Notes under the pieces: generated by a model
Databases searched by the model: none
The model's input: only the letters and a program-made list of their open reading frames with translations
What the model was told of the DNA's origin: nothing
Shown here: one piece after another, positions 1-64,000 of the stretch
Layout of the letters: every line of letters starts with the position of its first letter
How positions within the stretch are numbered: the first letter of the stretch is position 1
IMG/VR virus record: IMGVR_UViG_3300025030_000039
Location: 188,878 to 252,877 of that record
From: a virus
Length of the DNA: 64,000 bases
Direction: 5' to 3' (one strand)
Program-made: the position numbers and the translations under genes

Positions 1-488
1 TGATGCATTTGTTCCTTAAGATTTAATAATTTTGTATTTTTTCTTATAGAATTTTTTGTCCATTCAATTAATTTTAGAATTGCCTGTACAAGATCATTTA
101 AATCTGATGTATCAACCCATAAATTTCCTAATGCATCAATAAGTTTAAATGCAAATCCATATTTACTCAAATGAATAGTTATAACAGCATTTGCATTCAT
201 TTTAAATATTCTGGTTACTGCATCTGCTATAGTTCTTTCATCATTGATAACTTTAGAACAAATTAATATAGAACCTTTTTTCTTTTTAGGATAATCTTTA
301 GCAACTTCATTATTAATATTAGGCATCCAAATTATAAAATCATAATCAGGAACAAGATTTAAAGCATTTTGTAAATCATCTAAACTTCCACCGTTAACTT
401 TATGTGTTACTAAAAGGTCAGATAATTTATTAACAATTGAAGATTCTCTAGCATCACCAAAATTACCACCAACAATTAATTTTTTCAT
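1..488 (-). CDS. hypothetical protein, partial; ATG at 488-486, 3' end runs off the window start
   Basis: Open minus-strand frame (MKKLIVGGNFGDARESS...) from 488 to position 1 with no stop. The ATG overlaps the stop of the next gene in an ATGA-type junction. Confidence 0.35.
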   Translation of the reverse strand, partial: MKKLIVGGNFGDARESSIVNKLSDLLVTHKVNGGSLDDLQNALNLVPDYDFIIWMPNINNEVAKDYPKKKKGSILICSKVINDERTIADAVTRIFKMNANAVITIHLSKYGFAFKLIDALGNLWVDTSDLNDLVQAILKLIEWTKNSIRKNTKLLNLKEQMH

Positions 489-1025
489 TTATAATATTCC
501 TTTATCTTTTATACGTTCTGCAGCTACAACACTTATTAACCAATTTAATTGCATGCTTTTTATATTATATTTAATACAAAAATCATCTCCAAATTCTTTT
601 TGAAAATGATATAAATCACTATATTTTCTTATTTCATCAAGAATAGTAATTACTTCTCCTAATGTAATTCCATTTTTTATAAATTTAGAATCTTTAGTTA
701 ATGAAATTGGATTAAATTTACCTGCATATAAATTAAATTTATTTTTAATAGCATCTTCTTCTAATTCCTTTAATTTAATTAAACCATCTTCAGTTATTTC
801 TCTTAAGTGTGCAATACCTAATTTTGTTAATGATCCATGAGGTGTTGCGAAAAATGGAATTGAAAACATTTTTTCCCCATTAAATTGTCCCCATGAACCA
901 TCGGGACTTTCACCAACTATTCTTCCAATTACTTCACCCCACATACAAGGATATCCAAGTTCGTATTTTTTAATACTATCTTTTTTAATATCTATAAATC
1001 CAATTAAAGCCAATATATCCATCAT
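489..1025 (-). CDS. hypothetical protein (178 aa)
   Basis: Track ORF co-oriented and tightly packed with neighbours. No recognisable motif. Confidence 0.45.
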   Translation of the reverse strand: MMDILALIGFIDIKKDSIKKYELGYPCMWGEVIGRIVGESPDGSWGQFNGEKMFSIPFFATPHGSLTKLGIAHLREITEDGLIKLKELEEDAIKNKFNLYAGKFNPISLTKDSKFIKNGITLGEVITILDEIRKYSDLYHFQKEFGDDFCIKYNIKSMQLNWLISVVAAERIKDKGIL

Positions 1026-1267
1026 AATTTAAAATTTTGAATTAGTTTTAATTGTTCTTCTGTAATAACTATTGCATTTCCGAAATGTTGTTCAATTTCT
1101 GCAACTGATTCATCTAATTTATATTCAATATAATCATCAAAATCTTCAAATTCATCTATATCAAATTCTTCATCTTCAATTGAAAATGTAAATTTTTCAA
1201 TAGGACTTATATTATTATTTTTAACATTTTCCGGATATACTGATATCATATAAAACACTTTTACCAT
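1022..1267 (-). CDS. small acidic hypothetical protein (81 aa; D/E-rich)
   Basis: Track ORF with a 4-nt overlap to the downstream gene. Strongly acidic composition. Confidence 0.4.
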   Translation of the reverse strand: MVKVFYMISVYPENVKNNNISPIEKFTFSIEDEEFDIDEFEDFDDYIEYKLDESVAEIEQHFGNAIVITEEQLKLIQNFKL

Positions 1268-1361
1268 ATAATAAATATTTTAAATAAAGGTAAATATAAT
1301 AATTTAGATTCATAAATAAAAAAGGGAATCTTTATTCAAAATTCCCTTTAACTTTTTATTT

Positions 1362-1769
1362 TTACATAAAAGAAGATTGTGTTTCTTCTTTATCTATATT
1401 TTTATTTTTAATAATACTATTTATAATTTTTTTTTCTTCTAATTCTCTATTAGATTTTTTTCTAATACCATCAAAAGTTTGATATGGTGATACATCATCT
1501 CTTACTTTTCTATCTTTAGGATATTTATAATCTACATCTTTATGTGCATTAGAACTTCCACCTAATTTATCATCCCAAAACTTTTTAAAATCACTAAGGT
1601 TAGAATTAAAATATCTTATTTTACTTAAAATATCTTTATTTTCTAATCTAACATTTTCGTCTCCTTCTACTCTAAATTCTTCATATAATTTTTCAGTCTC
1701 TATTGCAGATAGACTATCTATAATCGACAATATGCGATTATAATCATTAAACTCAATTAGATTTTCCAT
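1362..1769 (-). CDS. hypothetical protein (135 aa)
   Basis: Track ORF, the last gene of the minus block before the divergent promoter region. Confidence 0.4.
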   Translation of the reverse strand: MENLIEFNDYNRILSIIDSLSAIETEKLYEEFRVEGDENVRLENKDILSKIRYFNSNLSDFKKFWDDKLGGSSNAHKDVDYKYPKDRKVRDDVSPYQTFDGIRKKSNRELEEKKIINSIIKNKNIDKEETQSSFM

Positions 1770-1780
1770 ATATTATTTTT

Positions 1781-1802
1781 AAAACTTTTTTATTATATTT
1801 AC
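1781..1802 (+). promoter_or_regulatory. conserved promoter-like motif, class A (AAAACTTTTTTATTATATTTAC), ~20 nt upstream of the ATG at 1823
   Basis: Near-identical 22-mers recur at 28761, 33451 and 43346, each 15-30 nt before the first ATG of a plus-strand gene run. This copy sits in the divergent intergenic region 1770-1822. Confidence 0.45.
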
Positions 1803-1822
1803 CCTTATTTAATTATATATTT

Positions 1823-2206
1823 ATGGAAATTAAATTAACCAACGAAGAATCAGAAGAATATTTCTATAACGCATTAAGTAATGGCGGATTATCACTTTTA
1901 GAAAATTCTGGTATTATTTTATCTTACGATAAAGATCAATATAAATTAGCAGCAGAGAAATTAACAGATTCATGTTTTGAAGATGTTTTAATGCAAATTT
2001 TAATAGATGGAAATAAATTATCTTTTATTGATTTAGAAGGTGATGGAGAATATTCAAGAGAAGTAACATTAGAACTTGTGCATCAAAGAGTCAATAAAAT
2101 GCCTCAAAAACATTTATTAGATTTAGTACAAGAAAATGATGATGCAATAACAGCAGATGTTTTGTTGCAAAGTGTTTTATACGACGGTGAAATAATATTT
2201 GGATAA
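1823..2206 (+). CDS. hypothetical protein (127 aa)
   Basis: First ORF after the class A promoter motif. Overlaps the next ORF by 8 nt. Confidence 0.45.
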   Translation: MEIKLTNEESEEYFYNALSNGGLSLLENSGIILSYDKDQYKLAAEKLTDSCFEDVLMQILIDGNKLSFIDLEGDGEYSREVTLELVHQRVNKMPQKHLLDLVQENDDAITADVLLQSVLYDGEIIFG

Positions 2207-2663
2207 AATGAAAAGAATTATTTTAGTAGATGATAATCATTATAAAGGCTGGGATGTTTTATTTAAACATATAATTAAAGACATTTATGGTGATTTAGTA
2301 GAATATAGTTATGTTGATTTTTTAAATAAAACAGAAAGTCAAATACATGTTGAATTAGATAAATTATTTAGAAGTGCAAATGAAGATACAATATTTATTT
2401 TAGATAATCAACTTGGACTATCTTTAACTGGATTAGATTATTTAAAACTTTATAAAATTAATGCTATATTAAATACTGCTGATAGTATTGGATTTGAAGC
2501 AGCTAAAAATGGAGCTTTATTTTATATGATGAAAGATAATCCTTCTAATCCAATGAGTAATGAAGAATTAAAAAATATGATGATTTTATTTCATAAAACT
2601 ATAATTAAACATTTTAGATTTATTCCAGAATTAATATGGCTAGTTTACAATAAATTAAATTAA
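2199..2663 (+). CDS. hypothetical protein with possible CheY-like receiver fold
   Basis: N-terminal RIILVDDN acidic pair, a later ILDNQLG stretch and YMMKDNP give a weak resemblance to response-regulator receiver domains. Not confirmed. Confidence 0.4.
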   Translation: MDKMKRIILVDDNHYKGWDVLFKHIIKDIYGDLVEYSYVDFLNKTESQIHVELDKLFRSANEDTIFILDNQLGLSLTGLDYLKLYKINAILNTADSIGFEAAKNGALFYMMKDNPSNPMSNEELKNMMILFHKTIIKHFRFIPELIWLVYNKLN

Positions 2664-2668
2664 GTATT

Positions 2669-3076
2669 ATGAAAATGTATATACCTGAAATAGGAAATAA
2701 AATTCAATTATTAAATGATTGGAGTTTTAATCTTTATCCTGAACGAAGAAATGATTCTTTAATTGATTTATTAAATAAAAAATTTTCATATAATTGGTTA
2801 TATGAAGAAGTTGATGGTGAATCGAAAGCTGTTTATGTATTAATTGAATCTACTTTAGCAGATGATATTTATAATAAAATATGGCGTATTAAAAATCCCG
2901 ATTTTCATGATGAAAGAATTAAATTATTTAAAATAGCTCAAAACGATGGATATGTGTTTAAATATTTATTAAGTACTATACATAAAGATTCTATTTTAAC
3001 TATAGATAGAGTTTATATAAGAAAAGGAGCATCAGATTATAGTTCAATATCTTTTAGACTAGATAAAAAAGTATAA
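2669..3076 (+). CDS. hypothetical protein (135 aa)
   Basis: Track ORF in the plus run, followed by a perfect hairpin. Confidence 0.45.
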   Translation: MKMYIPEIGNKIQLLNDWSFNLYPERRNDSLIDLLNKKFSYNWLYEEVDGESKAVYVLIESTLADDIYNKIWRIKNPDFHDERIKLFKIAQNDGYVFKYLLSTIHKDSILTIDRVYIRKGASDYSSISFRLDKKV

Positions 3077-3119
3077 TTGATATAAATTATCAAACAAAAC
3101 AAACATTTCAAACAATAAA

Positions 3120-3149
3120 ATCATCTAATTTTGCCCAAAATTAGATGAT
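3120..3149 (+). terminator. perfect 13-bp stem hairpin (ATCATCTAATTTT-GCCC-AAAATTAGATGAT)
   Basis: Seen directly in the intergenic region after the 2669-3076 gene. There is no strong U-run after it on the plus strand, so the terminator function is tentative. Confidence 0.35.
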
Positions 3150-3192
3150 GTTAATAAAATAGAATTTAGTTTAATTAATTAAAAATATTATT

Positions 3193-3633
3193 ATGATGAC
3201 GTCTTATTATTCAGAACAAGAACTTCAAAATTATATTAGTGTAAAAGATAAAGATCTTAATACTTTATTTCAAGAATTACGAAAATTAATTCCAGATAGA
3301 TATTATTTAAGAGAATCTAGTGTAACTCTTAAAAATTTCTTTAGAGTTAAAAAGAAAGAACTTACTTTTTATAGCCTATTATTTAGATATGGAAATGATA
3401 ATGATTTTGAATGTCAAAATATAAATTTTGAAGTTACAGGTTCAAAATCTTCAATAAATATTAGTGTTGAAAAATCATACATTATGTCAATGTTTTACGG
3501 TCTAATAAACGGTTATAGTCACGCAATAAATAAAAATAAACAAAAAGTAAACATTAAGCAATATCTTCATAAAAATATTAAGCAAGAAAAAGAATTAAAA
3601 CGAAATATTTATGAAAACATTATTGTCGAATAA
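3193..3633 (+). CDS. hypothetical protein (146 aa)
   Basis: Track ORF. Confidence 0.45.
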   Translation: MMTSYYSEQELQNYISVKDKDLNTLFQELRKLIPDRYYLRESSVTLKNFFRVKKKELTFYSLLFRYGNDNDFECQNINFEVTGSKSSINISVEKSYIMSMFYGLINGYSHAINKNKQKVNIKQYLHKNIKQEKELKRNIYENIIVE

Positions 3634-3916
3634 CGATATAAAAAATTTAAACGATTTAGGATTTAAATTAAATATAACATCTAATTCAATAAAATATTTT
3701 ATTTATAAAGTAAGATATAATTATTTTATTGAATTAGATGTGCATGAAACAGAATCATCGATTTTAATAAAGGTTTCAAACAGATATGAAGATAAAAATT
3801 TTACCATATTTAATGGCACTTTTCAATCTATTGATTCATTAAAATATGTTTTATCAATAAGTAATATTGAAGATTGTGAATTAAAACAAAAATGTATAAC
3901 AAGTATTAAATACTAG
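3611..3916 (+). CDS. hypothetical protein (101 aa); ends with TAG
   Basis: Track ORF overlapping the upstream gene by 23 nt. Its stop codon is TAG, which argues against global TAG recoding. Confidence 0.4.
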   Translation: MKTLLSNNDIKNLNDLGFKLNITSNSIKYFIYKVRYNYFIELDVHETESSILIKVSNRYEDKNFTIFNGTFQSIDSLKYVLSISNIEDCELKQKCITSIKY

Positions 3917-3917
3917 A

Positions 3918-4199
3918 ATGAAAACATATTTTTTACAAAACATTACAAAAAAATGGAATAAAATCTCAAATAAATATGGTAATGATCCTTTATTTGTTAC
4001 TGCTATATTTTTTCCATTAGTTATCGTAGCATCTATATCATTTATGATAAGTATATTTTATAGTCATAGATTTTTCTGTGACTTTTTTGGCTGGCATAGA
4101 AGTAAAGATATTCTTATTAATAATTCTACTAAAACAGGTCACTGTGCTAGATGTGGAATGCAAAATTTAACAAAAGATTCAAACAATAATTGGTATTAA
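3918..4199 (+). CDS. small membrane protein (one hydrophobic helix, Cys/His-rich tail)
   Basis: Track ORF with a FFPLVIVASISFMISIF hydrophobic segment. Confidence 0.4.
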   Translation: MKTYFLQNITKKWNKISNKYGNDPLFVTAIFFPLVIVASISFMISIFYSHRFFCDFFGWHRSKDILINNSTKTGHCARCGMQNLTKDSNNNWY

Positions 4200-4471
4200 A
4201 CATGGAAGATTATCATTTAAAAAATAAAAAAATACTTACTATTGCTAAAAATATTTTTGGCGATATAGTTAAAAATGCTTATATAGCTTATTTTGATAAA
4301 GATTTAATTTCAGGATTGGTTTCATCTTATAAAAAATTAAAAGATGATAGTATATTATTACCTTACGATAGTGATGATATTGTATTAGAATTTAGTAATG
4401 GAAATTTAGTTAAATTTTCTAATTCTGAATGGGCTAGTATATCTAAAATTGAAACATTAAATATAATTTAA
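4190..4471 (+). CDS. hypothetical protein (93 aa)
   Basis: Track ORF. Confidence 0.4.
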   Translation: MVLNMEDYHLKNKKILTIAKNIFGDIVKNAYIAYFDKDLISGLVSSYKKLKDDSILLPYDSDDIVLEFSNGNLVKFSNSEWASISKIETLNII

Positions 4472-4672
4472 ATGGACGAAACACCAATTTCAGTTTTATT
4501 AAAACAGATTAAATTTTATAATCAATTTATCAATTCGCTTACAACAAAAGAAGGTATTGATGAAAATGCTTCTCAAAAGAAGTTAAATAAATTGATAAAA
4601 GAATGTAAAATAAAAATAAAAGAGTTTAAAAGAGCAATTAAAATTTTAAAAGAATATGAAATTAAAAGTTGA
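4472..4672 (+). CDS. hypothetical protein (66 aa)
   Basis: Track ORF. Confidence 0.35.
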   Translation: MDETPISVLLKQIKFYNQFINSLTTKEGIDENASQKKLNKLIKECKIKIKEFKRAIKILKEYEIKS

Positions 4673-4910
4673 ATTTAACGATGCTATTAAAGGTAATTTA
4701 TCAGCTAAAAAACTTTTTATTATAACGTTAGTTGACGAAGAAGATACATCTAATACTTTATGGTTAGCAAATGATGAAAATGAATTACACGATCTTGCAA
4801 AACAAAATATCGATGATGGAATTTTCGGAACAAAAGAAGAATTTAATAAAGCCTTTAAAGAAGACTGGGGAAGAATTATTTTATATAAAGAAATAGGAAG
4901 TATTTGTTAA
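4656..4910 (+). CDS. hypothetical protein (84 aa)
   Basis: Track ORF, the last of the plus run. Convergent with the minus gene at 4907. Confidence 0.4.
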   Translation: MKLKVEFNDAIKGNLSAKKLFIITLVDEEDTSNTLWLANDENELHDLAKQNIDDGIFGTKEEFNKAFKEDWGRIILYKEIGSIC

Positions 4911-5233
4911 TTTTCTTTTTCTAAGAGAGCATAGTATTCTTTACAATGATCACATTGTATTTTACATTTAGACTGTCCTTCTATATCGCATTGGCAATAA
5001 AATTTTCTATTTATTCCTAAAATACAAAATTTAAATTCTTGTAAATTATTTTTAATTAAAAAATATCTATAAGATATTTCTTCTAACACTATTTTAAAAT
5101 AATTTTGTTTTTTATCCATTTTTACACCAATAAAATCCAGGAAAATACGATTCTTCCGTTTCATAATTCCAATCATCATCCCAATAATAGTATTCACTAC
5201 ATATTGGACAATTTCCATTATCATAATCTTCAA
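4907..5233 (-). CDS. Cys-rich hypothetical protein (108 aa; CQCD...CKIQCDHC)
   Basis: Track ORF with putative zinc-binding Cys clusters at the C-terminus. Confidence 0.4.
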   Translation of the reverse strand: MKIMIMEIVQYVVNTIIGMMIGIMKRKNRIFLDFIGVKMDKKQNYFKIVLEEISYRYFLIKNNLQEFKFCILGINRKFYCQCDIEGQSKCKIQCDHCKEYYALLEKEN

Positions 5234-5278
5234 CCAAAAATTTATGTTTACAGTTAGGACATTCTATTTCATTCATAA

Positions 5279-5509
5279 TCAAATGGACATTACAACATAA
5301 CCTTCTTCTATTCCAAATTGACCACCTTCTAAAATATAATTAACAGTTCTAGCCATCATTCTTCCTGTATATTGTTCACCATTCCATTCTTTTAAAATAA
5401 GTGTATCTCCATTTTGAAAATTACGATCATTCTTTCTTACTTCAAATGTTTTATGACACATAAACATTTCCTGAAAATATTTAGAAGTAGTTTTTAATTC
5501 GTGTATCAT
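5279..5509 (-). CDS. ASCH/DUF3850-like protein (PUA-like fold)
   Basis: HELKTxxxYFQ...KTFEVRKNDRNFQ.GDTL.L.E......YTGR...V.YIL.GG.FG..EGY.VMSI is the characteristic DUF3850/ASCH signature, recalled from memory. Confidence 0.6.
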   Translation of the reverse strand: MIHELKTTSKYFQEMFMCHKTFEVRKNDRNFQNGDTLILKEWNGEQYTGRMMARTVNYILEGGQFGIEEGYVVMSI

Positions 5510-5510
5510 G

Positions 5511-5753
5511 TTATATTTTATTTTGTTCTCTTATATTTTGTTCAAGTTCAAGCATTCCTGAAAAACAATCTCTTATATATGAATGTAATTTACCTAATTC
5601 ATATCCATATACAACATCATCTTTCTCTCCGTTACATAAATCTCTAATTGTATCGCCATGCATTTCAAACATTCGTCTATAATGCTCTATCTGCTCGAAT
5701 TGATCATTTGTTATATATATTTTAGTTTCTTTCTTTTTACTTTTATTTTTCAT
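5511..5753 (-). CDS. hypothetical protein (80 aa)
   Basis: Track ORF with a 2-nt gap to the ASCH gene. Confidence 0.4.
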   Translation of the reverse strand: MKNKSKKKETKIYITNDQFEQIEHYRRMFEMHGDTIRDLCNGEKDDVVYGYELGKLHSYIRDCFSGMLELEQNIREQNKI

Positions 5754-6087
5754 ATATTTTCAAATTTTGTTAATTTTTAAAATAAAATAGTCAGAGGTTT
5801 CAGGTATTTCTCCTTAATAATAGACATTTGCAACTGCTATTAAATGTACTTGACTATTTTATTATTTAAAAATAACTATTGGATTATTATTACGCCGTAC
5901 GGGAAATGTAGAGCTTTCGGCACTCTCCTGGAATCATTTTCAGATCTCGCCACTAATAATAGTTTATTTCCACTCCAATAGTTATTCAGTTTCGCCCCCT
6001 GTATAGATAGTTTATACTCTATCAGATGCCCATGGTCAGCCATAGCTCTTTTTGATTATATCTAAATTGTTAGAAAGGGAGCCACCT

Positions 6088-6576
6088 CTATTTATCTTTT
6101 AAAAATTTTTCTAATAAATCTAACATTTCTTCAATTGACCAATTTTTATTTATAAATTTATAACTTCCGTCTTCAGTATCTTCAAATGCAGGATAAATAT
6201 AATACTTATGAATAACTGACACATGATCTTTAGGCTGTATATTAACGCAATAACCTGTATCTTTACAAAGAGCTTCAATTTTTTTATCTAGTTCTTTACA
6301 TTTTTTTCGGCTTTCGGCTTTTTGCCAAAAATTTATAAATGGAATATATTTACCTTCTTCCCATAAAGGATAAGTAATAAAATTTTCAGATATAAATGGA
6401 ATTAATTTTTCAATTTGTTTATGTATTTTATTTTGTGCATTTGAATTTTTAATTAAATCATCTTTAATTTCACCTAAATCTTCAAATATATGATTAGGTA
6501 AATTTGAATAATTATTTTTTAAATATTCAATTACACTAATTAAATTTGTTCTTTCATTTTTCATTTCATTTTTCAT
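6088..6576 (-). CDS. hypothetical protein (162 aa)
   Basis: Track ORF. Confidence 0.45.
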   Translation of the reverse strand: MKNEMKNERTNLISVIEYLKNNYSNLPNHIFEDLGEIKDDLIKNSNAQNKIHKQIEKLIPFISENFITYPLWEEGKYIPFINFWQKAESRKKCKELDKKIEALCKDTGYCVNIQPKDHVSVIHKYYIYPAFEDTEDGSYKFINKNWSIEEMLDLLEKFLKDK

Positions 6577-6751
6577 TTAAAAAGTTATCATAAATTTCTA
6601 AATATTTTTCACTAACACCTTCTATACTATACGGCAAAAAACTTTTATCATATTTTTTCCAATGATTCCAATATTTTTTAACTTGTTCTTCTAATTTAAT
6701 ATCTTTATCATTAACTTTTCTATGTAAAGACGTGAAAATTATTCCTGACAT
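6566..6751 (-). CDS. hypothetical protein, C-terminal part of a frame interrupted by an in-frame TAG
   Basis: Track ORF. Its frame continues upstream through a single TAG (6821-6823) to an ATG at 6976. Confidence 0.4.
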   Translation of the reverse strand: MSGIIFTSLHRKVNDKDIKLEEQVKKYWNHWKKYDKSFLPYSIEGVSEKYLEIYDNFLNEK

Positions 6752-6823
6752 ATCATCAGCGTGAACAATCCCAATAGTATTAAAATATTTATGTAAATTA
6801 CTTTCTTTATTCCATAATCCCTA

Positions 6824-6976
6824 ATTATTTCTAATAGCTGTTCCAAAACCATGATGAATAGTTGAAATAGCATCTGTTTCATTGTTTTCAGCAAATCTTT
6901 TTAATTCAGTTATATCTGTATTTTTTATTAAAGCGTCTAAACTTTCTTCTAAATTTTTAGGTTTAATTTCTTTCAT
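6824..6976 (-). CDS. N-terminal 51-codon segment, in frame with 6566-6751 across a single TAG
   Basis: ATG at 6976-6974 overlaps the TGA of the upstream gene (ATGA). The frame (positions congruent to 1 mod 3) is identical to that of 6566-6751 and is interrupted only by TAG at 6823-6821. Confidence 0.3.
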
Positions 6977-7404
6977 AATATGTTCTTTAATTTTTCATTT
7001 CGTATACAGTTTATATTATCACATTGATGTTTTCCTGGTCTAACTAAAGTTAATTTTTCTCCACAATCTCCACATGCATAAATTAATTCTAGTTCTGAAT
7101 CAGCATTAATTATCGTAATTTCTTTTAATAAGTTTTTATTTCTTTGTAAATCTTCTTCTAATCTTTTAATATATGTAGTCATCCTATCAATTATATAATT
7201 AATTAGTAAATTATCATTTATTAAATTTTTATCAGATGTTGGATATGCAAAATGAAATTTATTACTATATTTATTGATATAGTAATAAATTTCATTTGAG
7301 CATTTTATAATTTTAGTTCCACCGTCTCTTATAGTATCGATAAAGGTTACACTAAAAAATTTACCACCTTTTATTACATATTTTTTAATTAATTCTTCTT
7401 CCAT
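6973..7404 (-). CDS. hypothetical protein with C-terminal Zn-ribbon (CGDCG...CDNINC)
   Basis: Track ORF. Confidence 0.45.
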   Translation of the reverse strand: MEEELIKKYVIKGGKFFSVTFIDTIRDGGTKIIKCSNEIYYYINKYSNKFHFAYPTSDKNLINDNLLINYIIDRMTTYIKRLEEDLQRNKNLLKEITIINADSELELIYACGDCGEKLTLVRPGKHQCDNINCIRNEKLKNIL

Positions 7405-7406
7405 AA

Positions 7407-7775
7407 TTATCTATCTACTTCTATTATAGCATCCGGATGTTCTATACATGCATTTAAATATTTTTCAATCCATGGAACGAAATGAATATATAATCCCCAT
7501 CCATTAGATGCATTAAATTGTTCATAAAATTCAGGTCTAGTTTTCATATCTTCTAAACCATTAGTAAGAGGTTCTATTAATTCGCTAGCTTTGGTTATAT
7601 TAATTTCTTCAGGCCTCCATAAATGATAATATATTCCAGCCTCAGCTGCCATTTTTCCTAAATTATGTGTAATGTTTTGACCAAAATATATTTCATAATC
7701 TTCATATACACTATGACAATGATCACATTCTTTTTTAACTTTTTCTTTACTCTTTAAACTTACATCTAAACTCAT
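7407..7775 (-). CDS. hypothetical protein (122 aa; N-terminal CDHCH)
   Basis: Track ORF. Confidence 0.45.
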   Translation of the reverse strand: MSLDVSLKSKEKVKKECDHCHSVYEDYEIYFGQNITHNLGKMAAEAGIYYHLWRPEEINITKASELIEPLTNGLEDMKTRPEFYEQFNASNGWGLYIHFVPWIEKYLNACIEHPDAIIEVDR

Positions 7776-7784
7776 AAAATATTT

Positions 7785-8069
7785 TTAATTATACAATAAT
7801 TCAGTAAGATTATATTCTAATTTATTTCTTTTTTCTAAATCTTTAATAGCTTGTTCAAATCTTTCAGCTGTTAATTCTTTTAAAGATGAAATCATAAACC
7901 TTTGTGTTATAGTAGTAAATACTTCATAACTACCATCGTTATATTTTCTTATATTGATTCCATCTTTAATATACTCTGTTATTTCTTCATTCATTATTTG
8001 TCCTTTCTTTTTCTTTCTTTTTTTTGTATTGTTCAAATTGTAATGCATCAAATAAATATTCAACACCAA
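7785..8069 (-). CDS. hypothetical protein, possibly the 3' half of a frameshifted gene
   Basis: Overlaps 7987-8298 by 83 nt in an adjacent frame. The overlap contains a T8/A8 homopolymer at 8018-8025. Confidence 0.35.
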   Translation of the reverse strand: MVLNIYLMHYNLNNTKKRKKKKGQIMNEEITEYIKDGINIRKYNDGSYEVFTTITQRFMISSLKELTAERFEQAIKDLEKRNKLEYNLTELLYN

Positions 8070-8298
8070 ACCATCCGTATAAATCTCTTAATTTATAATT
8101 AAATTTATGAAACTTTAATATTTCATCAATAGTTAATTCAGGTAAATCTCTTTCAATACATCCTTTAAATGAATCAAATCTTGATTTAAAAGATTCATAT
8201 TCTCCAACTCCTGATATTAAATATCCATCTCTAGTTTTTCTTATTAAATTTACAAAATCTTCTAAAGACTCTAAATTATCAAAATATTTATTATCCAT
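7987..8298 (-). CDS. hypothetical protein, possibly the 5' half of a frameshifted gene
   Basis: Track ORF. See the A8 tract in the overlap with 7785-8069. Confidence 0.4.
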   Translation of the reverse strand: MDNKYFDNLESLEDFVNLIRKTRDGYLISGVGEYESFKSRFDSFKGCIERDLPELTIDEILKFHKFNYKLRDLYGWFGVEYLFDALQFEQYKKKKEKERTNNE

Positions 8299-8299
8299 A

Positions 8300-8494
8300 T
8301 TAATATGTTATTTTTCCTAAATTAATTAACTCATCTAAAATATTATCTAAGTATAAATCTAAATGTTCTTTAATTCGTTCTTTTAAATAAAAATTTTGTT
8401 CTTCAAGATTTGCATTATTCCAATTATCTTCATTTACATCTACTTTTATTATTAGTTCATTAAATTTAACTTTTATTTTAAGTTCTTTTTCCAT
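8300..8494 (-). CDS. hypothetical protein (64 aa)
   Basis: Track ORF with a 1-nt gap to the downstream gene. Confidence 0.35.
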   Translation of the reverse strand: MEKELKIKVKFNELIIKVDVNEDNWNNANLEEQNFYLKERIKEHLDLYLDNILDELINLGKITY

Positions 8495-8620
8495 TTTTTA
8501 AATAAGTTTTTTGATATTTTCGTAATTTAATTTTAGATTTAGTACCATCTGCATTAATAACTAAGCAATATTTTTCTATAAAATATACAATATTAGATTT
8601 ACATTTTTCAAATTCTGTCA

Positions 8621-9163
8621 TTATATTATTATTAAAGGTATATTTTCATTTAATTTTGATGCGTCATATCCTATATTAGTTGAATCATTACCAGTTACAC
8701 ATTTTATAGGTCTTTCATGAAATAAATACACTGATTTAACTGCAGCTGCTATTAAAAAATATTCTCGCTCAGATAATGTTTCTTTTAAATTTATAAAATC
8801 TGTATTAATCATTAATTGATAATTTTTATCAGATTTAATATCGTAACCTATTAAAATGCAATGATGTAATTTACCTTTATATTTATTAAACCATTCATCA
8901 TAAGATAATGAATTTTCCAATAGATATTTTTTAGCAATATCTGCATTATATTTTTTCATTTCTTCTAATGTAATTCCTTTTATGTAAAATTTACCAACTC
9001 CATCAAATGAATATTCTAAACCACCATTCCATATAACTTCATAAAATACTTCATCTTTATTATGTCCTATTGTTCCATATATTTTATCTGATTGCATATT
9101 AACGAAAGCATCAGTAACTTTCTTCATATATGATTCATATTCAATTTGAAATTCATTTTTCAT
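8621..9163 (-). CDS. hypothetical protein (180 aa)
   Basis: Track ORF. Confidence 0.45.
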   Translation of the reverse strand: MKNEFQIEYESYMKKVTDAFVNMQSDKIYGTIGHNKDEVFYEVIWNGGLEYSFDGVGKFYIKGITLEEMKKYNADIAKKYLLENSLSYDEWFNKYKGKLHHCILIGYDIKSDKNYQLMINTDFINLKETLSEREYFLIAAAVKSVYLFHERPIKCVTGNDSTNIGYDASKLNENIPLIII

Positions 9164-9172
9164 TTTTAAAAA

Positions 9173-9493
9173 TTAATTTAAATTAAAAAATTTATTATCA
9201 TCTTTTGAATCATAAAATGTTCTACTATCTATACCTGTATATTTTTTAATTATTTCGTAAAGTTCATTTCCTAATGCAGTAGCTTTATCTTCATCGATAA
9301 GATTATTATGATAAGCAATATTAAAAAGTGTATGTCTAAATAATACTGTAGCATTCATTAATGCATCATCTTTATATTTATCAGGAACTATTCCAACTTC
9401 CTCTGTTTTTACTTCAAATCCTAATATAATATCTGCCCAAGTATCTAAACTGTCTTGGAATTCTTTCTGTATTTCTTTAATTTGTTCTTTCAT
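9173..9493 (-). CDS. hypothetical protein (106 aa)
   Basis: Track ORF. Confidence 0.45.
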   Translation of the reverse strand: MKEQIKEIQKEFQDSLDTWADIILGFEVKTEEVGIVPDKYKDDALMNATVLFRHTLFNIAYHNNLIDEDKATALGNELYEIIKKYTGIDSRTFYDSKDDNKFFNLN

Positions 9494-9795
9494 TATTTTT
9501 AAGTTAAATTATTGTCCCTTCTTTATATGCTTTATCTAAATATTCGTCATATATTTCTAATAAATATTTCTTTACTTTTCCTATTAATTCTATTTTTTTT
9601 ATTTCAGACAATTTTTCTATTTCTTCCATAATCTAAGTTTTTTAGAATTTATAAACTGTGTTTTTTTATGTTCTAAATATTGAATATCTGTTATCATATC
9701 ATGTATTGCACTATCATCTTTAAAACGAGTATAACAATAAATTATAAATGCATCTTTTGCAAGTTCAATTTGTTTATTTAATCTTTCCATTTATT

Positions 9796-10011
9796 TTAAT
9801 TTGTAAAGTATTCATTACAATGTTTACATTTATAATGTGTTAATTCAATTCCTTTCATTTCTTCAGTGCATACTGGACAATTAGTTATTCTTTTTGGATA
9901 TGAATTCAAAATATTATTACAATTAATAAGCATTTCAGCTAATTTCTTTTTAGACAATTTCATATACATTGTCATTTTTTCTTCTTGTGTTTGTTCTATT
10001 GTTTGTAGCAT
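9796..10011 (-). CDS. small Zn-ribbon protein (CPVC...CKHC)
   Basis: Track ORF with two CxxC pairs. Confidence 0.4.
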   Translation of the reverse strand: MLQTIEQTQEEKMTMYMKLSKKKLAEMLINCNNILNSYPKRITNCPVCTEEMKGIELTHYKCKHCNEYFTN

Positions 10012-10032
10012 ATTTTTATTTATTATTTTTAT

Positions 10033-10437
10033 TCATCCAAAATCAATTACACCATCAGGATATTTTTCCCAAAATTCTTTTAATCTTTTATATGAATTAT
10101 ATTTTAATTTTTTTTCTTCTTCATCACTATCAAATATTGTATTTTTAAATGATACAAGATCTTTATTATCTTCTAACCATTTAAAACATTCTATTTTAGA
10201 ATAAATAACATCTAATGTATATTCGCCATTGGAAACTTCTCTTTTTGATGTTCTAAATAAATCATGATATTCAGTTTTATTTAAAGTTTCAATTTCAGAA
10301 ATTCTTTGATCAATTTGAAATATTTCTATATCATCTAAATATGTTTCAAAATTTTCGCATTTATCCAATTTATCATAAAGTTCTTTATACTCTTCGTATA
10401 ATACTTTATCTTTATAAAACCGAGTGTGTAATCCCAT
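10033..10437 (-). CDS. hypothetical protein (134 aa)
   Basis: Track ORF. Confidence 0.45.
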   Translation of the reverse strand: MGLHTRFYKDKVLYEEYKELYDKLDKCENFETYLDDIEIFQIDQRISEIETLNKTEYHDLFRTSKREVSNGEYTLDVIYSKIECFKWLEDNKDLVSFKNTIFDSDEEEKKLKYNSYKRLKEFWEKYPDGVIDFG

Positions 10438-10441
10438 AATA

Positions 10442-10750
10442 TTAGTCTATATCAGGTATTATATCATATCTTCCATTAATTATTCCTTCTTCATCAATAT
10501 ATATTTTAGTATCGAATCCTCGTCCAAATCCACTTCTATATCCTTGTAATTTAAGCATATATTTCATGCATTCATCTGAATGACAATCGGCTCTACATAT
10601 TAAATAATTATATTGTTTAGTTTCTATAAAATCTCCTTTTCTCCAATTTTCTAATTCACATTCTAAATCTTTTGTTTGAGATTCTATTTCACTTATTTTA
10701 CCACAATATGGACATTTCATTTCCATATAAATACTATCAAACATTCCCAT
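10442..10750 (-). CDS. Zn-ribbon hypothetical protein (CPYC...C..C)
   Basis: Track ORF. Confidence 0.45.
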   Translation of the reverse strand: MGMFDSIYMEMKCPYCGKISEIESQTKDLECELENWRKGDFIETKQYNYLICRADCHSDECMKYMLKLQGYRSGFGRGFDTKIYIDEEGIINGRYDIIPDID

Positions 10751-10752
10751 AA

Positions 10753-10989
10753 TTATAATCTAAAAGTTCTTAAACTATTCATTATCTCTTTAATTGTTTC
10801 TGGATTTGATCTAAGATGAGTTTTTACTCTTCTTTTAGAAATAAGTTTTCTTGTATTATTTAAAATTATAAATTTATTTGCATAAAACATCATAAGTTCT
10901 TCAATATAATTAGGCACATGAATTTTAATACTATTTATTTCGTTAAATTCATTTATTGCTTTAGTTGCATTTAAAATATTATTTTCCAT
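10753..10989 (-). CDS. hypothetical protein (78 aa)
   Basis: Track ORF. Confidence 0.4.
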   Translation of the reverse strand: MENNILNATKAINEFNEINSIKIHVPNYIEELMMFYANKFIILNNTRKLISKRRVKTHLRSNPETIKEIMNSLRTFRL

Positions 10990-11066
10990 ATATTTAATTT
11001 TAATTATAGCAAATATAATTAATTAGTTTATAATTTAAAAATAATCCTTAATAATTTATAGCTTAT

Positions 11067-11636
11067 TTATTTTATAATTTCATCTATAACTCCTAATCTA
11101 AGGGCTTGTTTACTATTCATAGTCCAATCAATTTTATGAGTGTAAATTTTCTTAAGTTGTTTTTTAGATATTTTAGTTTTTTCAAGAGTTATTTTCTCAA
11201 GAAGTTTTTGTAATCTTTTTGTTTCATAAAACTCTTCTTCCATATCTTTAGCTTTACCCCAGAAACCATTACTTATTTGATGATATAATGGTGTTGATAA
11301 TTCATAACCAAATCTCTTATGTCCATTTATTAATATCATAAATCCGCACGACATAGCACAACCTGTAACAATAGTATAAATAGGTGTTTTACTTGTATTC
11401 ATTATAGATAATAAACCAAAACATTGATATACCATTCCTCCATAAGAATCAATATAAATTTTAATTGGTTTACGTTTATATTTAACATAATCTATTGCAT
11501 ATACTTTGGTAAGACGATCGTCTTCTTCATTAATTTCAATTATTCTTTCAGTTAATTTACCTATTGATTCTTGATCAACTTGCTTATTAAAATACAAATT
11601 TCTACCTGTTGGAATTTCTAATTTATTTTCTGCCAT
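11067..11636 (-). CDS. clpP: ClpP-family serine protease (S14), possibly a phage prohead or ATP-dependent protease subunit
   Basis: IYIDSYGGMVYQCFGLLSIM...TIVTGCAMSCGFMIL holds the nucleophilic Ser. The His is in LYHQISNGFWGKA and the Asp in DWTMNSKQALRLGVIDEII. Order and spacing match the ClpP catalytic triad. Confidence 0.8.
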   Translation of the reverse strand: MAENKLEIPTGRNLYFNKQVDQESIGKLTERIIEINEEDDRLTKVYAIDYVKYKRKPIKIYIDSYGGMVYQCFGLLSIMNTSKTPIYTIVTGCAMSCGFMILINGHKRFGYELSTPLYHQISNGFWGKAKDMEEEFYETKRLQKLLEKITLEKTKISKKQLKKIYTHKIDWTMNSKQALRLGVIDEIIK

Positions 11637-11814
11637 AAAATTTTAAATTTATTATTTTATGGAAAATTAATATTTTGTTTAAATAAAATTTAATTAATTT
11701 AATCTTTATTTCAACATTAAATATTTTTTTAATTTTTTTAACATTGATTGTCCTAAGGCATTCATATTTAATTAATTATATATTATTATTTATATATTTA
11801 TGTTAGCAACAATA

Positions 11815-12183
11815 CTACAAACCGTACTTCGATTTAAGTTTTTCTAATTGCTCCAACTCAATCTTTTTAATTCTTTCCTTTTCTTGTCTATCTCGTTCAT
11901 CTTGTCTTTTTTGGTATTCAATTTCTTCTTGTTCACACGCTTGTTTGTATTCATTTTCAGAAATTAGACCCAAATCAACAAGTGGATGGTCGGTATTATC
12001 TTTACTATATTGGTTTATATTCACTTCATTTTTTGTGTATCCAAATCCTTCTGTAATATCATTAACAACCAATACTGTAAATGTGTTATCTGTAAATTTT
12101 AACCATAAATCGCCACAATCTAATTTCAAATCAGAGATTGTTTTTCCTTTCAATTCATTGATATTCTGTATTTCATTTTTCAT
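11815..12183 (-). CDS. hypothetical protein with a C-terminal charged coiled-coil (122 aa)
   Basis: Track ORF flanked by an 11-bp inverted repeat, TGTTAGCAACA at 11801-11811 and TGTTGCTAACA at 12215-12225. Confidence 0.45.
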   Translation of the reverse strand: MKNEIQNINELKGKTISDLKLDCGDLWLKFTDNTFTVLVVNDITEGFGYTKNEVNINQYSKDNTDHPLVDLGLISENEYKQACEQEEIEYQKRQDERDRQEKERIKKIELEQLEKLKSKYGL

Positions 12184-12237
12184 ATTATATAAATTAATCG
12201 TTTATAATCCGTACTGTTGCTAACACATTGTATATGT

Positions 12238-12310
12238 CGGTTTTGCCAATTGGCTTTTGTGCTTTTGTGCTTTGACTGAGAGTATGTGCGTGGCAAAACC
12301 GAACACATAC
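12238..12310 (-). other. GC-richer structured element with nested inverted repeats
   Basis: CGGTTTTGCCA (12238-12248) is the perfect reverse complement of TGGCAAAACCG (12291-12301). GTATGTG (12282-12288) and CACATAC (12304-12310) enclose the second arm. A CTTTTGTG tandem lies between them. The region is non-coding. Confidence 0.35.
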
Positions 12311-12340
12311 AACCATTCGTTATAAGTAATAAAATAAAAA

Positions 12341-12505
12341 CTACTTACTACTATTAATATCCTTAATCAAAATTTGAATTTCTTCATTTTTATTTTCTAA
12401 CTCTTTTTCAAATGCTTTTTGAAACTCAAACTTTTGTTCTTCACTTAACTCATTCAAATTTTGAATGTTAGTTTGTCTAATTTCTGCTTTAATTTTCTTT
12501 TCCAT
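12341..12505 (-). CDS. small hypothetical protein (54 aa, charged and helical), below the track cutoff
   Basis: Hand translation gives MEKKIKAEIRQTNIQNLNELSEEQKFEFQKAFEKELENKNEEIQILIKDINSSK with a TAG stop. It lies about 20 nt downstream of a minus-strand promoter-like motif. Confidence 0.35.
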   Translation of the reverse strand: MEKKIKAEIRQTNIQNLNELSEEQKFEFQKAFEKELENKNEEIQILIKDINSSK

Positions 12506-12522
12506 AATTTTACTGTTTTTAT

Positions 12523-12549
12523 TTTACATACTTATAACAACAAATATAA
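12523..12549 (-). promoter_or_regulatory. promoter-like motif on the minus strand, early-block variant (TTTGTTGTTATAAGTATGTAAAAT)
   Basis: The reverse complement is TTTGTTGTTATAAGTATGTAAAAT, about 20 nt before the ATG at 12505. The same motif recurs at 12900-12928, 15146-15173 and 18110-18135, and is related to the plus-strand TTTGTTATTATATTTA motif. Confidence 0.4.
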
Positions 12550-12589
12550 AACATTGCTGATGTAGTTTCTATTTATATTATACGTTTAA

Positions 12590-12655
12590 TTTCAAGTTTT
12601 GTTTCATTTATTTACATTCATGTTGCAACTTTTTATATTTGTAATCGTTATAGAT
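12590..12655 (-). repeat. ~65-bp element, inverted copy of 21940-22006
   Basis: The reverse complement of 12596-12643 matches 21951-21998 at 44 of 48 positions (ACAAATATAAAAAGTTGCAACATGAATGTAAATAAATGAAACAAAACT). Similarity extends a few bases on both sides. Confidence 0.55.
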
Positions 12656-12662
12656 AATAAAA

Positions 12663-12881
12663 TTAAAAATAGTCATGACTATCTATAAATAACTCCTTAT
12701 ATGTTTCATCAGTAAAAGAAAATCCTCTACCATCAACCGTCATTTCTACAACTTGCATCACTTTTAAGTAATTAATTATTGTGTCAAGTTCGTCTTCTAA
12801 TTCTTTACCTATTTTAAACATACTCATAGCTGCCATTATCTCACCAAGTCTTTCAATATTTTCTTTTACTTTCTCATCCAT
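12663..12881 (-). CDS. hypothetical protein (72 aa)
   Basis: Track ORF with a promoter-like motif 20 nt upstream, at 12900-12928. Confidence 0.4.
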   Translation of the reverse strand: MDEKVKENIERLGEIMAAMSMFKIGKELEDELDTIINYLKVMQVVEMTVDGRGFSFTDETYKELFIDSHDYF

Positions 12882-12899
12882 ATTAATTAGTATTTTTAA

Positions 12900-12928
12900 T
12901 TTTACATATCTATAACAACAAATATAAG
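12900..12928 (-). promoter_or_regulatory. promoter-like motif on the minus strand (TTTGTTGTTATAGATATGTAAAAT)
   Basis: Same family as 12523-12549. It sits immediately upstream of the gene starting at 12881. Confidence 0.4.
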
Positions 12929-12998
12929 AAATAAATCTTACTTTGTCTATTTTTTAATGAAAAGATTTACTTCTCATATTTGCAACCGTTAGGCATAA

Positions 12999-13190
12999 TT
13001 ATACTCTACCACTAAGGTAGTATTCTATTTCACTCTTACTAAAATCATCGGGCTTGTTTTTATAGTACTCCCTTAATTTTCCTTCGTGAACACCTTGTTC
13101 AAATGCCCATTTCATATCATCTAATGAATAACTACGCCTAACAAAGTATAAACGTAATGTTTTCAGTTTTTCAATCAATCTTTTTATCAT
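12999..13190 (-). CDS. hypothetical protein (63 aa)
   Basis: Track ORF. Confidence 0.4.
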   Translation of the reverse strand: MIKRLIEKLKTLRLYFVRRSYSLDDMKWAFEQGVHEGKLREYYKNKPDDFSKSEIEYYLSGRV

Positions 13191-13256
13191 ATTATTAAAT
13201 TTTGTATTTCAAATTAAGTTCAGTTAAACACTACGTTTATACTCAACTGTTATGGT

Positions 13257-13430
13257 TCATGCTAATCGCACAATTTGACGTTCATCTACTTGTGAAAAAC
13301 AATTTTCATTATATGGTTGTCCATCGTACCAAAATGAACTACAGTCCCATCTCGCAACATTCCATCCTTCGTAACTAAAATTATTAGGGCTAAATAAGTA
13401 TACCCAATAGTAACCTTCTTTTCTTTCCAT
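13257..13430 (-). CDS. small Trp/Tyr-rich hypothetical protein (57 aa), below the track cutoff
   Basis: Hand translation gives MERKEGYYWVYLFSPNNFSYEGWNVARWDCSSFWYDGQPYNENCFSQVDERQIVRLA. It looks more protein-like than the overlapping track ORF 13286-13573, which runs into a GC-richer non-coding stretch. Confidence 0.35.
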   Translation of the reverse strand: MERKEGYYWVYLFSPNNFSYEGWNVARWDCSSFWYDGQPYNENCFSQVDERQIVRLA

Positions 13431-13563
13431 TTTATTTTTATTTTAAGTTTAACAATCTGATTAATAAAGCACGAAACCATAACATTTGCTATATGTAACA
13501 CGGCTGAAAAGTCCGTACTATTTTGAGAATGTCTGCTATGCCGTGCTACACATATCATTTTCG

Positions 13564-13755
13564 TTATGAACAATGCTTAACGTCTGCCAACGCTATGTCA
13601 TGTCCACATTTTTTACATTTACCAACCATAATTAAGTGGTCGAAAGCATTGTTCATAACACCAAATAAATGAAATTTCTCTATTTCATCTATTGTCGGTA
13701 GTGCTTTTATTGTTACTTCTATACCACTTGGCAATTTTACTTTCATATTTTTCAT
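13564..13755 (-). CDS. hypothetical protein (63 aa; CKKCGH Zn-ribbon-like)
   Basis: Track ORF. Confidence 0.4.
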   Translation of the reverse strand: MKNMKVKLPSGIEVTIKALPTIDEIEKFHLFGVMNNAFDHLIMVGKCKKCGHDIALADVKHCS

Positions 13756-13913
13756 AGTCTATACCCATAGAACAAACCTTTCGCTTCGCAACACTAACAT
13801 CAGATATATTCAATTTTTTATTTGTATTATCCAAAGTTTCTTCTAAAATTTTACTCTTTTCCATTTTATTAAATTTTGTGTTAGAACTACGTATATGTAA
13901 TCATTATAGCCAA

Positions 13914-14264
13914 TTAAAGCACTGAATCATAATTGCTGCCTCTATCATCATAATCCCATTTAGAATCAAGCTCATAATATTCTTTTTTTGATTGTTGGTA
14001 TTCGATTCCTTTTTGCAATTCTTTAATTTGAGAATTAAGTTTATCTATTTTATTTTGCCTTTGCTCTGAAATGTATTTTTGTGCATCATTAACTGTTTTG
14101 AAAAATTTGTCGGAAGTCATAGATAAGCATATTCTCCAATTATACTCCGTACCAGCACTACGCAAAGACCTGACAAATGCGTAACTATCGGTTAATTTGA
14201 CGCAATCTCTTTCCCATATTCTAACTAAATCATCCTTTACAATATAAACTTTAAAAAACTCCAT
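13914..14264 (-). CDS. hypothetical protein (116 aa)
   Basis: Track ORF. Confidence 0.45.
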   Translation of the reverse strand: MEFFKVYIVKDDLVRIWERDCVKLTDSYAFVRSLRSAGTEYNWRICLSMTSDKFFKTVNDAQKYISEQRQNKIDKLNSQIKELQKGIEYQQSKKEYYELDSKWDYDDRGSNYDSVL

Positions 14265-14418
14265 ATCTATAAAATTAACTGACTATAACCCGTGGTATGG
14301 TTAGTTGCCGTGTTAGTACTAAATTTAAGCGTTACTACCCGCTTGTAATTTTCTGTAATTTGATAGGAAAGTAGCCCGCAATCGGCAACTAACCATACAA
14401 CCAACGTTATGATTAATT

Positions 14419-14598
14419 TTACTCAACCACTTCAAAGTCACCAACATTAATTGGGTGATATACACCCAACCCCTGACATATTGTAAATGTTCCATCTTCA
14501 TTAAATCCTTGATATGGCTCATCCTCTTCAAATATATCACCACTTTTAAATGTTGTCATATACCCCTCATAATCTTTTAGTAATTTAATTTTTTTCAT
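14419..14598 (-). CDS. small hypothetical protein (59 aa), below the track cutoff
   Basis: Hand translation gives MKKIKLLKDYEGYMTTFKSGDIFEEDEPYQGFNEDGTFTICQGLGVYHPINVGDFEVVE. It is preferred over the overlapping junk-like track ORF 14325-14543. Confidence 0.35.
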   Translation of the reverse strand: MKKIKLLKDYEGYMTTFKSGDIFEEDEPYQGFNEDGTFTICQGLGVYHPINVGDFEVVE

Positions 14599-14680
14599 AT
14601 TTTAATATTTAAGTAAAAAACTAACCATAACAAGGTGTATAAAACATAACCTAATTACAAATTTTAAATTAACCACGGAA

Positions 14681-14935
14681 CTATAATAGGTTATGTTTCA
14701 TACACCTAACCGTTAGCGGTAATTTAATAACAGTATTTTGAGCATCTTCATAGCTTTCAAATATCTTATTACATCTTGGACAAGAACAACAACCGTCAAC
14801 AACGGGTATAGCAAATAATTTTACTAAGTCAAATCGTAATTTTCCACATATTTCTCCTGTCATTTTTATATAATCAAGATTATCGTTATCAATTTTTACA
14901 TCACTTAATAATAAGTGTACTTCTTGTTCTGTCAT
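14681..14935 (-). CDS. hypothetical protein with CCSCPRC Zn-ribbon (84 aa)
   Basis: Track ORF. Its 3' end overlaps a CTAACGGTTAGG operator-like motif. Confidence 0.4.
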   Translation of the reverse strand: MTEQEVHLLLSDVKIDNDNLDYIKMTGEICGKLRFDLVKLFAIPVVDGCCSCPRCNKIFESYEDAQNTVIKLPLTVRCMKHNLL

Positions 14936-15290
14936 ATTTATAAATTTATTAGTTATTACTATTAATTCCGAACTGAGTATATCTGAGTGTCGTTATATGC
15001 AATAAAAATTATTTTTTGGATATTTTATATAACATTATAAATCCTATTAAAAAGTGATGGATGTTGTACAATTTGCCATTTCTATCAACTTCGCTACAAA
15101 AATATCCAAATCCTATTACAAATGGCAAAATCTTTATATTCATAATTTTTACAGTTTATAACAACAAATATAAGCAATTATTTTCATTACTTCCAAAATA
15201 AATGTTGTTTGTTAATATTAATTTTGTTCTTTTAATTAAGTTTCTACTAATTTTACTCAAATGTATATACCTGCAGACGTTAGCTGCCAT

Positions 15291-15482
15291 TTAAGGAAGC
15301 TCTGTAATAACATAGTTAATAGCCATGTTTATTTCTGTTTCAATTTTAAATCTATACCCATTAAGCTCATAAACATTTTCATCTTTCATTTTTTCTAAAC
15401 TAAACTTTTGCAATAGTTCATAAATCTGCGAAAGTGTAAGATTATTCACGTTGGCTTTTATGTTTAAGTTTATTGTCATCAT
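15291..15482 (-). CDS. hypothetical protein (63 aa)
   Basis: Track ORF. Its 3' end lies in a ~60-bp repeat shared with the 3' end of 16344-16550. Confidence 0.4.
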   Translation of the reverse strand: MMTINLNIKANVNNLTLSQIYELLQKFSLEKMKDENVYELNGYRFKIETEINMAINYVITELP

Positions 15483-15585
15483 AATAAAAAATGGTAGCTA
15501 ACATGATATATAAGCCATACAATGTTAAGGTTTATACTAATTTGATAGTGTCGGGTATGACTTATATACCCATTGTTAGAGTGCA

Positions 15586-15780
15586 TTATCTAAACACTCC
15601 TAAAAAATCTTTTAAGCAACTTTCGTTACATACGTAAAATATTTTATTTCCCTTAAAATAACATTCTGGCACTTTCATTGCTTTATGCTTTTTAATTTGT
15701 TTTTTACAACTTTCACAATTAACGCACTCTAACAAAGTATTAGCGTTATTGCCTTTCTTGCTTTCTGATAAGTTTTCCAC
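15586..15780 (-). CDS. Cys-rich hypothetical protein (64 aa; CVNCESC...C..C)
   Basis: Track ORF. Confidence 0.4.
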   Translation of the reverse strand: MENLSESKKGNNANTLLECVNCESCKKQIKKHKAMKVPECYFKGNKIFYVCNESCLKDFLGVFR

Positions 15781-15847
15781 ATTTTATATTTTAATGTTGT
15801 TAATAATTGTTTGTGATTGCGTTAACTCCAATACTCGACCATTAGGT

Positions 15848-16036
15848 TCAATCATTAATTTGTTTTGAATCTTCTATCATATTTTTGATTCGTTCTTTGA
15901 ATCTATGTTCGTATTCCTTATCAACTTCACCCAAGTCAGTTGTTTCAAGATATTTTTTAGGTAATCCTTTACCCATAGTTTCCTTGAGTTTATTTTGAAA
16001 ATACTCAAGTTCTTCGTTTGTGTTTTTATTTTCCAT
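15848..16036 (-). CDS. hypothetical protein (62 aa, charged)
   Basis: Track ORF. Preferred over the overlapping 15877-16077 frame, which has a junk-like composition. Confidence 0.4.
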   Translation of the reverse strand: MENKNTNEELEYFQNKLKETMGKGLPKKYLETTDLGEVDKEYEHRFKERIKNMIEDSKQIND

Positions 16037-16343
16037 ATTTTATATTTTTTTACAAAGGTAAAACAAATTAATGACAAAACCTAACAAATGATAAACAACA
16101 TTAAAACATTCGTTTATCTGCAACCGTTATAAAACAGTTTGCTTAAAAAAGTTTTCCACATTTTATACATCTAACCAAATAAGCACCAACCTCAAACTTT
16201 TCAAATTCGTGTTTGCAAACAGATTTTATAACAGGTATATCCAATTGCTTTTTTTGTTTTCTAAATAAACATTTTCACAATTTTTTCATCTTGTATTTCA
16301 ATTTAATTTTTACTAATTTTACGCAACTATATACCTGCAGCCT

Positions 16344-16550
16344 TTATAGTGCATTAAGGAAGTCCTCAGCATCCTTCACACTAAAGCATTTTGTGAATTT
16401 ACCTGTATTTTCATTCAACACTATTACAAAATCAACTGCTCCGTAATTAAATGCCAATTTAGTTGCTTCAATATCAAACACACATAAAGCATTATACTTT
16501 GGTATTACGGGTTGACAATCTGAATATTTTTTATCTAAAATTCTTAACAT
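16344..16550 (-). CDS. hypothetical protein (68 aa)
   Basis: Track ORF. Confidence 0.4.
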   Translation of the reverse strand: MLRILDKKYSDCQPVIPKYNALCVFDIEATKLAFNYGAVDFVIVLNENTGKFTKCFSVKDAEDFLNAL

Positions 16551-16876
16551 AGTTTTAAGTATTAACTTACTATAACAATGTGTATATGTAATGCAGCCAA
16601 TAAGTTAATTGTAAATTGAAAGTATATGCAAGACAAACCGACATCATACCGCCAGCCATTATAGCCAATTAAAAAGTAACACCATTATCATATCCAACCT
16701 CTATTGATATATTTTCAATTTCAGTATTTAATATTTGTGCTATCTTTTCTTTTAGTTCGATTATCTTGGTTACATCAATCATTACATCTTTGTAAACAGA
16801 AATTGAAATTAGTTCTTTTTCATTCATATTATCTAAGCAAACATTCTCATATACTTAACCATTATAGATAATGAAA

Positions 16877-17167
16877 TTAAATATCCTTAAAAAGTCTTCT
16901 TGGTGCTACTAATCTTCTACCATCATCACATTTAATAATATATTCACCATCAGGTTCTATAACAGTATCTAAAACATTATAAATATTACCAACTGTTATT
17001 GGAAAATTTGGGTTTGGATTTTCCGTACATAGAACTTGTTTAAGCATAAACTTATTATTAAATGTTCCATAAATATCTGAATTAACTATTTTAATTTCAC
17101 TATCTATAGCATCAGATATATGTAATTTTTCATCTTTTTTCATAATACTATTTTTATTAGTTAACAA
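16877..17167 (-). CDS. hypothetical protein (96 aa)
   Basis: Track ORF. Confidence 0.45.
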   Translation of the reverse strand: MLTNKNSIMKKDEKLHISDAIDSEIKIVNSDIYGTFNNKFMLKQVLCTENPNPNFPITVGNIYNVLDTVIEPDGEYIIKCDDGRRLVAPRRLFKDI

Positions 17168-17173
17168 AACAAC

Positions 17174-17587
17174 TTAATACGCCTTGTTATGTTTGTACGC
17201 CCTTGTTTGATTATAGAGCATTTTCAATTCGATATGCTTTTCAATATCAATGTTTCTTTGTCCTATAAAATCGAGCAATCTAATAAATACGTCTGCAATT
17301 TCATCTTCAAAAGTATCCTTTACCTGAGTTCTGAAAATTTCCTCAAACTTTATCATATCGTTTTCTTTTGCTGCCAAATCTAAATCTTCTCGAATAGTTT
17401 TGCCGTCAATAATAAATTCAGCATCATCAATTTTGGCATATTGTCCTTTTCTATCAGCTTCCAAAGCCTCAGATAATTCAGAAACCATAAGCATTAATAA
17501 AGTACCTGTTTCTCTTGGTTCGTCCCAAAAACCCTTTGCCTTTGCTCTTTCATGAAAATGTTTTGCTAATTCGTTTAAATTATTCAT
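17174..17587 (-). CDS. mazG: MazG-like all-alpha nucleoside triphosphate pyrophosphohydrolase
   Basis: The EExxE core LMLMVSELSEALEADRKG and a downstream acidic/aromatic helix are typical of phage MazG-like NTP-PPases. The gene is locally GC-richer. Confidence 0.7.
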   Translation of the reverse strand: MNNLNELAKHFHERAKAKGFWDEPRETGTLLMLMVSELSEALEADRKGQYAKIDDAEFIIDGKTIREDLDLAAKENDMIKFEEIFRTQVKDTFEDEIADVFIRLLDFIGQRNIDIEKHIELKMLYNQTRAYKHNKAY

Positions 17588-17609
17588 ATTATTTTATCTT
17601 TTAAGTTTT

Positions 17610-18026
17610 TTAAAAATTTATTACAGACAGATCTAAATAATATTGTGGATCTGCATAGTCTTGAATTTCAGAAACTAATCCATTAAATTTCATTTTAAAA
17701 TCTCTATTTATATTTATAAGGTAAACAATTCTTCCATGTGGTTTTATGGAATACCTATCTCCTTCGATATTTTCAACTGAGCGATTTTGCATTAAAACAT
17801 ATCCACCAATTGTTAATGCAATATCATCAATCATTTTTTCTTTATCCCCAATTTCTTCATGCCAAGGTATTGCAACTAAATCTAAATCTCTATTCATTGA
17901 GCCATGCACAATAATATTATATCCATATTTTAAACCTATTTCTTTTATTATTTCAAAGTAAAATGAATATAAATTTGGTTTAGCATGAATTGGTTTAATG
18001 TCTGTTATAGGATTTGTTGTATTCAA
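17610..18026 (-). CDS. hypothetical protein with possible minimal nucleotidyltransferase motif
   Basis: IIVHGSMNRDLDLV resembles the GS...[DE]hD core of the pol-beta nucleotidyltransferase superfamily. The match is weak. Confidence 0.4.
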   Translation of the reverse strand: MNTTNPITDIKPIHAKPNLYSFYFEIIKEIGLKYGYNIIVHGSMNRDLDLVAIPWHEEIGDKEKMIDDIALTIGGYVLMQNRSVENIEGDRYSIKPHGRIVYLININRDFKMKFNGLVSEIQDYADPQYYLDLSVINF

Positions 18027-18109
18027 ATATTTATTAAATAAAATTTTATTATTAAATTATATAACCAAAATTAATTATGTTTATAATTTAATCAATTTTT
18101 ATATTTTTA

Positions 18110-18135
18110 ATTTTACATACTTATAACAACTATTT
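18110..18135 (-). promoter_or_regulatory. promoter-like motif on the minus strand (TAGTTGTTATAAGTATGTAAAAT)
   Basis: Same family as 12523-12549. About 85 nt upstream of the gene starting at 18026. Confidence 0.35.
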
Positions 18136-18213
18136 TTACACTTAATCGTTAGTAACAATATAAAAATAAAGTTTGTAGAATAACCGATACAGACTCAATA
18201 TTATTAAAAGAAT

Positions 18214-18645
18214 TTAAATAAAATCATATTTCATAATTATCTTATTATCGATTTCTTTAACAACAGTCCATCCCATTTTTAAATGATATTCTTTTGCAAA
18301 AACTGTATCTAAAAATATAGTTTTATATCCTAATAATTTTGCATATTCAAATCTTTTTTCAGTTAACATCAATCCATATCCATTACCTCTATATTCTGGT
18401 TCAACCCATAACAATAAATTCCAGGGAGATATAGTCCTATCTATTTCATTAATAGTATCAAATAATCCACAACCTATAGGTTTATCATCTATTATCAATA
18501 CATAACAAACTGAATCAGATTCATTATTTAAATACCTTCTAATCTCACTTAAACTATATTCATCATCAACTTGCCAACGTTCTTTCATAATAGATGAAAC
18601 ATAATTAATATACATGTGAGTTAATTTTTCTATTTTAATTTCCAT
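18214..18645 (-). CDS. GNAT-family N-acetyltransferase
   Basis: VLIIDDKPIGCGLF and the WVEPEYRGNGYG (R/QxxGxG/A) acetyl-CoA-binding motif, followed by YAKLLGYKTIFLDT. Confidence 0.7.
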   Translation of the reverse strand: MEIKIEKLTHMYINYVSSIMKERWQVDDEYSLSEIRRYLNNESDSVCYVLIIDDKPIGCGLFDTINEIDRTISPWNLLLWVEPEYRGNGYGLMLTEKRFEYAKLLGYKTIFLDTVFAKEYHLKMGWTVVKEIDNKIIMKYDFI

Positions 18646-20066
18646 TCAAATTTATAATTGCCTGTTCCAAAACATCTATAATATCCCTTATCATGCATTA
18701 TCTCCACTTCAGTCATCAAGGAATCTGCTCCTTCTTTTACCAATTTATCTTTACGATATTTAAACCTATTCTCCCTAATTCCATCTACTACCCACCAATA
18801 ATTCAAACCAGTATGCACTATATATTCAAACCCTAATTTTGTATATAAATTATCTTGCTCATCAACCGTCCAATCACAATCTGCATAACTTACTACTCGT
18901 TCAGGTTTATACTCTTTAATAAAATATTTAAATAAACGACTGGCTCCACCAACAACCGAAGTATTTAATTTATTAGCAAACCGTAAAAGCTCCCATTCAT
19001 TTTCTTTAGCAACTTGATTTAAATTTTTACGTAAGGATCCGAAGGTCATTAATGATACTAACTCACCTTCATAATATAAACCTAATTTAATAGCAGCATT
19101 AGTATTGCCCTGTAAATGGTTCCTATTTAAAAATTCTCTACTATCACCAGAATTAACGGTTTTAATTACACATTTTCTAGCATACACTTTATCAGTAGAT
19201 AAATTTAATAAATTCTTTATTCTTGATTTTACTATATCTCTTTTGTTATACCAAACATCTTCCCATATATGTATTAAATTAATTCCCAATTCTTTGCATC
19301 TATTACTTTTATCTATATGATATTCTTTAGGTTTATTAAATTCATTATGCCAATATACTCCATTATGTTCAAATGCTATATTTTTATCTTCAATATAAAT
19401 ATCAAGTTCTCTATTTTTTAATTCTTTTTTAGAATTAATTCTAAATGGTTTTAAATAAATGTCTTTTATCCAATCTATTAATTCTATTTCAGAATTACTT
19501 TTTCCGTGATTAGGATTACATTTTAAACATGGATTAATATTTATATTTATTCTTCTATATAATAATTGAGAATCTATTATTGATATACTTTTACATTCAA
19601 CACATTCTATTTTTATTTTTTGTTGATCATCCCATTCTATTATTTTAATTTTATCTTTTAATTTTTCTTTAGCAAAAGGAAAATAATATTTATCTTTAAA
19701 ATAATTTGATTGTGTTATATGTTGTACTCCATATCTTTTTAGAACTGTTATTCTTGTTCTTTTTTCTTTTAAAACTATTGCACATTTTCTACTACAGCTA
19801 GAAGAATAACCAGGCATTATACCCATAAATTTAGATGAAGGTATTTTATTACCACATACTTCACATTTTGGAATTTCAGTTTTATCATGTAATGCATGAT
19901 AAAGTTTTTCTTTAAAAGACGTTAATTTTAGATTATTATTTATAGAATATTTTTCTATTTCTAATAATAGATTAGGATAATTATTTTTAAAAAATTCAAT
20001 TCTAGTAGTACTAGATGTAAGTTTTCCGTTTTTTATTAATATTTTATTTAAATCATTTGATAACAT
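18630..20066 (-). CDS. three-part fusion protein: N-terminal Cys clusters, DUF559/Vsr-like (PD-(D/E)XK-type) endonuclease core, C-terminal GNAT-like fold
   Basis: CEVCGNKIP...CSRKC Zn-ribbon-like clusters. ELDIYIEDKNIAFEHNGVYWHN....LGINLIHIWEDVW matches the DUF559 and very-short-patch-repair-like nuclease pattern. The C-terminal GLYYEGELVSLMTFGS...ELLRFA...VVGGASRLFKYFI...YTKLGF looks acyltransferase-like. Confidence 0.5.
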   Translation of the reverse strand: MLSNDLNKILIKNGKLTSSTTRIEFFKNNYPNLLLEIEKYSINNNLKLTSFKEKLYHALHDKTEIPKCEVCGNKIPSSKFMGIMPGYSSSCSRKCAIVLKEKRTRITVLKRYGVQHITQSNYFKDKYYFPFAKEKLKDKIKIIEWDDQQKIKIECVECKSISIIDSQLLYRRINININPCLKCNPNHGKSNSEIELIDWIKDIYLKPFRINSKKELKNRELDIYIEDKNIAFEHNGVYWHNEFNKPKEYHIDKSNRCKELGINLIHIWEDVWYNKRDIVKSRIKNLLNLSTDKVYARKCVIKTVNSGDSREFLNRNHLQGNTNAAIKLGLYYEGELVSLMTFGSLRKNLNQVAKENEWELLRFANKLNTSVVGGASRLFKYFIKEYKPERVVSYADCDWTVDEQDNLYTKLGFEYIVHTGLNYWWVVDGIRENRFKYRKDKLVKEGADSLMTEVEIMHDKGYYRCFGTGNYKFEWKLK

Positions 20067-20104
20067 TTAATTATATGGTTAATTATTATTATGTTTAATA
20101 AAAT

Positions 20105-20983
20105 TTAAACATAATCACCTTCCTGTATTTCAGGTAACTCTCCCATCTTATTTCTATACAATAATGTAATCATCGGTAAATTTACCCATCTTAAATCCTT
20201 CTCAACTAATTGATTTTTAATACGTTCAAGAATGTCCCTGTCACTTCCCCGAGGTTCGCTGCGTACTGGTGAAGTAAGAAATTGCTCTCTTACATTTCTA
20301 TATCTTAAATCCTTAAATTCCTTCAAATCCCAACAAAATGTTGAATGCCAACTTTCTGTTATATGAGAAATATTATTCCCCCCTATATGTTTAACAACTC
20401 CTCTTTCTGGTCTACAATATGTATCTGTTCCTGTTTTATATCTTTTTATTATAGCTGTCGAAGAAAAGAATTTTGCTTTAGGATATCTAGTTATTGCCTT
20501 AGCCATATATTCTAGATGGTTAGGAAGCCATATATCATCGTGATCTAAACGACAAATAAAATTTACACCATCCCTTACTGCTTTATCAATAGCTATATTT
20601 GCAGCAACATCAGACCCTGAATGCCAAAGATCTGCCCCCCTGAATCGGATCCTTTCACCTGGCAGTTCCAGATTTTCATATACGATTTTTGAGTATTCGA
20701 ATGATTCAACTAAAGGCTTGATTTCATTATCACTTTCATAGTCATCACCCATTAGATAAATTTTGTAGTTTTGGTATGATTGGTTTTTGATAGATTGAAG
20801 AGCTTCTTGTAATCTCATAGGAGTAGTACCATCGCTTCTTTTATAGGTAGCAACTATAATACCAAATCTTATATTTGTTCTGTGTTCTATTTTTTTGAAT
20901 TTATCTATTTTATCCGATAAATCATTTTGTTTATTTTGATCTTCTTGATTAAAATTTTGAAAATTTTCTAATAAGGTGTCCAT
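20105..20983 (-). CDS. family 2 glycosyltransferase (GT-A fold)
   Basis: FGIIVATYKR, the QSYQNYKIYLMGDDYE acidic motif and the DHDD DxD-type motif. Confidence 0.7.
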   Translation of the reverse strand: MDTLLENFQNFNQEDQNKQNDLSDKIDKFKKIEHRTNIRFGIIVATYKRSDGTTPMRLQEALQSIKNQSYQNYKIYLMGDDYESDNEIKPLVESFEYSKIVYENLELPGERIRFRGADLWHSGSDVAANIAIDKAVRDGVNFICRLDHDDIWLPNHLEYMAKAITRYPKAKFFSSTAIIKRYKTGTDTYCRPERGVVKHIGGNNISHITESWHSTFCWDLKEFKDLRYRNVREQFLTSPVRSEPRGSDRDILERIKNQLVEKDLRWVNLPMITLLYRNKMGELPEIQEGDYV

Positions 20984-21363
20984 AAAAATATTATTTGAAT
21001 ATATATTTGGAATTTTAATTTTATTTTAAACTTTTTTATTATATTTAAATTTAATAATATTTAGTTATATGAATCAAAATTTAAAAATATTAATAAAATG
21101 AGAACAATAAAGGCACAGAAGACTTAATTACTGGTATAATTATTGAAATGAAAAACGAAGACAACTTTGAAAGAAAAGCTGCACAGCGAATAATCGAAGC
21201 ACTAACAGATGAAAATAATTTGAATATACCCCCAGTTATCGTTTCAATTTGCGATGGTCTTTTGTTTGAATGTACTGATAGAGAAACAATACATAACGAA
21301 TGATGCGTTTATTCTCGTTGCCGTATTAGGAGCAGAAATTATTAACCATAAAATAAACACAAT

Positions 21364-21591
21364 ATGAAAAAAGGAACTTCAAATAAGCAGAAAGCAGGCA
21401 ATAGAATTAAACGCAATGTTATAAAATTGTTGCCCGACCGGAGAATTTATGATGAATACACATTTATAATTGGAAGTATGCAACACGGAACATCCTACAT
21501 GGGTAAATCGGACGAAACTATAAAACACCACGACAATATAATCGCATGGCTTAAAAAACGTAGAGAGGAGTTTAAGGGCAATGTTTTATAA
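21364..21591 (+). CDS. hypothetical basic protein (75 aa)
   Basis: Track ORF in a locally GC-richer stretch. Confidence 0.35.
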   Translation: MKKGTSNKQKAGNRIKRNVIKLLPDRRIYDEYTFIIGSMQHGTSYMGKSDETIKHHDNIIAWLKKRREEFKGNVL

Positions 21592-21664
21592 CGGACGGCG
21601 GTTGGCTTTCGTTGCCGATGCTCGATTAACGACAAATGATTATTAATAGTAAAAATTTAAAATT

Positions 21665-21892
21665 ATGCAGACAGATTCTAAAAACCAAATAGGCAATGAA
21701 GCTAATACCATGTTATGTGAAGTGTATTTTGTAAAAAAAGGTAAAAAGTTTATGAAAGGACATGGATATAGCACATTAAAAGGATATAAATTTAGTTGGA
21801 CTTTCAATAAAAACGAAGCAAGAAAAATGGAATATAGCACAGCAAATAGTTTAGCAATTTCAAGCGGTGGTGTATTGAAACAACAACTATAA
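21665..21892 (+). CDS. hypothetical protein (75 aa)
   Basis: Track ORF. Preferred over the antisense 21643-21900 frame, which is F/L-rich and junk-like. Confidence 0.35.
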   Translation: MQTDSKNQIGNEANTMLCEVYFVKKGKKFMKGHGYSTLKGYKFSWTFNKNEARKMEYSTANSLAISSGGVLKQQL

Positions 21893-21939
21893 ATGGTCAA
21901 TTAGTAGAAATTCCACGCTACGACCCTCTTTATTATTGT

Positions 21940-22006
21940 GGCTAACGGTTGCAAATATAAAACGTTGCAACATGAATGTAATTAAATGAAACAAAACTTG
22001 AAAAAA
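21940..22006 (+). repeat. ~65-bp element, inverted copy of 12590-12655; contains CTAACGGTTGC and GTTGCAAC
   Basis: GGCTAACGGTTGCAAATATAAAACGTTGCAACATGAATGTAATTAAATGAAACAAAACTTGAAA. It lies about 90 nt upstream of the RlmN-like gene. Confidence 0.55.
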
Positions 22007-22090
22007 TGCTCGAATAACCACGGATGCCCAACTGTTTTATACCATATGTTAGCGGTAGTGATTTTTTAACTTATTAATATTTAACGATTT

Positions 22091-22978
22091 ATGAAAACAA
22101 AAAGATTTGATAGTTCAGAAGGTAATGTTTGGAAATATGTATTTGACTTTGAAAATGCAGTTGCCGAAGCGGTACTTTACAAATATGAAAACTTTTACAA
22201 AAGGACTGTACTTTGCGTGAGTGTGCAAAGTGGATGCCCTGTTGGTTGCAAATTTTGCGGAACTGGCAAAAAGTTTATTAGAAACCTTACAAACTTAGAA
22301 ATAGTTGCACAGGTTAAACATTGCTTAAAAGACATGAATATTGAAAATGTTAATTCGGCTAGTGATCGTTTCCAAATAATGTTTATGAGTATGGGTGAAC
22401 CTACTTTAAATATTGATAATGTAATAACGGCAATAAAGGATTTAAACAACTTATATCCAAATGCTGAATTACTTATTTCAACTATGGGGGCAAAAAACAA
22501 TACCGCTTTTGAAAAACTGTTAAAAGTAAGTATTGAAATACAAAAGGTTGGTTTGCAATTTTCAGTACATGAAGCATTTGAAGAAAAAAGAAACCAATTA
22601 ATATCATTTAAAAATAAATTGAATTTACGTGAAATGCGTGATTTTGGCATTGAGTGGAATAGGCAAACAAAACGCCCTGTATATGTGAATTATTGCATTG
22701 GAGAAACAAACCAAAGCAATGAAGAGATGGATAGGCTTAAAGACTTATTTAGCCCTGCTCTTTTCAATTTTACATTTTCGGTTATTTGCTCTTCTGATGA
22801 AAACATGAAAGATAAAGGATATAGAGAACTGAACAAGATAAACACAATTACTTCATCATTTGTTGAATGTGGTTATAATGTTCGAGTTTTCGACCCTGCT
22901 GGTCAAGATGATATTGGGGGCGGGTGCGGACAATTATGGTATGTACAAAACTGGATGCGTGACCATCATTACCGCTAA
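22091..22978 (+). CDS. RlmN/Cfr-family radical SAM RNA methyltransferase-like protein
   Basis: SVQSGCPVGCKFCGTG is the CX3CX2C radical-SAM motif in an RlmN-like context. FMSMGEPTLN and the C-terminal DIGGGCGQLWY resemble the conserved RlmN/Cfr Cys motifs. Confidence 0.8.
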   Translation: MKTKRFDSSEGNVWKYVFDFENAVAEAVLYKYENFYKRTVLCVSVQSGCPVGCKFCGTGKKFIRNLTNLEIVAQVKHCLKDMNIENVNSASDRFQIMFMSMGEPTLNIDNVITAIKDLNNLYPNAELLISTMGAKNNTAFEKLLKVSIEIQKVGLQFSVHEAFEEKRNQLISFKNKLNLREMRDFGIEWNRQTKRPVYVNYCIGETNQSNEEMDRLKDLFSPALFNFTFSVICSSDENMKDKGYRELNKINTITSSFVECGYNVRVFDPAGQDDIGGGCGQLWYVQNWMRDHHYR

Positions 22979-23095
22979 CATAAATATATAAATAATAATA
23001 TATAATTAATTAAATATGAATGCCTTAGGACAATCAATGTTAATAAAATTTAAAAAATATTTAATGTTGAAAAATTATTTAATTTTATAAAATAA

Positions 23096-23746
23096 ATGGA
23101 ATATAACGATAAAAATGGATTAGAATTAATAGCTGAATTAGCTAAAGTTAGTACTGATAAGCTAATGAATTTAACTATTTTAATACTAAGTAGTAATAAA
23201 TTGACTTCTATACCAAAAGAGATAGGATTACTTACTAATTTAAGAGAATTACGTTTATCCAATAATGAATTAACATCTGTACCAAAAGAGATAGGAAATT
23301 TGGTAAATTTACAACATTTACATTTAAATAGTAATAAATTAACTTCTATACCATTAGAAATATTTAATCTTATAAAATTAACTAAATTATTATTATATAG
23401 TAATAAATTGACTTCTATACCAAAAGAGATAGGAAATTTAATAAATTTACAGCGTTTATTTTTAAGTTATAATGCATTGACTTCATTACCTAAAGAGATA
23501 GGAAATTTGGTAAATTTATGTGAATTACTATATACAAATACTAAGATGGTTTCAATACCTATTGAGTTAGTTAAGTTAAATGTTTTTCCAAAGTTAGATT
23601 TATCAGAATTAACTCTGCCGTTATGGGCTGAATTATTTCAAGAAGATAAATTTAAAGTTATTAAGCATAAAGATTTTCCAAAAGATTTAAGAAATCATCC
23701 ATGGTTTATTGATGTAGCTTATGCAGATGATTTTGGACTTATTTAA
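23096..23746 (+). CDS. leucine-rich repeat protein (bacterial-type LRR)
   Basis: At least six tandem 23-aa repeats of the form L(T)SIPKEIGNLVNLQ.L.L..N. Confidence 0.8.
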   Translation: MEYNDKNGLELIAELAKVSTDKLMNLTILILSSNKLTSIPKEIGLLTNLRELRLSNNELTSVPKEIGNLVNLQHLHLNSNKLTSIPLEIFNLIKLTKLLLYSNKLTSIPKEIGNLINLQRLFLSYNALTSLPKEIGNLVNLCELLYTNTKMVSIPIELVKLNVFPKLDLSELTLPLWAELFQEDKFKVIKHKDFPKDLRNHPWFIDVAYADDFGLI

Positions 23747-23758
23747 AAATATTATAAT

Positions 23759-24016
23759 ATGATAATGAAAGTAATAAATGATCAAAGACCGATATTTAAT
23801 GGCCAATTTATAGCATTTGTAACAGGTTTAAAAAGTATTAATACATATCCAAAATATTTGAGAATTGGTGAAGTTATAGATGCAAAAGATTATGTAATTA
23901 AAGAATTAGTAAATAGTAAAATATGGAAAGTATATCCATCTAATATTATTACTACTGGTGATGATGGTATAGTTCAAGGTGTTGCATCACAAATAGTTTT
24001 CACAGAAAAATTATAA
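23759..24016 (+). CDS. hypothetical protein (85 aa)
   Basis: Track ORF. Confidence 0.4.
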   Translation: MIMKVINDQRPIFNGQFIAFVTGLKSINTYPKYLRIGEVIDAKDYVIKELVNSKIWKVYPSNIITTGDDGIVQGVASQIVFTEKL

Positions 24017-24023
24017 ATTAAAA

Positions 24024-24296
24024 ATGGAAAATATTGTTTTATTAACAGAAGAAAAAGAATTTTTATATTCAAAGATTGAGTATATTAAAAAGAAGAATTT
24101 ACAAAATAAAAATTTAGATATATACAATTTTCTTAAAAATGAAGAAGATGAGGTTGTATCTGAAGATTTATTTATAAAAATTCTTAATTGTTTAGAGTAT
24201 ACATTTAAGAAAAAGTTAAAAGGTTTAGACAAGCCTATAAAGAAAGAAGTATTTGAATCTTTATTAAATAAGGTTCCTAAAATATGGAAAGAATAA
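24024..24296 (+). CDS. hypothetical protein (90 aa)
   Basis: Track ORF. Preferred over the antisense 24011-24232. Confidence 0.4.
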   Translation: MENIVLLTEEKEFLYSKIEYIKKKNLQNKNLDIYNFLKNEEDEVVSEDLFIKILNCLEYTFKKKLKGLDKPIKKEVFESLLNKVPKIWKE

Positions 24297-25445
24297 TTAT
24301 TCTATATTTGGATAATTAAAAAGTTTATTTTGATAGTTTTTAAGAATAAGATTTCCATTTTCATCTTTACCTTGATAGTATTCAGGAAGAATAGGAATTT
24401 TACCTCCTCCACCTGGAGCATCAATTACAAAGGTAGGTATAGCATAGCCTGAAGTATTACCTCTAAGATTAAACATTATTTCTATTCCTTTTTCGATTGA
24501 GGTTCTAAAATGTTCTGAACCTAGAATTGGATCACATTGATATAAATAGTACGGTCTAACTCTAACTTTAAGTAATTCATGAAATAATTTTTTAAGAATT
24601 AATGAGTCATCATTAATTCCTTTAAGTAATACCGTTTGAGATCCTAATGGAATTCCAGCATTTGCTAATAAGTTGCAAGCTTGTTTTACTTCAGGAGTAA
24701 TTTCATCTGGATGAGTAAAATGTATACTCATAAAAAGAGGATGATATTTTTGTAGAATATTTATTAGTTTTTTGTTTATTCTTTGTGGAAGTATAACTGG
24801 AACTTTGGTTCCAATTCTTATTATTTCAATATGTTTGATATTTCTAATAGTTGATAATAAATAATCAAGTTGTGAATCAGGTAAAGTTAATGGATCACCG
24901 CCAGAAATTATTACATCTCTTATTTCAGTATGTTCTCGCAAATAATTAAAAGCAGATTCCCAATTATTTAAATTTTTTTCTTTTGCTACAATATGAGAAC
25001 GTGTACAATATCTACAATATGTTGCACAAAAATCTGTTGCTAAAAATAAAACTCTATCTGGATATCGATGTATAATATTAGGTACCGGATTATCTTCATT
25101 TTCATTTAATGGATCTGATAATTCACCCTCATTTATATAATATTCATTTACAATCGGAATAACGCTTTTTCTTAATGATTGCAATGAATTATTTTTATCT
25201 ATTAAGCTAGAATAATAAGGTGTTATTCTTATAGGTAATGAATCTTTATTATTATCATTTATAGATTTTTCATTATCATTTAAATTAAAAAAATCATTTA
25301 ATTGTTTAATGTTTGTAATACTATTTTTTATTTGCCATCGCCAGTCATTCCACTGTTCTTTTGATGTATTAGGAAAATTTTCTTTTAAATATTCTATTGA
25401 TTTTTCACTAGGTTCTATAAGTGAGATATCATCATTTTTGTCCAT
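24297..25445 (-). CDS. KamA-family radical SAM aminomutase-like protein (lysine 2,3-aminomutase / EpmB family)
   Basis: N-terminal WNDWRWQIKN, LATDFCATYCRYCTRS (CX3CX2C in the KamA context) and C-terminal GGGGK. Confidence 0.8.
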   Translation of the reverse strand: MDKNDDISLIEPSEKSIEYLKENFPNTSKEQWNDWRWQIKNSITNIKQLNDFFNLNDNEKSINDNNKDSLPIRITPYYSSLIDKNNSLQSLRKSVIPIVNEYYINEGELSDPLNENEDNPVPNIIHRYPDRVLFLATDFCATYCRYCTRSHIVAKEKNLNNWESAFNYLREHTEIRDVIISGGDPLTLPDSQLDYLLSTIRNIKHIEIIRIGTKVPVILPQRINKKLINILQKYHPLFMSIHFTHPDEITPEVKQACNLLANAGIPLGSQTVLLKGINDDSLILKKLFHELLKVRVRPYYLYQCDPILGSEHFRTSIEKGIEIMFNLRGNTSGYAIPTFVIDAPGGGGKIPILPEYYQGKDENGNLILKNYQNKLFNYPNIE

Positions 25446-25579
25446 TTTAATTTTATTTTAAACATTGTAAATTGTATTTTATTTATTCACTTTTTTAAAA
25501 TAATTTTATAGGATATGCATAAAATGTTTTAATTATAAAAAATGTTCGGGTGATATATAAAAAAAATAATGTTTAAGTT

Positions 25580-27031
25580 ATGAGTTTACTAAATTTTAAT
25601 GATTATAGATATAAAAGACTAGAAAAAGAAACTATTATAGACAAAAGAGTTATAATGGAACAAGCAGAATATGTTGCTGCTTTAAATGAAGCTTTTGCAT
25701 CTAAAAATATTATGCGTATGATTGCTTTAGCTGATAGACAGTCCCAAAAAGCATGGTACAGTTCGTTCGTAAAAGACTTTTATAAAGTTTATAATATTAG
25801 TATTGACAAAGTTAAAGATGAAGATTTTAAAGAAGCTAATGTTGAAGATTTTTTTAGAGGTGGAAAATTATATAAAGATGAAGTTAGATCTGAATTAAAA
25901 GGTAAATTTCCAATTGATAAAAGATATTTAGCTATATGTATTAATAGAGATAAAGATAATACTTTAGAAAGAGCAGCAAAAGAAGATTTAGAAACTCTAA
26001 ACAAATATTTAAAAGAAGTTGGATTTGATCTTAAAAAAGAAGTTCCAGAATTATTAAAAGCTGCTAGCGATAATCCAGCTAAATTTAAAACTGTACTTTC
26101 ACAAAAGTTAAAAGAAAAAAATGTTGATGATATAGCATTTAAAAAAATACATAATGTATTTACAGAATATGATAATATTAGAAAAATAGAAATTCCAGTA
26201 ATTACATCTATTATAATCGGTGGACATGCAGTATATCATGGTTTTGAACCTTCAACTACTGAAGTTAGAGAAAAAAGAGAAATAGCACTTCCAGTTCCTA
26301 CGATGTGGAGAGAAGATAGATATGGTGTATTACATTCACCAACATTAATTCATAGATATGTTCCAATTGATCAAGTTACAAATCTTAAAATTTTTAAATC
26401 AGTTTCTCAACCTACGATTGAAGCAGCTACTGATACTGTATATTATGTTGATGTTGATGAATTATCAGCAAAATATGATATGGGTACAAAAATGAGTGAT
26501 AGAAAAATAGCAAAATCTGGTAGCCCATTCTTTATGAGTAATGAAGAAATTAAAGCAGAAACAAAACGTTTAATGTTGCTTAAAACAAAACATAAAATAG
26601 ATACACATGCAATGACTGCTTTATATCTATTCTGCATTAAAAGATTTACTATGGAAATGGCTAAAGATTCTTTTAAAATGGATAATGTAGAATTTACTAT
26701 TGGAAGTCAAAAAATTACTTCAGGAATTAAAATATTAGATCATTTTAATACACTTTTAAAAGAATATCAAAAAGTTAATTCAGCATATAGTGATTTCTTA
26801 AAAAATATTACTCCTGCTGATGAAGATTTAATTACAAATAAACTTACTTCTAAATTTTCATTAGATGCAAAACAACAAGCTATCAGCGATCAATTATCTG
26901 GTTATATTGAACAGATATTAGGATTCAGACAAAAAGCTTTAGACATGTATAGTCAAATGCAACAAATAGGAATTACTTTTACTAAAGATGAAATTAAACA
27001 ACTTTCACCTTCATTAGAATTAGGAAAATAA
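25580..27031 (+). CDS. hypothetical protein (483 aa), the largest ORFan in the window
   Basis: Track ORF followed by a strong terminator hairpin. Confidence 0.5.
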   Translation: MSLLNFNDYRYKRLEKETIIDKRVIMEQAEYVAALNEAFASKNIMRMIALADRQSQKAWYSSFVKDFYKVYNISIDKVKDEDFKEANVEDFFRGGKLYKDEVRSELKGKFPIDKRYLAICINRDKDNTLERAAKEDLETLNKYLKEVGFDLKKEVPELLKAASDNPAKFKTVLSQKLKEKNVDDIAFKKIHNVFTEYDNIRKIEIPVITSIIIGGHAVYHGFEPSTTEVREKREIALPVPTMWREDRYGVLHSPTLIHRYVPIDQVTNLKIFKSVSQPTIEAATDTVYYVDVDELSAKYDMGTKMSDRKIAKSGSPFFMSNEEIKAETKRLMLLKTKHKIDTHAMTALYLFCIKRFTMEMAKDSFKMDNVEFTIGSQKITSGIKILDHFNTLLKEYQKVNSAYSDFLKNITPADEDLITNKLTSKFSLDAKQQAISDQLSGYIEQILGFRQKALDMYSQMQQIGITFTKDEIKQLSPSLELGK

Positions 27032-27036
27032 ATTAT

Positions 27037-27068
27037 AAAAAAGGAACTAAAATTTAGTTCCTTTTTAG
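27037..27068 (+). terminator. rho-independent-type terminator (AAAAAGGAACTAAA/TTTAGTTCCTTTTT palindrome)
   Basis: Perfect palindrome flanked by an A-tract and a T-tract, immediately after the stop of 25580-27031. Confidence 0.55.
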
Positions 27069-27109
27069 TTTGGTATAATTTTTGATGTATAACTCTTAAA
27101 ATAAATTTT

Positions 27110-27694
27110 ATGAAAACTTTCTTATTAACAATAGTATTATGTTTTATTTCCATTTTATCTTTTTCTCAATATCAAGATTATGAAAATAGAATTAAAAAAT
27201 TTCATCATCATAATCACTATTATTCTTATTATGATTATCCAAATTATAATTATGAATTATATAGTTATTATGTTAAATCTTGTAATTTTGAAATAATTAT
27301 TTCATTTAATTCGAATACATATTATAAATATTATGTGTATGATAGAAAGTATAATAATTATTGGAGCTTATTTAATTATAACTACAATGTTAATTGTTCT
27401 AACTATAGTAATCTCAGATCTAATAATAATATATCAATACAAACAAACAAACCACAAGTAGTAAATAATACAAAGCCTATTATTTATAATAAACCTTCAT
27501 CAACGAACATCTCTGTTAATAGAAAGCCTTATTATAATAGTACCTATAATAACAAATCATCTAATACTACGTATAATAAAAATAATTATAGTAAGCCTGT
27601 AACAGAATCAGGTAAATTTCATGGAACACGAAATACGAATCACGGAATAAAAACTCAAAAAATTAACAAAACAGTAATTAACCATCGTCATTAA
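27110..27694 (+). CDS. secreted Tyr/Asn/His-rich low-complexity protein
   Basis: N-terminal signal peptide (MKTFLLTIVLCFISILSFSQ), then HHHNHYYSYYDYPNYNY... low-complexity sequence. Confidence 0.45.
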   Translation: MKTFLLTIVLCFISILSFSQYQDYENRIKKFHHHNHYYSYYDYPNYNYELYSYYVKSCNFEIIISFNSNTYYKYYVYDRKYNNYWSLFNYNYNVNCSNYSNLRSNNNISIQTNKPQVVNNTKPIIYNKPSSTNISVNRKPYYNSTYNNKSSNTTYNKNNYSKPVTESGKFHGTRNTNHGIKTQKINKTVINHRH

Positions 27695-28145
27695 AAAATA
27701 AAAATTATATAAAATCTAAACAATTTTTTACGGATTACTAATCACGGAATAAACTGTCAAAATTAATTAATTTCCATATAAATGAAAATACTATAAATTG
27801 TATAAAAACATTAAATGTAAATTATAAAGCTAGAAATAGCTGAATAATAAATTTATGATTAATAATCTTAATAACTACAAAAATTCTAATAACCACAAAA
27901 CAAATAAAGTTAATTACAAAACAAAATTAAAAATACGTTAATCTTTCTATTTTAAATTTTAATACCATTTTATTAAATTTAAGTAAATATAATAATTTTG
28001 TAAATATTAAAAAATATTTGAATATACATATTTTTAATGCATTGGGATTTTTTATTAACAATTTTGGCCGCCTATTGTTAATAAAAAAACTACAAAATTT
28101 ATAGAATTCTATATATAAATTATAATATAAATTACTTTAATTTTT

Positions 28146-28742
28146 ATGTTAGCAATAGCTCCACCTAATAAAAAAGAGATTATAAACTATTCTAATTGGT
28201 TAGAAAAAAGAAAAATACCTTTTCATATACTTAATGAATATGATAATATAAATAGTTATTCTATGCTTATGTTATGTGGAGGTCCTGATATAGGAAAAAA
28301 TAAATTAAGAGATGAATTAGAAATAAAATGGTTTAATGATGCTTATAGAAAAATTCCTGTAATTGGAATTTGTAGAGGATTACAATTAGTTAATATTATT
28401 CTTAATGGTACTCTTTATGAAGATTTATCTGATGAATTAATAATGCATTCGACTGATAAAAATTCTATTTCTAATGAACCTTCTTCAAATTTAAATTCAA
28501 GTTTTCATAATATTATATACAATAATTTTAAAATTGAAGTTAATTCTAGACATCATCAGGGAATTAAAGTATTAGGTGAAGGATTAAAACCTTTAGCATA
28601 TAGTGAAGGAGATAATTTAATAGAAATGATTAAAGGATTTAAATCTTTATTTGTACAATGGCACCCTGAAAGAGAAGAAGTATATGAAATGCCAGCAGAA
28701 AGAATCGTATCATTGTGGATAGAAAAGTTTATGTTACTTTAA
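28146..28742 (+). CDS. class I glutamine amidotransferase-like protein, peptidase C26 / gamma-glutamyl hydrolase type
   Basis: MLMLCGGPD, the GICRGLQ catalytic Cys elbow, SRHHQG and VQWHPE His/Glu motifs. Confidence 0.7.
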   Translation: MLAIAPPNKKEIINYSNWLEKRKIPFHILNEYDNINSYSMLMLCGGPDIGKNKLRDELEIKWFNDAYRKIPVIGICRGLQLVNIILNGTLYEDLSDELIMHSTDKNSISNEPSSNLNSSFHNIIYNNFKIEVNSRHHQGIKVLGEGLKPLAYSEGDNLIEMIKGFKSLFVQWHPEREEVYEMPAERIVSLWIEKFMLL

Positions 28743-28760
28743 TTCTAAATTTTTATTTTT

Positions 28761-28782
28761 AAAACTTTTTTATTATATTTAC
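28761..28782 (+). promoter_or_regulatory. class A promoter-like motif (AAAACTTTTTTATTATATTTAC)
   Basis: Identical core to 1781-1802. It sits 18 nt before the ATG at 28800. Confidence 0.45.
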
Positions 28783-28799
28783 TTTTAAAATAAAAAAAT

Positions 28800-29606
28800 A
28801 TGCTGCCTGATAATATTTTTGATTCTCCTGAAAATCCATTATATCTTACACAAAATTCATTTTATATTCCGTTAACATGTACTAGGGAATCTGAAAAAGC
28901 TAAATTATTGACATGGAGAATAAAAGATAAAACTAAATCTATTTGGGTTCCTGATAGTGTAATAGAAGAAAAATTAAAAAATCCATCATTTTTACCAGAA
29001 AGTTATAATACTTATAAATTAAAAAGTTATTTTTATTCCAGAATAGAACAAAGTATTAATCCAAACGAAAAAGGATTTTTTAGTGAAGTTGCAAAAGGTT
29101 TATCAATTATTATAAAATTAGAAAAAGAAAAACAAGAAAAACAAAAATTAAATCTTTTTATAAAACGATGTAAATCATTATTAAATTTATTTGATATAAA
29201 TATTAATGATTATGATAAAAATTTTATTTATACTTCAGCTGGATTAATGACATATTCATTGGAATTTAATCGCCTAATGCCAGGTTTAAATTTATCTTTA
29301 ACAATTCCGAATAAAGTTACAACTGAAGCAACATTTATTACCGGCTTTTGGAATAAATTTCAAATTGATGGATATATTAATAGTAATAGTTTATTAGGAA
29401 TTTTACTTGCATATGATGCGTATAGAACAGATTTACCTGAAGAATATAGAGTTAAATTATTAAAAATGTATAATAATAAAATATTAACTCATGATAAAAC
29501 ATTTGAATTTTCTGATGATCATTCCGTATATAAAAATGGTTTAGAAGAAAGACAAATCATTTATATCTTACTATCAATACTAAAAATATTAAATATTCAA
29601 ACTTAA
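28800..29606 (+). CDS. hypothetical protein (268 aa)
   Basis: Track ORF. Confidence 0.45.
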   Translation: MLPDNIFDSPENPLYLTQNSFYIPLTCTRESEKAKLLTWRIKDKTKSIWVPDSVIEEKLKNPSFLPESYNTYKLKSYFYSRIEQSINPNEKGFFSEVAKGLSIIIKLEKEKQEKQKLNLFIKRCKSLLNLFDININDYDKNFIYTSAGLMTYSLEFNRLMPGLNLSLTIPNKVTTEATFITGFWNKFQIDGYINSNSLLGILLAYDAYRTDLPEEYRVKLLKMYNNKILTHDKTFEFSDDHSVYKNGLEERQIIYILLSILKILNIQT

Positions 29607-29609
29607 ATT

Positions 29610-30071
29610 ATGAAAATTAACGAAATTATAAAAAATATACTTGAATTTATTATCTTATCAAGTAAATGGTTATTAATACCATTCTATTTAAAGTTATTTT
29701 GGACGTTAATAAAATTAATGTATCATTTTATTTATCAAGGTGAAATAAGTAATGAAGATATAATATCTACTTTAGAAGATATAGATATTGTTATGATTGC
29801 AAATCTTGTAAAAATGATTATAGTTGGAAGTTATAATTCATTTGTATATAAATTAAATAATTTAGAATCTGAACATATTACATCAGGTGGATTAAAAATA
29901 AAAATGGCAACATCTATAATAGGCGTATCATCTATTTATTTATTACAAACTTTCATTAATGTTACAAATATTTCACAAGATATAATTATTAAGCAGATAT
30001 TAATATTTGGAGCATTTATTATTGGAGCATTAGTTTTAGCAATCATAAATTATTTATATTCAAAACATTAA
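29610..30071 (+). CDS. membrane protein (multiple TM segments)
   Basis: Track ORF with several hydrophobic stretches. Confidence 0.45.
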   Translation: MKINEIIKNILEFIILSSKWLLIPFYLKLFWTLIKLMYHFIYQGEISNEDIISTLEDIDIVMIANLVKMIIVGSYNSFVYKLNNLESEHITSGGLKIKMATSIIGVSSIYLLQTFINVTNISQDIIIKQILIFGAFIIGALVLAIINYLYSKH

Positions 30072-30072
30072 T

Positions 30073-30246
30073 ATGCTAAGACGAGAATTTAAGCCTGGTG
30101 AAAAAGTAATATTAGATGAAAAATATGCTAATAGTTCTATAGTTGAAGTAGTTAGTCAAACTCCTAAAAAATTATATACTATGGTAAAATCAGAAACTTC
30201 TGAATGGGAAGTAATGACAATTAGACTTACTTCAATAAATAAATAG
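30073..30246 (+). CDS. small hypothetical protein (57 aa), below the track cutoff
   Basis: Hand translation gives MLRREFKPGEKVILDEKYANSSIVEVVSQTPKKLYTMVKSETSEWEVMTIRLTSINK. It starts 2 nt after the upstream stop. Confidence 0.3.
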   Translation: MLRREFKPGEKVILDEKYANSSIVEVVSQTPKKLYTMVKSETSEWEVMTIRLTSINK

Positions 30247-30406
30247 TTTCAGATATTCCTAATGTATCGTTATTAAAAAATCCATCTACAATAGATTTAT
30301 TTATATCTTCTTTTAAAGAAAAATTATCATTAATAATATTTAAATCTTTGGATATTGAACAACTATAATTTAAAATAATAATAAAAATTAAAATTAATCG
30401 CATCAT
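30227..30406 (-). CDS. small lipoprotein (59 aa), below the track cutoff
   Basis: Hand translation gives MMRLILIFIIILNYSCSISKD..., a signal peptide plus lipobox Cys. It overlaps the previous small ORF convergently by 20 nt. Confidence 0.35.
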   Translation of the reverse strand: MMRLILIFIIILNYSCSISKDLNIINDNFSLKEDINKSIVDGFFNNDTLGISETIYLLK

Positions 30407-30511
30407 ATTTTTATTTTATATATAACTCATTTTTATTTAAAACGATGATACGCATATTAATTAATTATTAATTATTCGTTAAATATATAGTATATAAAAT
30501 AAATAATAATT

Positions 30512-30853
30512 ATGGATACTTTAAAAACTTATCAAGACTATAATAAAGAATTAGATGAACAGGAAATAGAAAAATCGTTAGTTAATGCAAAATCTATTAC
30601 TGAAAAATTAATGTCTAAATTACATAAAATAGCTGAAGATATAGTTAAAAATAAATCAAAAAAACCTTTAAAAGAATCTAAAGAACAAGATAAAACTATA
30701 AAGCAAGTTAATAAAGTTATTAATGAATGGTTAATAGGACTTGGTTATGGTACTGGTGCTGGATATCCAATACTTTATGATTATGGAAATTTAGCTAAAA
30801 ACTATGCACAAAATCAAATTAAAGAACCAAGAGACGGTGAAGAAAAAGAATAA
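30512..30853 (+). CDS. hypothetical protein (113 aa)
   Basis: Track ORF. Confidence 0.4.
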   Translation: MDTLKTYQDYNKELDEQEIEKSLVNAKSITEKLMSKLHKIAEDIVKNKSKKPLKESKEQDKTIKQVNKVINEWLIGLGYGTGAGYPILYDYGNLAKNYAQNQIKEPRDGEEKE

Positions 30854-31153
30854 TTAATTTAATTCATAAGAAATTTTATTTATAATTTTATAATTTAAAT
30901 CATAAAATATTTCAGTTATATGAAAATTAAATATTTCTATTTCTTTAAATTCCCCTATATCAAATTGAATTCCACCATCTCTCATTGGAAACACATTTAC
31001 TTGTGTTATAAATATAATATTTGATAAAGATTCTAAAAGTATTATTGCCGATTCAATTGATTGTATAGTTGTTTTTTCTGCATCATAAGTATCCCAATTC
31101 TTTTCTAAATCTAGAAAAGATAAAATTGTTTTATTTAATTCTTTTTTATTCAT
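30854..31153 (-). CDS. hypothetical protein (99 aa)
   Basis: Track ORF. Confidence 0.4.
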   Translation of the reverse strand: MNKKELNKTILSFLDLEKNWDTYDAEKTTIQSIESAIILLESLSNIIFITQVNVFPMRDGGIQFDIGEFKEIEIFNFHITEIFYDLNYKIINKISYELN

Positions 31154-31977
31154 TAGTAATGTAAATTTAAATACAAATTATTTTGATCATCTTTATAATA
31201 AATCGGAGAAAAAATTGGTGAATATTGATCTTTGGTATCATTTAACTCTTCTTCTGTATATTTATTTAATTTAGAAACATCTAAGTTTGGATATTCTTCC
31301 TTATCATTATATTCTCCGTCCATTTTTTCATTATGTTCTAATGCATTATAATATTGTTCTCCTTTTTTACAAATTACTGCCCATCCTTTAGATCTAAATC
31401 CTTGTGGATATGGTTTTAACTCTCCTGTTCTTGGATTTTTATCACAACACATTCCAGTAATATCATTACCATTATAATATGAATCGGGTATTCTTTGTAC
31501 AAACAATTTCGCAGTACTTGGTATGTTATGTTTTTCTATAAATTTTAAAAGATTATCTATTGTGCATAAATGTTTATTTGTAAAATAGTCTGATTCAACT
31601 TCATTTCTAGTTGGTTTAAACCACCCCATTTTTTCATCAATTAATCTTTTATATCTTGAAATATAATCTATTATTTCAGAAGGTAACCATTGTTTATTAT
31701 CTTGTCTTGATAAATGCTCATATGCTTCTATAATTTTATATTCATCTCTTTTTTGACAATCAATAACTATATTAATTTTTAATGACTCATCTGAACACCA
31801 AACTCTGATGTTATGAATTATTTTAAATTCATCATGTTCTTTTTTATAGATTAATTTATCTCTAGATGGATATTCCCAAGTACCTGTAACATTATAATGT
31901 CCGTTTTCTTTTACTTTACATGCAGAAGTAAAAAAAGAAATAAAATTTTCATCTAAATATTTTTTTACATTTATCAT
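31153..31977 (-). CDS. hypothetical protein (274 aa)
   Basis: Track ORF. Confidence 0.45.
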   Translation of the reverse strand: MINVKKYLDENFISFFTSACKVKENGHYNVTGTWEYPSRDKLIYKKEHDEFKIIHNIRVWCSDESLKINIVIDCQKRDEYKIIEAYEHLSRQDNKQWLPSEIIDYISRYKRLIDEKMGWFKPTRNEVESDYFTNKHLCTIDNLLKFIEKHNIPSTAKLFVQRIPDSYYNGNDITGMCCDKNPRTGELKPYPQGFRSKGWAVICKKGEQYYNALEHNEKMDGEYNDKEEYPNLDVSKLNKYTEEELNDTKDQYSPIFSPIYYKDDQNNLYLNLHY

Positions 31978-32750
31978 AGTTCAATTATTTTTTTAGGATT
32001 ATATCCTGAAAATTCTAAATTATATCCCTGATAACCGTATTGATTACATGTTAATATAGTATTATTTATTTTTACATCTTCTATATTTCTATGGGAATGA
32101 CCATATATCCAATAATCTATATTATTATCAGCTATAATATCATAATTTTCTGATACAAAAGCATTACTAATAATACTTGATTTATAATCAGGATGGACAA
32201 CTAATTTAGTCGGTAAATGATGTGTAACTACAACAGTTTTCGTATTTTTATTATCTTTTAATGCATTAACTATAAAAAATTTAGCATCTAAATGTAATGA
32301 ATTAAAATCTTTATATGATAATGTATATTTTCCTTTTTTGATATGATTAAAGTCCATTACATTTCTTTCAATATAAAAAGATTCATATTCATTAATATGA
32401 GACCATAATGTTGAAAAAATAAATTGAACTCCTTTATAATCAATTGAGACATTATTTACTAAATGAATATTATCTCTAATATCTTCATTTAAAAATGGCT
32501 GTGAAATTTTATTTAAATCACTTAAGTAATAATATTCATGATTGCCAGGAACAATAAAAATTTTATCAAAATACATTGATAAATGATCAAAAATAGGATC
32601 ATTATAATGTAACTTGTCCATTTTAGTGATATCACCGGCTAATATTAAAACTTCACCACTAGGAACAATTATTGAATTAATGTTTTGAGATATAAATTCA
32701 TAATTTATCATTCTCTCTAAATGAAGATCTGATAAATATTGTATCTTCAT
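31974..32750 (-). CDS. calcineurin-like metallophosphoesterase
   Basis: All the phosphoesterase motifs are present in order: SDLHLE, AGDIT, PGNHEY, VVVTHH and GHSH. Confidence 0.75.
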   Translation of the reverse strand: MKIQYLSDLHLERMINYEFISQNINSIIVPSGEVLILAGDITKMDKLHYNDPIFDHLSMYFDKIFIVPGNHEYYYLSDLNKISQPFLNEDIRDNIHLVNNVSIDYKGVQFIFSTLWSHINEYESFYIERNVMDFNHIKKGKYTLSYKDFNSLHLDAKFFIVNALKDNKNTKTVVVTHHLPTKLVVHPDYKSSIISNAFVSENYDIIADNNIDYWIYGHSHRNIEDVKINNTILTCNQYGYQGYNLEFSGYNPKKIIEL

Positions 32751-33037
32751 TTAAATGAATTATAATGTTCCTTTTTAAATGTTATGAATGATAATTTTTC
32801 ATCAACACATTTTTCACAAACTTGAGCAGTCCATTTTTCTTCATCATTATGTTCGCTGTAATATCCCCAATAAGCAGAAAGATTCATATAAGAAAATTCA
32901 TAAGTTTTTTCTCCATTATCTACTCTTAAATCATTTTCAATAACACCTTCATTAACTTTGCAGCTTTTGCCACAAATATCACATAATATATCTATAACTA
33001 CTTCTTGCTTTTTTAATTGTACTTGTTTAATTTCCAT
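32747..33037 (-). CDS. Zn-ribbon hypothetical protein (CDICGKSC...CEKC)
   Basis: Track ORF. Confidence 0.4.
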   Translation of the reverse strand: MEIKQVQLKKQEVVIDILCDICGKSCKVNEGVIENDLRVDNGEKTYEFSYMNLSAYWGYYSEHNDEEKWTAQVCEKCVDEKLSFITFKKEHYNSFK

Positions 33038-33326
33038 TTATTAATAATTTTAAATATATTTGTAAATCTGCACACATTTCATAATCCTGACATTCAGCTA
33101 AAATAGTTATTGATTCTTTTAATTTATTTATTTTTTCTTCTAATGATATTTCTTGTGATTTAATAAATGACATTGGATCAATCATCATTTCTAAATAAAA
33201 CCCTTTAGCTTTTTGAATACTTTTTTGTTGTTGTTTATTTAAATGAGCATTTAATTTTTGCTGAATTTCATTATTAACTAAAATATTATTTAGTTCATTG
33301 TCATTACTATAATTTGGAATATACAT
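33027..33326 (-). CDS. hypothetical protein (99 aa)
   Basis: Track ORF. Confidence 0.4.
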   Translation of the reverse strand: MYIPNYSNDNELNNILVNNEIQQKLNAHLNKQQQKSIQKAKGFYLEMMIDPMSFIKSQEISLEEKINKLKESITILAECQDYEMCADLQIYLKLLINGN

Positions 33327-33450
33327 AAGAATAAAATTTGAAATTTATATTTTTGAATTATATGTAAATTTAATAAAAAAGTTTAAAAAATAAAAAAATT
33401 TTAATACATTCTTTTTCAAAAAATTATTTGATAACTAATATTTTAAATTT

Positions 33451-33472
33451 AAAACTTTATTATTATATTTAC
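33451..33472 (+). promoter_or_regulatory. class A promoter-like motif (AAAACTTTATTATTATATTTAC)
   Basis: One mismatch to the 1781 and 28761 copies. It sits 20 nt before the ATG at 33493, at the start of the 33.5-40.3 kb plus run. Confidence 0.45.
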
Positions 33473-33492
33473 TTTTAATTATATAAAAATTA

Positions 33493-33888
33493 ATGAAAAC
33501 CTTAAAAACAATAGGTAGAATAATATCAATAAATTGCAATGCTGAACTTGATAACGGAGAAATATTATCTTTAAATTTAAGTAATAAAGATTTGATTTCT
33601 TGTCCAGGAGTTGATAGCATACATACAGTAAGTTCATTAATTGGTCATTTAATTGGAACTCCTATTGAACAATTTGTTATTAAAAATCCTATAGAATCTC
33701 AACTTATTAAAGATGTAAAAAATAAATTAGTAGAAGTTCATTCTCGTACATCTATTATTCATTTAACTAAAGGTGTTAAAGTTGATCTTTATACTATAAA
33801 AGGATTTAAACAACACACTTATAAATATGATTCATATCAAGATGCATATGATGATTTAGAATATTGTCGCAAATATTTAAACAATTAA
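33493..33888 (+). CDS. hypothetical protein (131 aa)
   Basis: Track ORF. Confidence 0.45.
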   Translation: MKTLKTIGRIISINCNAELDNGEILSLNLSNKDLISCPGVDSIHTVSSLIGHLIGTPIEQFVIKNPIESQLIKDVKNKLVEVHSRTSIIHLTKGVKVDLYTIKGFKQHTYKYDSYQDAYDDLEYCRKYLNN

Positions 33889-34232
33889 TTATGATGAGTA
33901 TATCTGAAAAACAAAGATTTAAAATCAGTATAATTGATTTTATCGTTGAAAATGGAAAACATGAAGTTGGAAAAGATAAGTTAGGAAATACTGTATGTTT
34001 AGGAGATTTAGTAAAATATAATAATGAAGATAATTGGTTTATCGTTTATCGTTATGGAAATATACTTTTAAAACAAGTAGGAATGATCGCTATGATTGGA
34101 AGTATACATTTTGTAAGTGGAGATTTTTCTAATGTTGAAAAACAAAATGCTTTTGCCTCTGGAGTTGATTGGCTTGCTATTGGTTATGAAGATGAACCAT
34201 TTTATGAAAAGGTAAAACATTTAGTTAAATAA
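33864..34232 (+). CDS. hypothetical protein (122 aa)
   Basis: Track ORF. Confidence 0.4.
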   Translation: MSQIFKQLIMMSISEKQRFKISIIDFIVENGKHEVGKDKLGNTVCLGDLVKYNNEDNWFIVYRYGNILLKQVGMIAMIGSIHFVSGDFSNVEKQNAFASGVDWLAIGYEDEPFYEKVKHLVK

Positions 34233-34235
34233 TAT

Positions 34236-34538
34236 ATGATACAAAAATTCAGAAAGAAACCAGTTGAGATTGAAGCAATCCAATGGAACGGAAACTCAAA
34301 CAGAATGGAAATTGAACAATTTGTTGGAAGAGAATTAAAAACAGAATTAGAAAGTGAAACGGCTTATGTTGCTGGGAAAGGTGCTCCAATTTTTAGTTTA
34401 TTAATCGAAACAAAAGAAGGAGTAATGAAAGCATTTAGAAGTGATTGGATTATTAAAGAGCCTTTTCCAACTGGCGATAGAGATTTTTATCCTTGTAAAA
34501 ATAATATTTTTAAAAATACTTATGATGTAATTAAATAA
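34236..34538 (+). CDS. hypothetical protein (100 aa)
   Basis: Track ORF. Confidence 0.4.
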   Translation: MIQKFRKKPVEIEAIQWNGNSNRMEIEQFVGRELKTELESETAYVAGKGAPIFSLLIETKEGVMKAFRSDWIIKEPFPTGDRDFYPCKNNIFKNTYDVIK

Positions 34539-34697
34539 ATTATGAAATCATTTATTTTTGTAGGATTAATAATTATTGCTAATGCTTATAATCCAGCATT
34601 TGTAGAATCTAATGAATCTACATTTTTATTACTTTTTATATTTAGCTTTATTTATGAAATAAGATTAGATTATTTAAAATATAAAAAAAAATAAATT

Positions 34698-35054
34698 ATG
34701 AAAACATTTTATATAAATGGTATAACTATAGAATTAGATGAAACTAAAACTTATTTAGATTTTTATTTAATTAAAGGAGAACCACAATTAAAATCAATAG
34801 ATTTTGAAAAGATGCTACAATATGCGTCTGAAGATAAATTAAAAATTGATGCAGAATTTAAAACACTTTTAGAATATTTAAAAAGATGGACAGTAGAAGC
34901 TCCTAGAAAAAGAGGTTATCGTCAAATGAAAAGAGATGGAATGATTGTATTAAGTGGTGAATATTTCTTTGAAAATGATGAAGGAGAAGAGATAATTAAT
35001 AATTTGGAAAATACTGGAATTTTAACTGAATATTTACTCGAAAAATTATATTAA
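34698..35054 (+). CDS. hypothetical protein (118 aa)
   Basis: Track ORF. Confidence 0.4.
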   Translation: MKTFYINGITIELDETKTYLDFYLIKGEPQLKSIDFEKMLQYASEDKLKIDAEFKTLLEYLKRWTVEAPRKRGYRQMKRDGMIVLSGEYFFENDEGEEIINNLENTGILTEYLLEKLY

Positions 35055-35657
35055 ATGGAACATCTAATTGATGGAGAAAAAGCATATCCTATTTATAAAT
35101 TAACTGCTAAATGGGAACAAGACGGAGAACATGACCCAGAATATCCAATTTTTCATAAAGGATTAAAGGAAGGTAGAGTTCATAATTCAACAGGATTTTC
35201 GTATATGTTTAAAGTTGAACAAACAGATGCTGAATTAACGATATTTTCAAGTAATTGGTGGACAAATCATTATAATAAAATTGATAAATACGATAAAGTT
35301 CCTTTATCAGAAAAACATGTAGATAATTTAGTTATTGAATTTAAATTGATTGAATATGAAACTTGGTATTTAACATGGTTTCAACATCAAACTTTCGATA
35401 ATGGCCAAACTAATGAAGAGGTTTTAAGAAGTTTTGAAAAATTTGTAAGAAGAAAAGAAGATTTAAATCATAAAAACAGTCATTGGGGAGGTGATAGAAA
35501 TTTTGATAATGATAAACCTTTCTATACATTAATGGGCGCTGAAGATAGATGGAGATGGCATGGATCGGGAAAAAATGGAAAACCTGATGAACACAGTCCA
35601 GCTCCGTGTAGATGTAAATATTGTAAAGAACAAGGTGTAATAAGAATAGCACATTAA
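35055..35657 (+). CDS. hypothetical protein (200 aa; Trp-rich, C-terminal CRCKYC)
   Basis: Track ORF. Confidence 0.45.
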   Translation: MEHLIDGEKAYPIYKLTAKWEQDGEHDPEYPIFHKGLKEGRVHNSTGFSYMFKVEQTDAELTIFSSNWWTNHYNKIDKYDKVPLSEKHVDNLVIEFKLIEYETWYLTWFQHQTFDNGQTNEEVLRSFEKFVRRKEDLNHKNSHWGGDRNFDNDKPFYTLMGAEDRWRWHGSGKNGKPDEHSPAPCRCKYCKEQGVIRIAH

Positions 35658-35658
35658 T

Positions 35659-36225
35659 ATGTTAAACATTTCTAAAAAACGAAAATTTCCTTTTAATGAA
35701 TTAAAAGATGGTTGGACTGTTACTGATAAGTATTTTATATACGAAATACGTAAAAAATATATTGGAAATTTTCTTAATACATGGTTTATTGGAGATAAAA
35801 TACAAGCATCTAATTTAGAACGTAATAAAGTTAAATTTAAAAATGGAGAATTAAGAGATTTCATTATAAAAGATGAATTTATAACAGTTAAAAAGGTTAA
35901 TAAAGATACATCATATAAATTATACAACAGAAAATATAATCCTATTTCTATAACAATAATGTGCCCTACTGGCGCCAAATTCAAGCAGAATGATAATGGA
36001 GAATATTTATATGAAATGAAAGCTCAAATTCATTCTGTTGATGATTCATCTTTTAGAATATGGTGGGCTTATTACTATAATAATAAAAATACATTTAAAG
36101 AATTAGAAATAATACGATTAAAATTAATGAAATGGATAAGTTCTCAATCTATTATTGATGGTAAAGATTTTTTACTTAAATGTCTTGAATTAGGTGCAGC
36201 AAAAGAAAGTATCGATTACAATTAA
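35659..36225 (+). CDS. hypothetical protein (188 aa)
   Basis: Track ORF. Confidence 0.45.
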   Translation: MLNISKKRKFPFNELKDGWTVTDKYFIYEIRKKYIGNFLNTWFIGDKIQASNLERNKVKFKNGELRDFIIKDEFITVKKVNKDTSYKLYNRKYNPISITIMCPTGAKFKQNDNGEYLYEMKAQIHSVDDSSFRIWWAYYYNNKNTFKELEIIRLKLMKWISSQSIIDGKDFLLKCLELGAAKESIDYN

Positions 36226-36235
36226 AAATTAAATT

Positions 36236-36457
36236 ATGGAAACAAAAGTATTAGAATTGAAAAAGTTAGTTTTAGCAGACGCAGTTTCAACAGAAATTCC
36301 AGATGGAAGTTATTCAGGCAATCGGGGAGGTTATGTCGTTACCTTTAGTGTTAAAAATATAACTTATGAGGCTAAATTAAATGTTGGTGTTAAATGTATG
36401 AGCTGTCCTTGTACTGTGAATGTTAAAGATGGTCAAATAACTATCATAGAATATTAA
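36236..36457 (+). CDS. hypothetical protein (73 aa)
   Basis: Track ORF. Confidence 0.35.
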   Translation: METKVLELKKLVLADAVSTEIPDGSYSGNRGGYVVTFSVKNITYEAKLNVGVKCMSCPCTVNVKDGQITIIEY

Positions 36458-36458
36458 A

Positions 36459-37019
36459 ATGGAAAATTTAAAAGAAAAATTAATAGAATTATTTTTAAAA
36501 TCTTGTAATGATTTTAAAATATCAAGAGCAGAAAACTTTCAGAATTTTGATATCCCAAGTGAATCTCGTGTTAAAATTTTAGATTTTTTACCAAAATTCA
36601 TACGTATAGGAGATAAGTTTTTTAAATCTACAAATGAAGTTATTCACAATTATGGATATGGATTTAAATATAATGATAATCCGCCTTTAATGATTGCATC
36701 GTATTTTAATACATATACATATAAATACGGAACATTTTTTCCTCTTATAAGTTATTTATTTTGGGACAATTATATAAATAGAAAAAAAGGAAATAAATTT
36801 GCTACAGATTATGTTAATAAAAATGAAGATGCTTATTATACTGATTGTGAAAATATTTTCAGTAAAACGATTACTATTGAAATGCGTGCTAATTTTATTA
36901 TTCATGGAACATTAGTTTCTAAATTAACAGAAAAAGAATTCATTAATTTACATGATGAATTAACAAATAGTATTAAAAAGCACGATATATTTAAATTAGA
37001 AGAACGATTAAAAGATTAA
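36459..37019 (+). CDS. hypothetical protein (186 aa)
   Basis: Track ORF. Confidence 0.45.
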   Translation: MENLKEKLIELFLKSCNDFKISRAENFQNFDIPSESRVKILDFLPKFIRIGDKFFKSTNEVIHNYGYGFKYNDNPPLMIASYFNTYTYKYGTFFPLISYLFWDNYINRKKGNKFATDYVNKNEDAYYTDCENIFSKTITIEMRANFIIHGTLVSKLTEKEFINLHDELTNSIKKHDIFKLEERLKD

Positions 37020-37022
37020 ATA

Positions 37023-37583
37023 ATGAAAAATCAAACTTTAATTAACATTGCTAAAAGCATTTTAAAAGAATTATTATCTCAATGTACTGAAGAAGAACAA
37101 TTACAATTTAAACGAATGTATTCAAACAATCATTTAGATATGCCCATAAATGAAGTAGTTGATAAAATGAATATTGAAAATATAGATTGGGCAATTTCTC
37201 AATGTGAAAGAACAATTGAAAAGAAAAATAAAATAAAAGAAGAAAATTCTTATAAGCAAAAAGAAATTTGGGAAAACATTTTCAGCGAATTGGAAAATAA
37301 ATGTTTAAATGCTACTACAGTAATAAATCATTTAAATGAAAATTATACAATATTAAAAAATGATTTTAAATCAGAAATAAGTTATAAATTAGAAAAACAA
37401 ATAATTGATGGAGTATGGCGTGATACTACTTATAAAAGTTATATTTCTCCTAAAAAAGCAATTGCAGCATATAATGCGATGCCTTATCATAGTATAGAAC
37501 TAGATAAAAAAAATGATATGCAATTTAGAATAAAAGAAATACATTCAATAATAACAGAAAAAATTTCTGACTTTAAAATTTAA
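37023..37583 (+). CDS. hypothetical protein (186 aa)
   Basis: Track ORF. Confidence 0.45.
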   Translation: MKNQTLINIAKSILKELLSQCTEEEQLQFKRMYSNNHLDMPINEVVDKMNIENIDWAISQCERTIEKKNKIKEENSYKQKEIWENIFSELENKCLNATTVINHLNENYTILKNDFKSEISYKLEKQIIDGVWRDTTYKSYISPKKAIAAYNAMPYHSIELDKKNDMQFRIKEIHSIITEKISDFKI

Positions 37584-37587
37584 TTTT

Positions 37588-38433
37588 ATGGGACGTAACG
37601 ATAGAAATCAAGATTATTCTAAAGAGAATTATAAATTCGCCCAGGTTGATGAAAATATAATTTATCAATTAATAGATCAAAATCCTAAAATTTTTAAAAA
37701 GGGAAAATCTTTAGAAAAATCTTCAACAATTTGGAAAATCAATATTAATGTTAAAAAAGGATATTTAATTTCTATTTTAAATATTATTTGTTCATCTGAT
37801 AGATACAAATGGTTTGATAATTTAAATAATGAAGTAGGAAGCGTTTATTTATATAGAAAAGAATTTAAAAATGTCGAAAAACCTATATTTTATATCATTA
37901 TCTACAGATATGGAATTAGATTTGAATTTTCAGAATTATTTGATGGAACTAGTAACGGTTTGCCTAGAACAAATAGAATTATAACAGATGAAGAAGAAAA
38001 ATTAATGATAAGTAATATTAATAATAATATTAATTTAACTCACATAAAGCATATCATTAATAAATATTCTAAATTTTCTAATAATACTATACTAAATATT
38101 TATGAAGATATACAAATGAATGAAGTATTTAGCTCATTATTTAAATATATTAAAAAGTTTAAATTATATAAAAATATTGATATTAAAAATTTAAAAAATC
38201 TTTTTAATGCTTTTATCATTACATCTGAAGATATTCGTGTAGCTGTGTATGATAATATTAATAACATATTAATAGAATTATTTAAACTAATTGGAGATTA
38301 TTATTATAAATATTTAGAATATTTTATTGATAATGATCCAATTAAATATATCGAATTTATAAAAATTTGCAATAAAAAAATTCGTACAAAATATGAACAT
38401 TTATTTAATGCTGAAGATTTTAGTTTAATTTAA
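37588..38433 (+). CDS. hypothetical protein (281 aa)
   Basis: Track ORF. Confidence 0.45.
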   Translation: MGRNDRNQDYSKENYKFAQVDENIIYQLIDQNPKIFKKGKSLEKSSTIWKININVKKGYLISILNIICSSDRYKWFDNLNNEVGSVYLYRKEFKNVEKPIFYIIIYRYGIRFEFSELFDGTSNGLPRTNRIITDEEEKLMISNINNNINLTHIKHIINKYSKFSNNTILNIYEDIQMNEVFSSLFKYIKKFKLYKNIDIKNLKNLFNAFIITSEDIRVAVYDNINNILIELFKLIGDYYYKYLEYFIDNDPIKYIEFIKICNKKIRTKYEHLFNAEDFSLI

Positions 38434-38441
38434 AAATACTT

Positions 38442-38654
38442 ATGATTAAAAATTTTATTTTAACAGTCTTAACAATAGACTTAAATAGTCCTTACATAAA
38501 ACATGGGAGTTGGATTTTAATGACTATTATTTTTCTTATTGTTTTTGGTTATTTTAACAGTAATAAAAGTAGAGGAATTGATAGTTTATCAAATGGAATA
38601 TTTACAATATTTTGTTATTTAATTTCATGGATAATTTGGTTAATAATTTATTAA
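38442..38654 (+). CDS. small membrane protein (two TM segments)
   Basis: Track ORF, hydrophobic. Confidence 0.35.
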   Translation: MIKNFILTVLTIDLNSPYIKHGSWILMTIIFLIVFGYFNSNKSRGIDSLSNGIFTIFCYLISWIIWLIIY

Positions 38655-38655
38655 T

Positions 38656-39036
38656 ATGAGAAAATTTACAGAAGGCTATATTTTAGAGGAAGATGAATTT
38701 CTTTTAAAGATTTCAGGATCTGGATATCGTGAACATAATGCTAATAAAGGATTTTTAACAAAATTTACGCAAAAAGGAAAAATTCCTTTACCTTTTAAAA
38801 ATTGGCATCCAGACCTTGACATATATGTAGTTAAAGAGGAATTTCGAAAAGGATGGAAAATCGTTGGCTTTAGAGAAGGAATGAGTACAACTTGGGTAAT
38901 ATTAGTTCATCCGAATAATTATACTCTTGAAATTAATATTAGTAATTTTATAAATTTACTTAAAGAAATAACAATTGATAAAGGTGAACTAATAGGAGAA
39001 TTTAGATGGGAAGATCATAATTTAATTCAAAAATAA
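38656..39036 (+). CDS. hypothetical protein (126 aa)
   Basis: Track ORF. Confidence 0.4.
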   Translation: MRKFTEGYILEEDEFLLKISGSGYREHNANKGFLTKFTQKGKIPLPFKNWHPDLDIYVVKEEFRKGWKIVGFREGMSTTWVILVHPNNYTLEINISNFINLLKEITIDKGELIGEFRWEDHNLIQK

Positions 39037-39067
39037 TATTCAAATTTATGCAAATAATTAAAATAAT

Positions 39068-39334
39068 ATGAAAAACCTTTTAAAAATAAAAACACTTCTA
39101 AAAAATATTCCAGAAAAAGTATTATATGATTTTGATTTATTGAAATTATTAAGAGAAGTTCAAATTAATGCTGTAGAAGTATCATTAGAATTAGCGGCTA
39201 AATCAGCTACGACTAAAGATGATCCTAATTCTTATGCCGGAAATACTGGAAGTGAATGTTCTGCTGATATCATAGTTGATACAAAATCAATATTAGATTG
39301 TAGACAAACTTTAATTAATCAAATTTATGAATAG
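39068..39334 (+). CDS. hypothetical protein (88 aa)
   Basis: Track ORF. Confidence 0.35.
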   Translation: MKNLLKIKTLLKNIPEKVLYDFDLLKLLREVQINAVEVSLELAAKSATTKDDPNSYAGNTGSECSADIIVDTKSILDCRQTLINQIYE

Positions 39335-39839
39335 AAATTGGAGTAGAAAAGATCGTCATACTAGAAGAAAAATAAAAGGTATTATTGATAAAATAGAATT
39401 TGCTACTAAAGATATGCCTATAATACTTGAAGTTGTTGCATGTGGTTCTTATAGAAGGCAGTTTGATTATTGTGGTGATTTAAATATGTTATTTAAATTA
39501 TCAAATATTGATAAAGTTGGAGATGTTATTCCTATACTTATAAATAAAATAGGACCTGATGAAATATTAACACATGGAAAAAAGAAATCAAATATTTTAA
39601 TAAATAAAGTTCAAATTGATTTAAATTTCTCAAGTGTTGAATCATGGCCTTATGCTTTATTACATCATACTGGATCAGTCGAAGAAAGTATTAGGTTACG
39701 AAAAGTAGCAAAAAATAAAAATTTAAAACTAAATGAAAAAGGATTATATAATGAAAATGATGAATTAATTAAATTATCTTCAGAAAGAGATATTTATAAT
39801 TATTTAGGTATTGAATATAGAAGTCCAGAAAATAGATAA
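39327..39839 (+). CDS. minimal DNA polymerase X-like nucleotidyltransferase (palm and thumb only, 170 aa)
   Basis: VACGSYRRQFDYCGDLNML matches the Pol-beta GS.RRG...GDxD motif with the second Asp replaced by Asn. IDLNF, LLHHTGS, LNEKGLY and ERDIYNYLGIEYRSPENR match the Pol-beta palm and thumb motifs. The size recalls the ~174-aa minimal Pol X of African swine fever virus. Confidence 0.65.
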   Translation: MNRNWSRKDRHTRRKIKGIIDKIEFATKDMPIILEVVACGSYRRQFDYCGDLNMLFKLSNIDKVGDVIPILINKIGPDEILTHGKKKSNILINKVQIDLNFSSVESWPYALLHHTGSVEESIRLRKVAKNKNLKLNEKGLYNENDELIKLSSERDIYNYLGIEYRSPENR

Positions 39840-40251
39840 AACAATGGAAATTTTAGAAAAGATATTTTTAAGAAAAGCTAAGAAAAAATATTATACAAGT
39901 TTAAGTCCTAATATTGCAATAGAACATATTGTATATAATTTTTTTAATGATGAAATAATTATTCCGTCAGGATATATTAGTGATGAAATTCAGTTTGTAT
40001 TAAATGATTTATATTTTAATTATAAAAATAAAAATGATTTTAAATTTAGAATTATAAATTTTATGTATAAATATCATAAACAAAAAGAAACTAAACTAAA
40101 ATATAATTTAAGTCCTAAAGATAATAAAGTATGGGCATGGAATAAAAAAATGTGGAGAACTACAAAATATTTTTTAGGAATTAAATATTATGTTTATACT
40201 CTTATTAAACATAATCAAAAAGATTTAGAAATTAAATATTCATTTAAATGA
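39811..40251 (+). CDS. hypothetical protein (146 aa)
   Basis: Track ORF, the last of the plus run. Convergent with tnpB. Confidence 0.4.
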   Translation: MNIEVQKIDKTMEILEKIFLRKAKKKYYTSLSPNIAIEHIVYNFFNDEIIIPSGYISDEIQFVLNDLYFNYKNKNDFKFRIINFMYKYHKQKETKLKYNLSPKDNKVWAWNKKMWRTTKYFLGIKYYVYTLIKHNQKDLEIKYSFK

Positions 40252-40350
40252 AAAAAGAAGAAATAATAGGTACTACTGGTAAACTTGTTGATTTATTTAA
40301 AATATAAAATTCAATAAATTAAATAATTAATTATAAAAAAGTATAAATAT

Positions 40351-41673
40351 CTATATTTTGTCTATAAAGACATAATTAAGAACCATACTTTTATGTGAAT
40401 TTTGCTTAAAAACATCAAACTCATGTAAACACTCATCCAATGAAACTCGATATTTCAATCTCGAATTTTTTACAACCTCAATATAAAATCCCTTCCAATC
40501 CTTAAACGATGTAACCATTTCCTTCCATCGGTGTTTCACATCAAAAACTGGATAAAACCCTACCTTGCTTTTCTTTATTCTATACTCGTACCCTCGTCTA
40601 GCAATCTCTATCGACGCATTTACCGCATCAGTATATTCGTATTGCATATTCCCTATAAAACTAGAATACGCTGGATTAACTTCATATAAACCAATACCTA
40701 ATACATTCAATCTTTTAGCCAAATTAGAAATAAATTTATCTCTCTTCCATAAATTTCTATTCTTTCGATTTCCTATTTTATTATGTTTTTGCTCTTTAGT
40801 TAATTTTTGCTTAAACTTCAAATCCTCAATATATACAGTCTTACAACCAAACTGTCTAGCAATCAATGATACAGATTTAGCAATCTCGATCGTTTCAAAA
40901 TTTAATTTATTCTGATAATACTTCATCTTAACAGAATCTGAACTTAATTTTTTACTTAAAATTTTATTAAAAATTAATTTCAAACTAAACTCTTGAGCAT
41001 GAATAACTTTATTATTTTCTAAAACGGAAATTCCAATTGTATCTGGATTCAAATCGATACCTAAATACCTATTTTCATTTAATTGCTTAATCTCTTTATT
41101 CTTAAACTCTTCGAAACTTATATAAACATACTTCATATCAAATCGAACAGAATATGTATATCCATGCTCATTATATTTAACTTCATTTAATTGTTGAAGC
41201 CTAAACAACTCTTTCTTTATATTATTCCTTAAATTAGGTAATTCAAGTTCTATATGTTTAACTTTATTTAACTTAAATATTATTTTATTATTCTCTATAA
41301 TATTCAACTTAAAACTTCTATTTCCTTTTTTTAATACTTCGCCTTGAATATTTAATGGACTCAATCGTTTTAAATCAAATTCTTCTTTAGAAATTTTGTC
41401 TTTTAATCTATTAATAAAATTAAACTTTCCACCAAATACAACTTTAATATCTTCAAACCTCTTCTGCATTGCTTTACCATCCAATATAGCACATTGAACT
41501 AACCAAGAGTTAAGCAAATCAACATTACTTAACTCTTTAGTCAATAATCTTATTTCCTTCTCATTCTTACCCTCGAGAAATCGATTATAACTATACCTTA
41601 CAACATTAGAGTATTGCTTAAGTATAGAAGTTAAATCTTCATCAGTTTTATATGGTAACTTAATTGTTTTCAA
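40351..41673 (-). CDS. tnpB: TnpB-like RuvC-fold nuclease (OrfB; IS605/IS607 accessory protein), zinc-finger-less variant with TTG start
   Basis: RuvC-I is YLGIDLNPDTIGISV. RuvC-II Glu is in KTVYIEDLKF. RuvC-III is VNPAYSS...YTDAVNASIEIARRG. The usual CxxC...CxxC zinc finger between RuvC-II and RuvC-III is absent. The first in-frame codon after two TAA stops that could start translation is TTG at 41673. Confidence 0.8.
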   Translation of the reverse strand: MKTIKLPYKTDEDLTSILKQYSNVVRYSYNRFLEGKNEKEIRLLTKELSNVDLLNSWLVQCAILDGKAMQKRFEDIKVVFGGKFNFINRLKDKISKEEFDLKRLSPLNIQGEVLKKGNRSFKLNIIENNKIIFKLNKVKHIELELPNLRNNIKKELFRLQQLNEVKYNEHGYTYSVRFDMKYVYISFEEFKNKEIKQLNENRYLGIDLNPDTIGISVLENNKVIHAQEFSLKLIFNKILSKKLSSDSVKMKYYQNKLNFETIEIAKSVSLIARQFGCKTVYIEDLKFKQKLTKEQKHNKIGNRKNRNLWKRDKFISNLAKRLNVLGIGLYEVNPAYSSFIGNMQYEYTDAVNASIEIARRGYEYRIKKSKVGFYPVFDVKHRWKEMVTSFKDWKGFYIEVVKNSRLKYRVSLDECLHEFDVFKQNSHKSMVLNYVFIDKI

Positions 41674-41675
41674 TC

Positions 41676-41840
41676 TTATTTATTAATTAATGCTTTTATA
41701 TCTTTATCTTTTATAAAATTCAAACCACCAATCTTTACAAAATTCAACACACCCTTTTCCTTCCAATTATATAAAGTCTGTCTAGTAACATTAAATTCTT
41801 TACATACCTTCGATAGTTTTAATAACTTAAAATCTTCCAT
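41676..41840 (-). CDS. 54-aa MerR-like HTH protein resembling the N-terminus of IS607 TnpA serine recombinase (catalytic domain absent)
   Basis: MEDFKLLKLSKVCKEFNVTRQTLYNWKEKGVLNFVKIGGLNFIKDKDIKALINK matches the IS607 TnpA N-terminal pattern (...TLRRWDREGKL...). Its stop lies 2 nt before the tnpB TTG, in a different frame. Confidence 0.55.
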   Translation of the reverse strand: MEDFKLLKLSKVCKEFNVTRQTLYNWKEKGVLNFVKIGGLNFIKDKDIKALINK

Positions 41841-41968
41841 TGCTTAAAATATTAATTTATTTTATATATCATCAAGCCTTTATAGTTTTATATAAAATTT
41901 AGTTATATTTTTAAATTAAAAACTTTAATATTATATTTAATTATTAAATTTATATAAATTATAACAAA

Positions 41969-42304
41969 TTGATATTAGATAATAATAAAGAATTAACTCA
42001 AAAAGAATGGAATGCTCTTTGTATAATTCATAAATTAACATTAAGACTTGATATTGGTATAAGATTTGACTGGTCAAAATCAATTGATGTTAAACATAAA
42101 AGTATATCACAGATTATTGATGAAAGTGTTTTTTTAAATAAAGAAACTAAAAAAATTATTATAAGTAAATCTAAAAGTTTTTACGGTAACCATGGTAGAA
42201 TATCATGTAATTGGTATAGATGTACTAAATGCAATTCAACAACTATACTGGAACTTGATAAATATTGTTCTAAATGTGGTACAGAATTAATTTGGGAAGA
42301 ATAA
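41969..42304 (+). CDS. Zn-ribbon hypothetical protein (CTKCNS...CSKCG)
   Basis: Track ORF. The promoter-like motif AAAACTTTAATATTATATTTAA is at 41918-41940. Confidence 0.45.
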   Translation: MILDNNKELTQKEWNALCIIHKLTLRLDIGIRFDWSKSIDVKHKSISQIIDESVFLNKETKKIIISKSKSFYGNHGRISCNWYRCTKCNSTTILELDKYCSKCGTELIWEE

Positions 42305-42336
42305 TTACGAAATATATTTACTTAGATTAAAAAATT

Positions 42337-42711
42337 ATGTATATTAAATATATAGAGCAAAAAATTTCATATGCTAGTACAGTTATTGATAATACGTATT
42401 TAATCAATACTTCAGAAATATTTTCAATTAAATGTACTAAAAGAACTGAAGAATATACAAAGCCTGGAGGTTTTTCAGAAGTATATTTAAAAGAGTTTGG
42501 ATTTATTACTATCTATAAAACTGATAAAATGTATCATCAATTTAATTTTACTAGTCATAAAAATACCGATGAATTTATAATGAAATTAGAAGAATATATA
42601 ATTAATAATGAATCAATTGTTAAAGAAATTATAATTGAACACGAAGTAGTAGAAAGACCTAAATTTCCTGATAAAGAAAATTCTAATACATTCGATATAA
42701 AAATAAATTAA
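42337..42711 (+). CDS. hypothetical protein (124 aa)
   Basis: Track ORF. Confidence 0.4.
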   Translation: MYIKYIEQKISYASTVIDNTYLINTSEIFSIKCTKRTEEYTKPGGFSEVYLKEFGFITIYKTDKMYHQFNFTSHKNTDEFIMKLEEYIINNESIVKEIIIEHEVVERPKFPDKENSNTFDIKIN

Positions 42712-42715
42712 ATAA

Positions 42716-43168
42716 ATGGAAGCTTTTGAAAAATTAGAAAAAGTTCTTAATCATATACAAAACGTTCAGAGAATTGCACAAAAACTTGGTATCATTTTAA
42801 TTAAAAAAGGTGAACAAGAATTAGGAAGAAATCTTATAGCAAATGCGCAAATACATGATAATAGTAAATTAAAAGGTATTGAATTTGAACATTTATTTGC
42901 AGGCGATGAATTATTAAATGTTACAATTAAACATCATCATACAACAAATCCTCATCATCCTGAATATTGGGGAGATATTAAAAATATGCCAGATGTTTAT
43001 ATAGCTGAAATGATATGCGATTTTATATCTAGATCTACGGAATTCGGTACAAGTGTTAGAGAATGGATAGAAAAAAATGCAACAAAAAAATATTCATTTG
43101 AAATGACTGATGAAATCGGTATAAAAATAAGTTATTTTATGAATTTAGTTTTAGATAAACCTTTTTGA
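42716..43168 (+). CDS. possible HD-domain phosphohydrolase
   Basis: NHIQNV...IHDNSK (H...HD) followed by His-rich HHHTTNPHHPE and an Asp in MICDF. The pattern is compatible with an HD metal-binding site. The match is weak. Confidence 0.4.
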   Translation: MEAFEKLEKVLNHIQNVQRIAQKLGIILIKKGEQELGRNLIANAQIHDNSKLKGIEFEHLFAGDELLNVTIKHHHTTNPHHPEYWGDIKNMPDVYIAEMICDFISRSTEFGTSVREWIEKNATKKYSFEMTDEIGIKISYFMNLVLDKPF

Positions 43169-43345
43169 AATGATTGAAATAGGAAAAATTTATACTTATA
43201 AGGATGGTAGATCTGTTATAGTTATACAAAAAAGTGATAAACAATTAAGAGCAGAAGTATCAGATGATATAGAAAACAAATGGAATCCATTTTGGATATA
43301 CTATTCTGATTTAATTTTTATACTTTAAATAAAATTTTTAAATTT

Positions 43346-43367
43346 AAAACTTTTTTATTATATTTAC
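43346..43367 (+). promoter_or_regulatory. class A promoter-like motif (AAAACTTTTTTATTATATTTAC)
   Basis: It sits about 30 nt before the ATG at 43399. Confidence 0.45.
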
Positions 43368-43398
43368 ATATTATTTAATTTAAATCTGTTATTATACT

Positions 43399-43740
43399 AT
43401 GCTAAAACCTGAACATATATATTTTCATATTTTAGATTCAGATATAATAGGTCATATAGAAGTCGTTATAACTCCTATTGAAATATTTAATAAAGTTAAG
43501 TTTATTTCAAGCATAAAAACATATCCTGAACTTAAAAATATTTTTAATGAATTAGAATTAGAATTTATTGATTCTTCAAGACTTATTCATAATGGTATTT
43601 TAACAAAAGAAGAATTAAATGATAAAATGCTTTCTTTAGGATTTAAAACAAACGAAGAATTTAAAGAAATAACAGAAAGTTTTTTTGAAATTGAATACGT
43701 TCCAAAATCAATTGAAGAATTAAAAAATTTAATAAAATGA
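43399..43740 (+). CDS. hypothetical protein (113 aa)
   Basis: Track ORF. Confidence 0.4.
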   Translation: MLKPEHIYFHILDSDIIGHIEVVITPIEIFNKVKFISSIKTYPELKNIFNELELEFIDSSRLIHNGILTKEELNDKMLSLGFKTNEEFKEITESFFEIEYVPKSIEELKNLIK

Positions 43741-43970
43741 AAATATTATTTTTACTTTTAAGTATTATTATTTTAACATCTTGTAGTGTATCAACATCAA
43801 AAATTGATGCTAATAAATTTAATACTAATGATATTACATATATAGAAGATACTAGAACTGGTGTATGTTATGCTATAATAGCTGTTCAAAAAGGTGGAAA
43901 TTTTGAACAAAATGGAATTGGATTTACAGAAGTTCCTTGTGATAAAGTAAAAGAATATTTAAATAAATAA
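43737..43970 (+). CDS. lipoprotein (MKILFLLLSIIILTSCS)
   Basis: Signal peptide plus lipobox Cys. Confidence 0.45.
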   Translation: MKILFLLLSIIILTSCSVSTSKIDANKFNTNDITYIEDTRTGVCYAIIAVQKGGNFEQNGIGFTEVPCDKVKEYLNK

Positions 43971-44011
43971 ACAATATTTATTAATCTCATATAAATTTAA
44001 AATAATTACAT

Positions 44012-44452
44012 ATGAAAATTGCTAAAGGTCTTAAAATAAAAAATGAGTTAAAAATAAAATTATCTCATCTTCAATCTCTTTTAATACAACATAATTCTTC
44101 AATCGTTGGATCAACTAATGATTATAATACAGAAGAAGTATTAAAAGAATATATTGAGGTAAGAGATAAACTTATTTTACTTAAAACAAATTTACAAAAG
44201 GCTACTTTACCTATTTATCAAAAAATATTTCGTATTTCTGAATTGAAAGCTACAATTAAAGCGTTAAGAAGTATGAATACAATATCTGGTAAAACAGTTA
44301 ATTCTAGATATGGCGGTAGTGAAGTTATTGAAAATATAGCAACAATTGGTAACTTAGCTGTCGATAAAAAAGTTAAAGATATTGAATTTGAAATTTCAAA
44401 TTTACAAGATGAAATTGATGAATTCAACAATACTACTAATTTTGAATTTTAA
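44012..44452 (+). CDS. coiled-coil hypothetical protein (146 aa)
   Basis: Track ORF. Confidence 0.4.
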   Translation: MKIAKGLKIKNELKIKLSHLQSLLIQHNSSIVGSTNDYNTEEVLKEYIEVRDKLILLKTNLQKATLPIYQKIFRISELKATIKALRSMNTISGKTVNSRYGGSEVIENIATIGNLAVDKKVKDIEFEISNLQDEIDEFNNTTNFEF

Positions 44453-44677
44453 TTTATTATTGGTATAGGGAACAGCGAAAGTGATTAATTATTACATTAC
44501 CCAGCAAGGTAAAACTTAAATTCTGACATTTAGATAACGTTAAAGATAATGAATTCAAAATTTATTCTTTATAATTCAAATATTCAAAATTTAAAATTTA
44601 AAAATCATCTTTGTAAATTTTAATTATTATTAGCTGTTTCCGTTTTTAAAACAAATAAATATATAAATAATAAAATA

Positions 44678-44922
44678 ATGAACAAGATACAGCGATGGAG
44701 TTATCCAAAAGTGTATACTAAATTAAATTTATTGGCTGAGGAAGAAGGTTTCTTTATTAAGCAGGTGAATCCAGCATATACTAGTCAGACTTGTTCAGAA
44801 TGCGGGGAATATAGATAAAGAGAGTCCGTAAAGGTGAGGTTTATTTATGTTCGAGCTGTAAAATAGAGATTAATACAGCATTGAATATTTTGCATAGAGG
44901 AGTATATGGTCCCTCTAATTAA
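44678..44922 (+). pseudogene. tnpB: degraded C-terminal fragment of a second TnpB (retains the zinc finger and RuvC-III motif, with an in-frame stop and a frameshift)
   Basis: Reading across one stop and one frame change gives ...IQRWSYPKVYTKLNLLAEEEGFFIKQVNPAYTSQTCSECG(EYR*) then ...RKGEVYLCSSCKIEINTALNILHRG. This holds the canonical TnpB VNPAYTSQTCSxCG and NxAxNIL.RG motifs. Confidence 0.65.
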
Positions 44923-44985
44923 AAATAATTATAATAAATACAAATTATGCGATTTAAAATATCAAATACTGGCAAAGGAGCATTC

Positions 44986-45016
44986 CTTTTTTCTGTCTCG
45001 TAAAGAAACAGAAAAA
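44986..45016 (+). other. imperfect palindrome / hairpin downstream of the TnpB remnant (TTTTTTCTGTCTCG-TAAA-GAAACAGAAAAA)
   Basis: Seen directly in the sequence. It could be a relic right-end or omega-RNA scaffold, or a terminator. Confidence 0.3.
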
Positions 45017-45026
45017 TAAATGCTTT

Positions 45027-45518
45027 ATGGGAAAAACTTACATTCATATTCAAAAAGCTAAACATGGTTTGGCTTATATTGAATTTAATGATTATTTAGA
45101 ATTAAATAATGAATATTATGAGAAACTAGATCAAATTTATGATTCATTTGGATTGTATTCTAAATATTTACGACATTGTCATAGAAGTGGGGAAACAGAT
45201 TGGTTATTTACAACTCGTATTAAAAAACGAAATAAGATTGCTAATAAAGATATGCAATCACAGTTGAATGATTATTATGGAATTGAAGAAAAGAATTTAA
45301 ACAAATTTAGAGATAAATCACTCAAAGTATTTCAACTTAAAAAGAAATATGGTATACCATCATCTTATAGTTATTTTACTTTTAGTAAAAAATTCTCAAC
45401 ATTTAAAGGAGCTTTAAGAGCTGGAAAATCATCTATTAAAAATAATAGATATTTTGAATTTGAAATATTAGAAAATAATAAAATAATTTATAAAGAAAAT
45501 AAAAATGGAAGAAATTGA
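45027..45518 (+). CDS. hypothetical protein (163 aa)
   Basis: Track ORF. Confidence 0.45.
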   Translation: MGKTYIHIQKAKHGLAYIEFNDYLELNNEYYEKLDQIYDSFGLYSKYLRHCHRSGETDWLFTTRIKKRNKIANKDMQSQLNDYYGIEEKNLNKFRDKSLKVFQLKKKYGIPSSYSYFTFSKKFSTFKGALRAGKSSIKNNRYFEFEILENNKIIYKENKNGRN

Positions 45519-45969
45519 AGATTTAAAATTTGAATCAGAATTAAATAAAAAAAATACTTTAGAGGAAGTAAAAGAGTATTATGAACAAATTTATGCTAAA
45601 AGATTAACTAGTAGTTATACTATTAATATTGGAGGTCCTATATACAATAAATATTTAGTTAACTATTTAAAAAATAAAGTAAAATGGAGTGGTAAAGAAA
45701 TTTTATTTCTTAATACTTTAGTTAATAATTTAGAAGTAAATTTATCTAAAGATAATTTCAAATTACCTGCTATGTTTGTTGAAGGAATTGATCAATTTTT
45801 ATCTCGTCATGAGGGCTTTGGATGCGCTAGTGGTGATAAAATATTTAATATATTTGTGTCATTACAAAATGTAGTTTTATATTTAACAGAATTACAAAAT
45901 GAATTAAAAGCAACAAAAAATAAATTAATTCAATTAGAGACAGAACGAGCAAAAGTACAGATGGTTTAA
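45505..45969 (+). CDS. hypothetical protein (154 aa)
   Basis: Track ORF. Confidence 0.45.
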   Translation: MEEIEDLKFESELNKKNTLEEVKEYYEQIYAKRLTSSYTINIGGPIYNKYLVNYLKNKVKWSGKEILFLNTLVNNLEVNLSKDNFKLPAMFVEGIDQFLSRHEGFGCASGDKIFNIFVSLQNVVLYLTELQNELKATKNKLIQLETERAKVQMV

Positions 45970-46014
45970 TAAAGTACGAATTACGAAAAACGAATACTTA
46001 AAACAGTCAAAATA

Positions 46015-46353
46015 ATGGATGAAAAAGAGTTAAAAGAAAAAATTAAAAATGAATTAGTAGGAGTTGAACTTAAAAAAATAATTCCATCAACTACTAGAGT
46101 GCAAGCTGTTCATCTTAAAATTAATGGTACTAATTATCAAGTTACAGTTTCTCCATTACCTAGATTATGGACCGAAACAGCGGCTTATGAAGCAACAAGA
46201 ACTGGAAGAGTTTTAGATTTTACAAAGTCGTTCTTTAAATTCCAAGGTGATGATATATTTGAAGGTATTAAAGAATTATCTAATTGCTTAAATGGATTAC
46301 CATTTAAAAATGAAAATAATACTAAACCATTATTAGATTTTAAACTAAAATAA
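46015..46353 (+). CDS. hypothetical protein (112 aa)
   Basis: Track ORF. Confidence 0.4.
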   Translation: MDEKELKEKIKNELVGVELKKIIPSTTRVQAVHLKINGTNYQVTVSPLPRLWTETAAYEATRTGRVLDFTKSFFKFQGDDIFEGIKELSNCLNGLPFKNENNTKPLLDFKLK

Positions 46354-46391
46354 ATATGAAAATTTTTAAACGACATACCCTCATAATTAGA

Positions 46392-46422
46392 GGAGAATAA
46401 TTAGTTCCCTATATTATTCTCC
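46392..46422 (+). terminator. perfect 10-bp stem hairpin (GGAGAATAAT-11 nt-ATTATTCTCC) before a rare strong Shine-Dalgarno (AAGGAGG)
   Basis: Seen directly in the sequence. It lies between 46015-46353 and 46446-46727. No U-tract follows, so it may be regulatory rather than a terminator. Confidence 0.35.
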
Positions 46423-46445
46423 AATAACAAAATAAGGAGGATAAT

Positions 46446-46727
46446 ATGAAAAATTACAAAAGAGCTCTAAGAAGAGATCAAAAAAGAACTAAGTATATTA
46501 AACGTTTAAAGATGTTTTATTTTAGTGATTCATGGTTAGTTAATTGTAAATCATGGACTGATGTTGAAAAAGAACATCCAGTAATAGCATATAAATTAAA
46601 AACAATGTCTACGACATGCAGTTGTGAAATGTGTGCTTATTTAAAATATAATAGAACGGAATTTAAACATAAAACAAATAAATTATTAAATGAGTTTGAA
46701 TACAATTACGAAAATTCAGTATTATGA
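46446..46727 (+). CDS. hypothetical protein (93 aa; CSCEMC)
   Basis: Track ORF with an AAGGAGG 7 nt upstream. Confidence 0.45.
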   Translation: MKNYKRALRRDQKRTKYIKRLKMFYFSDSWLVNCKSWTDVEKEHPVIAYKLKTMSTTCSCEMCAYLKYNRTEFKHKTNKLLNEFEYNYENSVL

Positions 46728-46917
46728 TATAGTAACTAAATATAAAAATACTTATCATAATCCTATTAAAATTAAAGCTAATCCAAATGTTTCAGCAGAA
46801 GATATTATGAAATTTGCTTATAAAAATAAATTTATTAATGAAGATGATTTTCATTTTAAAATCAAAATTAATCCTATCACTGAACACCAATATAAAAAAT
46901 TAAGTATGACAAAATGA
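46690..46917 (+). CDS. hypothetical protein (75 aa)
   Basis: Track ORF. Confidence 0.35.
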   Translation: MSLNTITKIQYYDIVTKYKNTYHNPIKIKANPNVSAEDIMKFAYKNKFINEDDFHFKIKINPITEHQYKKLSMTK

Positions 46918-47312
46918 AAAAAATTTTATTTATATTATTAACATTTTCATTTTCATTTATATATGCTCAAGATTATTATAATCCTGATCAAGCAGAAATT
47001 AATGATTTAAAAATGATTATAAAAACATATGAAAAGGAAAATTTATCATTAAAAAATGATTGTAAAGATTTAAATGATAAATTTATTAAAACTATAGATT
47101 CTCTTACATTACAAAATATAGAAACAGTTAAAATGCTAACTAATTTAAAATTTGATTTAAAAGTCATTTATGCTGTAAATAAAGCCAAAATTAAATTTTT
47201 AGAAAACCAAATGAATCTTAGTCATGAATTTTCTATTCGACTTATAGATATAGTTATGCTTGGATTTATTATTGTAATTTTTACATTATTACCAACATCT
47301 AAAAAGAATTAA
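46914..47312 (+). CDS. secreted protein with C-terminal TM anchor (signal peptide ...FSFIYAQ)
   Basis: Signal peptide ending in AQ, then a coiled-coil region and a C-terminal hydrophobic segment. Confidence 0.45.
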   Translation: MKKILFILLTFSFSFIYAQDYYNPDQAEINDLKMIIKTYEKENLSLKNDCKDLNDKFIKTIDSLTLQNIETVKMLTNLKFDLKVIYAVNKAKIKFLENQMNLSHEFSIRLIDIVMLGFIIVIFTLLPTSKKN

Positions 47313-47321
47313 ATTTTAAAA

Positions 47322-47368
47322 TTACTTTAAATCTTATTTTTATTTTAAACCCTTTGTTATTATATTTA
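47322..47368 (+). repeat. 47-bp direct repeat, copy 1, containing a class B promoter-like motif (CCTTTGTTATTATATTTA)
   Basis: Identical to 47984-48030 (TTACTTTAAATCTTATTTTTATTTTAAACCCTTTGTTATTATATTTA). Confidence 0.6.
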
Positions 47369-47388
47369 TTTTAAATAATAATAATTAT

Positions 47389-47958
47389 ATGGAAACTTTA
47401 AGATTAAATAGATATTCAGTATGGTCAAAATATGTTAGAACATTTTGGGGAATTAAAGATGAATCCACATTATCTGATATATGCTCGTATCGAGCATATA
47501 GTATTTTACCTGCTATTTTATTACCATTTACTATAACATCTTATATTATATGGGAATTATTTAGATATATTTTGGATGGAAAACATAGTTATAAAAATGA
47601 TAATGGTTTAAATGTAATATGGTTAATTTTTGTACCATTTATTTTATCATGTATATTAACGTTCGTTGAAAATAAAGATCATATAAGTCTTAATATGGTT
47701 TTAAATATTGATAAATTAACATTTTATATTTTAAGTTATTTTGCTTCTCCTATTATTGGAATTCTTATATTATTAATATTAATAGCATTTCTTGCAATGC
47801 TTATGGGAATATATAAGTTAGGTGAAATAATTATTGAAATAATTAAAGATCTTTTTAAATCAAAAAATGAAACAACTAAAGTGAAGAAACCTACATTATT
47901 AGGCGAATTTCATAAAAGTTTAAAAGAAAAATATTGTACAAAAATAGAATGGTTTTAA
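47389..47958 (+). CDS. integral membrane protein (about 4 TM segments)
   Basis: Track ORF flanked by identical 47-bp direct repeats. Confidence 0.45.
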   Translation: METLRLNRYSVWSKYVRTFWGIKDESTLSDICSYRAYSILPAILLPFTITSYIIWELFRYILDGKHSYKNDNGLNVIWLIFVPFILSCILTFVENKDHISLNMVLNIDKLTFYILSYFASPIIGILILLILIAFLAMLMGIYKLGEIIIEIIKDLFKSKNETTKVKKPTLLGEFHKSLKEKYCTKIEWF

Positions 47959-47983
47959 GTAAGAAAATAATATCGATTATTAA

Positions 47984-48030
47984 TTACTTTAAATCTTATT
48001 TTTATTTTAAACCCTTTGTTATTATATTTA
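47984..48030 (+). repeat. 47-bp direct repeat, copy 2, containing a class B promoter-like motif
   Basis: Identical to 47322-47368. It sits about 28 nt before the ATG at 48056. Confidence 0.6.
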
Positions 48031-48055
48031 CCTATAATTATTAAAATAAATTTTT

Positions 48056-48370
48056 ATGAAAAACTGGCCATTTACAGAAGAAATAGGGCAAGGTCCTAGA
48101 AGTATTATCAGACAAGATATTATGCAGTTACCAAATGTTAAAAATTGTATGACAAAGGACGATACAATTACTATTGTAGATTCTTTTAATGTTAAACATC
48201 CAGATGAAAAACATTCTGTAAATATCCCGCTTGTTGAAGATATCATTAAAAATTATTCTAAAGGTGCTGGGTTTGTTATTGAATCAATGACATCAAAAAG
48301 AGTTCAAATTAAAAATACCGATACTTATCATTTGATTTATACAATACACAATTTTGATAAAATAAAGTAA
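48056..48370 (+). CDS. hypothetical protein (104 aa)
   Basis: Track ORF. Confidence 0.4.
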   Translation: MKNWPFTEEIGQGPRSIIRQDIMQLPNVKNCMTKDDTITIVDSFNVKHPDEKHSVNIPLVEDIIKNYSKGAGFVIESMTSKRVQIKNTDTYHLIYTIHNFDKIK

Positions 48371-48371
48371 A

Positions 48372-48935
48372 ATGAATTTTACCAATTTTAATAAAAGAAT
48401 TTTTTCAAAATACCCTGGTATCAATTGGATTGGTACTAGTGGTACATTGAAAATTGATGAAAAGAGAATGGTAACTATTACTATAAATGATCCTGCAATT
48501 CATCAACATTATACTTCATATAAATGTGAAATTAAAAATATTTTACTCGGTAATAGTATAGCATTTAAATCTTTTAATTTTAATGAACATTTAGTTATTG
48601 ATGATAATAGAAAATCAGACAGTAATGGTATTAAATTAATTTCTTATGTTAAAATTGATTGGTATAATGCTCCTAAAAATGAAACACAAATTGCTGATAT
48701 TATTTTTAATTGGATTAATCAATATAAAATAGTTGAAGATAAAAAGAAATTTATTGTTTTAACTGATGAAGGAACTACAATGTCTCCTAATGGGAAAGAT
48801 GTTGAAAATTTACAAGTTTTAGCAATATTAGAATCAAAAGATAAAGAATTAGCGGAACTTGAATTTAAGCATGATTATAAAAAAATGCTAAAAGACGGTA
48901 AATGGAAAAACTATAAAATTCACGAATTAATTTAA
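48372..48935 (+). CDS. hypothetical protein (187 aa)
   Basis: Track ORF. Confidence 0.45.
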   Translation: MNFTNFNKRIFSKYPGINWIGTSGTLKIDEKRMVTITINDPAIHQHYTSYKCEIKNILLGNSIAFKSFNFNEHLVIDDNRKSDSNGIKLISYVKIDWYNAPKNETQIADIIFNWINQYKIVEDKKKFIVLTDEGTTMSPNGKDVENLQVLAILESKDKELAELEFKHDYKKMLKDGKWKNYKIHELI

Positions 48936-48937
48936 TT

Positions 48938-49663
48938 ATGTTAATTGTATCTAATTTTCACGACTATTATGATACATCTATGGGAATCCATGGAATAGAT
49001 AAAACTATTGTTTATAATAGAAAAACCGAAGAAATAAAAAAATTTCATATAGACTTAGAAAAAAAATTACCACATATTTCAAAAGGATATAGTATCCGTT
49101 TTAATAGTACTGTTACTAAAGATAAACCTAATATGATTCCTTACATTATCGGGTTTTGTGGTAAATCTTATGTTGTATATAAAAAATCTTGGTATGAAGA
49201 ATATCCCACTGAAAATTTTGAATTCATATATGATTATGAAGAAATAAAAAAAATATTACTTAATAATAAAGAAAGATATGATTTAAATAAACATACAGAA
49301 TTACAATTAGCTGAAGCCTATAAGTTTTATCATAATAAACCTTTATTTAAAAATGTATTTTTAGAGTTAAAAACACCGATCTTTTCATATGAACTTCATA
49401 AACAATTTATAATAAATCCAAAACTTTTAGATTACCAATTTTTTAAAGTTTTTGATCCATTTACAACATTTCAAGAAATACAAATGTTTATAGGTGGTGT
49501 ATTAACTAATCCCGAAAAAAATTATATTCAAATTGATGAAAAATATCGTCAAGCACAAAGAGGTTTAGATAAAACATCTTTCAGACAACAAGCTCCAGGT
49601 AAAAAGAAAGAACAAAGAAAAATTAATAAAGAACGTAAACGTAAAACTAATGAAAACAAATAA
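48938..49663 (+). CDS. hypothetical protein with a very basic C-terminal tail (241 aa)
   Basis: Track ORF. The last ~30 residues are K/R-rich. Confidence 0.45.
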   Translation: MLIVSNFHDYYDTSMGIHGIDKTIVYNRKTEEIKKFHIDLEKKLPHISKGYSIRFNSTVTKDKPNMIPYIIGFCGKSYVVYKKSWYEEYPTENFEFIYDYEEIKKILLNNKERYDLNKHTELQLAEAYKFYHNKPLFKNVFLELKTPIFSYELHKQFIINPKLLDYQFFKVFDPFTTFQEIQMFIGGVLTNPEKNYIQIDEKYRQAQRGLDKTSFRQQAPGKKKEQRKINKERKRKTNENK

Positions 49664-49991
49664 ATTAGTACTCTTATATATTTCAATATCTTTACTATTT
49701 TCATGCGCTTCTAATAATACTACCGATAAAAAATATGAACCTGAACCTGAATTTAAAAATAGTGAATATCCTATTATAAAGTGGGTATTAATATCTTCAC
49801 AAAATAAAGGTTATCTTATAACTTTAGATGAAAATGAAAAATATTTTTTTATATGGCCTGAAGGACCTGTATTTAACTATAATACTGAAGAGGAAGTATC
49901 ACCTCATAAATATTTAGAGTTATCTGATATGATACAAGACTTTAAAAATAAATCAAAAATAAAAGAAATTAAAAAACTTTATAATGATTAA
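49650..49991 (+). CDS. lipoprotein (MKTNKLVLLYISISLLFSCAS)
   Basis: Signal peptide plus lipobox Cys. Confidence 0.45.
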   Translation: MKTNKLVLLYISISLLFSCASNNTTDKKYEPEPEFKNSEYPIIKWVLISSQNKGYLITLDENEKYFFIWPEGPVFNYNTEEEVSPHKYLELSDMIQDFKNKSKIKEIKKLYND

Positions 49992-50274
49992 AGTATATTT
50001 AAATTCAAATTTTATAATAGACTCTATTAATCAAAATTTAACTGGTGAGTTAACTCATGTAGCAAATATTGATATATTAGATTTGGAAAAAGCCTTTTAT
50101 TTAACACAAAATTTAACAGATTCTTGGATTAAAAATAAAGAAATTGTTCCTGTTATTAATGAACTTCAAAGATCAATATCTGCTGGAGATGTATTTGAAT
50201 ATGCAGATACTTTTTATTTTATTGATATGATAAGATTTAAAGAAATAGAAGTAGATAAATCTAAAATTAAATAA
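49984..50274 (+). CDS. hypothetical protein (96 aa)
   Basis: Track ORF. Confidence 0.4.
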   Translation: MIKVYLNSNFIIDSINQNLTGELTHVANIDILDLEKAFYLTQNLTDSWIKNKEIVPVINELQRSISAGDVFEYADTFYFIDMIRFKEIEVDKSKIK

Positions 50275-50275
50275 T

Positions 50276-50674
50276 ATGAATCGAAAAATTGATAAAGATA
50301 TTTTCAAAAAAAATATTAGTGATAGTGCAAAAATTATAAGAACATTAATTGAAAAAGCAATTAATTCTCACGAAATAACTATTGATGAACATGAAAAAAT
50401 TACTCATTTAGCAACTGCTGATGGATTAATTGATAATCATGAAAAAGCATTACTTGCACAATTAAACGATTTAATTAATGATAAAACGATTAAATTTGTT
50501 AAAAGTAAAGAAGCTGTTTTAAAAGAAAAAACCTCTTTAACAAAAGATGAAATAAAAATTTTATTAAACGATGAGTTTATAATTTTTGAAAAGAAATGGC
50601 ATGGTGTTATGAATGGTTCAGATCTACAAACTTTAGCGCAATTTATTATGCAAATAAATGAAAAATTAAAATAA
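50276..50674 (+). CDS. hypothetical protein (132 aa)
   Basis: Track ORF. Confidence 0.4.
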   Translation: MNRKIDKDIFKKNISDSAKIIRTLIEKAINSHEITIDEHEKITHLATADGLIDNHEKALLAQLNDLINDKTIKFVKSKEAVLKEKTSLTKDEIKILLNDEFIIFEKKWHGVMNGSDLQTLAQFIMQINEKLK

Positions 50675-50850
50675 TGGCTTGTTTAGAAGAAGGTACAGTT
50701 AGTGGAAAACCATTAACTAAAAAAGAAAGTATAGAACAATTAATAAGGTTATATGAATATAACTATAATTGTGCATGTCGCGATAATGATTCTATTAAAA
50801 TAGAATATTATTCAGAACAATTAAAAAAACAAAAAGAAAAATTGAAATAA
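50674..50850 (+). CDS. small hypothetical protein (58 aa), below the track cutoff
   Basis: Hand translation gives MACLEEGTVSGKPLTKKESIEQLIRLYEYNYNCACRDNDSIKIEYYSEQLKKQKEKLK. It has TAATG overlaps at both ends. Confidence 0.4.
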   Translation: MACLEEGTVSGKPLTKKESIEQLIRLYEYNYNCACRDNDSIKIEYYSEQLKKQKEKLK

Positions 50851-51029
50851 TGGCTAAAAAAACAGCATCAAATAATTCAGTTATAAAATATTGTCCTTAT
50901 TGTAAAAATCCATTACAAGACAATACTAAACTAGCGCAAGGAATAAAAGAATGCACTGTATGTGATGCAAGATTTTTAATTATAACAACTACAGTACCGA
51001 AAAAAGAAATAGAAAATAATGAATTATGA
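50850..51029 (+). CDS. small Zn-ribbon protein (59 aa), below the track cutoff
   Basis: Hand translation gives MAKKTASNNSVIKYCPYCKNPLQDNTKLAQGIKECTVCDARFLIITTTVPKKEIENNEL. It has an ATGA overlap with the next gene. Confidence 0.4.
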   Translation: MAKKTASNNSVIKYCPYCKNPLQDNTKLAQGIKECTVCDARFLIITTTVPKKEIENNEL

Positions 51030-51421
51030 TAATTGAAGACTATATTAAACAATTAATTAAAATTGAAGTTATAGAAAATTCTGACGATTTCGGTTATTAT
51101 CCTTTTCATCTTTGGAGTGAAAATAAAGATGGTACTAATGATTTAAATTCATTATTATTAGGAGGAGATGTTTTAAGTTGTTATAAAAGATTTAAATCTT
51201 ATATAGTTAAAAATGCAAAAACTATTTATATGTCAGTTGACTTTCCTGCTGTCGAAGATAATGCGAGAGATTTTGTTGCTGTATTTTCTTATGTTAATGG
51301 GGAAGTTAATTGTATAGCAATACCGTATAACATAAAAAATGGAGAAGTTTTTCCTATCATAAAAGAAGGAAAATTTATAAATCTAATTTTAAATCAATTA
51401 AATGCTGTTATAAATAATTGA
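51026..51421 (+). CDS. hypothetical protein (131 aa)
   Basis: Track ORF. Confidence 0.4.
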   Translation: MIIEDYIKQLIKIEVIENSDDFGYYPFHLWSENKDGTNDLNSLLLGGDVLSCYKRFKSYIVKNAKTIYMSVDFPAVEDNARDFVAVFSYVNGEVNCIAIPYNIKNGEVFPIIKEGKFINLILNQLNAVINN

Positions 51422-51447
51422 ATTCATTAATTACGAATTACGAATTA

Positions 51448-51482
51448 CGATATCTGTTCTTATTAAAGGCAGATATCGTTGT
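51448..51482 (+). terminator. hairpin with 9-bp stem (CGATATCTG / CAGATATCG) after an ACGAATTACGA tandem motif
   Basis: Seen directly after the stop of 51026-51421. Followed by TTGTTT. Confidence 0.45.
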
Positions 51483-51749
51483 TTATACAAACTTTAAAAT
51501 AGTATTGTAAAATTCTATTTAAAATATTTTTTTCTTAAAATATTTGTTAATATATTTATTTAATAATTAATATTAATACAATAACATGGTACATTCATAT
51601 AAAAATTACAAATCTAGTTTAAAGATAAGTATTAAAAATAATAAATCCAATACTTAATTAAAAACAATATTACCGATTTTTATATTAATATCTTTGTTAT
51701 TAAATTTACCTATTAATTTAAAATATTTATTAACTTTAATTTTTTAATC

Positions 51750-52631
51750 ATGTCAAACAAAAACAAGCAAACTGGTGCAAAAAAGAATTTAAACGAAAAT
51801 GATAATTCTGATGCCCAAACTGTTGCTACTGATGTAGTTAACAATGTAGAAAACAAAGAAGAAGCTGTCGAAAATAACGAAGAAGTTGTTGTAGAAGATA
51901 TGCAAATTCCTGAAATTCCTACTGCTGAAAAAGCAAAGAAAAGAATTATTAAACCTTTAGTAAAAGGTATTGGTTTTAATGATTTTGGAACATGGTTCAC
52001 TCGTCCACGAAAAGATGGTGATAAAGATGTTAATGGAAAAGATATTCCAACAGACAGAGTATTTGTTCTTTCATTAGAGCCACATGACATCGCTAAAATG
52101 GATTTACCTGCAGCTCCACTTATTTATGATCCAGCAGGAAAAGATGATTCCGGTAATGCTATTTTAATTGCTTACAAAGTTCCTCAATTCAGAAATTCTG
52201 AAGGTGGTGTAGCGTTCAAAAATGCTGAAAACAAAACAGAAACTCATCATCAGTATAAACAAATTACTACTTTAGTAGAAGATTTGAACGAAACTACTGA
52301 AGTAAGAAGAGGCTGGGTTGGTTATACTAAACTTCCACTTTCTCAAACTGATTTGGAAACTATCGCAAAAGAAAAAGAAGTTAAAGAAGCAGCAGCTAAA
52401 AAGAAAGCTGAAGAAGCAGCAGCCAAAAAAGTAGAAAGAGAAGCAGCAGCTAAAAAGAAAGCCGAAGAAGCAGCAGCTAAAAAGGAAGAAGCCGATAAAA
52501 AAGCAGCAGTAGATGCAATTAACAAAGCTCAAGCTGCAACACAAACTGAAGGTCAGAGTGTTGAAAATCCTGAAGTAGCTATTGATGGTGCTCCAGCAAA
52601 AGTAAAGAAAAATCAAGAAGCAACTGTATAG
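51750..52631 (+). CDS. Ala/Lys/Glu-rich protein with an internal 9-aa (27-bp) tandem repeat; GC-richer than its surroundings
   Basis: Track ORF with four tandem EAAAKKKAE-type units at 52386-52493. The antisense track ORFs here are artefacts of the repeat. Confidence 0.55.
   Translation: MSNKNKQTGAKKNLNENDNSDAQTVATDVVNNVENKEEAVENNEEVVVEDMQIPEIPTAEKAKKRIIKPLVKGIGFNDFGTWFTRPRKDGDKDVNGKDIPTDRVFVLSLEPHDIAKMDLPAAPLIYDPAGKDDSGNAILIAYKVPQFRNSEGGVAFKNAENKTETHHQYKQITTLVEDLNETTEVRRGWVGYTKLPLSQTDLETIAKEKEVKEAAAKKKAEEAAAKKVEREAAAKKKAEEAAAKKEEADKKAAVDAINKAQAATQTEGQSVENPEVAIDGAPAKVKKNQEATV
52386..52493 (+). repeat. 4 x 27-bp tandem repeat (GAAGCAGCAGCTAAAAAGAAAGCTGAA), coding
   Basis: Four consecutive 27-mers with 1-5 substitutions each. 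Confidence 0.8.
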
Positions 52632-52648
52632 TTACTTTTTAAAATTTT

Positions 52649-52679
52649 AAAAGAGGAATATTAATATTCCTCTTTTTTT
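52649..52679 (+). terminator. rho-independent terminator (AAAGAGGAATATT-A-AATATTCCTCTTT then TTTTTG)
   Basis: Perfect 13-bp stem followed by a U-run, 18 nt after the stop at 52631. Confidence 0.65.
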
Positions 52680-52785
52680 GTTTACATTTTGGACCAGTCT
52701 TTTCAATTAAAATAATTAAATTTTACCGGTAAAACTTATTAACATTTACAAAAAATTAATGTTAATAAATTTATTTTTTGCATTA

Positions 52786-52810
52786 AATATTTGTTATTAT
52801 TTTTATATTA
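52786..52810 (+). promoter_or_regulatory. class C promoter-like motif (AATATTTGTTATTATTTTTATATTA) upstream of the sigma factor gene
   Basis: A ~30-bp block identical to 53723-53747. It sits about 40 nt before the ATG at 52852. Confidence 0.45.
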
Positions 52811-52851
52811 ATAAAATTAAATAATACAATAAACTAAAAAATTACAAAGCT

Positions 52852-53685
52852 ATGGATTTAAGTTATGACCGCAGAATTTTACTAAATTATTCGAAAGAAA
52901 TAGAAAAAAGATTATTAACACAAGCAGAGGAAATTGAATGCTCATACATTATTCAAAATTCTCAACCTTGTGATCCAAGAAGAATTAGTGCTATTCAAAA
53001 ACTCGTAAAACATAATTTACGATATGGATTATCAGTTGCAAAACAATATCAGAATCAGGGACTCCCCTTACCTGATTTAATTAATGAAGCAAGTATTGGA
53101 TTAATCAAAGCAGCTGAACGATTTGATTATAGTACACATAAAACTAAATTTATAACATGTGCTGTTTCATGGATAAAACAATGCATCAAAGATGCACTAT
53201 GTGAACACGCAAGAACTGTAAGATTACCTAGACAGATTCATAATTATAAAAATGAATTTGAAAAACTTAAAAATAAACAAATAGCTGCAAATGGAGTTTA
53301 TGATATTGAAACAATTGCAGAAGAAATGATTGTACCAAAAAGAATAGTACATGATTTAGAAAAAATAACTCAATTTGGTGTATCATTAGATGAACCTGTA
53401 ATGGGAGAAGATGATGGACAAAGAACAAGATTAGATACTTATATTCCCGAATCTGAAAAAAATAATGATGAAAATGAAGATATCAAAAGAAAAATAAAAT
53501 ATGGATTGTCATTTTTAAAAGAAAGAGATCAAAATATTATGAAAGATGCATATGGTATAGATAGAGAATATGCATTAAGTATTGAAGATGTCGCAATAAA
53601 ACATGATTTAACTGAAGTAATGATTAGAAAAATAATGAGAGATTCATTAGATATGTTAAAATATCTTATTAATAAGAAAAAATAA
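52852..53685 (+). CDS. sigma-70 family RNA polymerase sigma factor
   Basis: Region 2 is unmistakable: LVKHNLRYGLSVAKQYQNQGLPLPDLINEASIGLIKAAERFDYSTHKTKFITCAVSWIKQCIKDAL...ARTVRLP. A region 4-like HTH (LSIEDVAIKHDLTEVMIRKIMRDSLDMLK) sits at the C-terminus. Confidence 0.85.
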   Translation: MDLSYDRRILLNYSKEIEKRLLTQAEEIECSYIIQNSQPCDPRRISAIQKLVKHNLRYGLSVAKQYQNQGLPLPDLINEASIGLIKAAERFDYSTHKTKFITCAVSWIKQCIKDALCEHARTVRLPRQIHNYKNEFEKLKNKQIAANGVYDIETIAEEMIVPKRIVHDLEKITQFGVSLDEPVMGEDDGQRTRLDTYIPESEKNNDENEDIKRKIKYGLSFLKERDQNIMKDAYGIDREYALSIEDVAIKHDLTEVMIRKIMRDSLDMLKYLINKKK

Positions 53686-53722
53686 TCTTTTTTAAGTAAG
53701 AATAAATAATTTTATCTTATAA

Positions 53723-53747
53723 ATATTTGTTATTATTTTTATATTAA
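53723..53747 (+). promoter_or_regulatory. class C promoter-like motif, second copy
   Basis: Identical to 52786-52810. It sits 15 nt before the ATG at 53763. Confidence 0.45.
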
Positions 53748-53762
53748 ATAAAAAATTAATCT

Positions 53763-53960
53763 ATGTTTCCTACTAATTTTAAAAACAAAAAGATATCAAT
53801 AATATTTAAAATATTATTTTTTATTTCTATATTTGTAACTATAAGTTATAGAATCATAATGCCTGAATTTATAATAATATCAAATGATATCTATTTATGG
53901 TTATTTTGTTTAACTTCAATAACATTATTTTTTATAACATACTCATTTAAAACAAATTAA
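53763..53960 (+). CDS. small membrane protein (two TM segments)
   Basis: Track ORF, hydrophobic. Confidence 0.35.
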   Translation: MFPTNFKNKKISIIFKILFFISIFVTISYRIIMPEFIIISNDIYLWLFCLTSITLFFITYSFKTN

Positions 53961-54007
53961 TACGAAAATAACACTTAATCAATTTATAAATTTAAAACAA
54001 TTTAATT

Positions 54008-54223
54008 ATGAAAAGAACATTTATTTATTTAGTAGCTATTTTAATGATAGCAGGTTGCTGCAACCCAAATGAAGCAAATTCACCATGTACTCCTGGTGAT
54101 ACAATACAAGTTTCTAATAGTGAATCTGAAAACTTAGATGAAACTATTAAAGAAGGTGAATCTGAAAATATCGATTCAGTAAGTAATGATGGCTATGCAG
54201 CCGATGAAAAATATTCAGAATGA
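54008..54223 (+). CDS. acidic lipoprotein (MKRTFIYLVAILMIAGCC)
   Basis: Signal peptide plus lipobox Cys, then an acidic S/E-rich sequence. Confidence 0.4.
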   Translation: MKRTFIYLVAILMIAGCCNPNEANSPCTPGDTIQVSNSESENLDETIKEGESENIDSVSNDGYAADEKYSE

Positions 54224-54435
54224 AAAATATTTGGACAATATTAATAATAGGAGCATATATTATATATGTTACATCAGCATTTTCATCTACTGCATCATTA
54301 CCAGTATCTTCACCTGTTAAAATTGTATCAAGTATTGATTTTACAGTTTATAAGATAATAGATGGTTCAAATGTAGTCTATATTACTTGTTCAACTTCAG
54401 ATAATATTAATGTATCAATGGCTGTTGTTAAATAA
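54220..54435 (+). CDS. secreted or membrane small protein (71 aa)
   Basis: Track ORF with an N-terminal hydrophobic segment. Confidence 0.35.
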   Translation: MKNIWTILIIGAYIIYVTSAFSSTASLPVSSPVKIVSSIDFTVYKIIDGSNVVYITCSTSDNINVSMAVVK

Positions 54436-54443
54436 TTACATTA

Positions 54444-54476
54444 AAAAGAATCATAAATTTATGGTTCTTTTTTTGT
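54444..54476 (+). terminator. rho-independent terminator (AAAGAATCATAAA/TTTATGGTTCTTT then TTTTG)
   Basis: 13-bp stem with one G-U pair, followed by a U-run, 9 nt after the stop at 54435. Confidence 0.55.
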
Positions 54477-54674
54477 CTGTAATTTTTTATAATCAAAATT
54501 ATTTTGATAACAGGATATTTTTATAATAGGGATATTAAAAATTTAATCCCTTTGTATATTCCGGTAATACTTGGTATACGCGATATTCAGGATAATAATA
54601 CCTTATATCCAATAATTACATTAACCCTAGTTAAATATTGTATAAAAATACTTTAGATAAAAATTTTTATTTTT

Positions 54675-54695
54675 AAACCTTTGTTATTAAATTTA
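54675..54695 (+). promoter_or_regulatory. class B promoter-like motif (AAACCTTTGTTATTAAATTTA) with no protein-coding gene downstream
   Basis: Same family as 47347 and 48009. The next ~430 nt lack any ORF longer than 25 codons. Confidence 0.4.
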
Positions 54696-54699
54696 TAAA

Positions 54700-55032
54700 A
54701 TTAAAAATTATAAAATAGTTCATTGAAATGAAACATTTGTGATCCTAACGGTTGGTATTTTAATATAATAAGTATTAAAATATGATACAATATGAAAATA
54801 TTGGACAGTGCGAAACTGAATGAGTTAGGCAATATAAACATCAAATTGATTTTGCTGTGGATGAATATTGAAGCTGTTGACTGTCATGAAAAGATAAATG
54901 ATAAAAATTGCTTACACACCTAATTGTAATATTGGGTATGATTTTTAATTTTTAATAATTATCGCTAAAGTGTAAATGTTCCATATACTATGTATTAAGG
55001 TCGTTTAGCGATAGTTATTTTTATTAATTTTG
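54700..55032 (+). ncRNA. candidate non-coding RNA (~330 nt) between a promoter-like motif and a hairpin/T-run
   Basis: An ORF-free interval bounded upstream by the class B motif. Downstream is a 10-bp perfect inverted repeat, TATCGCTAAA (54960-54969) and TTTAGCGATA (55004-55013), followed by TTATTTTTATTAATTTT. It contains a CCTAACGGTTGG operator-like motif at 54744-54755. Confidence 0.3.
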
Positions 55033-55127
55033 AAATTTTATTATGAAAAATTTGAAGAATTATCAGAAGCTGAGAAGGAATTAAGAAGTTTAATATATGC
55101 ACTTTATTTGAAATAAAATACAAAAAT

Positions 55128-55502
55128 ATGGAAAAATTAAAAGATCTGGAAAAATTAAAAGATTTTATAACAGAAGATGATTTGAATAAATTTAAAGAAG
55201 GTGTAATTGAAACAGCAAGAGAAAATCTTAGAAGAGATAAACAATTATTACCTATTATTCATTTTTTATTCATTAAAGATAATAAATTAGCAGTTGCATT
55301 AATGCCAGTAAATGATTTTATGATTAATGATCAAACAAAAGATATAATGGTTCACTTAGTTAAAAAAACTATTGATGAATTTAATGTATTTGCATTAATT
55401 ATGATACAAGAAGCATGGCTCAGTTCTATTAATATTAATGAAAAAGATACATATCAAGGAAGGCCTTCAGAAGATCCAAATCGTAATTTTCAAATATGCT
55501 AA
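55128..55502 (+). CDS. hypothetical protein (124 aa)
   Basis: Track ORF. Confidence 0.4.
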   Translation: MEKLKDLEKLKDFITEDDLNKFKEGVIETARENLRRDKQLLPIIHFLFIKDNKLAVALMPVNDFMINDQTKDIMVHLVKKTIDEFNVFALIMIQEAWLSSININEKDTYQGRPSEDPNRNFQIC

Positions 55503-55551
55503 AACAAAATCCTGGATTAAATTAAATACTTTAAAATTTATTTTTATCTTT

Positions 55552-55573
55552 GGCCTTTTGTTATTATATTTAT
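55552..55573 (+). promoter_or_regulatory. class B promoter-like motif (GGCCTTTTGTTATTATATTTAT)
   Basis: It sits about 28 nt before the ATG at 55602. Confidence 0.45.
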
Positions 55574-55601
55574 TTAATTAAATTTAAAATTAATTCTAAA
55601 C

Positions 55602-56540
55602 ATGCCAAAGATATTAATGAATTTGGAACAAGCTTTAGATGTATTTAAACATATAATAGCAATAACTGGAGATCAAAATTTTCATTTAGCAGGATCAGCA
55701 AGAAGAGGTAAAAAAGAAAATTTAAAAGATTTAGATATAATCTATTTAGGAGATGAAATTCCTGATATAGAAAATGCTATTTATGTTGCAGATGGACCAT
55801 CATTAAAAAGAATTAAATTAAGATATGAATTTTCAAAAGGAATATTTGATTATGTTTCTATGGATATTCATATTGCGAATAAATTAAATTTCGGTTCTAC
55901 TCTTTTATATTTTACAGGTTCTCGGGAATTTAATATTAATATGAGAAAAAATGCTATGTCTAAAGGATGGAAACTCAATAGACATGGATTGTTTAATCAA
56001 AATAATGAATTAATAGCGGCTGAAAATGAAATAGATATTTTTTCAGCATTAGAAATTCCTTTTGTTAATCCTGTAGATAGAACAATATTTAAATCTGAAC
56101 AAGATGAAGAAAATCAAAAATTAATAAATACTATACGTCAATTAGCAATATTTCATGCTATTGAAGGTGATCATTATCGATCATCAGCATATTTTAAAGC
56201 ATCTTCATCATTACAAGAAATTGGTAATATCAAAAAATCAAAAGAAAATAACGAACTTATTTGTATAGATAATGTTGGAAATTCAATAGCAGCTAAAATC
56301 ATCGAATTTTTTGATACGGGTAAAATACATAAATTAGAAAAATTAAAAGAAACATATCCAGTTGATGTAGAAGGATTATTAAGTTTAGAAGGAGTTGGAT
56401 ACAAAAGCTTATTTAAATTTTATAAATTATTAGGAATAGAAACACTTGATGATTTAAAGAAAGCATGTAAAGAAAATAAAATAGCAAATCTTCAAGGATT
56501 TGGATTATCATCTCAAGAAAAAATATTAAATCAACTATGA
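55602..56540 (+). CDS. DNA polymerase X-like protein with apparently permuted domain order (palm and thumb first, then 8-kDa/HhH fingers)
   Basis: The N-terminal half has the Pol-beta motifs HLAGSARRGKKENLKDLDII (GS.RRG...D.D), LLYFTGSREFNINMRKNAMSKGWKLNRHGLF and ENEIDIFSALEIPFVNP. The C-terminal half holds IDNVGNSIAAKIIEFFDTGKIHKLEKL and LEGVGYKSLFKFYKLLGIETLDDL, helix-hairpin-helix motifs like the Pol-beta 8-kDa and fingers domains. Confidence 0.65.
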   Translation: MPKILMNLEQALDVFKHIIAITGDQNFHLAGSARRGKKENLKDLDIIYLGDEIPDIENAIYVADGPSLKRIKLRYEFSKGIFDYVSMDIHIANKLNFGSTLLYFTGSREFNINMRKNAMSKGWKLNRHGLFNQNNELIAAENEIDIFSALEIPFVNPVDRTIFKSEQDEENQKLINTIRQLAIFHAIEGDHYRSSAYFKASSSLQEIGNIKKSKENNELICIDNVGNSIAAKIIEFFDTGKIHKLEKLKETYPVDVEGLLSLEGVGYKSLFKFYKLLGIETLDDLKKACKENKIANLQGFGLSSQEKILNQL

Positions 56541-56621
56541 CAGAATTTGAAATTATATTAAAACTTTTAGTTGTAATTGCGATTGTATTATGTTTAAGAT
56601 TAAAAATTAAAAAATCTACAA

Positions 56622-56822
56622 ATGAAAAAATGGGAAGAGATATTGAATAAAAAATTTCCTAACGAAGCTTTTGATAATGAATTAACAGCAATTCAAACTT
56701 ATTTATTAATAGCAGATTTAGATGAAGATGGAATTCCTACAAAGGACGAAATAAGAACATATTTAATTGAAATATTTGAAAAAGCATTTGAAAATAAATT
56801 TATGAATTGGGATAAAGTTTGA
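56622..56822 (+). CDS. hypothetical protein (66 aa)
   Basis: Track ORF. Confidence 0.35.
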   Translation: MKKWEEILNKKFPNEAFDNELTAIQTYLLIADLDEDGIPTKDEIRTYLIEIFEKAFENKFMNWDKV

Positions 56823-56826
56823 AGTT

Positions 56827-57183
56827 ATGACAGATACACAATTTACTAATTGGATAATAGATGAAGGAAAAGCAGCATTTGAATGGTATAATAATAAGCC
56901 ACAAGTTATAAAAGATTTAGTTAGAGCATATCCTTATTGTTTTGAATATATTATAAAAGAAAATGCTCCATATTCAATATCAGCGCCAGGCACTATTGTA
57001 AATATAGAATCTTATAGAGAAGATGAAACTGTTAGAGTATCATTTCCAACAAATAAACTAACAGAATCTGCTAAATTACATCTTATAGAATTATGTACCA
57101 AACACAATAAACCATTTCCTGCTGATAATATAATACAAGTAGTTATTATAGAACCTAAATATTTATTAAAAATTGAAAAATGA
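56827..57183 (+). CDS. hypothetical protein (118 aa)
   Basis: Track ORF. Confidence 0.4.
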   Translation: MTDTQFTNWIIDEGKAAFEWYNNKPQVIKDLVRAYPYCFEYIIKENAPYSISAPGTIVNIESYREDETVRVSFPTNKLTESAKLHLIELCTKHNKPFPADNIIQVVIIEPKYLLKIEK

Positions 57184-57383
57184 GCGACAAAAATAAAGAA
57201 ATTTATCAAATAGATACAGTAGATCATAGATTAGATTGTACAGGATATCAAGAAAGTAATTGTTGTGGAGCATTTATAGATTCAGATATTGATTTATGTC
57301 ACGATTGTAAAGAGCATGCTGATACAAGATGTACAGATTGTGATGAAAGTGAAGGTTGTCCAAATAAAAAATATTTCTCATGA
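57180..57383 (+). CDS. small acidic Cys-rich protein (67 aa; 10 Cys in the C-terminal 45 residues)
   Basis: Track ORF with CTGYQESNCCGAFIDSDIDLCHDCKEHADTRCTDCDESEGC. Confidence 0.4.
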   Translation: MSDKNKEIYQIDTVDHRLDCTGYQESNCCGAFIDSDIDLCHDCKEHADTRCTDCDESEGCPNKKYFS

Positions 57384-57916
57384 GTAATGAAATTAATATG
57401 ATTCCTATATTAGAAGGAAAAGGAATACAAGAATCAATATATGGGTTTGCTTCTTCTGAAAACTTTACTATTGAAGAATTATCTGAATCGCTTGTAAATT
57501 TTTTTATAGAAAAAAATATTACTAATTCAATAAATAATCTTATTCTGTTTCATGGTAAAATAGAAGATGCCACTACTAAAAATTTTAGTGTCATACCGTT
57601 AGCATTTCCAGGCAAAATAGATGATATTAAAACTGCTTTAATTGATTCTCCATTTAAATATATTTGTATTATCAGAATAAGAGAACAAGATACTTATATT
57701 AAAATCGGTACTATTTTTCAAATTGAAGAAAACAAAAAGAAATTTAATGCTATTTCTTTATCTGAAGTTTACGATTTAGATACAATTCCAGCCTTTATAG
57801 GTTTGTATATTGGAGAAGACAAAAAATCTAGAATTATAGAATTAATTAAAAAAGATAAAAATTGGATAATTAATCATAATTCAACAATAGAAGACTTAAC
57901 TAAACTATTAATTTGA
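57380..57916 (+). CDS. hypothetical protein (178 aa)
   Basis: Track ORF. Confidence 0.45.
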   Translation: MSNEINMIPILEGKGIQESIYGFASSENFTIEELSESLVNFFIEKNITNSINNLILFHGKIEDATTKNFSVIPLAFPGKIDDIKTALIDSPFKYICIIRIREQDTYIKIGTIFQIEENKKKFNAISLSEVYDLDTIPAFIGLYIGEDKKSRIIELIKKDKNWIINHNSTIEDLTKLLI

Positions 57917-57917
57917 T

Positions 57918-58172
57918 ATGGCTAGATTTAGTTTAAGAAATCAAAATAAAATCGAAAAAACTTTTGGATATGATTTTTTACAATGTTTGTTATCTTCATT
58001 AAAAAAGACTTTTGAAATTAATATAATAGAAGAACATACATATGAAAATGAAAAATATAAAATAATTCATTCTCATAATGTTCAAAAAAATTCAGATAGT
58101 TTTTTCGAGTTGTACATCATAAGTAAAACTTATGATGTATTTAATTTGGCTTATAAATCAACATGTGGTTAA
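57918..58172 (+). CDS. hypothetical protein (84 aa)
   Basis: Track ORF. Confidence 0.35.
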   Translation: MARFSLRNQNKIEKTFGYDFLQCLLSSLKKTFEINIIEEHTYENEKYKIIHSHNVQKNSDSFFELYIISKTYDVFNLAYKSTCG

Positions 58173-58542
58173 TATTATGGAAGCTTTTTATTTTTTTTTA
58201 TTTTTAGTATTTGTTTATTTATTTATAACTCTCTCACTTAAATATATTCATTATAATCAACAAAAAGATTATAATGAATATAAACGTATGATGGATGATA
58301 TCTATAAAGGTCTACAAAGTGAATTACTCAAGCGCCAACAAAAACAATATCCTAAAATTTTAAATGATAATGATAGAGAAAAAATTTATAATATTTATAA
58401 GCATTTTGTATTAAATACAGGTAATGAACAAGAAGTAGCTAAAATGCATTTAAATAAATTTCTAACTAAACATAAAATAACTCTAAATCAATTTTTAAAT
58501 GAATATAAAATACACGGAAAAGAAAAAATACTTAATAACTAA
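58132..58542 (+). CDS. membrane-anchored hypothetical protein (136 aa)
   Basis: Track ORF with an N-terminal hydrophobic helix. Confidence 0.4.
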   Translation: MMYLIWLINQHVVNIMEAFYFFLFLVFVYLFITLSLKYIHYNQQKDYNEYKRMMDDIYKGLQSELLKRQQKQYPKILNDNDREKIYNIYKHFVLNTGNEQEVAKMHLNKFLTKHKITLNQFLNEYKIHGKEKILNN

Positions 58543-58732
58543 AAAAGATTTAATTCAAATTTCTGGATTAATTATTTGCTTTTTAATAGGATATCTTTCT
58601 AGTAATAAATCTATAATAAAAGGAATTATAATGTCTTTATGTTATGGATTGTTAATGTTTTTGATAATATTTATTATAAAATTATACCAAAGAAAACAAA
58701 AACGTGATTTTTTCAAAAATATAAAATACTAA
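58499..58732 (+). CDS. small membrane protein (two TM segments)
   Basis: Track ORF. Confidence 0.35.
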   Translation: MNIKYTEKKKYLITKKDLIQISGLIICFLIGYLSSNKSIIKGIIMSLCYGLLMFLIIFIIKLYQRKQKRDFFKNIKY

Positions 58733-58899
58733 AACTTATGGAATATAAAGAATTTATAGATAAATGGCTGACCAAAAATTCAAATGAAAATAAAATTGAA
58801 TTTATTAATGATACAATAAAATTATGTAGAACAACAATTGATAAAAAAATATTATCGTTAATAGAATCAGGTGATTTAGAAATTGGCAAACAAACATAA

Positions 58900-59109
58900 A
58901 TGGAAAAATGTACTAGATGTGGTAAATGTTGCTTAGCTGCACCGTGTTGTTTAATTCCAATAGGAAAAGAAGTATATGAAAAAAAGGATGGTAAAAAAAT
59001 ACATAAATGTAAATTTTTTACATTCGATAAAAATCTTGCAAAATGCAGAGCATATAAATTAGTAAATAATGGAGGATTTTGTACATCTTCTATAAAAATA
59101 AAAGTTTAA
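58900..59109 (+). CDS. YkgJ/UPF0153-type CxxCxxCC putative Fe-S or zinc-chelating protein
   Basis: CTRCGKCCLAAPCC matches the CxxCGxCC signature of the UPF0153 family. There are additional Cys downstream. Confidence 0.5.
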   Translation: MEKCTRCGKCCLAAPCCLIPIGKEVYEKKDGKKIHKCKFFTFDKNLAKCRAYKLVNNGGFCTSSIKIKV

Positions 59110-59181
59110 ATACTTTAAATAAAATTTTTTCTATAATTTAAAAGTTATTATATTTATATAACGATTAAATAATTATAAAAT

Positions 59182-59958
59182 ATGCTAATAGATTTAACTT
59201 TAAAATGTAACGAACAATGTACTCATTGTATGGTAGATGCTCTTCCGACAGGTAAACATATGGAAGAAAAAACATTCATAGATTTATGTGGTTTCTTATT
59301 TATAATTAAACCTCCTATTGTTCAAATAAGCGGTGGTGAATTTACTCTTCATACTAATTTTTATGAGTATATTCAAAGATTAACTAATATGCTTCCAGAA
59401 AGTATGTTTTTACTTGAAAGCAATGGTTCATTTATAAATGATAAAGATAAAGTCAAAAAATTAAAAGATTTATTATCTATAAAAAATGTATATGGGCTTC
59501 AAATTAGAACTCATGAAAAATACTATCCAAACTTTGAAAATACAATGAAGAATCAAATGATTTTAAAATCATTACATCCTAAAGTTATGTTTTTCTCAGA
59601 TGGTATAGATGAGTTAGTTCCTATAGGAAGAGCAAAAACTAATTATCCAGATAACATAGCAACTAGAAGACCTCAGTGTTCAAATGTATTTTTATTAATT
59701 AAACAACCTGCTGCTAAAATAACTTCATTTAAAGAATTAATATTTACGTTACAAAGAAATGGAATATTCTGTAAACCTATGATTGATATCGAAGGAAATA
59801 TTAGAGCTGGTGAAACTCCATTTTGTCAAAAGTTTGGACATATTACCGATTCTTTAGATACTTTGTTCAATAATATTAAGAAAAGTGTACCGTGTGATGC
59901 TTGCGGATTAGTTAAAAATTACAAGCCTATAGAAAAATCTATTATATTCTCAGTTTAA
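59182..59958 (+). CDS. radical SAM protein (small, 4Fe-4S CX3CX2C plus SGGE motif), with extra C-terminal Cys residues
   Basis: LTLKCNEQCTHC is CX3CX2C. The QISGGEFTLH glycine-rich SAM-binding motif is typical of the activating-enzyme/QueE-like radical SAM subfamily. Five more Cys lie in the C-terminal third, ending in CDACG. Confidence 0.65.
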   Translation: MLIDLTLKCNEQCTHCMVDALPTGKHMEEKTFIDLCGFLFIIKPPIVQISGGEFTLHTNFYEYIQRLTNMLPESMFLLESNGSFINDKDKVKKLKDLLSIKNVYGLQIRTHEKYYPNFENTMKNQMILKSLHPKVMFFSDGIDELVPIGRAKTNYPDNIATRRPQCSNVFLLIKQPAAKITSFKELIFTLQRNGIFCKPMIDIEGNIRAGETPFCQKFGHITDSLDTLFNNIKKSVPCDACGLVKNYKPIEKSIIFSV

Positions 59959-59994
59959 GTTTAATTAAATACTTTATTAAACATTTTTAAATCT

Positions 59995-60016
59995 GGTCCT
60001 TTGTTATTAAATTTAT
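59995..60016 (+). promoter_or_regulatory. class B promoter-like motif (GGTCCTTTGTTATTAAATTTAT)
   Basis: It sits about 60 nt before the ATG at 60077. Confidence 0.4.
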
Positions 60017-60076
60017 ACTATAATTAAATTTTTATAAACATATTAATTACAAATAATTAAAAAATAAAATTTCTAT

Positions 60077-60472
60077 ATGGAAAATACAGAACAAAGTGTA
60101 AATTTATCATGGGTATATGATATTATGCATAGTAATGGAAATGTTGATATAAATTGTAAAGAAGTTTATACTCAATTATTTAATTTTGCATCAATGCTTT
60201 CTAAATCATCGGCATTTGCAGTAAAAGCACATCATGTATTTAGTTTTTTAAATGGAAAATCATCTTTTGATATTAAACAAGATGTTCAATTAATTCCAAA
60301 ATTTGGTACCAAACCTGAATTTGCAATATATCAAATAAATAAAGGTGAATATGAACTTAGAAAAGAAGGTACAATTATTCTTAAAGGTTTAAATGAAGGT
60401 TTAGCAAGAAAAATATTTAATGATATCAGAGTAGCAAGTGAACCAGAAATTCAGAAAAAATTTAAAGCATAA
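60077..60472 (+). CDS. hypothetical protein (131 aa)
   Basis: Track ORF. Confidence 0.45.
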   Translation: MENTEQSVNLSWVYDIMHSNGNVDINCKEVYTQLFNFASMLSKSSAFAVKAHHVFSFLNGKSSFDIKQDVQLIPKFGTKPEFAIYQINKGEYELRKEGTIILKGLNEGLARKIFNDIRVASEPEIQKKFKA

Positions 60473-60704
60473 TTATATGAATCACTTAAAGGAAAAAATA
60501 CTAAATGACTTTAAAGTTAATCCATATTCATTATGGGCTAAAAAGTTTGATAGTGAACTTCATATTCCACATCAAATGAAAAAGGGAGATGGTACTTTAT
60601 GTGGTTCATCATCAGCATTATTAGGCAATAATTATGCACCTCATAAAAAAGATTTACCAATATGTAATAAATGCTTAGAAATAAAATATAATGAACATAA
60701 ATAA
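60438..60704 (+). CDS. hypothetical protein (88 aa; C-terminal CNKC)
   Basis: Track ORF. Confidence 0.35.
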   Translation: MNQKFRKNLKHNYMNHLKEKILNDFKVNPYSLWAKKFDSELHIPHQMKKGDGTLCGSSSALLGNNYAPHKKDLPICNKCLEIKYNEHK

Positions 60705-61005
60705 ATATACTGGAATAGCTTCTGCTAATGGATTAGAATGTATAACTCCATATGATGAAAAAACATTTGGAATGGCTATAGTAAGAGCAGAAGCAAATGA
60801 TCAAAGGCATTCAGTCGCATTCACTATAGAATTAGAAGAACCTATGTATGATGCACTCCAGGAAATGATAAATGAAGGAGATGCAGAAGTTGCTTTAATA
60901 GCTATAAAAAATGCATCAGGCATACAATTTCCATCAAATAAATTCAAACCATATTCTAAAAATTGGGATATTATACCAAATACAAAATTAGATCCTCATG
61001 CTTAA
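60691..61005 (+). CDS. hypothetical protein (104 aa)
   Basis: Track ORF. Confidence 0.4.
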   Translation: MNINKYTGIASANGLECITPYDEKTFGMAIVRAEANDQRHSVAFTIELEEPMYDALQEMINEGDAEVALIAIKNASGIQFPSNKFKPYSKNWDIIPNTKLDPHA

Positions 61006-61501
61006 TTTGAATCAATATCAAAAAGGTAATTTGGAAGTTGTTAATAACTTCCTTAGTTATAAAAAAGAAAGAATAATTCAATCTTTTAAACCGTTTACAT
61101 TAGAAGAAATAAAAAATTATAATCATTCTAACAATAGAAATGATTATAAAGATTTAAAACGTAGATTAAAAGAAGAAGAAAGTAATTTCAAAAGTTGTAA
61201 AAAACTATTAATATCATTAGCTTGTAATAGTGTTAAAGATAATTATAATGCAAGAGTAGGTTCAGGTAATGGTTTTGAATTTAAAAATTTAAAAGACTAT
61301 TCCGTACATGATATTAATGATATGCTAAAAGACATTCTTTTAAAACAAAAAAATATTATCGATTGTACAAATTATACGGATAAATATTTTGTCTTTTATG
61401 ATACTGGCTTTAGAGGTCTAGGAGGTTATTCTTATGGGATAACTATGATTAAAAAAGAAGATATTGATAAGCCTTTTACAAAACATGTAACATTTAATTA
61501 A
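60998..61501 (+). CDS. hypothetical protein (167 aa)
   Basis: Track ORF. Confidence 0.45.
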   Translation: MLNLNQYQKGNLEVVNNFLSYKKERIIQSFKPFTLEEIKNYNHSNNRNDYKDLKRRLKEEESNFKSCKKLLISLACNSVKDNYNARVGSGNGFEFKNLKDYSVHDINDMLKDILLKQKNIIDCTNYTDKYFVFYDTGFRGLGGYSYGITMIKKEDIDKPFTKHVTFN

Positions 61502-61813
61502 ATGATTAAAGTAGATAGCATAGTTATTATTCAATATCTTAATAATAACTTTATTCAAACTAAAAAAATTATATCTACAGAACATTTATTATTTGTAAAA
61601 GCAAATTATAAAACATACATTTCACTTCCAAAAAAAGAACAAGACAAATTCAAAAGAGAAAATAAAATTGAATTAGAACCTTATTATGAAATTCCTGAAG
61701 TATCGCCAATGGGATCACCTATGATGAATTCTAAAATTGGCGATATTTGTGAAATGTATTTATCTGAAAATCAAGGAGGATATCATTACTTTAAAATCTT
61801 AAATATACAATGA
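61502..61813 (+). CDS. hypothetical protein (103 aa)
   Basis: Track ORF. Confidence 0.4.
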   Translation: MIKVDSIVIIQYLNNNFIQTKKIISTEHLLFVKANYKTYISLPKKEQDKFKRENKIELEPYYEIPEVSPMGSPMMNSKIGDICEMYLSENQGGYHYFKILNIQ

Positions 61814-62262
61814 AAACTTTATTATTAGATATAGATTATACAATGGCTCACGAACAGGAGCCAAGACCATTCTTAAAAGAATTTTTACTCACATTAAAAG
61901 AACAATACAACTTAGTTATTTATACAGGAGGTACTTCTAGTAGAGTAACAGACTTTCTAAGAATACTTTATCATAAATTAGAAATAAAAGATAGAGAATT
62001 TATACATGATTTACAAATTACAGCATTACATAGAGGTAATTGTGATTTAATTGAATATCCTACTTCTAGCTGTTCTTCAATTTATATTAAATGCTTAAAG
62101 AAAGCATCTGAAATATTAAATATTCCAGTTGAAGATCTTACTCTTATTGATGATACAGTTCATTGTGAAGACCCTTATATTAAACAAATTATTCAGGCTG
62201 AAGGATTCTATGGACAAGAAAATGATGATTATTTACAAAGACTTTTAAAACAATTAATATGA
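61810..62262 (+). CDS. HAD-superfamily phosphatase-like protein
   Basis: LLLDIDYTM is the DxDxT motif I. VIYTGGTSS is the motif II Ser/Thr. LIDDT is the motif IV DD. Confidence 0.55.
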   Translation: MKTLLLDIDYTMAHEQEPRPFLKEFLLTLKEQYNLVIYTGGTSSRVTDFLRILYHKLEIKDREFIHDLQITALHRGNCDLIEYPTSSCSSIYIKCLKKASEILNIPVEDLTLIDDTVHCEDPYIKQIIQAEGFYGQENDDYLQRLLKQLI

Positions 62263-62822
62263 TAAAAGTATTATATGCTGGAATGGCAGATGATATTCTT
62301 TTACCTTTATTACTAATTCCGACTTTTAATGAACTATTTGTAATATGTGAATTTGATATCGCATTTGCAAAAAATAGAAGTTGGAAAGGTCAAAAGGATG
62401 ATATCAAACAAATTTTATTTAATGGTAATAATGAAAATTCTCATCATAGAGATATCTATTTATTATATTATAAAGATACACCTATTTTTAATTTAGATGA
62501 ACCTTGTATTATAATCGATGAAAAAGATATTGATAATTGTTGGACATTAATATTTTCATACAATAATAAAATAAGAAAATTAATTTATTATCATCATACA
62601 AATTTTTTAACCGAATGGGATAAAAGTATTACTGATATTAATCATGTCTTAAGTGTAGGTGCACCCTTTCCAATTGATGATAAAATACTAAATAAAATGG
62701 TAAAAGAAAGATGTACATTAGATTGTTTATATTACGATCAATTTACAGTAAATAAAAATACTAAAAAAGTTAATCTAATGGATAGATTAATTTACATTAA
62801 TAATATTAAAGAATTATTATGA
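62259..62822 (+). CDS. hypothetical protein (187 aa)
   Basis: Track ORF. Confidence 0.45.
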   Translation: MIKVLYAGMADDILLPLLLIPTFNELFVICEFDIAFAKNRSWKGQKDDIKQILFNGNNENSHHRDIYLLYYKDTPIFNLDEPCIIIDEKDIDNCWTLIFSYNNKIRKLIYYHHTNFLTEWDKSITDINHVLSVGAPFPIDDKILNKMVKERCTLDCLYYDQFTVNKNTKKVNLMDRLIYINNIKELL

Positions 62823-63124
62823 GCTTAATTACGCATGAAATTTTAGTTACCAAAGGATTTAAAGAAGAAACAACACAAGTTCCCGTAATGACCATGAAAT
62901 GGTCATGGAAAAAGTTTAAGTTTATCCCTGATGAAAAATTATGCATACCAGGTCCTATTCTATCTACTTATAAAAAAGGAATTTTAACTATTCATACAGA
63001 ATCCGTAGCAGCAGGCGATTTTGCTTTGTATATAAAAGTAGGAGATGATAAACCAAGAAGATTTGATGAAATGGAAGAAAGACATTTAGAAGGTTTAATA
63101 GAGGGATTATGCTTAAATGGATAA
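62819..63124 (+). CDS. hypothetical protein (101 aa)
   Basis: Track ORF. Confidence 0.4.
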   Translation: MSLITHEILVTKGFKEETTQVPVMTMKWSWKKFKFIPDEKLCIPGPILSTYKKGILTIHTESVAAGDFALYIKVGDDKPRRFDEMEERHLEGLIEGLCLNG

Positions 63125-63279
63125 TAAAGTCAAAATAACAACAATAACTGAAGTAGAAGGACATATTGATGTATATTCAGAAGCTATTCCTTCTAATGTC
63201 AACGTTACATATTTTAATGAATGTGGTGTTTATGAAGGTTATGTTGTAACATATTCTTATATAGATAAAAATAAATTAA

Positions 63280-63810
63280 ATGAACATAGCGGTTAAAGAT
63301 TTAAAATTAGGTGATACTTTTGAATTTGATTTTACATTAAAATACAATATCAAAATTAATAAAGATAAAGGGTTTAAACCTCTTTTAGAATTTAAAGGAA
63401 TTAATTTTGAAGGTTTATGGAATGTAATAAAAATAGGACCTTCTTACAAACATTGCAAACAAAATAAAACAAAATTAATTATTTATACTAGTAAAAGATT
63501 TGGATTACAAGAAGTATTTGCAATTTCTAGAAATAAAAATGTATTTCAAAATGCCGGACTTATTACTCTGGTCTTAGATAGAAACATTCAGAATCCTATA
63601 ATGACAGATTCTGATAAATTACATGAGTATCTAGGATATACATCATATTTAAAAGATGTAATATTTAATAAAAATCGTGCAGATAAAATGAGTCTAGATG
63701 AATTTATAATTTTGTGTAATGATTTAATTAAAGCAACTAAAAAAATGAAAAAAGACATAAACCAGAATTACCCTTATGTTGACTTTTCAAAAAATTATAT
63801 GCAGATTTAA
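63280..63810 (+). CDS. hypothetical protein (176 aa)
   Basis: Track ORF. Confidence 0.45.
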   Translation: MNIAVKDLKLGDTFEFDFTLKYNIKINKDKGFKPLLEFKGINFEGLWNVIKIGPSYKHCKQNKTKLIIYTSKRFGLQEVFAISRNKNVFQNAGLITLVLDRNIQNPIMTDSDKLHEYLGYTSYLKDVIFNKNRADKMSLDEFIILCNDLIKATKKMKKDINQNYPYVDFSKNYMQI

Positions 63811-63868
63811 TCAAGCATAAAGCATGAATCAATTACATTGAATAAAATGAAGAATTAAGAAATGAAAA

Positions 63869-64000
63869 TTAATCAGGAATAATTATCAAATTTGGATTTG
63901 GATTAACTACTAAAAAATTTTCACATTCTTCCTTTGTCCCAATAAAACACTCAATTATTTCTTCATTATTAAGGCTTAAATCTAAAATTTTGTATAACAT
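63869..64000 (-). CDS. 3' end of a minus-strand ORF running off the window end (partial)
   Basis: Minus-strand open frame from 64000 down to a TAA at 63871-63869 (...LDLSLNNEEIIECFIGTKEECENFLVVNPNPNLIIIPD*). The true start may lie beyond the window. Confidence 0.25.
   Translation of the reverse strand: MLYKILDLSLNNEEIIECFIGTKEECENFLVVNPNPNLIIIPD

What the first reader, a model, noticed from the sequence alone, without database searches (positions are those of the whole stretch)
12590..22006. ~65-bp inverted-repeat pair bracketing the 12.6-21.9 kb block, pointing outward
12590-12655 (minus orientation) and 21940-22006 (plus) share ~90% identity over about 50 bp (..ACAAATATAAAA[A/C]GTTGCAACATGAATGTAA[A/T]TAAATGAAACAAAACTTGAAA). 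They are the longest non-coding similarity in the window and both contain CTAACGGTT/GTTGCAAC. One sits just past the 3' end of the long minus-strand gene block and upstream of a small ORF plus the ClpP run. The other sits upstream of the RlmN-like gene. They look like a duplicated strong regulatory region, promoter plus operator, used at two outward-facing transcription units. Alternatively they are the scars of a rearrangement or inversion of the intervening 9 kb.
Basis: seen in the sequence. Interest (0 to 1): 0.5.

Follow-up and report, generated by a model that had tools for sequence, protein, structure and literature searches.

The report
Repeated portable hairpin spacer flanking swapped genes
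The 71-bp inverted repeat is real, but it is two copies of a portable hairpin-forming spacer that many uncultured phages place between genes, and one copy was cut in half when a foreign RNA-methylase gene was recombined in; it is neither an inversion scar nor a special twin promoter.

Summary
The repeat is confirmed: 12590-12660 (-) and 21933-22003 (+), 71 nt at 89% with a 53-nt core carrying 2 mismatches, and only these two copies in the 462-kb phage genome (LR756500.1). It is not the longest non-coding similarity. A second, nested inverted pair ("arm B", 11688-11807 / 22974-23093, 120 nt, 92%) lies about 0.8-1 kb outside it.

Each locus reads arm A - unrelated gene cassette - arm B - backbone gene, and the B pair coincides with the edges of a GC-richer island of small ORFs.

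Arm A belongs to a family of discrete intergenic elements of about 100-135 nt, bounded by terminal inverted repeats (ATAACGGTTGCAAATAT ... ATATTTGTTGTTAT) that fold as long hairpins. Full-length copies are A-L and one in an unrelated metagenome contig (L102) that shares no proteins with this phage. A sister element occurs nearly unchanged in 19 IMG/VR contigs.

Arm A-R is only the left half. It ends exactly where a 976-nt RlmN/Cfr-like cassette begins, and that cassette is 90% identical to one in another phage (L095).

The arms are therefore PeSL-like linker or punctuation elements at crossover points of modular gene exchange. They are inverted only because they sit on opposite sides of a divergent transcription switch. 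No recombinase is present and there is no evidence of inversion.

The parts
12590..12660 (-). Arm A-L: the left copy of the reported repeat. It is the left TIR plus most of the loop of a full-length intergenic hairpin element.
12532..12665 (-). Full-length A-type intergenic element. The left TIR is at about 12626-12654 (TATAACGATTACAAATATAAAAAGTTGC) and the right TIR at about 12533-12560 (GCAATGTTTTATATTTGTTGTTATAA). It is 91.8% identical over 134 nt to L102:4202-4335, which lies between unrelated ORFs.
21933..22003 (+). Arm A-R: the right copy. It contains the left TIR (GCTAACGGTTGCAAATATAAAACGTTGC) and the loop up to CTTGAAA only, and lacks the right TIR of the A type.
22004..22060 (+). Right half of a different hairpin element, of the L095 type, ending in GTTAGCGGTAGTG. 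Together with arm A-R it forms a chimeric element whose crossover lies in the loop at ACTT(T)GAAA.
22004..22979 (+). RlmN/Cfr-like radical-SAM cassette: leader, the ORF at 22091-22978, and the GCTAAC box. It is 90.3% nt and 97% aa identical to L095, with no similarity outside these limits.
22974..23093 (+). Arm B-R: a second repeated intergenic element that starts with GCTAAC, whose TAA is the radical-SAM stop codon. It lies directly upstream of the LRR gene at 23096-23746.
11688..11807 (-). Arm B-L: the inverted copy of arm B, upstream of ClpP (11067-11636).
11800..12225 (-). 122-aa ORF module (ORF 11815-12183), 95.8% nt identical to L101. It is bounded by TTAGC on the 5' side and GCTAAC on the 3' side.
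12318..12555 (-). 54-aa ORF module (ORF 12341-12505), 95.4% nt identical to L104. Its edges lie in the right TIR of the A element and at the TATAACG box of the next IGR.
12879..13002 (-). Sister element 'IGRb', with the same outer TIRs as arm A and a 22-bp stem (z = -4.4). It is found in 19 IMG/VR contigs at 84-100% identity.
12184..12325 (-). Neighbouring IGR that forms a long hairpin (-33.4 kcal/mol, z = -3.2), starting after a TATAACG box and ending in GTTAGC.
11808..22973 (.). Compositional island of small ORFs between the arm B copies. It is 27.9% GC against a genome mean of 24.3%, has its own intergenic motif set, and lacks the backbone upstream motif.

Best explanation
The two arms are copies of one member (the 'A type') of a family of portable intergenic palindromic elements. 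A complete element is about 100-135 nt. It starts a few bases after, or overlapping, the stop codon of the upstream gene with a left terminal inverted repeat (T)ATAACGGTTGCAAATAT. It has a variable loop and ends with the complementary right repeat ATATTTGTTGTTATA about 25-45 nt before the next start codon. On the sense strand the two repeats pair into a long hairpin. The left arm of the finding belongs to a complete element. The right arm is only the left repeat plus about 45 nt of loop. At CTTGAAA it is joined to the right half of a different element that came in with an RlmN/Cfr-like radical-SAM gene cassette. A second repeated element (arm B) follows each cassette, so both loci read A - cassette - B - backbone gene. 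Shown here: the discrete element boundaries; the chimeric junction; the cassettes being shared with otherwise unrelated phages; and the family being widespread. Inferred: (i) these elements act as linker sequences at which the phage recombination system exchanges gene modules, as PeSLs do in T4-type phages; (ii) on the mRNA the hairpin punctuates cistrons, by processing or insulation of the RNase III-site or attenuator type, possibly with an associated promoter-like TATAAC box. The inverted geometry is incidental. Both copies point the same way as transcription and lie on opposite sides of a divergent strand switch.
For: Anatomy: the three-way and four-way alignments show that A-L and L102 are full length, that A-R stops at CTTGAAA, and that the diverged L122 copy keeps both TIRs perfectly while its loop differs. 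Hairpins: IGRb z = -4.37, 14270-14418 z = -3.21, 15483-15585 z = -3.59, 12184-12325 z = -3.17. The same TIR-to-TIR pairing is predicted in A-L, L102, IGRb and its copies. Junctions: L095 matches the window only over 22004-22979, and L101 only over 11800-12225. The 3' junction in all four sequences lies at a shared GCTAAC, and the 5' junction at ACTT(T)GAAA. L095's own upstream IGR is an intact hairpin (-45.8 kcal/mol), whereas the window's is a weaker chimera (-23.3). Portability: none of the 15 ORFs of L102 has a homolog in the 462-kb genome, yet its IGRs match island IGRs at 80-92%. L103-L105, L095 and L101 share only a few proteins with it, at 29-48% aa. IGRb has exact 31-mer matches in 19 IMG/VR contigs with unrelated flanks. 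Most island IGRs have homologs scattered over those contigs. The box is positioned 4-19 nt after stop codons at about 10 island IGRs, and TAACG is 5-fold enriched in island IGRs. The backbone upstream motif TTATTATATTTA (40 sense, 5 antisense) is absent in sense orientation from the island. Sense-strand folding is favoured by 7-14 kcal/mol in several elements. The PeSL concept and crossovers inside stem-loops are described in PMC2839356 and PMC4122927.
Against: No transcript data exist, so promoter, terminator or processing roles are all inferred. The A-type hairpin itself is AU-rich and not significantly more stable than shuffles (z = -0.4 to -0.6). The sense/antisense asymmetry is neutral for A and B. 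Arm B has no homolog outside this genome, and its membership of the family rests on a weak TIR resemblance seen by eye. How both A and B came to be duplicated at two loci is not resolved; the options are an inverted segmental duplication followed by cassette replacement, or two separate exchanges. No canonical sigma-70 promoter is present.
Confidence: 0.7

Rival explanations
1. Twin regulatory region. The 71 nt is a promoter-plus-operator duplicated so that two outward-facing transcription units (54-aa ORF ... ClpP on the left, RlmN-like ... on the right) are co-regulated by one factor binding GTTGCAAC.
For: Both arms have the same orientation relative to the downstream genes and nearly equal spacing to the next ATG, 84 against 87 nt. 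The GTTGCAAC palindrome is present in both. The arms begin with a TATAAC/GCTAAC box that in L097 sits in a promoter-like position before a GGAG ribosome site. Only two copies exist in the genome.
Against: In the diverged family member L122 the loop, including GTTGCAAC, is not conserved, whereas the TIRs are. The first TTGCAA half-site is degenerate in A-L. A-R is a truncated half-element fused to a foreign leader, so its 3' edge is a recombination breakpoint and not a functional boundary. The left locus has the rest of the element between the arm and the ATG, while the right does not. The sigma-70 consensus scan is at chance level.
Confidence: 0.15
2. Invertible or inverted segment. The arms are the crossover sites or scars of an inversion of the DNA between them, either site-specific or by homologous recombination between the inverted copies.
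For: Two nested inverted pairs (71 nt and 120 nt) do bracket the region. 112 nt at 94.6% is long enough for phage homologous recombination (inference). The short-read assembly breaks at arm B, so its arrangement across B is unverified.
Against: No invertase or recombinase was found among the island ORFs. Independent contigs cross both A arms only in the reference arrangement. The arm edges coincide with cassette junctions shared with other phages, which inversion does not explain. The sequences between A and B differ completely at the two ends. The same element occurs singly in other phages.
Confidence: 0.05
3. MITE-like mobile elements. The hairpin elements are non-autonomous transposable units with terminal inverted repeats, moved by a transposase or nuclease acting in trans, rather than being passively spread by homologous recombination.
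For: The units are discrete, with TIRs of 14-25 nt and abrupt loss of similarity exactly at both ends in about 20 unrelated contexts. Copies are near-identical (up to 100% over 82 nt) in contigs of 24-35% GC. There are two copies within one contig in L103 and L117. A multi-copy homing-endonuclease-like gene family is present in the genome.
Against: No target-site duplication is evident by eye in the 21 aligned copies. The elements always sit in one orientation at the same place relative to stop and start codons, which fits selection for function plus recombination better than random insertion. No empty-site/filled-site pair was found or sought. Chimeric elements with crossovers inside loops and inside TIRs (A-R; L114 and L116) point to homologous or microhomology exchange.
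Confidence: 0.1

Closest known systems
PeSLs (promoter-early stem-loops) of T4-type phages (Arbiol et al. 2010, PMC2839356; Comeau et al. 2014, PMC4122927)
   Same: Both are conserved intergenic cassettes of about 100 bp containing a stem-loop. Both are concentrated in ORFan-rich hyperplastic regions and oriented with transcription. Both flank genes that are inserted, deleted or replaced between phages. In both, crossovers have been mapped inside the element, including the loop.
   Different: No canonical sigma-70 -35/-10 pair is present. The stem is a long (12-22 bp) AU-rich pairing of the two element ends, not a short G/C stem. The elements are shared at 90-100% identity among phages that share almost no proteins, not just within a closely related pair. 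The host phage is a 462-kb uncultured phage whose T4 affiliation was not tested. Mini-circles are untested.
Morons / modular 'linker sequence' theory of phage mosaicism (as discussed in PMC2839356)
   Same: Single genes with their own flanking signals appear in unrelated phage contexts. Examples here are the RlmN/Cfr-like gene, the 122-aa ORF and the 54-aa ORF.
   Different: Here the junctions fall at conserved flanking elements. This is the linker model rather than the random illegitimate recombination proposed for morons.
Bacterial MITE-type intergenic repeats such as Neisseria Correia elements (from my own knowledge, not tested here)
   Same: Both are short (100-150 bp) elements with terminal inverted repeats. 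Both are located between genes, are transcribed into hairpins, and have reported promoter and RNase III-substrate properties.
   Different: No TA target duplication or transposase link was shown here. The phage elements have a fixed orientation and fixed position relative to coding sequences.
RNase III processing hairpins between phage T7 early genes (from my own knowledge, not tested here)
   Same: Both are long irregular hairpins of about 20 bp in the intercistronic regions of a co-directional run of small early-type genes.
   Different: No cleavage data exist for this phage. The T7 sites are not portable repeated cassettes shared among unrelated phages.

Membership tests
PeSL (T4-type promoter-early stem-loop cassette) | Intergenic location inside an ORFan-rich hyperplastic region | tested here: met
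   The arms and their sister elements lie between small ORFs of unknown function in a GC-shifted island.
PeSL (T4-type promoter-early stem-loop cassette) | Strong sigma-70-like early promoter (-35, -10, AT-rich upstream region) | tested here: not met
   The consensus scan is at chance level (98 found, 97.8 expected). No acceptable -35/-10 pair could be found in the arms by inspection. Only a TATAAC/GCTAAC box with a T-rich upstream tract is present.
PeSL (T4-type promoter-early stem-loop cassette) | Stable stem-loop within the cassette | tested here: inconclusive
   Sister elements fold significantly (z = -3.2 to -4.4). The A-type element has the same geometry but z = -0.4 to -0.6. A-R alone keeps only a 7-bp local hairpin that is absent in A-L.
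PeSL (T4-type promoter-early stem-loop cassette) | Association with insertion, deletion or replacement of flanked genes, with crossovers inside the element | tested here: met
   The cassette limits coincide with the arm edges. The chimeric A-R/L095-type element has its junction in the loop.
PeSL (T4-type promoter-early stem-loop cassette) | Host genome is a T4-type myovirus; mini-circle intermediates exist | not tested
   The phage's hallmark genes were not examined. Mini-circles need inverse PCR on infected cells.
Site-specific invertible segment (Gin/Hin/Cin-type or shufflon) | Recombinase gene in or next to the segment | tested here: not met
   Pfam, PHROGs and NCBIfam give no serine or tyrosine recombinase among the island ORFs.
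Site-specific invertible segment (Gin/Hin/Cin-type or shufflon) | Both orientations observed in a population | tested here: inconclusive
   Only the reference arrangement is seen across the A arms in an independent assembly. The contigs break at arm B. No read-level data are available.
MITE / TIR transposable element | Terminal inverted repeats with discrete ends | tested here: met
   The TIRs are ATAACGGTTGCAAATAT / ATATTTGTTGTTAT, and similarity stops at both ends in about 20 contexts.
MITE / TIR transposable element | Target-site duplication and empty/filled alleles | tested here: inconclusive
   No duplication is evident by eye in the aligned flanks. Empty sites were not searched for.
Known structured RNA family (Rfam) | Match to a curated covariance model | tested here: not met
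   There are no hits at gathering score in the window, and only chance-level hits in E-value mode around both loci.

The most novel reading that the evidence does not exclude
The arms belong to a previously undescribed, widely disseminated family of TIR-bounded hairpin elements. These elements move, or are exchanged, between very different AT-rich uncultured phages, including ~460-kb ones. They deliver a ready-made intercistronic signal in front of any ORF, and they act as the standard docking sites for gene-cassette exchange. In effect this would be an integron-like or PeSL-like cassette system operating across phage lineages that share almost no proteins.
Probability: 0.35. Interest if true: 0.65.

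Novelty: new variant of a known kind. Interest (0 to 1): 0.42.

Why it matters
Huge phages carry large blocks of small genes of unknown function, and how such blocks are assembled and renewed is poorly understood. Here the junctions of three laterally exchanged gene modules can be read to the base, and they fall in or at the ends of a conserved portable hairpin element. One of the modules is an RlmN/Cfr-type rRNA methyltransferase, a family relevant to ribosome modification and antibiotic resistance. If these elements are general docking sites, they offer a sequence handle for finding accessory-gene cassettes in metagenomic phage contigs. They also give a testable mechanism for gene flow between distantly related phages. 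For the finding as originally stated, the result is deflationary: the inverted geometry has no special meaning.

Tried and rejected
- Chance or low complexity: rejected. The expectation in shuffles is 0, and the independent assembly is identical.
- Generic dispersed promoter: rejected for the whole arm. There are only 2 copies in 462 kb, no copies in IMG/VR or in GTDB genomes, and one in JGI metagenomes.
- Known RNA family, tRNA or tmRNA: none found.
- Conserved RNA structure within the 71 nt: rejected. Z-scores are -0.6 and +0.4, and the 7-bp hairpin of A-R is broken in A-L.
- Bacteroidetes-type TAnnTTTG promoter: I first read the 'TTATATTTGTTG' box this way. The motif is not enriched in sense orientation genome-wide (43 sense, 61 antisense), and the box turned out to be the right TIR of the hairpin.
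- Sigma-70 promoter and intrinsic terminator scans: at chance level.
- Paralogy of the flanking genes as the source of the repeat: rejected. The cassettes and outer genes are unrelated.
- Synteny with relatives to test inversion: not possible. No close relative of the backbone exists in IMG/VR (best ClpP match 67% aa), and relatives of the cassette genes share no neighbours.
- Small peptides encoded in the arms (MNVIK/MNVNK; 19-24 aa in arm B): considered by eye only. The few substitutions are non-synonymous and nothing supports them, so I did not pursue this.
- Replication origin: the cumulative GC-skew minimum (~20.6-21 kb) tracks the strand switch, not the arms' midpoint (~17.3 kb).
- Stop-codon recoding as a cause of the small ORFs: rejected.
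Full report
**Observation**

The window is part of LR756500.1, an unannotated 462,018-bp 'uncultured phage' assembly. Window position 1 is record position 388,074.

The reported repeat exists. Its arms are 12590-12660 and 21933-22003, 71 nt at 89% complementarity, or 61 nt at 93.4% by blastn. The pairwise alignment shows sharp edges, a 53-nt core with two mismatches, and unrelated flanks. A 40-nt core allowing 3 mismatches is expected 0.00 times in dinucleotide shuffles. Two independent Logan contigs (L012, L014) are 100% identical to the window across both arms.

The arm occurs exactly twice in 462 kb. No other phage record carries it.

When every upstream region is laid out in gene orientation, a second inverted pair appears. 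This 'arm B' lies at 11688-11807 and 22974-23093, 120 nt at 92%, or 112 nt at 94.6%. It is nested 0.8-1 kb outside the reported pair, so the reported pair is not the longest non-coding similarity in the window.

Read in the direction of transcription, the two loci are:
- Left, minus strand: arm A, 54-aa ORF, hairpin IGR, 122-aa ORF, arm B, ClpP.
- Right, plus strand: arm A, RlmN/Cfr-like radical-SAM gene, arm B, LRR gene.

The 782-nt and 970-nt interiors are unrelated. Genes run on the minus strand up to about 20,983 and on the plus strand from about 21,148. Two elements that each point the same way as their genes are therefore necessarily inverted on the DNA.

The GC content steps from about 21% to 25-33% between about 11.9 and 23.0 kb, that is, between the arm B copies. 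The island is 27.9% GC against a genome mean of 24.3 +/- 1.4%, which puts it in the top 2% of windows of that size.

The block encodes no recombinase. It has about 20 small ORFs without family matches, a GNAT acetyltransferase, a family-2 glycosyltransferase, and a homing-endonuclease-like gene with about 9 paralogs in the genome.

**The arms mark junctions of exchanged modules**

I retrieved relatives of the cassette genes from IMG/VR.
- L095 (33.8% GC) matches the window only over 22004-22979, 976 nt at 90%. This is exactly from the base after arm A-R to the first bases of arm B-R.
- L101 (35.7% GC) matches only over 11800-12225, at 95.8%.
- L104 matches only over 12318-12555, at 95.4%; this is the 54-aa ORF module.

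None of these contigs shares neighbouring genes with the window.

At the 3' junctions, window-R with L095 and window-L with L101 remain homologous up to a shared GCTAAC and diverge immediately after it. At the 5' junction, homology to L095 begins at the ACTT(T)GAAA that ends arm A.

**What arm A is**

A scan of JGI metagenome contigs for the arm core found one contig, L102. It matches the window only in intergenic pieces, including a 134-nt block at 91.8% that covers arm A-L and the sequence downstream of it. None of its 15 ORFs has a homolog anywhere in the 462-kb genome.

The three-way alignment shows that A-L and L102 are full-length copies of one element, whereas A-R is only its first 71 nt.

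Folding shows that these intergenic regions are discrete palindromic units. A left terminal repeat, (T)ATAACGGTTGCAAATAT..., begins 4-19 nt after, or overlapping, the upstream stop codon. It pairs with a right terminal repeat...ATATTTGTTGTTATA, located about 25-45 nt before the next ATG.

Several sister elements fold far better than shuffles:
- 12882-12998: z = -4.37
- 15483-15585: z = -3.59
- 14270-14418: z = -3.21
- 12184-12325: z = -3.17

The A type has the same geometry, but its AU-rich stem is not significant on its own (z = -0.4 to -0.6).

A diverged fourth copy in L122 keeps both terminal repeats perfectly while its loop differs. Constraint therefore lies on the stem. The near-identity of the loop in the two window arms reflects recent common descent, not an operator.

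L095's own IGR upstream of the radical-SAM gene is an intact hairpin (-45.8 kcal/mol). The window's counterpart is a chimera with an A-type left half and an L095-type right half ending in GTTAGCGG (-23.3 kcal/mol). The crossover that brought in the radical-SAM cassette thus lies in the loops of two elements, at a short shared ACTT(T)GAAA.

**The family is widespread**

The sister element IGRb (12879-13002) has the same outer repeats as arm A. It has exact 31-mer matches in 19 IMG/VR contigs (21 copies), on contigs of 14-465 kb and 24-35% GC. Conservation runs from one terminal repeat to the other and stops abruptly. The coding sequences on either side are unrelated from contig to contig.

Most other island IGRs also have homologs scattered over these contigs. 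Within the genome, TAACG is 5-fold enriched in island IGRs, and 5 of the 8 intergenic GCTAAC sites lie there. The backbone's dominant upstream motif, TTATTATATTTA (40 sense, 5 antisense), is absent in sense orientation from the island.

**Mechanism**

Shown:
- The arms are copies of a portable TIR-hairpin intergenic element.
- One copy is a recombination-truncated chimera.
- The genes between arms A and B are modules shared with otherwise unrelated phages.

Inferred:
- The elements serve as linker sequences for homologous or microhomology-mediated module exchange. This is what was demonstrated for PeSLs in T4-type phages, where crossovers were mapped inside the stem-loop (PMC2839356; PMC4122927).
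- On the mRNA, the hairpin acts as intercistronic punctuation. Sense-strand folding is favoured by 7-14 kcal/mol in several elements because of G·U pairs, which points to an RNA-level role. It is neutral for A and B.
- The TATAAC/GCTAAC box could additionally be a promoter-like element. In L097 the same box sits after a T-tract and about 20 nt before a GGAG site.

I cannot distinguish a processing site, an attenuator or terminator, and a promoter without transcript data.

How both A and B came to be present at two loci is unresolved. The simplest path is an inverted duplication of an A-cassette-B segment of about 1 kb, followed by replacement of its interior at the two short shared motifs.

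**Rivals**

- A co-regulating twin promoter/operator is weakened by the L122 loop divergence, by the degenerate dyad in A-L, and by the chimeric nature of A-R. It is not excluded, because both arms start with the promoter-like box and sit at nearly the same distance from an ATG.
- An invertible segment lacks a recombinase and any observed alternative arrangement. Homologous flipping between the 112-nt B copies is untested because short-read contigs break there.
- A MITE-like transposition model fits the TIRs and the discrete ends. It lacks target duplications or empty sites, and it does not explain the fixed orientation and position.

**Comparison and novelty**

The system works like PeSLs and like the classical 'linker sequence' model of phage modular evolution. 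It fails one PeSL-defining feature, the sigma-70 promoter. It also differs in hairpin type and in being shared almost unchanged among phages with almost no protein similarity.

I rate it a new variant of a known kind. The element family behind it is moderately interesting.

Noticed in passing
window 11688-11807 and 22974-23093: A second, longer inverted repeat pair (120 nt at 92%; 112 nt at 94.6%) lies nested outside the reported one. It sits upstream of ClpP and of an LRR gene and coincides with the edges of the GC-richer island. It has no homolog outside this genome.
   Followed up: yes
window 18630-20066 (and record 182-262 kb): The 478-aa homing-endonuclease-like gene (PHROG 3339; weak REase_MTES_1575 and Mom-like Pfam hits) has about 9 paralogs across the genome at 70-82% nt identity, so it is a proliferating mobile gene family.
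   Followed up: partly
window 12184-12325, 14270-14418, 15483-15585: These intergenic regions form very stable long hairpins (z = -3.2 to -3.6) with different stem sequences but the same placement, between a TAACG box and the next gene. They are GC-richer than the rest of the phage's intergenic DNA.
   Followed up: partly
whole genome (e.g. window 20984-21147, 28741-28792, 33346-33428): The backbone upstream motif '...AAAACTTTTTTATTATATTTA...' is present before about 40 genes in sense orientation and 5 in antisense. Shine-Dalgarno-like sequences are rare (25 of 666 genes). This is probably the phage's main promoter class, and it is absent from the island.
   Followed up: partly
window 40293-41981 vs record 367252-368961 and 382621-382967: A 1.7-kb inverted duplicate (87% nt) of the region holding the 440-aa ORF at 40351-41673 is the strongest repeat in the genome.
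   Followed up: no
window 23096-23746: The leucine-rich-repeat gene has internal repeats and paralogs at record positions ~13.4-15.1 kb, ~181 kb, ~199 kb and ~332 kb (66-73% nt).
   Followed up: no
window between ~52 and 56 kb: The window and the GenBank record LR756500.1 differ by a 124-bp indel. The coordinate offset changes from 388,073 to 388,197.
   Followed up: no
window 24297-25445 and 22091-22978: Two radical-SAM genes lie close together: a KamA-family lysine 2,3-aminomutase-like gene (E = 1e-136) and the N-terminally short RlmN/Cfr-like gene. The latter travels as a lone cassette found in six IMG/VR contigs at 49-97% aa identity.
   Followed up: partly
L117 (IMGVR_UViG_3300023174_000033, 464,605-bp contig): Another ~460-kb phage contig carries two copies of the IGRb hairpin element within 600 nt. 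It may be a relative of LR756500 and would be worth a full comparison.
   Followed up: no
L114, L116 vs L119; L110, L115: Some IGRb copies have truncated left or right terminal repeats with the same downstream gene but different upstream flanks. These are further examples of crossovers inside the element.
   Followed up: no

What the first reader, a model, noticed from the sequence alone, without database searches (positions are those of the whole stretch)
12982..54755. Recurrent GC-containing 11-mer CTAACGGTTGC in intergenic regions, always oriented with local transcription: a candidate operator
In an AT-rich background this 11-mer (core AACGGTT) occurs at least five times: 12982-12993 (minus), 14705-14717 (minus), 16120-16130 (minus), 21942-21952 (plus) and 54744-54755 (plus). 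All lie in non-coding spacers or at gene ends, and all point in the direction of the surrounding genes. Two copies sit inside the ~65-bp inverted element pair and one at the start of the ORF-free candidate ncRNA. That is far more than chance for a GC-containing 11-mer and suggests a DNA-binding regulator site or a conserved transcript 5'-leader element.
Basis: seen in the sequence. Interest (0 to 1): 0.55.

Follow-up and report, generated by a model that had tools for sequence, protein, structure and literature searches.

The report
Integron-like gene-cassette sites in a huge phage
The recurring 11-letter motif is one foot of a family of hairpin recombination sites that separate small genes like integron cassettes, part of a cassette-shuffling system that many large uncultured phages carry and that I found described nowhere; here its recombinase gene has decayed.

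Summary
The exact 11-mer occurs twice. Four of the five listed sites (12982, 14706, 16120, 21942) belong to one real family; the fifth (54745) scores as background. The 8-mer core is not enriched genome-wide.

The motif is not an operator. It comprises the invariant 5' foot (TAAC), a one-sided bulge (GGTT) and the first stem bases of imperfect hairpins of 48-130 nt. Each hairpin ends in T-GTTA. At least 13 lie between small co-oriented ORFs at 12.2-18.2 kb (minus strand) and one at 21.9-22.1 kb (plus strand).

In related low-GC viral contigs, same-strand arrays of up to 18 such sites end at a 268-aa Xer/IntI-like tyrosine recombinase gene: 378 sites lie upstream on the same strand, against 25 elsewhere.

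The bases flanking each ORF are inverted repeats (GTTAnnnnn...nnnnnTAAC). Identical cassettes occur in different arrays, with breakpoints exactly at TAAC. These are hallmarks of integron cassettes.

It differs from classical integrons in three ways. The recombinase lacks the IntI-specific region. The hairpin travels with the downstream ORF. ORFs point towards the recombinase.

In this window only 19-24-codon stubs of the recombinase gene remain, at both ends of an 11.4-kb island. The array is therefore an orphan, comparable to a CALIN (a cluster of attC sites lacking an integrase).

The parts
11688..23093 (.). Whole island. Two divergent arrays of small ORFs separated by hairpin sites, GC 27-30% against about 22% around it, bounded by a 120-nt inverted repeat.
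   Evidence: Composition. Inverted repeat I1, 11688-11807/22974-23093, 92% complementary. All covariance-model hits in the genome fall inside it.
12913..12991 (-). TAAC 12991-12988, bulge GGTT, 22-bp stem with 3 G.T pairs, T-GTTA 12916-12913.
   Evidence: Covariance model 83.5 bits, but this element was in the model's training set.
14628..14715 (-). TAAC 14715-14712, 21-bp stem, GTTA 14631-14628. It overlaps the 3' end of ORF 14681-14935.
   Evidence: Covariance model 79 bits, also a training-set element.
16082..16129 (-). TAAC 16129-16126, GTTA 16085-16082.
   Evidence: Covariance model 30.6 bits, E 2e-4. Same class as the GATGATAAACAAT mini-site common in related contigs.
21943..22051 (+). 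Its 3' flank GTTAGCGGT pairs with ACCGCTAAC at 22971-22979, across the radical-SAM gene.
   Evidence: Covariance model 29.7 bits.
12221..12322 (-). Hairpin site, the ORF-free 'ncRNA-like' stretch. Stem of about 22 bp.
   Evidence: Covariance model 47.2 bits.
12535..12650 (-). Hairpin site with foot ATAAC and bulge GATT. Its 5' 71 nt repeat the 21933-22003 arm.
   Evidence: Covariance model 38.4 bits.
13139..13252 (-). Hairpin site. The loop holds the listed ATG of ORF 12999-13190.
   Evidence: Covariance model 52.8 bits.
13480..13566 (-). Hairpin site. The TAA of its TAAC is the stop codon of ORF 13564-13755.
   Evidence: Covariance model 52.4 bits.
14286..14409 (-). Hairpin site with a 19-bp G+C-rich stem.
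   Evidence: Covariance model 42.4 bits.
15499..15578 (-). Hairpin site. Its 5' flank GCACTCTAAC pairs with GTTAGAGTGC at about 15733-15724, across ORF 15586-15780.
   Evidence: Covariance model 39.1 bits.
15730..15844 (-). Decayed site with foot mutated to TAAT.
   Evidence: Covariance model 24.3 bits, E 0.12. Sequence.
16573..16661 (-). Site with foot mutated to TAAT (CTATAAT-GGCT-stem).
   Evidence: Covariance model 35.7 bits, E 1e-5. Sequence.
15159..15282 (-). Decayed or composite site. It keeps the 5' foot GCAGCTAACG and the 3' end TATATTTGTTGTTATA but has no good stem.
   Evidence: Covariance model only 14.5 bits.
18124..18151 (-). Minimal or fused site: TAAC and GTTA only 20 nt apart. 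It marks the upstream limit of the minus-strand array.
   Evidence: Covariance model 23.3 bits, E 0.007. Sequence.
11706..11810 (-). Array terminus. Terminal foot GTTGCTAAC (11810-11802), a 36-nt A+T-rich attI-like spacer, then a 19-codon stub of the recombinase gene (ATG 11765, stop 11706).
   Evidence: The stub MNALGQSMLKKLKKYLMLK resembles the N-termini of the intact recombinases. The foot is the exact complement of GTTAGCAAC of site 12221-12322.
22971..23090 (+). Second array terminus, in inverted orientation. Foot ACCGCTAAC (its TAA is the stop of the radical-SAM ORF), the same spacer, then a 24-codon recombinase stub (23016-23090).
54745..54755 (+). Not a member of the family; most likely a chance 8-mer match.
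   Evidence: Covariance model 6.7 bits, E 4.6, at background level. It lacks the invariant T at -7. Its putative 3' partner lies inside ORF 54792-54923.

Best explanation
CTAACGGTTGC is the start of an attC-like recombination site. Each site is an imperfect hairpin with this layout: (n11)-TAAC-G(G/T)TT-[13-25-bp stem]-loop-[stem]-T-GTTA-(n11). The sites separate small ORFs in an integron-like cassette array. In relatives that still carry the enzyme, a 268-aa Xer/IntI-like tyrosine recombinase is encoded at the end of the array.

Shown here: (1) the hairpins are conserved in structure, with many compensatory changes, and only the ORF-sense strand folds well; (2) each ORF is flanked by inverted repeats, GTTA+11 nt ... 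11 nt+TAAC; (3) the mobile unit is 'hairpin plus the ORF downstream of it', and the breakpoints between shared cassettes lie exactly in TAAC.

Inferred by analogy with integrons: the recombinase binds the folded sense strand at the TAAC/GTTA box and at a conserved TAT box in the stem. It cuts in TAAC and excises a circular cassette. In that circle the two flanks close into a 15-bp box with a fixed T.G pair. The cassette is then re-inserted at the array end next to the recombinase gene (TAAC-TATTATATAT...).

In this window the recombinase gene is reduced to 19-24-codon stubs at both ends of the island. The array is therefore an orphan (CALIN-like). It could move only if a co-infecting phage supplied the enzyme. 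Several sites have already decayed (TAAT feet, missing arms).
For: Structure:
- Folds of every spacer.
- In an unbiased test of all 3AT+1GC 4-mer feet, TAAC...GTTA gives 18 strong hairpins, the next best foot gives 9, and the reverse orientation gives 0.
- RNAalifold on 42 elements: 25 pairs, 18 with compensatory changes, foot TAACG/TGTTA invariant.
- G.T outnumbers A.C mismatches 200 to 25 under strand-symmetric scoring, and the G is on the 5' arm in 179 of 200.

Local family: all 15 covariance-model hits in the 462-kb genome lie in window 12.2-22.1 kb.

Arrays elsewhere:
- The 17-mer led to low-GC viral contigs with 10-19 same-strand sites 300-500 bp apart.
- Recombinases sit at the array ends.
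- In 79 further loci, 378 sites lie on the same strand upstream of the recombinase. Only 12 lie downstream and 13 on the other strand.

Cassette logic:
- The 3' flank of site i is the reverse complement of the 5' flank of site i+1. This is 5/5 in 78 of 115 pairs and in 200 of 302 pairs, against about 1.8/5 for own or random pairs.
- The pairing extends 11 nt, with a T.G at position 7 in 289 of 418 pairs.
- The rule holds 8-9 of 9 at six junctions in the window.
- In 12 of 12 informative pairs of homologous cassettes the upstream hairpin is kept and the downstream one is not.
- Identity breaks exactly at TAAC on both sides.

Window termini: the terminal foot, AT-rich spacer and recombinase N-terminal stub are duplicated in inverted orientation. 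No intact recombinase of this family exists in the genome; there is only a fragment covering residues 36-111 at record 48578-48820.
Against: - No recombination has been observed directly. Everything is comparative.
- The window has no enzyme, and few of its cassettes have close DNA homologues in the recombinase-bearing arrays.
- The recombinase scores below the curated cut-off for integron integrases (151 against 265 bits) and lacks about 47 residues of the IntI-specific region.
- The site geometry, a one-sided bulge with G.T pairs, differs from the symmetric unpaired spacers and extrahelical bases of attC.
- G.U-compatible stems on the transcribed strand would also fit an RNA-level role.
- I did not independently check that the IMG/VR contigs are viral.
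Confidence: 0.8

Rival explanations
1. PeSL-like regulatory cassettes. Each hairpin would be a terminator joined to a promoter for the next gene, and gene shuffling would occur by ordinary homologous recombination between similar modules, as in T4-type phages.
For: The sites lie between small accessory ORFs in a variable, compositionally distinct region. The hairpin travels with the ORF downstream of it, as a promoter would. In one site class the 3' arm contains TATATTTG, which matches the Bacteroidota -7 box TAnnTTTG as I recall it. PeSLs are described as composite terminator/promoter motifs that mediate modular shuffling and mini-circles (PMC2839356, PMC4122927).
Against: TAnnTTTG is present in only 50 of 523 sites. 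Homologous exchange does not predict that the 11 nt on either side of each ORF are inverted repeats, nor that breakpoints fall exactly in the invariant TAAC. It also does not predict that arrays end at a tyrosine recombinase gene in nearly every locus. The hairpins have 20-75-nt loops and no T-run.
Confidence: 0.1
2. A purely RNA-level element: a processing site of the RNase III type, a stabiliser or an attenuator in polycistronic early transcripts.
For: G.U-compatible pairs lie almost only on the transcribed strand. There are three nearly fixed G.U positions. The layout of lower stem, bulge and upper stem recalls the RNase III sites of phage T7 (my own knowledge).
Against: It does not explain the recombinase association, the flank complementarity across 300-500-nt ORFs or the discrete cassettes shared between unrelated arrays. 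Loops are long and variable. No Rfam family matches.
Confidence: 0.05
3. An operator for a phage or host transcription regulator.
For: The core AAC-G-GTT is a short dyad. The sites are intergenic and co-oriented with the genes.
Against: There is no genome-wide enrichment. The sites have no constant distance to gene starts or to the promoter-like repeats; TAAC lies 17 to 110 nt from them. The conserved unit is the whole hairpin with a distant partner foot, not the 11-mer.
Confidence: 0.03

Closest known systems
Integron attC sites, gene cassettes and CALINs (Cury et al. 2016, PMC4889954)
   Same: - Arrays of small, mostly ORFan genes are separated by imperfect hairpins that conserve structure rather than sequence.
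- The ends carry an invariant ...AAC / GTT....
- Sites in arrays are chimeric: the outer flank belongs to the neighbouring cassette.
- The crossover lies in the conserved foot.
- Only one strand folds well.
- A tyrosine recombinase gene lies at one array end, with its start next to the array.
- The hairpin sits on the recombinase-distal side of its ORF.
- Orphan arrays exist without the enzyme.
   Different: - The recombinase lacks the IntI-specific region and fails the curated IntI cut-off.
- The foot and stem are separated by a 3-4-nt bulge on one arm only, not by paired unpaired spacers.
- Strand bias is achieved by G.T pairs rather than by extrahelical bases.
- ORFs read from the hairpin towards the recombinase, so the hairpin is 5' of its ORF. 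No Pc-type promoter could drive them.
- The carriers are large phages, not bacterial chromosomes or plasmids.
CALINs and integrons reported in phage genomes (Qi et al. 2023, PMC9892861)
   Same: Clusters of attC-type sites without an integrase occur in virulent phages, including a marine Flavobacteriia phage (Polaribacter phage P12002L).
   Different: That study reports 17 CALINs in 10,705 genomes, each with at least two predicted attC sites, all detected with the standard attC models. It reports no phage-specific recombinase family. Here the arrays reach 18 or more sites per 10 kb and have their own recombinase, present in 194 viral contigs.
PeSL promoter-terminator cassettes of T4-type phages (PMC2839356, PMC4122927)
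   Same: Short conserved stem-loop modules flank accessory ORFs in hyperplastic regions of large phages and are associated with gene shuffling and mini-circles.
   Different: PeSLs act by homologous recombination and contain a sigma-70-type promoter. Here there is a dedicated tyrosine recombinase, a fixed crossover point and inverted flanks around each ORF. A recognisable promoter box is present in only about 10% of sites.
Xer recombinases acting on folded single-stranded DNA, as in CTX phage integration at dif (my own knowledge)
   Same: A Xer-type tyrosine recombinase uses a hairpin folded from one DNA strand as its substrate.
   Different: That system integrates a whole phage at one chromosomal site using host enzymes. 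It has no cassette arrays.

Membership tests
Integron (as defined by IntegronFinder) | An integrase that matches the tyrosine-recombinase profile PF00589 | tested here: met
   In the relatives only: PF00589 at 124-131 bits plus Phage_int_SAM_4. The window itself holds only 19-24-codon stubs.
Integron (as defined by IntegronFinder) | An integrase that carries the IntI-specific region near patch III (PMC4889954) | tested here: not met
   TIGR02249 scores 151 bits against a cut-off of 265, split into two stretches.
Integron attC site | An imperfect inverted repeat with conserved terminal ...AAC and GTT... (R box) and a variable middle | tested here: met
   TAAC and GTTA are invariant in 143 sites. 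Eighteen of 25 pairs show compensatory changes. Lengths are 48-229 nt, falling in discrete classes.
Integron attC site | R and L boxes separated by unpaired central spacers on both arms, with extrahelical bases (PMC4889954 Figure 2 legend; details from my own knowledge) | tested here: not met
   The 5' spacer is 4-5 nt (GGTT in 44 sites). The 3' spacer is a single T in 111 of 143 sites, and that T pairs with the G after TAAC. Strand bias comes from G.T pairs instead.
Integron gene cassette | Chimeric sites in arrays: the outer half of each R box belongs to the adjacent cassette, with the crossover in the conserved triplet | tested here: met
   Flank complementarity across ORFs. Breakpoints of shared cassettes lie exactly at TAAC.
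Integron gene cassette | The ORF is followed by its own attC and transcribed away from the integrase from a common promoter | tested here: not met
   The upstream hairpin travels with the ORF in 12 of 12 informative pairs. ORFs and the recombinase gene share a strand, with the array upstream of the recombinase.
Integron attC site | Detected by the attC covariance model of IntegronFinder or HattCI | not testable with these tools
   That model is not available here, and Rfam holds no attC family.
CALIN | Two or more attC sites close together with no integron integrase nearby | tested here: inconclusive
   There are 13 or more sites within 6 kb and no intact recombinase in the 462-kb genome. Whether the sites count as attC depends on the untestable feature above.
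PeSL | A host-type early promoter joined to a terminator stem-loop | tested here: inconclusive
   A Bacteroidota-type -7 box occurs in only 50 of 523 sites. There is no T-run after the stems. Transcript ends were not available.
Operator | A short double-stranded site at a fixed position relative to promoters and recurring across a regulon | tested here: not met
   No genome-wide enrichment. Distance to promoter-like repeats and to start codons varies.

The most novel reading that the evidence does not exclude
Many large low-GC phages, probably of Bacteroidota hosts, carry a self-contained 'phage integron'. It would consist of a Xer-like recombinase without the IntI insertion that excises and inserts cassettes (hairpin plus ORF) through a folded sense strand. 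Co-infecting phages would then share a common pool of small accessory genes, possibly anti-defence genes. The window would hold a fossil of this system, whose recombinase gene was cut down at both array ends.
Probability: 0.55. Interest if true: 0.9.

Novelty: new variant of a known kind. Interest (0 to 1): 0.8.

Why it matters
Integrons are regarded as bacterial devices. In phages only a few short orphan attC clusters have been reported (PMC9892861).

The evidence here points to a separate lineage of the same principle, widespread and phage-borne. It has its own recombinase clade: 194 viral contigs carry it, and thousands of metagenomic protein clusters are labelled merely 'XerD'. Its arrays reach 18 or more cassettes.

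This would matter in three ways:
- It would explain how hyperplastic regions of jumbo phages acquire and shuffle ORFan genes.
- It would provide a second, independent example of recombination through folded single-stranded hairpins, useful for working out what is essential in the IntI/attC mechanism.
- It would give a simple sequence rule (TAAC...T-GTTA with inverted flanks) for delimiting thousands of mobile phage genes for functional screens.

For this window, it replaces 'candidate operator' with a defined, testable structure. It also explains the inverted repeats, the 'ncRNA-like' spacer and the GC-rich island together.

Tried and rejected
- Rfam and tRNA scans of the window found nothing.
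- Stop-codon recoding was checked and rejected; the standard code fits.
- Ranking TAAC...GTTA pairs by raw constrained folding energy was uninformative because it favours long segments. I replaced it with stem scoring and a comparison of all possible feet.
- Relatives found through the neighbouring ClpP gene (80 loci, 54-67% identity) carry no such hairpins and are too distant.
- An exact 27-mer from the 14.7-kb site has no match in IMG/VR.
- About 18 of the 44 hits to the 17-mer are an unrelated conserved gene in 43%-GC contigs, that is, chance matches.
- A scan of 185,579 species genomes with an 18-mer from the commonest site gave chance hits only, apart from four short MAG contigs. I therefore found no evidence for a bacterial chromosomal home, though only with that one pattern.
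- A regex search for tyrosine recombinases in the genome found none. A profile search later found only a fragment.
- The Bacteroidota -7 box as a general feature of the 3' arm was rejected: 10% of sites.
- Cultured phages hold neither the arrays nor a close recombinase; the best match is 40% identity, in Cellulophaga phage Ingeline.
- Pfam and PHROGs searches of the cassette ORFs gave almost only unknowns. The exceptions are a radical-SAM enzyme, a pyrophosphatase-like protein and weak zinc-finger hits.
- Literature searches found no description of this system.

Full report
**Source and context.** The window equals record LR756500.1 (uncultured phage, 462,018 bp, unannotated) from position 388,074 onward. 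The one difference is a 124-bp indel at window 55,487. I fetched the whole record so that genome-wide tests could be run. GC is about 23%, and the standard genetic code fits.

**Checking the observation.**
- The exact 11-mer occurs twice. The other three listed sites have 1-2 mismatches.
- The shared 8-mer TAACGGTT occurs 7 times in the window against 1.0-1.7 expected. It ranks only 45th of 15,010 8-mers.
- In the genome it occurs 14 times against 5-12 expected.
- K-mer statistics alone therefore do not carry the finding.
- What is unusual is the clustering: four co-oriented copies at gene ends lie within 9 kb, in a stretch of raised GC (27-30%).

**What the motif belongs to.** I laid out every spacer of the 11-23 kb region from the stop codon onward. 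This showed (C/A)TAACG a few bases after, or overlapping, most stop codons.
- Folding shows that each TAAC is the 5' foot of a long imperfect hairpin whose 3' foot is T-GTTA.
- An unbiased census of strong inverted repeats in the genome puts 6 of 41 in a 3-kb part of this region.
- A comparison of all 4-mers of the same composition as possible feet singles out TAAC...GTTA: 18 hairpins against 9 for the runner-up and 0 for the reverse orientation.
- Strong members exist only at window 12.2-15.6 kb.

**Relatives.** The 17-mer CTAACGGTTGCAAATAT has 44 exact matches in IMG/VR. About 18 are an unrelated gene in 43%-GC contigs. The remaining matches in low-GC (25-33%) contigs, many of them 100-360 kb long, mostly show the same element between unrelated flanks.

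These contigs carry dense arrays in which all sites lie on one strand. For example, 18 sites lie in 8 kb of L093, 12 in L111 and 12 in L129.

Logos from 143 sites give this consensus: A-T-K-n4-M-TAAC-G-K-T-T-[n4-RTAT...]...[...ATAY-n4]-T-GTTA-K-n5-G-K-T. Lengths fall in classes of 48, 78-92, 112-130 and about 195 nt.

An alignment of 42 sites gives a consensus of 25 pairs. Eighteen have compensatory changes and almost none are broken. The foot TAACG/TGTTA is invariant, the 3-4-nt bulge is on the 5' arm only, and there are three nearly fixed G.U positions.

A covariance model built from this alignment finds 15 hits at E<=1 in the 462-kb genome, all at window 12.2-22.1 kb. Two window sites were in the training set, so their scores are inflated; the others were not.

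**Evidence for cassette recombination.**
1. *Recombinase link.* A 265-268-aa tyrosine recombinase gene lies at the end of the arrays in L094, L103, L114 and L129, on the ORF strand, with its start next to the array. A search with an alignment of these four found 194 viral contigs. In the 79 new loci, 378 sites lie on the same strand upstream of the gene. Twelve lie downstream and 13 on the other strand, although more sequence was searched downstream.
2. *Chain rule.* The 5 nt after GTTA of one site are the reverse complement of the 5 nt before TAAC of the next site. The match is perfect in 78 of 115 pairs and, in the independent loci, in 200 of 302 pairs. A site's own flanks, or random pairs, match about 1.8 of 5. 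The complementarity runs 11 nt, with a T.G pair at position 7 in 289 of 418 cases and never an A.C. Each ORF is thus bracketed by GTTA+11 ... 11+TAAC. In a circularised cassette these flanks would close the hairpin into a 15-bp box.
3. *Shared cassettes.* Among 75 pairs of homologous cassette bodies, the 12 informative ones all keep the upstream hairpin and not the downstream one. Some of these pairs come from near-identical contigs, leaving about 8 independent cases. In eight examples, several 100% identical between samples, similarity starts exactly at TAAC of the upstream hairpin and ends at TAAC(G) of the next.
4. *Strand bias.* Stem mismatches are G.T 200 times and A.C 25 times under strand-symmetric scoring, with the G on the 5' arm in 179 cases. 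Only the ORF-sense strand can therefore fold well.

**The window's array.** The chain rule holds along the minus strand:

| 3' flank of site | 5' flank of next site | Match |
|---|---|---|
| 13480-13566: GTTATGGTT | AACCATAAC | 9/9 |
| 13139-13252: GTTAGGCGT | ATGCCTAAC | 8/9 |
| 12913-12991: GTTATAGAT | ATCTATAAC | 9/9 |
| 12535-12650: GTTATAAGT | ACTTATAAC | 9/9 |
| 12221-12322: GTTAGCAAC | GTTGCTAAC (terminal foot) | 9/9 |

On the plus strand, GTTAGCGGT pairs with ACCGCTAAC across the radical-SAM gene, 9/9.

Both arms of the 120-nt inverted repeat that bounds the island consist of three parts: the terminal foot, a 36-nt A+T-rich spacer, and the first 19-24 codons of a recombinase gene. The stub MNALGQSML(I/K)K(F/L)KKYLMLK can be compared with MNIKSKSTLEKFEKVLRFKNY in L114. 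In the relatives the same junction reads TAAC-TATTATATAT...ATG.

A profile of the four recombinases finds nothing else in the genome except a fragment (residues 36-111) at record 48,578-48,820. Several sites are decayed: TAAT feet at 16661 and 15844, and missing arms at 15282 and 18151. The window therefore holds an orphan, partly eroded array.

**Comparison with integrons.**
- *What matches:* hairpin sites conserved in structure, AAC/GTT feet, chimeric sites, a crossover in the foot, single-strand bias, a recombinase gene with its start at the array end, the hairpin on the recombinase-distal side of its ORF, and mostly ORFan cassettes. Definitions are taken from PMC4889954.
- *What does not match:* the recombinase's best curated match is XerA_Arch at 184 bits (cut-off 220). 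The integron-integrase model gives 151 bits against a cut-off of 265, in two pieces. The bulge is one-sided. ORFs read from their hairpin towards the recombinase.

I therefore describe it as working like an integron but do not file it as one.

CALINs in phages are known, but as rare short clusters found with the standard attC model (PMC9892861). I found no paper describing this recombinase-array system. Public annotation calls the protein XerD.

PeSLs of T4-type phages are the nearest phage analogue, but they rest on homologous recombination and a promoter. Only 10% of the sites here carry a Bacteroidota-type -7 box.

**Host.** A Bacteroidota (Flavobacteriia) host is suggested by two results. 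Gene 11815-12183 shares 71% nucleotide identity with Cellulophaga phage phi18:3. The nearest cultured integrases come from Cellulophaga and Polaribacter phages.

**Limits.**
- No experiment or read-level data were available, so recombination is inferred, not observed.
- Model E-values are rough.
- The viral nature of the IMG/VR contigs was not verified.
- Whether the standard attC model detects these sites could not be tested.

Noticed in passing
window 1754-1808, 21014-21075, 28734-28788, 33424-33478, 43311-43381, 47313-47385, 47975-48047, 51657-51723, 54648-54702, 55517-55589, 59960-60016: A second, much more abundant repeat family (consensus about AAAMYTTTKTTATTATATTTAC) lies shortly upstream of genes outside the island. 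It looks like the phage's own promoter type and is absent from most of the cassette island.
   Followed up: no
LR756500.1 48578-48820 (-), outside the window (locus L001): A start-less fragment matches residues 36-111 of the array recombinase (46% identity, E 1e-16). It follows small ORFs and a CTAAACG-like remnant. It may be the relic of a second array about 350 kb from the island.
   Followed up: partly
window 55487: The window lacks 124 bp that are present in LR756500.1 at record position ~443,560. Otherwise the two are identical wherever compared (positions 1-55,486, and sampled 50-mers beyond the indel). The window therefore comes from a slightly different version or population variant.
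   Followed up: partly
window 23096-23746 (+): Leucine-rich-repeat protein gene with a 69-nt tandem periodicity, immediately after the right-hand recombinase stub.
   Followed up: no
window 52345-52521 (+): A 27-nt periodic coding repeat rich in AAG/GCA codons, giving a Lys/Ala/Glu low-complexity protein segment.
   Followed up: no
window 11815-12183 (-): The last cassette ORF (122 aa, phrog_33653) is 71% identical at the DNA level to a hypothetical gene of Cellulophaga phage phi18:3. This is a hint to host range and to gene flow with small Flavobacteriia phages.
   Followed up: partly
window 18630-20066 (-): A 478-aa protein with weak, below-cut-off matches to a restriction-endonuclease-like domain (REase_MTES_1575) and to the Mom family. 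It sits just upstream of the array, next to a GNAT acetyltransferase and a family-2 glycosyltransferase.
   Followed up: no
loci L093, L094, L096, L103, L110, L111, L112, L129, L140, L142, L186: One 48-nt mini-site (TAAC-GTCC-GATGATAAACAAT...GTTGTTTATCATT-T-GTTA) recurs nearly unchanged in many contigs and several times per array. It is the commonest class and a possible minimal substrate.
   Followed up: partly
loci L091, L100, L101, L107, L108, L113, L117-L120, L122, L123, L126-L128, L130, L131, L134: An unrelated group of about 43%-GC viral contigs shares the 17-mer inside a strongly conserved stretch (ctaagtttccttagaatcc...). This appears to be a chance match within one widespread phage gene.
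   Followed up: no
window 12590-12660 and 21933-22003: Two hairpin sites share their first 71 nt (89%) but have different 3' halves and different neighbours. Exchange can therefore also occur inside hairpins, which the foot-crossover model does not explain.
   Followed up: partly

What the first reader, a model, noticed from the sequence alone, without database searches (positions are those of the whole stretch)
22091..22978. Phage-encoded RlmN/Cfr-family radical SAM methyltransferase
The CX3CX2C motif sits in the exact RlmN context (VSVQSGCPVGCKFCGTG). The two conserved methyl-relay cysteines (MGEPTLN region and C-terminal GGGCGQL) are present, so the protein looks catalytically complete. It is shorter than bacterial RlmN (295 aa). 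RlmN/Cfr enzymes C-methylate A2503 of 23S rRNA and A37 of tRNAs, and Cfr-type C8 methylation confers multi-antibiotic resistance. A viral copy could retune the host ribosome or tRNA pool, or modify phage RNA. The ~65-bp conserved element (21940-22006) lies about 90 nt upstream.
Basis: partly seen in the sequence, partly recalled or inferred. Interest (0 to 1): 0.65.

Follow-up and report, generated by a model that had tools for sequence, protein, structure and literature searches.

The report
Short phage RlmN-like radical SAM methylase
The gene is a real, intact radical-SAM methylase related to the rRNA/tRNA enzymes RlmN and Cfr, but it belongs to a large unstudied, mostly phage-borne branch that lacks their RNA-anchoring domain, sits repeatedly inside NAD+ salvage operons and next to tRNA and RNA-repair genes, and so probably has a different substrate, not an antibiotic-resistance role.

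Summary
The ORF at 22091-22978 (+, 295 aa) is real and under strong purifying selection (dN/dS 0.033 against a 97%-identical copy). It carries the full RlmN/Cfr catalytic set: C42 (=RlmN C118), C49/C53/C56, E26, MGEP and C279 (=C355). The AF2 model (pLDDT 90.5) matches RlmN and Cfr best.

It is not an RlmN or Cfr orthologue:
- It scores 84-113 bits against NCBIfam cut-offs of 290-633.
- It lacks the N-terminal HhH2 RNA-anchoring domain.
- It replaces RNA-contact residues that are invariant in the canonical enzymes (R344->F, N307->T/S, R206/R207->A/E, and most of the 3'-phosphate cage).
- It falls in a separate clade of ~290-aa proteins found in phages, prophages and a few chromosomes, and not on plasmids.

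Across 102 dereplicated lineages:
- 32 have NAD+ salvage genes within 10 kb (NAPRTase, PncA, NadE, NMNAT, Prs, NrtR/Nudix), often interleaved in one operon.
- 30 have tRNA genes within 10 kb.
- 18 have RNA-repair genes within 10 kb.

In this 462-kb phage the gene is a stand-alone, horizontally acquired cassette bounded by two repeats.

Best reading: RlmN-type chemistry on a new adenine-nucleotide substrate, either an NAD-family nucleotide or tRNA. The substrate is not settled. I found no literature on this clade.

The parts
22091..22978 (+). ORF of 295 aa: short (HhH2-less) RlmN/Cfr-like class A radical SAM methylase
   Evidence: ORF; RlmN/Cfr family hits, all below cut-offs; AF2 pLDDT 90.5; Foldseek top hits RlmN 3rfa/4pl1, 6fz6, Cfr 9p0p; dN/dS 0.033
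22214..22216 (+). Codon of C42, the equivalent of RlmN C118 / Cfr C105 (the cysteine that resolves the adduct)
   Evidence: present in all 21-22 query-clade sequences sampled and nearly invariant (>=90%) in the 32-sequence alignment A4
22235..22258 (+). CPVGCKFC: the C49-X3-C53-X2-C56 motif that binds the [4Fe-4S] cluster
   Evidence: invariant
22391..22402 (+). M101-G-E-P104, the SAM-binding 'GEP' motif (this stretch contains no cysteine)
22925..22927 (+). Codon of C279 in GGGCGQL, the equivalent of RlmN C355 / Cfr C338 (methyl-carrying cysteine)
22004..22090 (+). 87-nt leader that travels with the gene (about 90% identical in the unrelated phage contig L011). No significant RNA structure.
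21933..22003 (+). It forms the left boundary of the acquired cassette. An inverted copy lies at 12590-12660 and a partial copy at 12969-13003.
22974..23093 (+). Downstream 120-nt repeat that starts at the stop codon and forms the right boundary of the cassette. An inverted copy lies at 11688-11807 (92%).
11688..12660 (-). Second locus framed by the same two repeats but holding unrelated small ORFs (54 aa and 122 aa). This shows that the repeats are cassette or intergenic framing elements of this phage, not part of the rSAM gene.

Best explanation
What it is, with about 0.9 confidence in this first part: an intact class A (RlmN/Cfr-type) radical-SAM C-methyltransferase. It belongs to a large, uncharacterised, mainly phage- and prophage-borne sister clade that has no N-terminal HhH2 RNA-anchoring domain.

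How it most likely works (the residues and the fold are shown; the chemistry is inferred from the family):
1. One SAM methylates C279.
2. A second SAM is cleaved at the C49/C53/C56 [4Fe-4S] cluster.
3. The resulting Cys-S-CH2 radical adds to an sp2 carbon of an adenine ring.
4. C42 resolves the covalent adduct.

Substrate (inferred, and the weak step): not 23S A2503, and not tRNA A37 read in the canonical way. The clade has lost the tertiary-structure anchor. It has lost the basic residues that hold the H90/backbone region. It has also lost most of the polar cage that holds the phosphate 3' of the target adenosine.

The gene is embedded again and again in NAD+ salvage operons (pncA-pncB/nadV-nadD-nadE-prs-nrtR/Nudix). 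In other lineages it lies in tRNA gene arrays or RNA heal-and-seal modules. My best guess is therefore that it C-methylates an adenosine that is not followed by a 3' phosphodiester. That would be an NAD-family dinucleotide or an ADP-ribose-type derivative, or alternatively a 3'-terminal adenosine of RNA. It would act as an accessory of NAD+-centred counter-defence or salvage metabolism.

In this phage the gene is a stand-alone, horizontally acquired cassette about 300 kb from the phage's own NAD and tRNA genes.
For: Catalytic set, fold and selection:
- The catalytic residues are conserved.
- AF2 pLDDT is 90.5. Residues 1-48 are all beta-strand, so there is no helical N-terminal domain. The best structural matches are RlmN and Cfr, at E 8e-17 to 1e-12.
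- dN/dS is 0.033.

Distinct clade:
- Scores are 84-113 bits against cut-offs of 290-633.
- The NJ tree separates the short clades from RlmN + Cfr + PRK14464.
- 71 clusters at 50% identity match with E<1e-30.

Loss of RNA contacts, mapped from the Cfr-rRNA cryo-EM description (PMC13001441):
- R344->F in 22/22 query-clade sequences.
- N307->T (MAFFT) or S (HMMER).
- R206/R207->A/E.
- A231->Q in 22/22.
- The 3'-phosphate cage S103/S151/S153/S187 of Cfr (T116/N172/V174/T209 in RlmN) becomes V40/Q95/M97/L128.
- Median pI is 6.0 against 8.9 for canonical enzymes.

NAD link, in 153 loci reduced to 102 lineages:
- NAPRTase occurs in 24 lineages, 19 of them within 3 kb, with a median gap of -19 bp.
- NrtR-type Nudix 14, PncA 13, NadE 12, NMNAT 8, Prs 8.
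- Gene orders are interleaved and variable, for example L160 NrtR>PncA>NAPRT>NadE>rSAM in a chromosomal setting next to AcrB/HlyD. Other examples are L168, L104, L109, L133 and Saccharibacteria contigs.
- NAD contexts are scattered over the whole rSAM tree.
- Baseline for comparison: NadV is present anywhere in only 22-33% of medium and jumbo phage genomes (PMC9503650). Adjacency within 3 kb by chance should therefore be of the order of 1%. That figure is my rough estimate.

Fusions, which are weak evidence:
- rSAM-NUDIX followed by NAPRTase and NMNAT.
- rSAM fused to an HD domain of dGTPase type in a more distant short clade.
Against: - Every characterised member of the superfamily acts on RNA. 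No C-methylated NAD or ADP-ribose is known to me.
- RlmN-type enzymes are slow and use two SAM per turnover. That fits a macromolecule or a low-abundance signal better than a millimolar metabolite pool.
- 49 of 102 lineages, this window included, show no NAD, tRNA or RNA-repair gene within 10 kb.
- 30 of 102 lineages have tRNA genes nearby, and in several the gene sits inside the tRNA array. Phage ANB28 has RtcB and tRNAs, but no NAD salvage gene in the 50 kb around the gene.
- The NUDIX fusion is a single cluster found on one contig.
- Residue mapping rests on alignments at 22-28% identity. The N307 and C-terminal-loop positions differ by one or two residues between MAFFT and HMMER.
- E. coli RlmN and Cfr are themselves not basic (pI 6.6 and 7.0).
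- No substrate was tested.
Confidence: 0.4

Rival explanations
1. It is a tRNA methylase. The enzyme would C-methylate an internal adenine of the anticodon loop (A37 or a neighbour) in phage-encoded or host tRNAs. This would either supply m2A to the burst of phage tRNAs, or make tRNAs (including repaired ones) resistant to host anticodon nucleases. That would be analogous to Hen1 methylation in bacterial Pnkp/Hen1 RNA repair.
For: - All known relatives act on RNA, and the beta' extension plus the radical SAM core that hold the target nucleotide are retained.
- 30 of 102 lineages have tRNA genes within 10 kb. The gene lies inside tRNA arrays in L047-L057, ANB28/JGB6 and L079.
- Neighbours include T4 Rnl1-type RNA ligase (8 lineages), Thg1-like (6), metallophosphoesterase (6), AAA_33 kinase (5) and CCA-adding enzyme (4). 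RtcB is present in ANB28.
- This phage encodes 26 tRNAs, including Gln, Glu, His, Asp and Arg(ACG) species.
Against: - RlmN needs the whole tRNA body, and a bare anticodon stem-loop is not a substrate (PMC5130265). [quoted passage not shown] That domain is absent here.
- The contacts to the target's ribose and to the 3' phosphate are replaced by hydrophobic residues.
- This reading does not explain operon-level embedding in NAD salvage clusters, including chromosomal ones.
- In this window the phage tRNAs lie about 300 kb away.
Confidence: 0.3
2. It is a functional RlmN or Cfr equivalent that methylates 23S rRNA A2503 (C2 or C8). [quoted passage not shown] This is the first reader's reading.
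For: The best sequence and fold matches are RlmN and Cfr, and the catalytic residues are intact. Several databases auto-annotate homologues as 23S rRNA (adenine2503-C2)-methyltransferase.
Against: - Scores are 3- to 6-fold below the RlmN and Cfr cut-offs, and the protein sits in a separate clade.
- The HhH2 domain that anchors the H90-H92 junction is absent, and the H90-binding arginines are replaced by A/E.
- RlmN and Cfr act on naked 23S rRNA during assembly. My own inference is that little of this substrate is made in a lytic infection.
- There are no close relatives among 72,556 plasmids; the best hits are 28-32% identical.
Confidence: 0.07
3. It methylates adenine carbons in DNA, as part of a phage DNA hypermodification or anti-restriction system.
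For: In this window the gene lies near a GT2 glycosyltransferase, a GNAT, a 478-aa protein with weak Mom-like and REase hits, a lysine-2,3-aminomutase-like radical SAM protein and a class-I amidotransferase. DNA methylases are occasional neighbours elsewhere.
Against: The gene is an independently acquired cassette. Its 97%-identical copy in L011 shares no other gene with this window, so the local neighbours here are incidental. None of them recurs across the 102 lineages. No DNA-binding domain is present.
Confidence: 0.05

Closest known systems
RlmN (E. coli YfgB; dual-specificity 23S rRNA m2A2503 / tRNA m2A37 methyltransferase; TIGR00048, PDB 3RFA/5HR7)
   Same: It shares the partial TIM-barrel radical SAM core with the beta' extension. 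It shares the CX3CX2C cluster, E105, the GEP motif and the two relay cysteines C118/C355. It is the best structural match, with TM-score 0.76-0.78 normalised to the query.
   Different: - Sequence identity is about 22-25%, and the score is 105 bits against a cut-off of 290.
- The roughly 75-residue HhH2 N-terminal domain is missing.
- R344, N307, T116, R206/R207 and T209 are replaced by F, T/S, V, A/E and L.
- It is phage-borne and linked to NAD salvage and RNA-repair genes rather than being a housekeeping gene.
Cfr (23S rRNA m8A2503 methyltransferase; TIGR04432/NF000424; PDB 9P0P)
   Same: It has the same fold and cysteine pair. Cfr is the best PDB sequence hit (2.5e-16).
   Different: - It scores 84-88 bits against cut-offs of 530-550.
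- It is not in the Cfr clade.
- It has no N-terminal domain.
- The serine cage for the U2504 phosphate and the H90 contacts are not conserved.
- It is not found on resistance plasmids.
Other HhH2-less 'short RlmN-like' clades
   Same: Examples are PHROG 24834, the radical SAM protein of Pseudomonas phage 201phi2-1, and BFVD entry A0A6J5RTK8. They share a length of about 280-300 aa, the absence of the N-terminal domain, and the R344->F and A231->Q substitutions. They occur in phage or mobile-element contexts.
   Different: They are only 29-38% identical to the query clade. All are uncharacterised, and one of them is fused to an HD phosphohydrolase domain. Their neighbourhoods were only spot-checked.
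Phage NAD+ reconstitution pathways (NARP1, NARP2, NARP3) and NadV/NadM-type salvage
   Same: They share the genomic company: NAPRTase/NadV, Prs, NMNAT and Nudix, plus PncA and NadE in the loci studied here.
   Different: No radical SAM component is mentioned in the NARP1/NARP2 preprint (word count only), the NARP3 paper, or the viral NAD-ADPr and jumbo-phage surveys. The link rests on gene neighbourhood only. In this window the gene is not next to the phage's NAD genes.

Membership tests
Class A radical SAM methylases (RlmN/Cfr superfamily) | CX3CX2C [4Fe-4S] motif within a partial TIM-barrel radical SAM core | tested here: met
   C49/C53/C56 are invariant. Pfam Radical_SAM scores 30.2 bits against a cut-off of 29.5. 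The AF2 model matches RlmN and Cfr structures.
Class A radical SAM methylases (RlmN/Cfr superfamily) | Two additional conserved cysteines (RlmN C118 and C355) for the methyl relay and adduct resolution | tested here: met
   C42 and C279 align with C118/C105 and C355/C338 in HMMER and MAFFT alignments. Both are present in 21-22 of the 21-22 query-clade sequences sampled.
Class A radical SAM methylases (RlmN/Cfr superfamily) | Methylation of an sp2 carbon through a methylcysteine-derived radical | not testable with these tools
   This needs anaerobic enzymology.
RlmN (TIGR00048 / PRK11194 equivalog) | Score at or above the curated model cut-off | tested here: not met
   105 bits against 290 (TIGR00048), and 78.8 against 633 (NF008396).
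RlmN (TIGR00048 / PRK11194 equivalog) | N-terminal HhH2 accessory domain that binds RNA tertiary structure | tested here: not met
   Only 41 residues precede C42, against 117 in E. coli RlmN. Residues 1-48 of the model are beta-strands only. The role of the domain is taken from PMC13001441.
RlmN (TIGR00048 / PRK11194 equivalog) | Conserved contacts to the target nucleotide and flanking backbone (R344, N307, T116, R206/R207) | tested here: not met
   These are F267, T228 or S230, V40 and A125/E126. The replacements are conserved within the clade. The alignment is uncertain by 1-2 residues at N307 and in the C-terminal loop.
RlmN (TIGR00048 / PRK11194 equivalog) | m2A at 23S A2503 and tRNA A37 | not testable with these tools
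   This needs LC-MS or primer extension.
Cfr (TIGR04432 / NF000424) | Score at or above the curated cut-off, and placement in the Cfr clade | tested here: not met
   84.1 against 550 and 88.1 against 530. The NJ tree places Cfr with the canonical long forms, far from the query.
Cfr (TIGR04432 / NF000424) | [quoted passage not shown] | tested here: not met
   No plasmid hit exceeds 32% identity in 72,556 plasmids. The resistance phenotype itself was not testable.
HhH2-less short RlmN-like clade (unnamed; phage/prophage) | About 280-320 aa, about 40 residues before the first relay Cys, and signature motifs QIMFMSMGEP, GLQFSxHE and FDPAGQDDIGGGCGQLW | tested here: met
   Alignments A3 and A4. Homologues 45-51% identical occur in cultured phages JGB6, ANB28, BUCTxx99, Arash, Ahp1 and Vibrio 496E54-1.
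Anti-phage defence system component (PADLOC) | Match to a defence-system model | tested here: not met
   No PADLOC hit at E<=0.01.

The most novel reading that the evidence does not exclude
The short RlmN-like clade is a radical-SAM C-methylase of a free adenine nucleotide of the NAD family (NAD+, NaAD, ADP-ribose, or an NAD- or ATP-derived immune signal). It would add an undescribed step to the NAD+ salvage and reconstitution operons of phages and some bacteria. Possible roles are making a C2- or C8-methyl-adenine NAD analogue, or neutralising an ADPR-type molecule. That would be the first class A radical SAM methylase with a non-RNA substrate.
Probability: 0.25. Interest if true: 0.9.

Novelty: new variant of a known kind. 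Interest (0 to 1): 0.62.

Why it matters
RlmN and Cfr are, to my knowledge, the only characterised class A radical SAM methylases, and both act on RNA. This gene represents a sister clade of thousands of sequences that keeps the chemistry but has shed the RNA-anchoring domain and several substrate contacts. The clade is spread by phages as a mobile cassette.

Its repeated operon-level association with NAD+ salvage genes, and with tRNA and RNA-repair modules, places it in the two areas where abortive-infection defences strike: NAD+ depletion and tRNA cleavage. None of the NARP or viral NAD-network papers I could read mentions it.

If the substrate is new, it extends radical SAM methylation chemistry and adds a component to phage counter-defence metabolism. 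There is also a practical point. Automatic labels such as '23S rRNA (adenine2503-C2)-methyltransferase', or flags as a Cfr-like resistance gene in viromes, are probably wrong for this clade.

Tried and rejected
- Rfam gathering scan of the window: no hits.
- ARAGORN on the window: no tRNA.
- Sigma-70 promoter and intrinsic-terminator scan of 21850-23150: fewer hits than in shuffles, and nothing on the + strand upstream of the gene.
- RNA fold of the upstream element plus leader: z = 0.55, not structured.
- PADLOC: no hit for the gene or for three neighbours.
- Plasmid search: only Cfr, RlmN and PRK14464-type hits at 32% identity or less.
It was rerun with alignment A4.
- The single-sequence viral locus search gave only 6 loci. 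It was rerun with an alignment.
- The NUDIX fusion as Rosetta-stone evidence: a follow-up search showed it is a single cluster on one contig, so I down-weighted it.
- Local neighbours in this window as functional partners: rejected, because the 97%-identical copy in L011 shares no other gene with the window and DNA homology stops exactly at the two repeats.
- NAD genes in the early 50 kb of phage ANB28: none found.
- Literature searches for phage RlmN/Cfr-like enzymes, for radical SAM in NARP or NrtR contexts, and in the jumbo-phage and viral NAD-ADPr surveys: nothing relevant. PubMed id 27081063 (RlmN-tRNA structure) is not held.
Full report
OBSERVATION

The window is bases 388074-452073 of LR756500.1, an unannotated 462-kb 'uncultured phage' genome. 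The ORF at 22091-22978 (+) is exactly as described: 295 aa, with VLCVSVQSGCPVGCKFCGTG near the N-terminus and GGGCGQLWYVQ near the C-terminus.

It is a real gene.
- NCBIfam hits to RlmN/Cfr-family models have E-values from 1e-32 to 1e-19.
- PDB sequence hits are Cfr 9P0P (2.5e-16) and RlmN 3RF9 (2.5e-15).
- Thousands of homologues exist.
- Against a 97%-identical environmental copy (L011), dN/dS is 0.033.

The 'MGEPTLN region' holds no cysteine. The first relay cysteine is C42 in VLCVSVQ, which aligns with RlmN C118 / Cfr C105. C279 aligns with C355/C338.

WHAT THE PROTEIN IS

All residues needed for class A radical SAM methylation are present and conserved in the clade. These are C42, C49/C53/C56, E26 (=E105), the M-G-E-P motif and C279.

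An AlphaFold2 model built on a 32-sequence alignment is confident (mean pLDDT 90.5, pTM 0.89). Its best matches in the PDB are:
- RlmN (3RFA/4PL1, E 8e-17, TM 0.76-0.78);
- the Sphaerobacter RlmN-like protein 6FZ6;
- Cfr 9P0P.
The next radical SAM folds come ten orders of magnitude later.

The superfamily assignment and 'catalytically complete' therefore both stand.

WHY IT IS NOT AN RlmN OR A Cfr

(i) Scores. Every curated model is missed by a wide margin.

| Model | Score (bits) | Cut-off (bits) |
|---|---|---|
| PRK14464 | 113 | 422 |
| TIGR00048 (RlmN) | 105 | 290 |
| Cfr models | 84-88 | 530-550 |

(ii) Architecture. Only 41 residues precede C42, against 117 in E. coli RlmN and 104 in Cfr. 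In the model, residues 1-48 are beta-strands only. This region is the beta' extension without the four-helix HhH2 domain. According to the Cfr-rRNA cryo-EM preprint, that domain anchors the junction of H90/H91/H92. The authors say that, 'like in RlmN', it carries the positively charged RNA-binding region (PMC13001441). RlmN needs more than an anticodon stem-loop (PMC5130265).

(iii) Phylogeny. A neighbour-joining tree of 103 sequences separates several short clades from one group that holds RlmN, Cfr, PRK14464 and the other 340-370-aa forms. No support values were computed.

(iv) Substrate contacts. I mapped the contacts listed in the Cfr preprint onto the alignment.

| Canonical residue (RlmN / Cfr) | Conservation in 17 canonical sequences | Query clade |
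|---|---|---|
| R344 / R327 | 17/17 | F (22/22) |
| N307 / N288 | 17/17 | T by MAFFT; S230 by HMMER |
| R206, R207 (bind H90) | R in 12/17 and 9/17 | A, E |
| A231 | 15/17 | Q (22/22) |
| K345, R347 | variable (K in 7/17; R in 6/17, K in 6/17) | D/N, A |

The four side chains that cage the phosphate 3' of the target adenosine are also largely lost.

| Enzyme | Cage residues |
|---|---|
| Cfr | S103, S151, S153, S187 |
| RlmN | T116, N172, V174, T209 |
| Query clade | V40, Q95, M97, L128 |

These four positions are anchored by the invariant Cys, GEP and IST motifs, so their alignment is reliable. The C-terminal-loop positions are less certain.

The clade is also neutral to acidic. Its median pI is 6.0, against 8.9 for canonical sequences. 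E. coli RlmN and Cfr are themselves near neutral, so this point is soft.

All short clades share R344->F and A231->Q, so the split from RlmN/Cfr is old.

WHERE THE CLADE LIVES

- Homologues 44-51% identical occur in cultured phages of Xanthomonas, Stenotrophomonas, Salmonella (Arash), Aeromonas and Vibrio.
- IMG/VR holds at least 290 relatives.
- Only 89 relatives turn up in one genome each of 185,579 species. Many of these are on MAG contigs or in prophages. One example is an SPbeta-like prophage of Paenibacillus sophorae, where the gene lies next to a Gad2 homologue.
- None is on plasmids.
- There is no PADLOC match.
- BFVD's best structural matches are unannotated phage proteins, including one from Pseudomonas phage 201phi2-1.

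GENE NEIGHBOURHOODS

I called ORFs in 153 loci (up to 10 kb of flank each side), clustered the proteins by BLASTP, and dereplicated the loci at 80% rSAM identity into 102 lineages. I then named the recurrent clusters with Pfam.

NAD+ metabolism genes are the most frequent neighbours.

| Neighbour | Lineages |
|---|---|
| NAPRTase family | 24 (19 within 3 kb; median gap -19 bp) |
| Nudix with NrtR winged helix | 14 |
| PncA-type isochorismatase | 13 |
| NAD synthase | 12 |
| NMN/NaMN adenylyltransferase | 8 |
| Prs | 8 |
| A second Nudix | 6 |
| NADAR | 4 |

Gene orders vary and the rSAM gene is interleaved:
- L160: NrtR>PncA>NAPRT>NadE>rSAM;
- L104: PncA>NAPRT>rSAM>NadE;
- L109: Nudix>rSAM>NadE>NMNAT;
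- L059: PncA>rSAM>NadE;
- Saccharibacteria contigs: <NAPRT<PncA >rSAM <NrtR<NadE.

L160 is chromosomal, because it is flanked by HlyD/AcrB efflux genes. Several Saccharibacteria loci lie near MetRS and TatD genes.

A second theme is RNA.

| Neighbour | Lineages |
|---|---|
| tRNA genes within 10 kb | 30 of 102 |
| T4 Rnl1-type ligase | 8 |
| Thg1-like | 6 |
| Metallophosphoesterase | 6 |
| AAA_33 kinase | 5 |
| CCA-adding enzyme | 4 |

In the viral set, 137 tRNA genes occur in 1.5 Mb, and the gene lies inside the arrays in L047-L057, ANB28/JGB6 and L079.

NAD, tRNA and repair contexts are interspersed across the rSAM tree. 49 lineages show none of them.

For scale, NadV occurs anywhere in only 22-33% of medium and jumbo phage genomes (PMC9503650). 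Adjacency within 3 kb in 19% of lineages is far above the roughly 1% I would expect by chance. That 1% is my own rough estimate, not a permutation test.

Two fusions point towards nucleotides. One is rSAM-NUDIX followed by NAPRTase and NMNAT. The other is rSAM-HD/HD_assoc in a remoter short clade. The NUDIX fusion is a single cluster found on one contig, so I give it little weight.

THIS PHAGE'S COPY

The gene has 33% G+C in a 24% G+C window.

The L011 copy is 97% identical in protein and 90% in DNA, yet L011 shares no other gene with the window. DNA homology runs from 22004 to 22979. That is exactly the interval between the upstream repeat (21933-22003) and the downstream repeat (22974-23093).

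The same two repeats, inverted, frame an unrelated pair of small ORFs at 11688-12660. It shows no sigma-70 match on the coding strand and no significant fold.

I reassembled the whole genome. The phage has 26 tRNAs and a tmRNA at 61-119 kb. It also has an NAPRTase (45-46 kb), NadE (78 kb), a PncA-like gene (74 kb) and NADAR (114 kb). All of these lie about 300 kb from the methylase.

The local neighbours are a GT2 glycosyltransferase, a GNAT, an LRR protein, a KamA-like radical SAM protein and an amidotransferase. None of them recurs elsewhere, so I treat them as incidental.

HOW IT MOST LIKELY WORKS

Shown: the residues and the fold of an RlmN-type methylase.

Inferred from the family:
1. SAM methylates C279.
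2. A second SAM is cleaved at the cluster.
3. The methylene radical adds to an adenine carbon.
4. C42 resolves the adduct.

Inferred from the lost contacts and the gene company: the substrate is not A2503, nor A37 read in the canonical manner.

I rank the readings as follows.

| Reading | Confidence |
|---|---|
| An adenosine without a 3' phosphodiester (NAD-family dinucleotide or ADPR derivative, or a 3'-terminal adenosine), serving NAD+-centred salvage or counter-defence | 0.40 |
| An internal anticodon-loop adenine of phage or host tRNA | 0.30 |
| Canonical A2503 | 0.07 |
| DNA | 0.05 |

That suits macromolecules or rare signals better than a bulk cofactor. The main weakness of the tRNA reading is that it leaves the chromosomal NAD operons unexplained.

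LITERATURE

I found no paper that treats this clade. None of the following mentions RlmN or a radical SAM partner:
- the NARP1/NARP2 preprint (judged from the search word counts only);
- the NARP3 paper;
- the viral NAD-ADPr survey;
- the jumbo-phage survey;
- a 2026 RNA-modification compendium.
The searched library is incomplete, so this shows only that nothing turned up there.

VERDICT

The family-level call is right, but the proposed function is not supported. The gene is a member of an unstudied, mobile, HhH2-less variant of the RlmN/Cfr methylases. The variant has a strong and previously unreported genomic link to NAD+ salvage and to tRNA and RNA-repair modules. Interest 0.62; novelty: new variant of a known kind.

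Noticed in passing
window 21933-22003 / 22974-23093 and 12590-12660 / 11688-11807: Two different repeats (71 nt at 89% and 120 nt at 92%) frame two unrelated gene cassettes in opposite orientation. For the methylase cassette, homology to another phage stops exactly at the repeats. They look like cassette-exchange or intergenic framing elements of this phage.
   Followed up: partly
window 24297-25445 (-): A second radical SAM protein (382 aa) of the lysine-2,3-aminomutase/EpmB type (Pfam LAM_C 4.8e-16 and Radical_SAM). It lies 1.3 kb downstream of the methylase. It has no PADLOC hit, and its function in a phage is unknown.
   Followed up: partly
window 18630-20066 (-): A 478-aa protein with weak, below-threshold hits to REase_MTES_1575 and to the Mom family. 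It lies next to a GNAT (18214-18645) and a GT2 glycosyltransferase (20105-20983). This may be a nucleic-acid or surface modification cluster.
   Followed up: no
window 23096-23746 (+): A leucine-rich-repeat protein (216 aa) built from 69-nt tandem units (23158-23571), which is unusual in a phage.
   Followed up: no
window 1754-1808, 28734-28788, 33424-33478, 41907-41939, 43311-43373, 47313-47385, 47975-48047, 51510-51569, 52750-52821, 53704-53752, 54648-54702, 55517-55589, 59108-59173, 59960-60016: A recurring AT-rich intergenic motif (core ...TTTGTTATTATATTTA...) lies upstream of many + strand genes. It is probably this phage's own promoter type.
   Followed up: no
LR756500.1 record 61428-118821 (outside the window; assembled from L181-L189): The phage carries 26 tRNA genes, a tmRNA (tag GNNAEMRMAA) and a tRNA with a CUA anticodon (record 110652-110720). 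The CUA tRNA hints at amber-codon suppression or recoding.
   Followed up: no
LR756500.1 record about 44.9-46.0 kb, 73.8-74.5 kb, 77.9-78.7 kb and 113.7-114.2 kb (outside the window): The phage encodes its own NAPRTase, a PncA-like protein, NadE and a NADAR-domain protein. This is a Preiss-Handler-type NAD+ salvage set that differs from the described NARP1-3 pathways.
   Followed up: partly
L004 10944-12759; L177 8873-10028: A PAPS_reduct-family protein lies one to two genes downstream of short RlmN-like genes in two different clades: an SPbeta-like Paenibacillus prophage and an unrelated phage contig. This may be another recurrent partner.
   Followed up: no
window 28146-28742 (+): A class-I glutamine amidotransferase / Peptidase_C26 protein (198 aa).
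   Followed up: no
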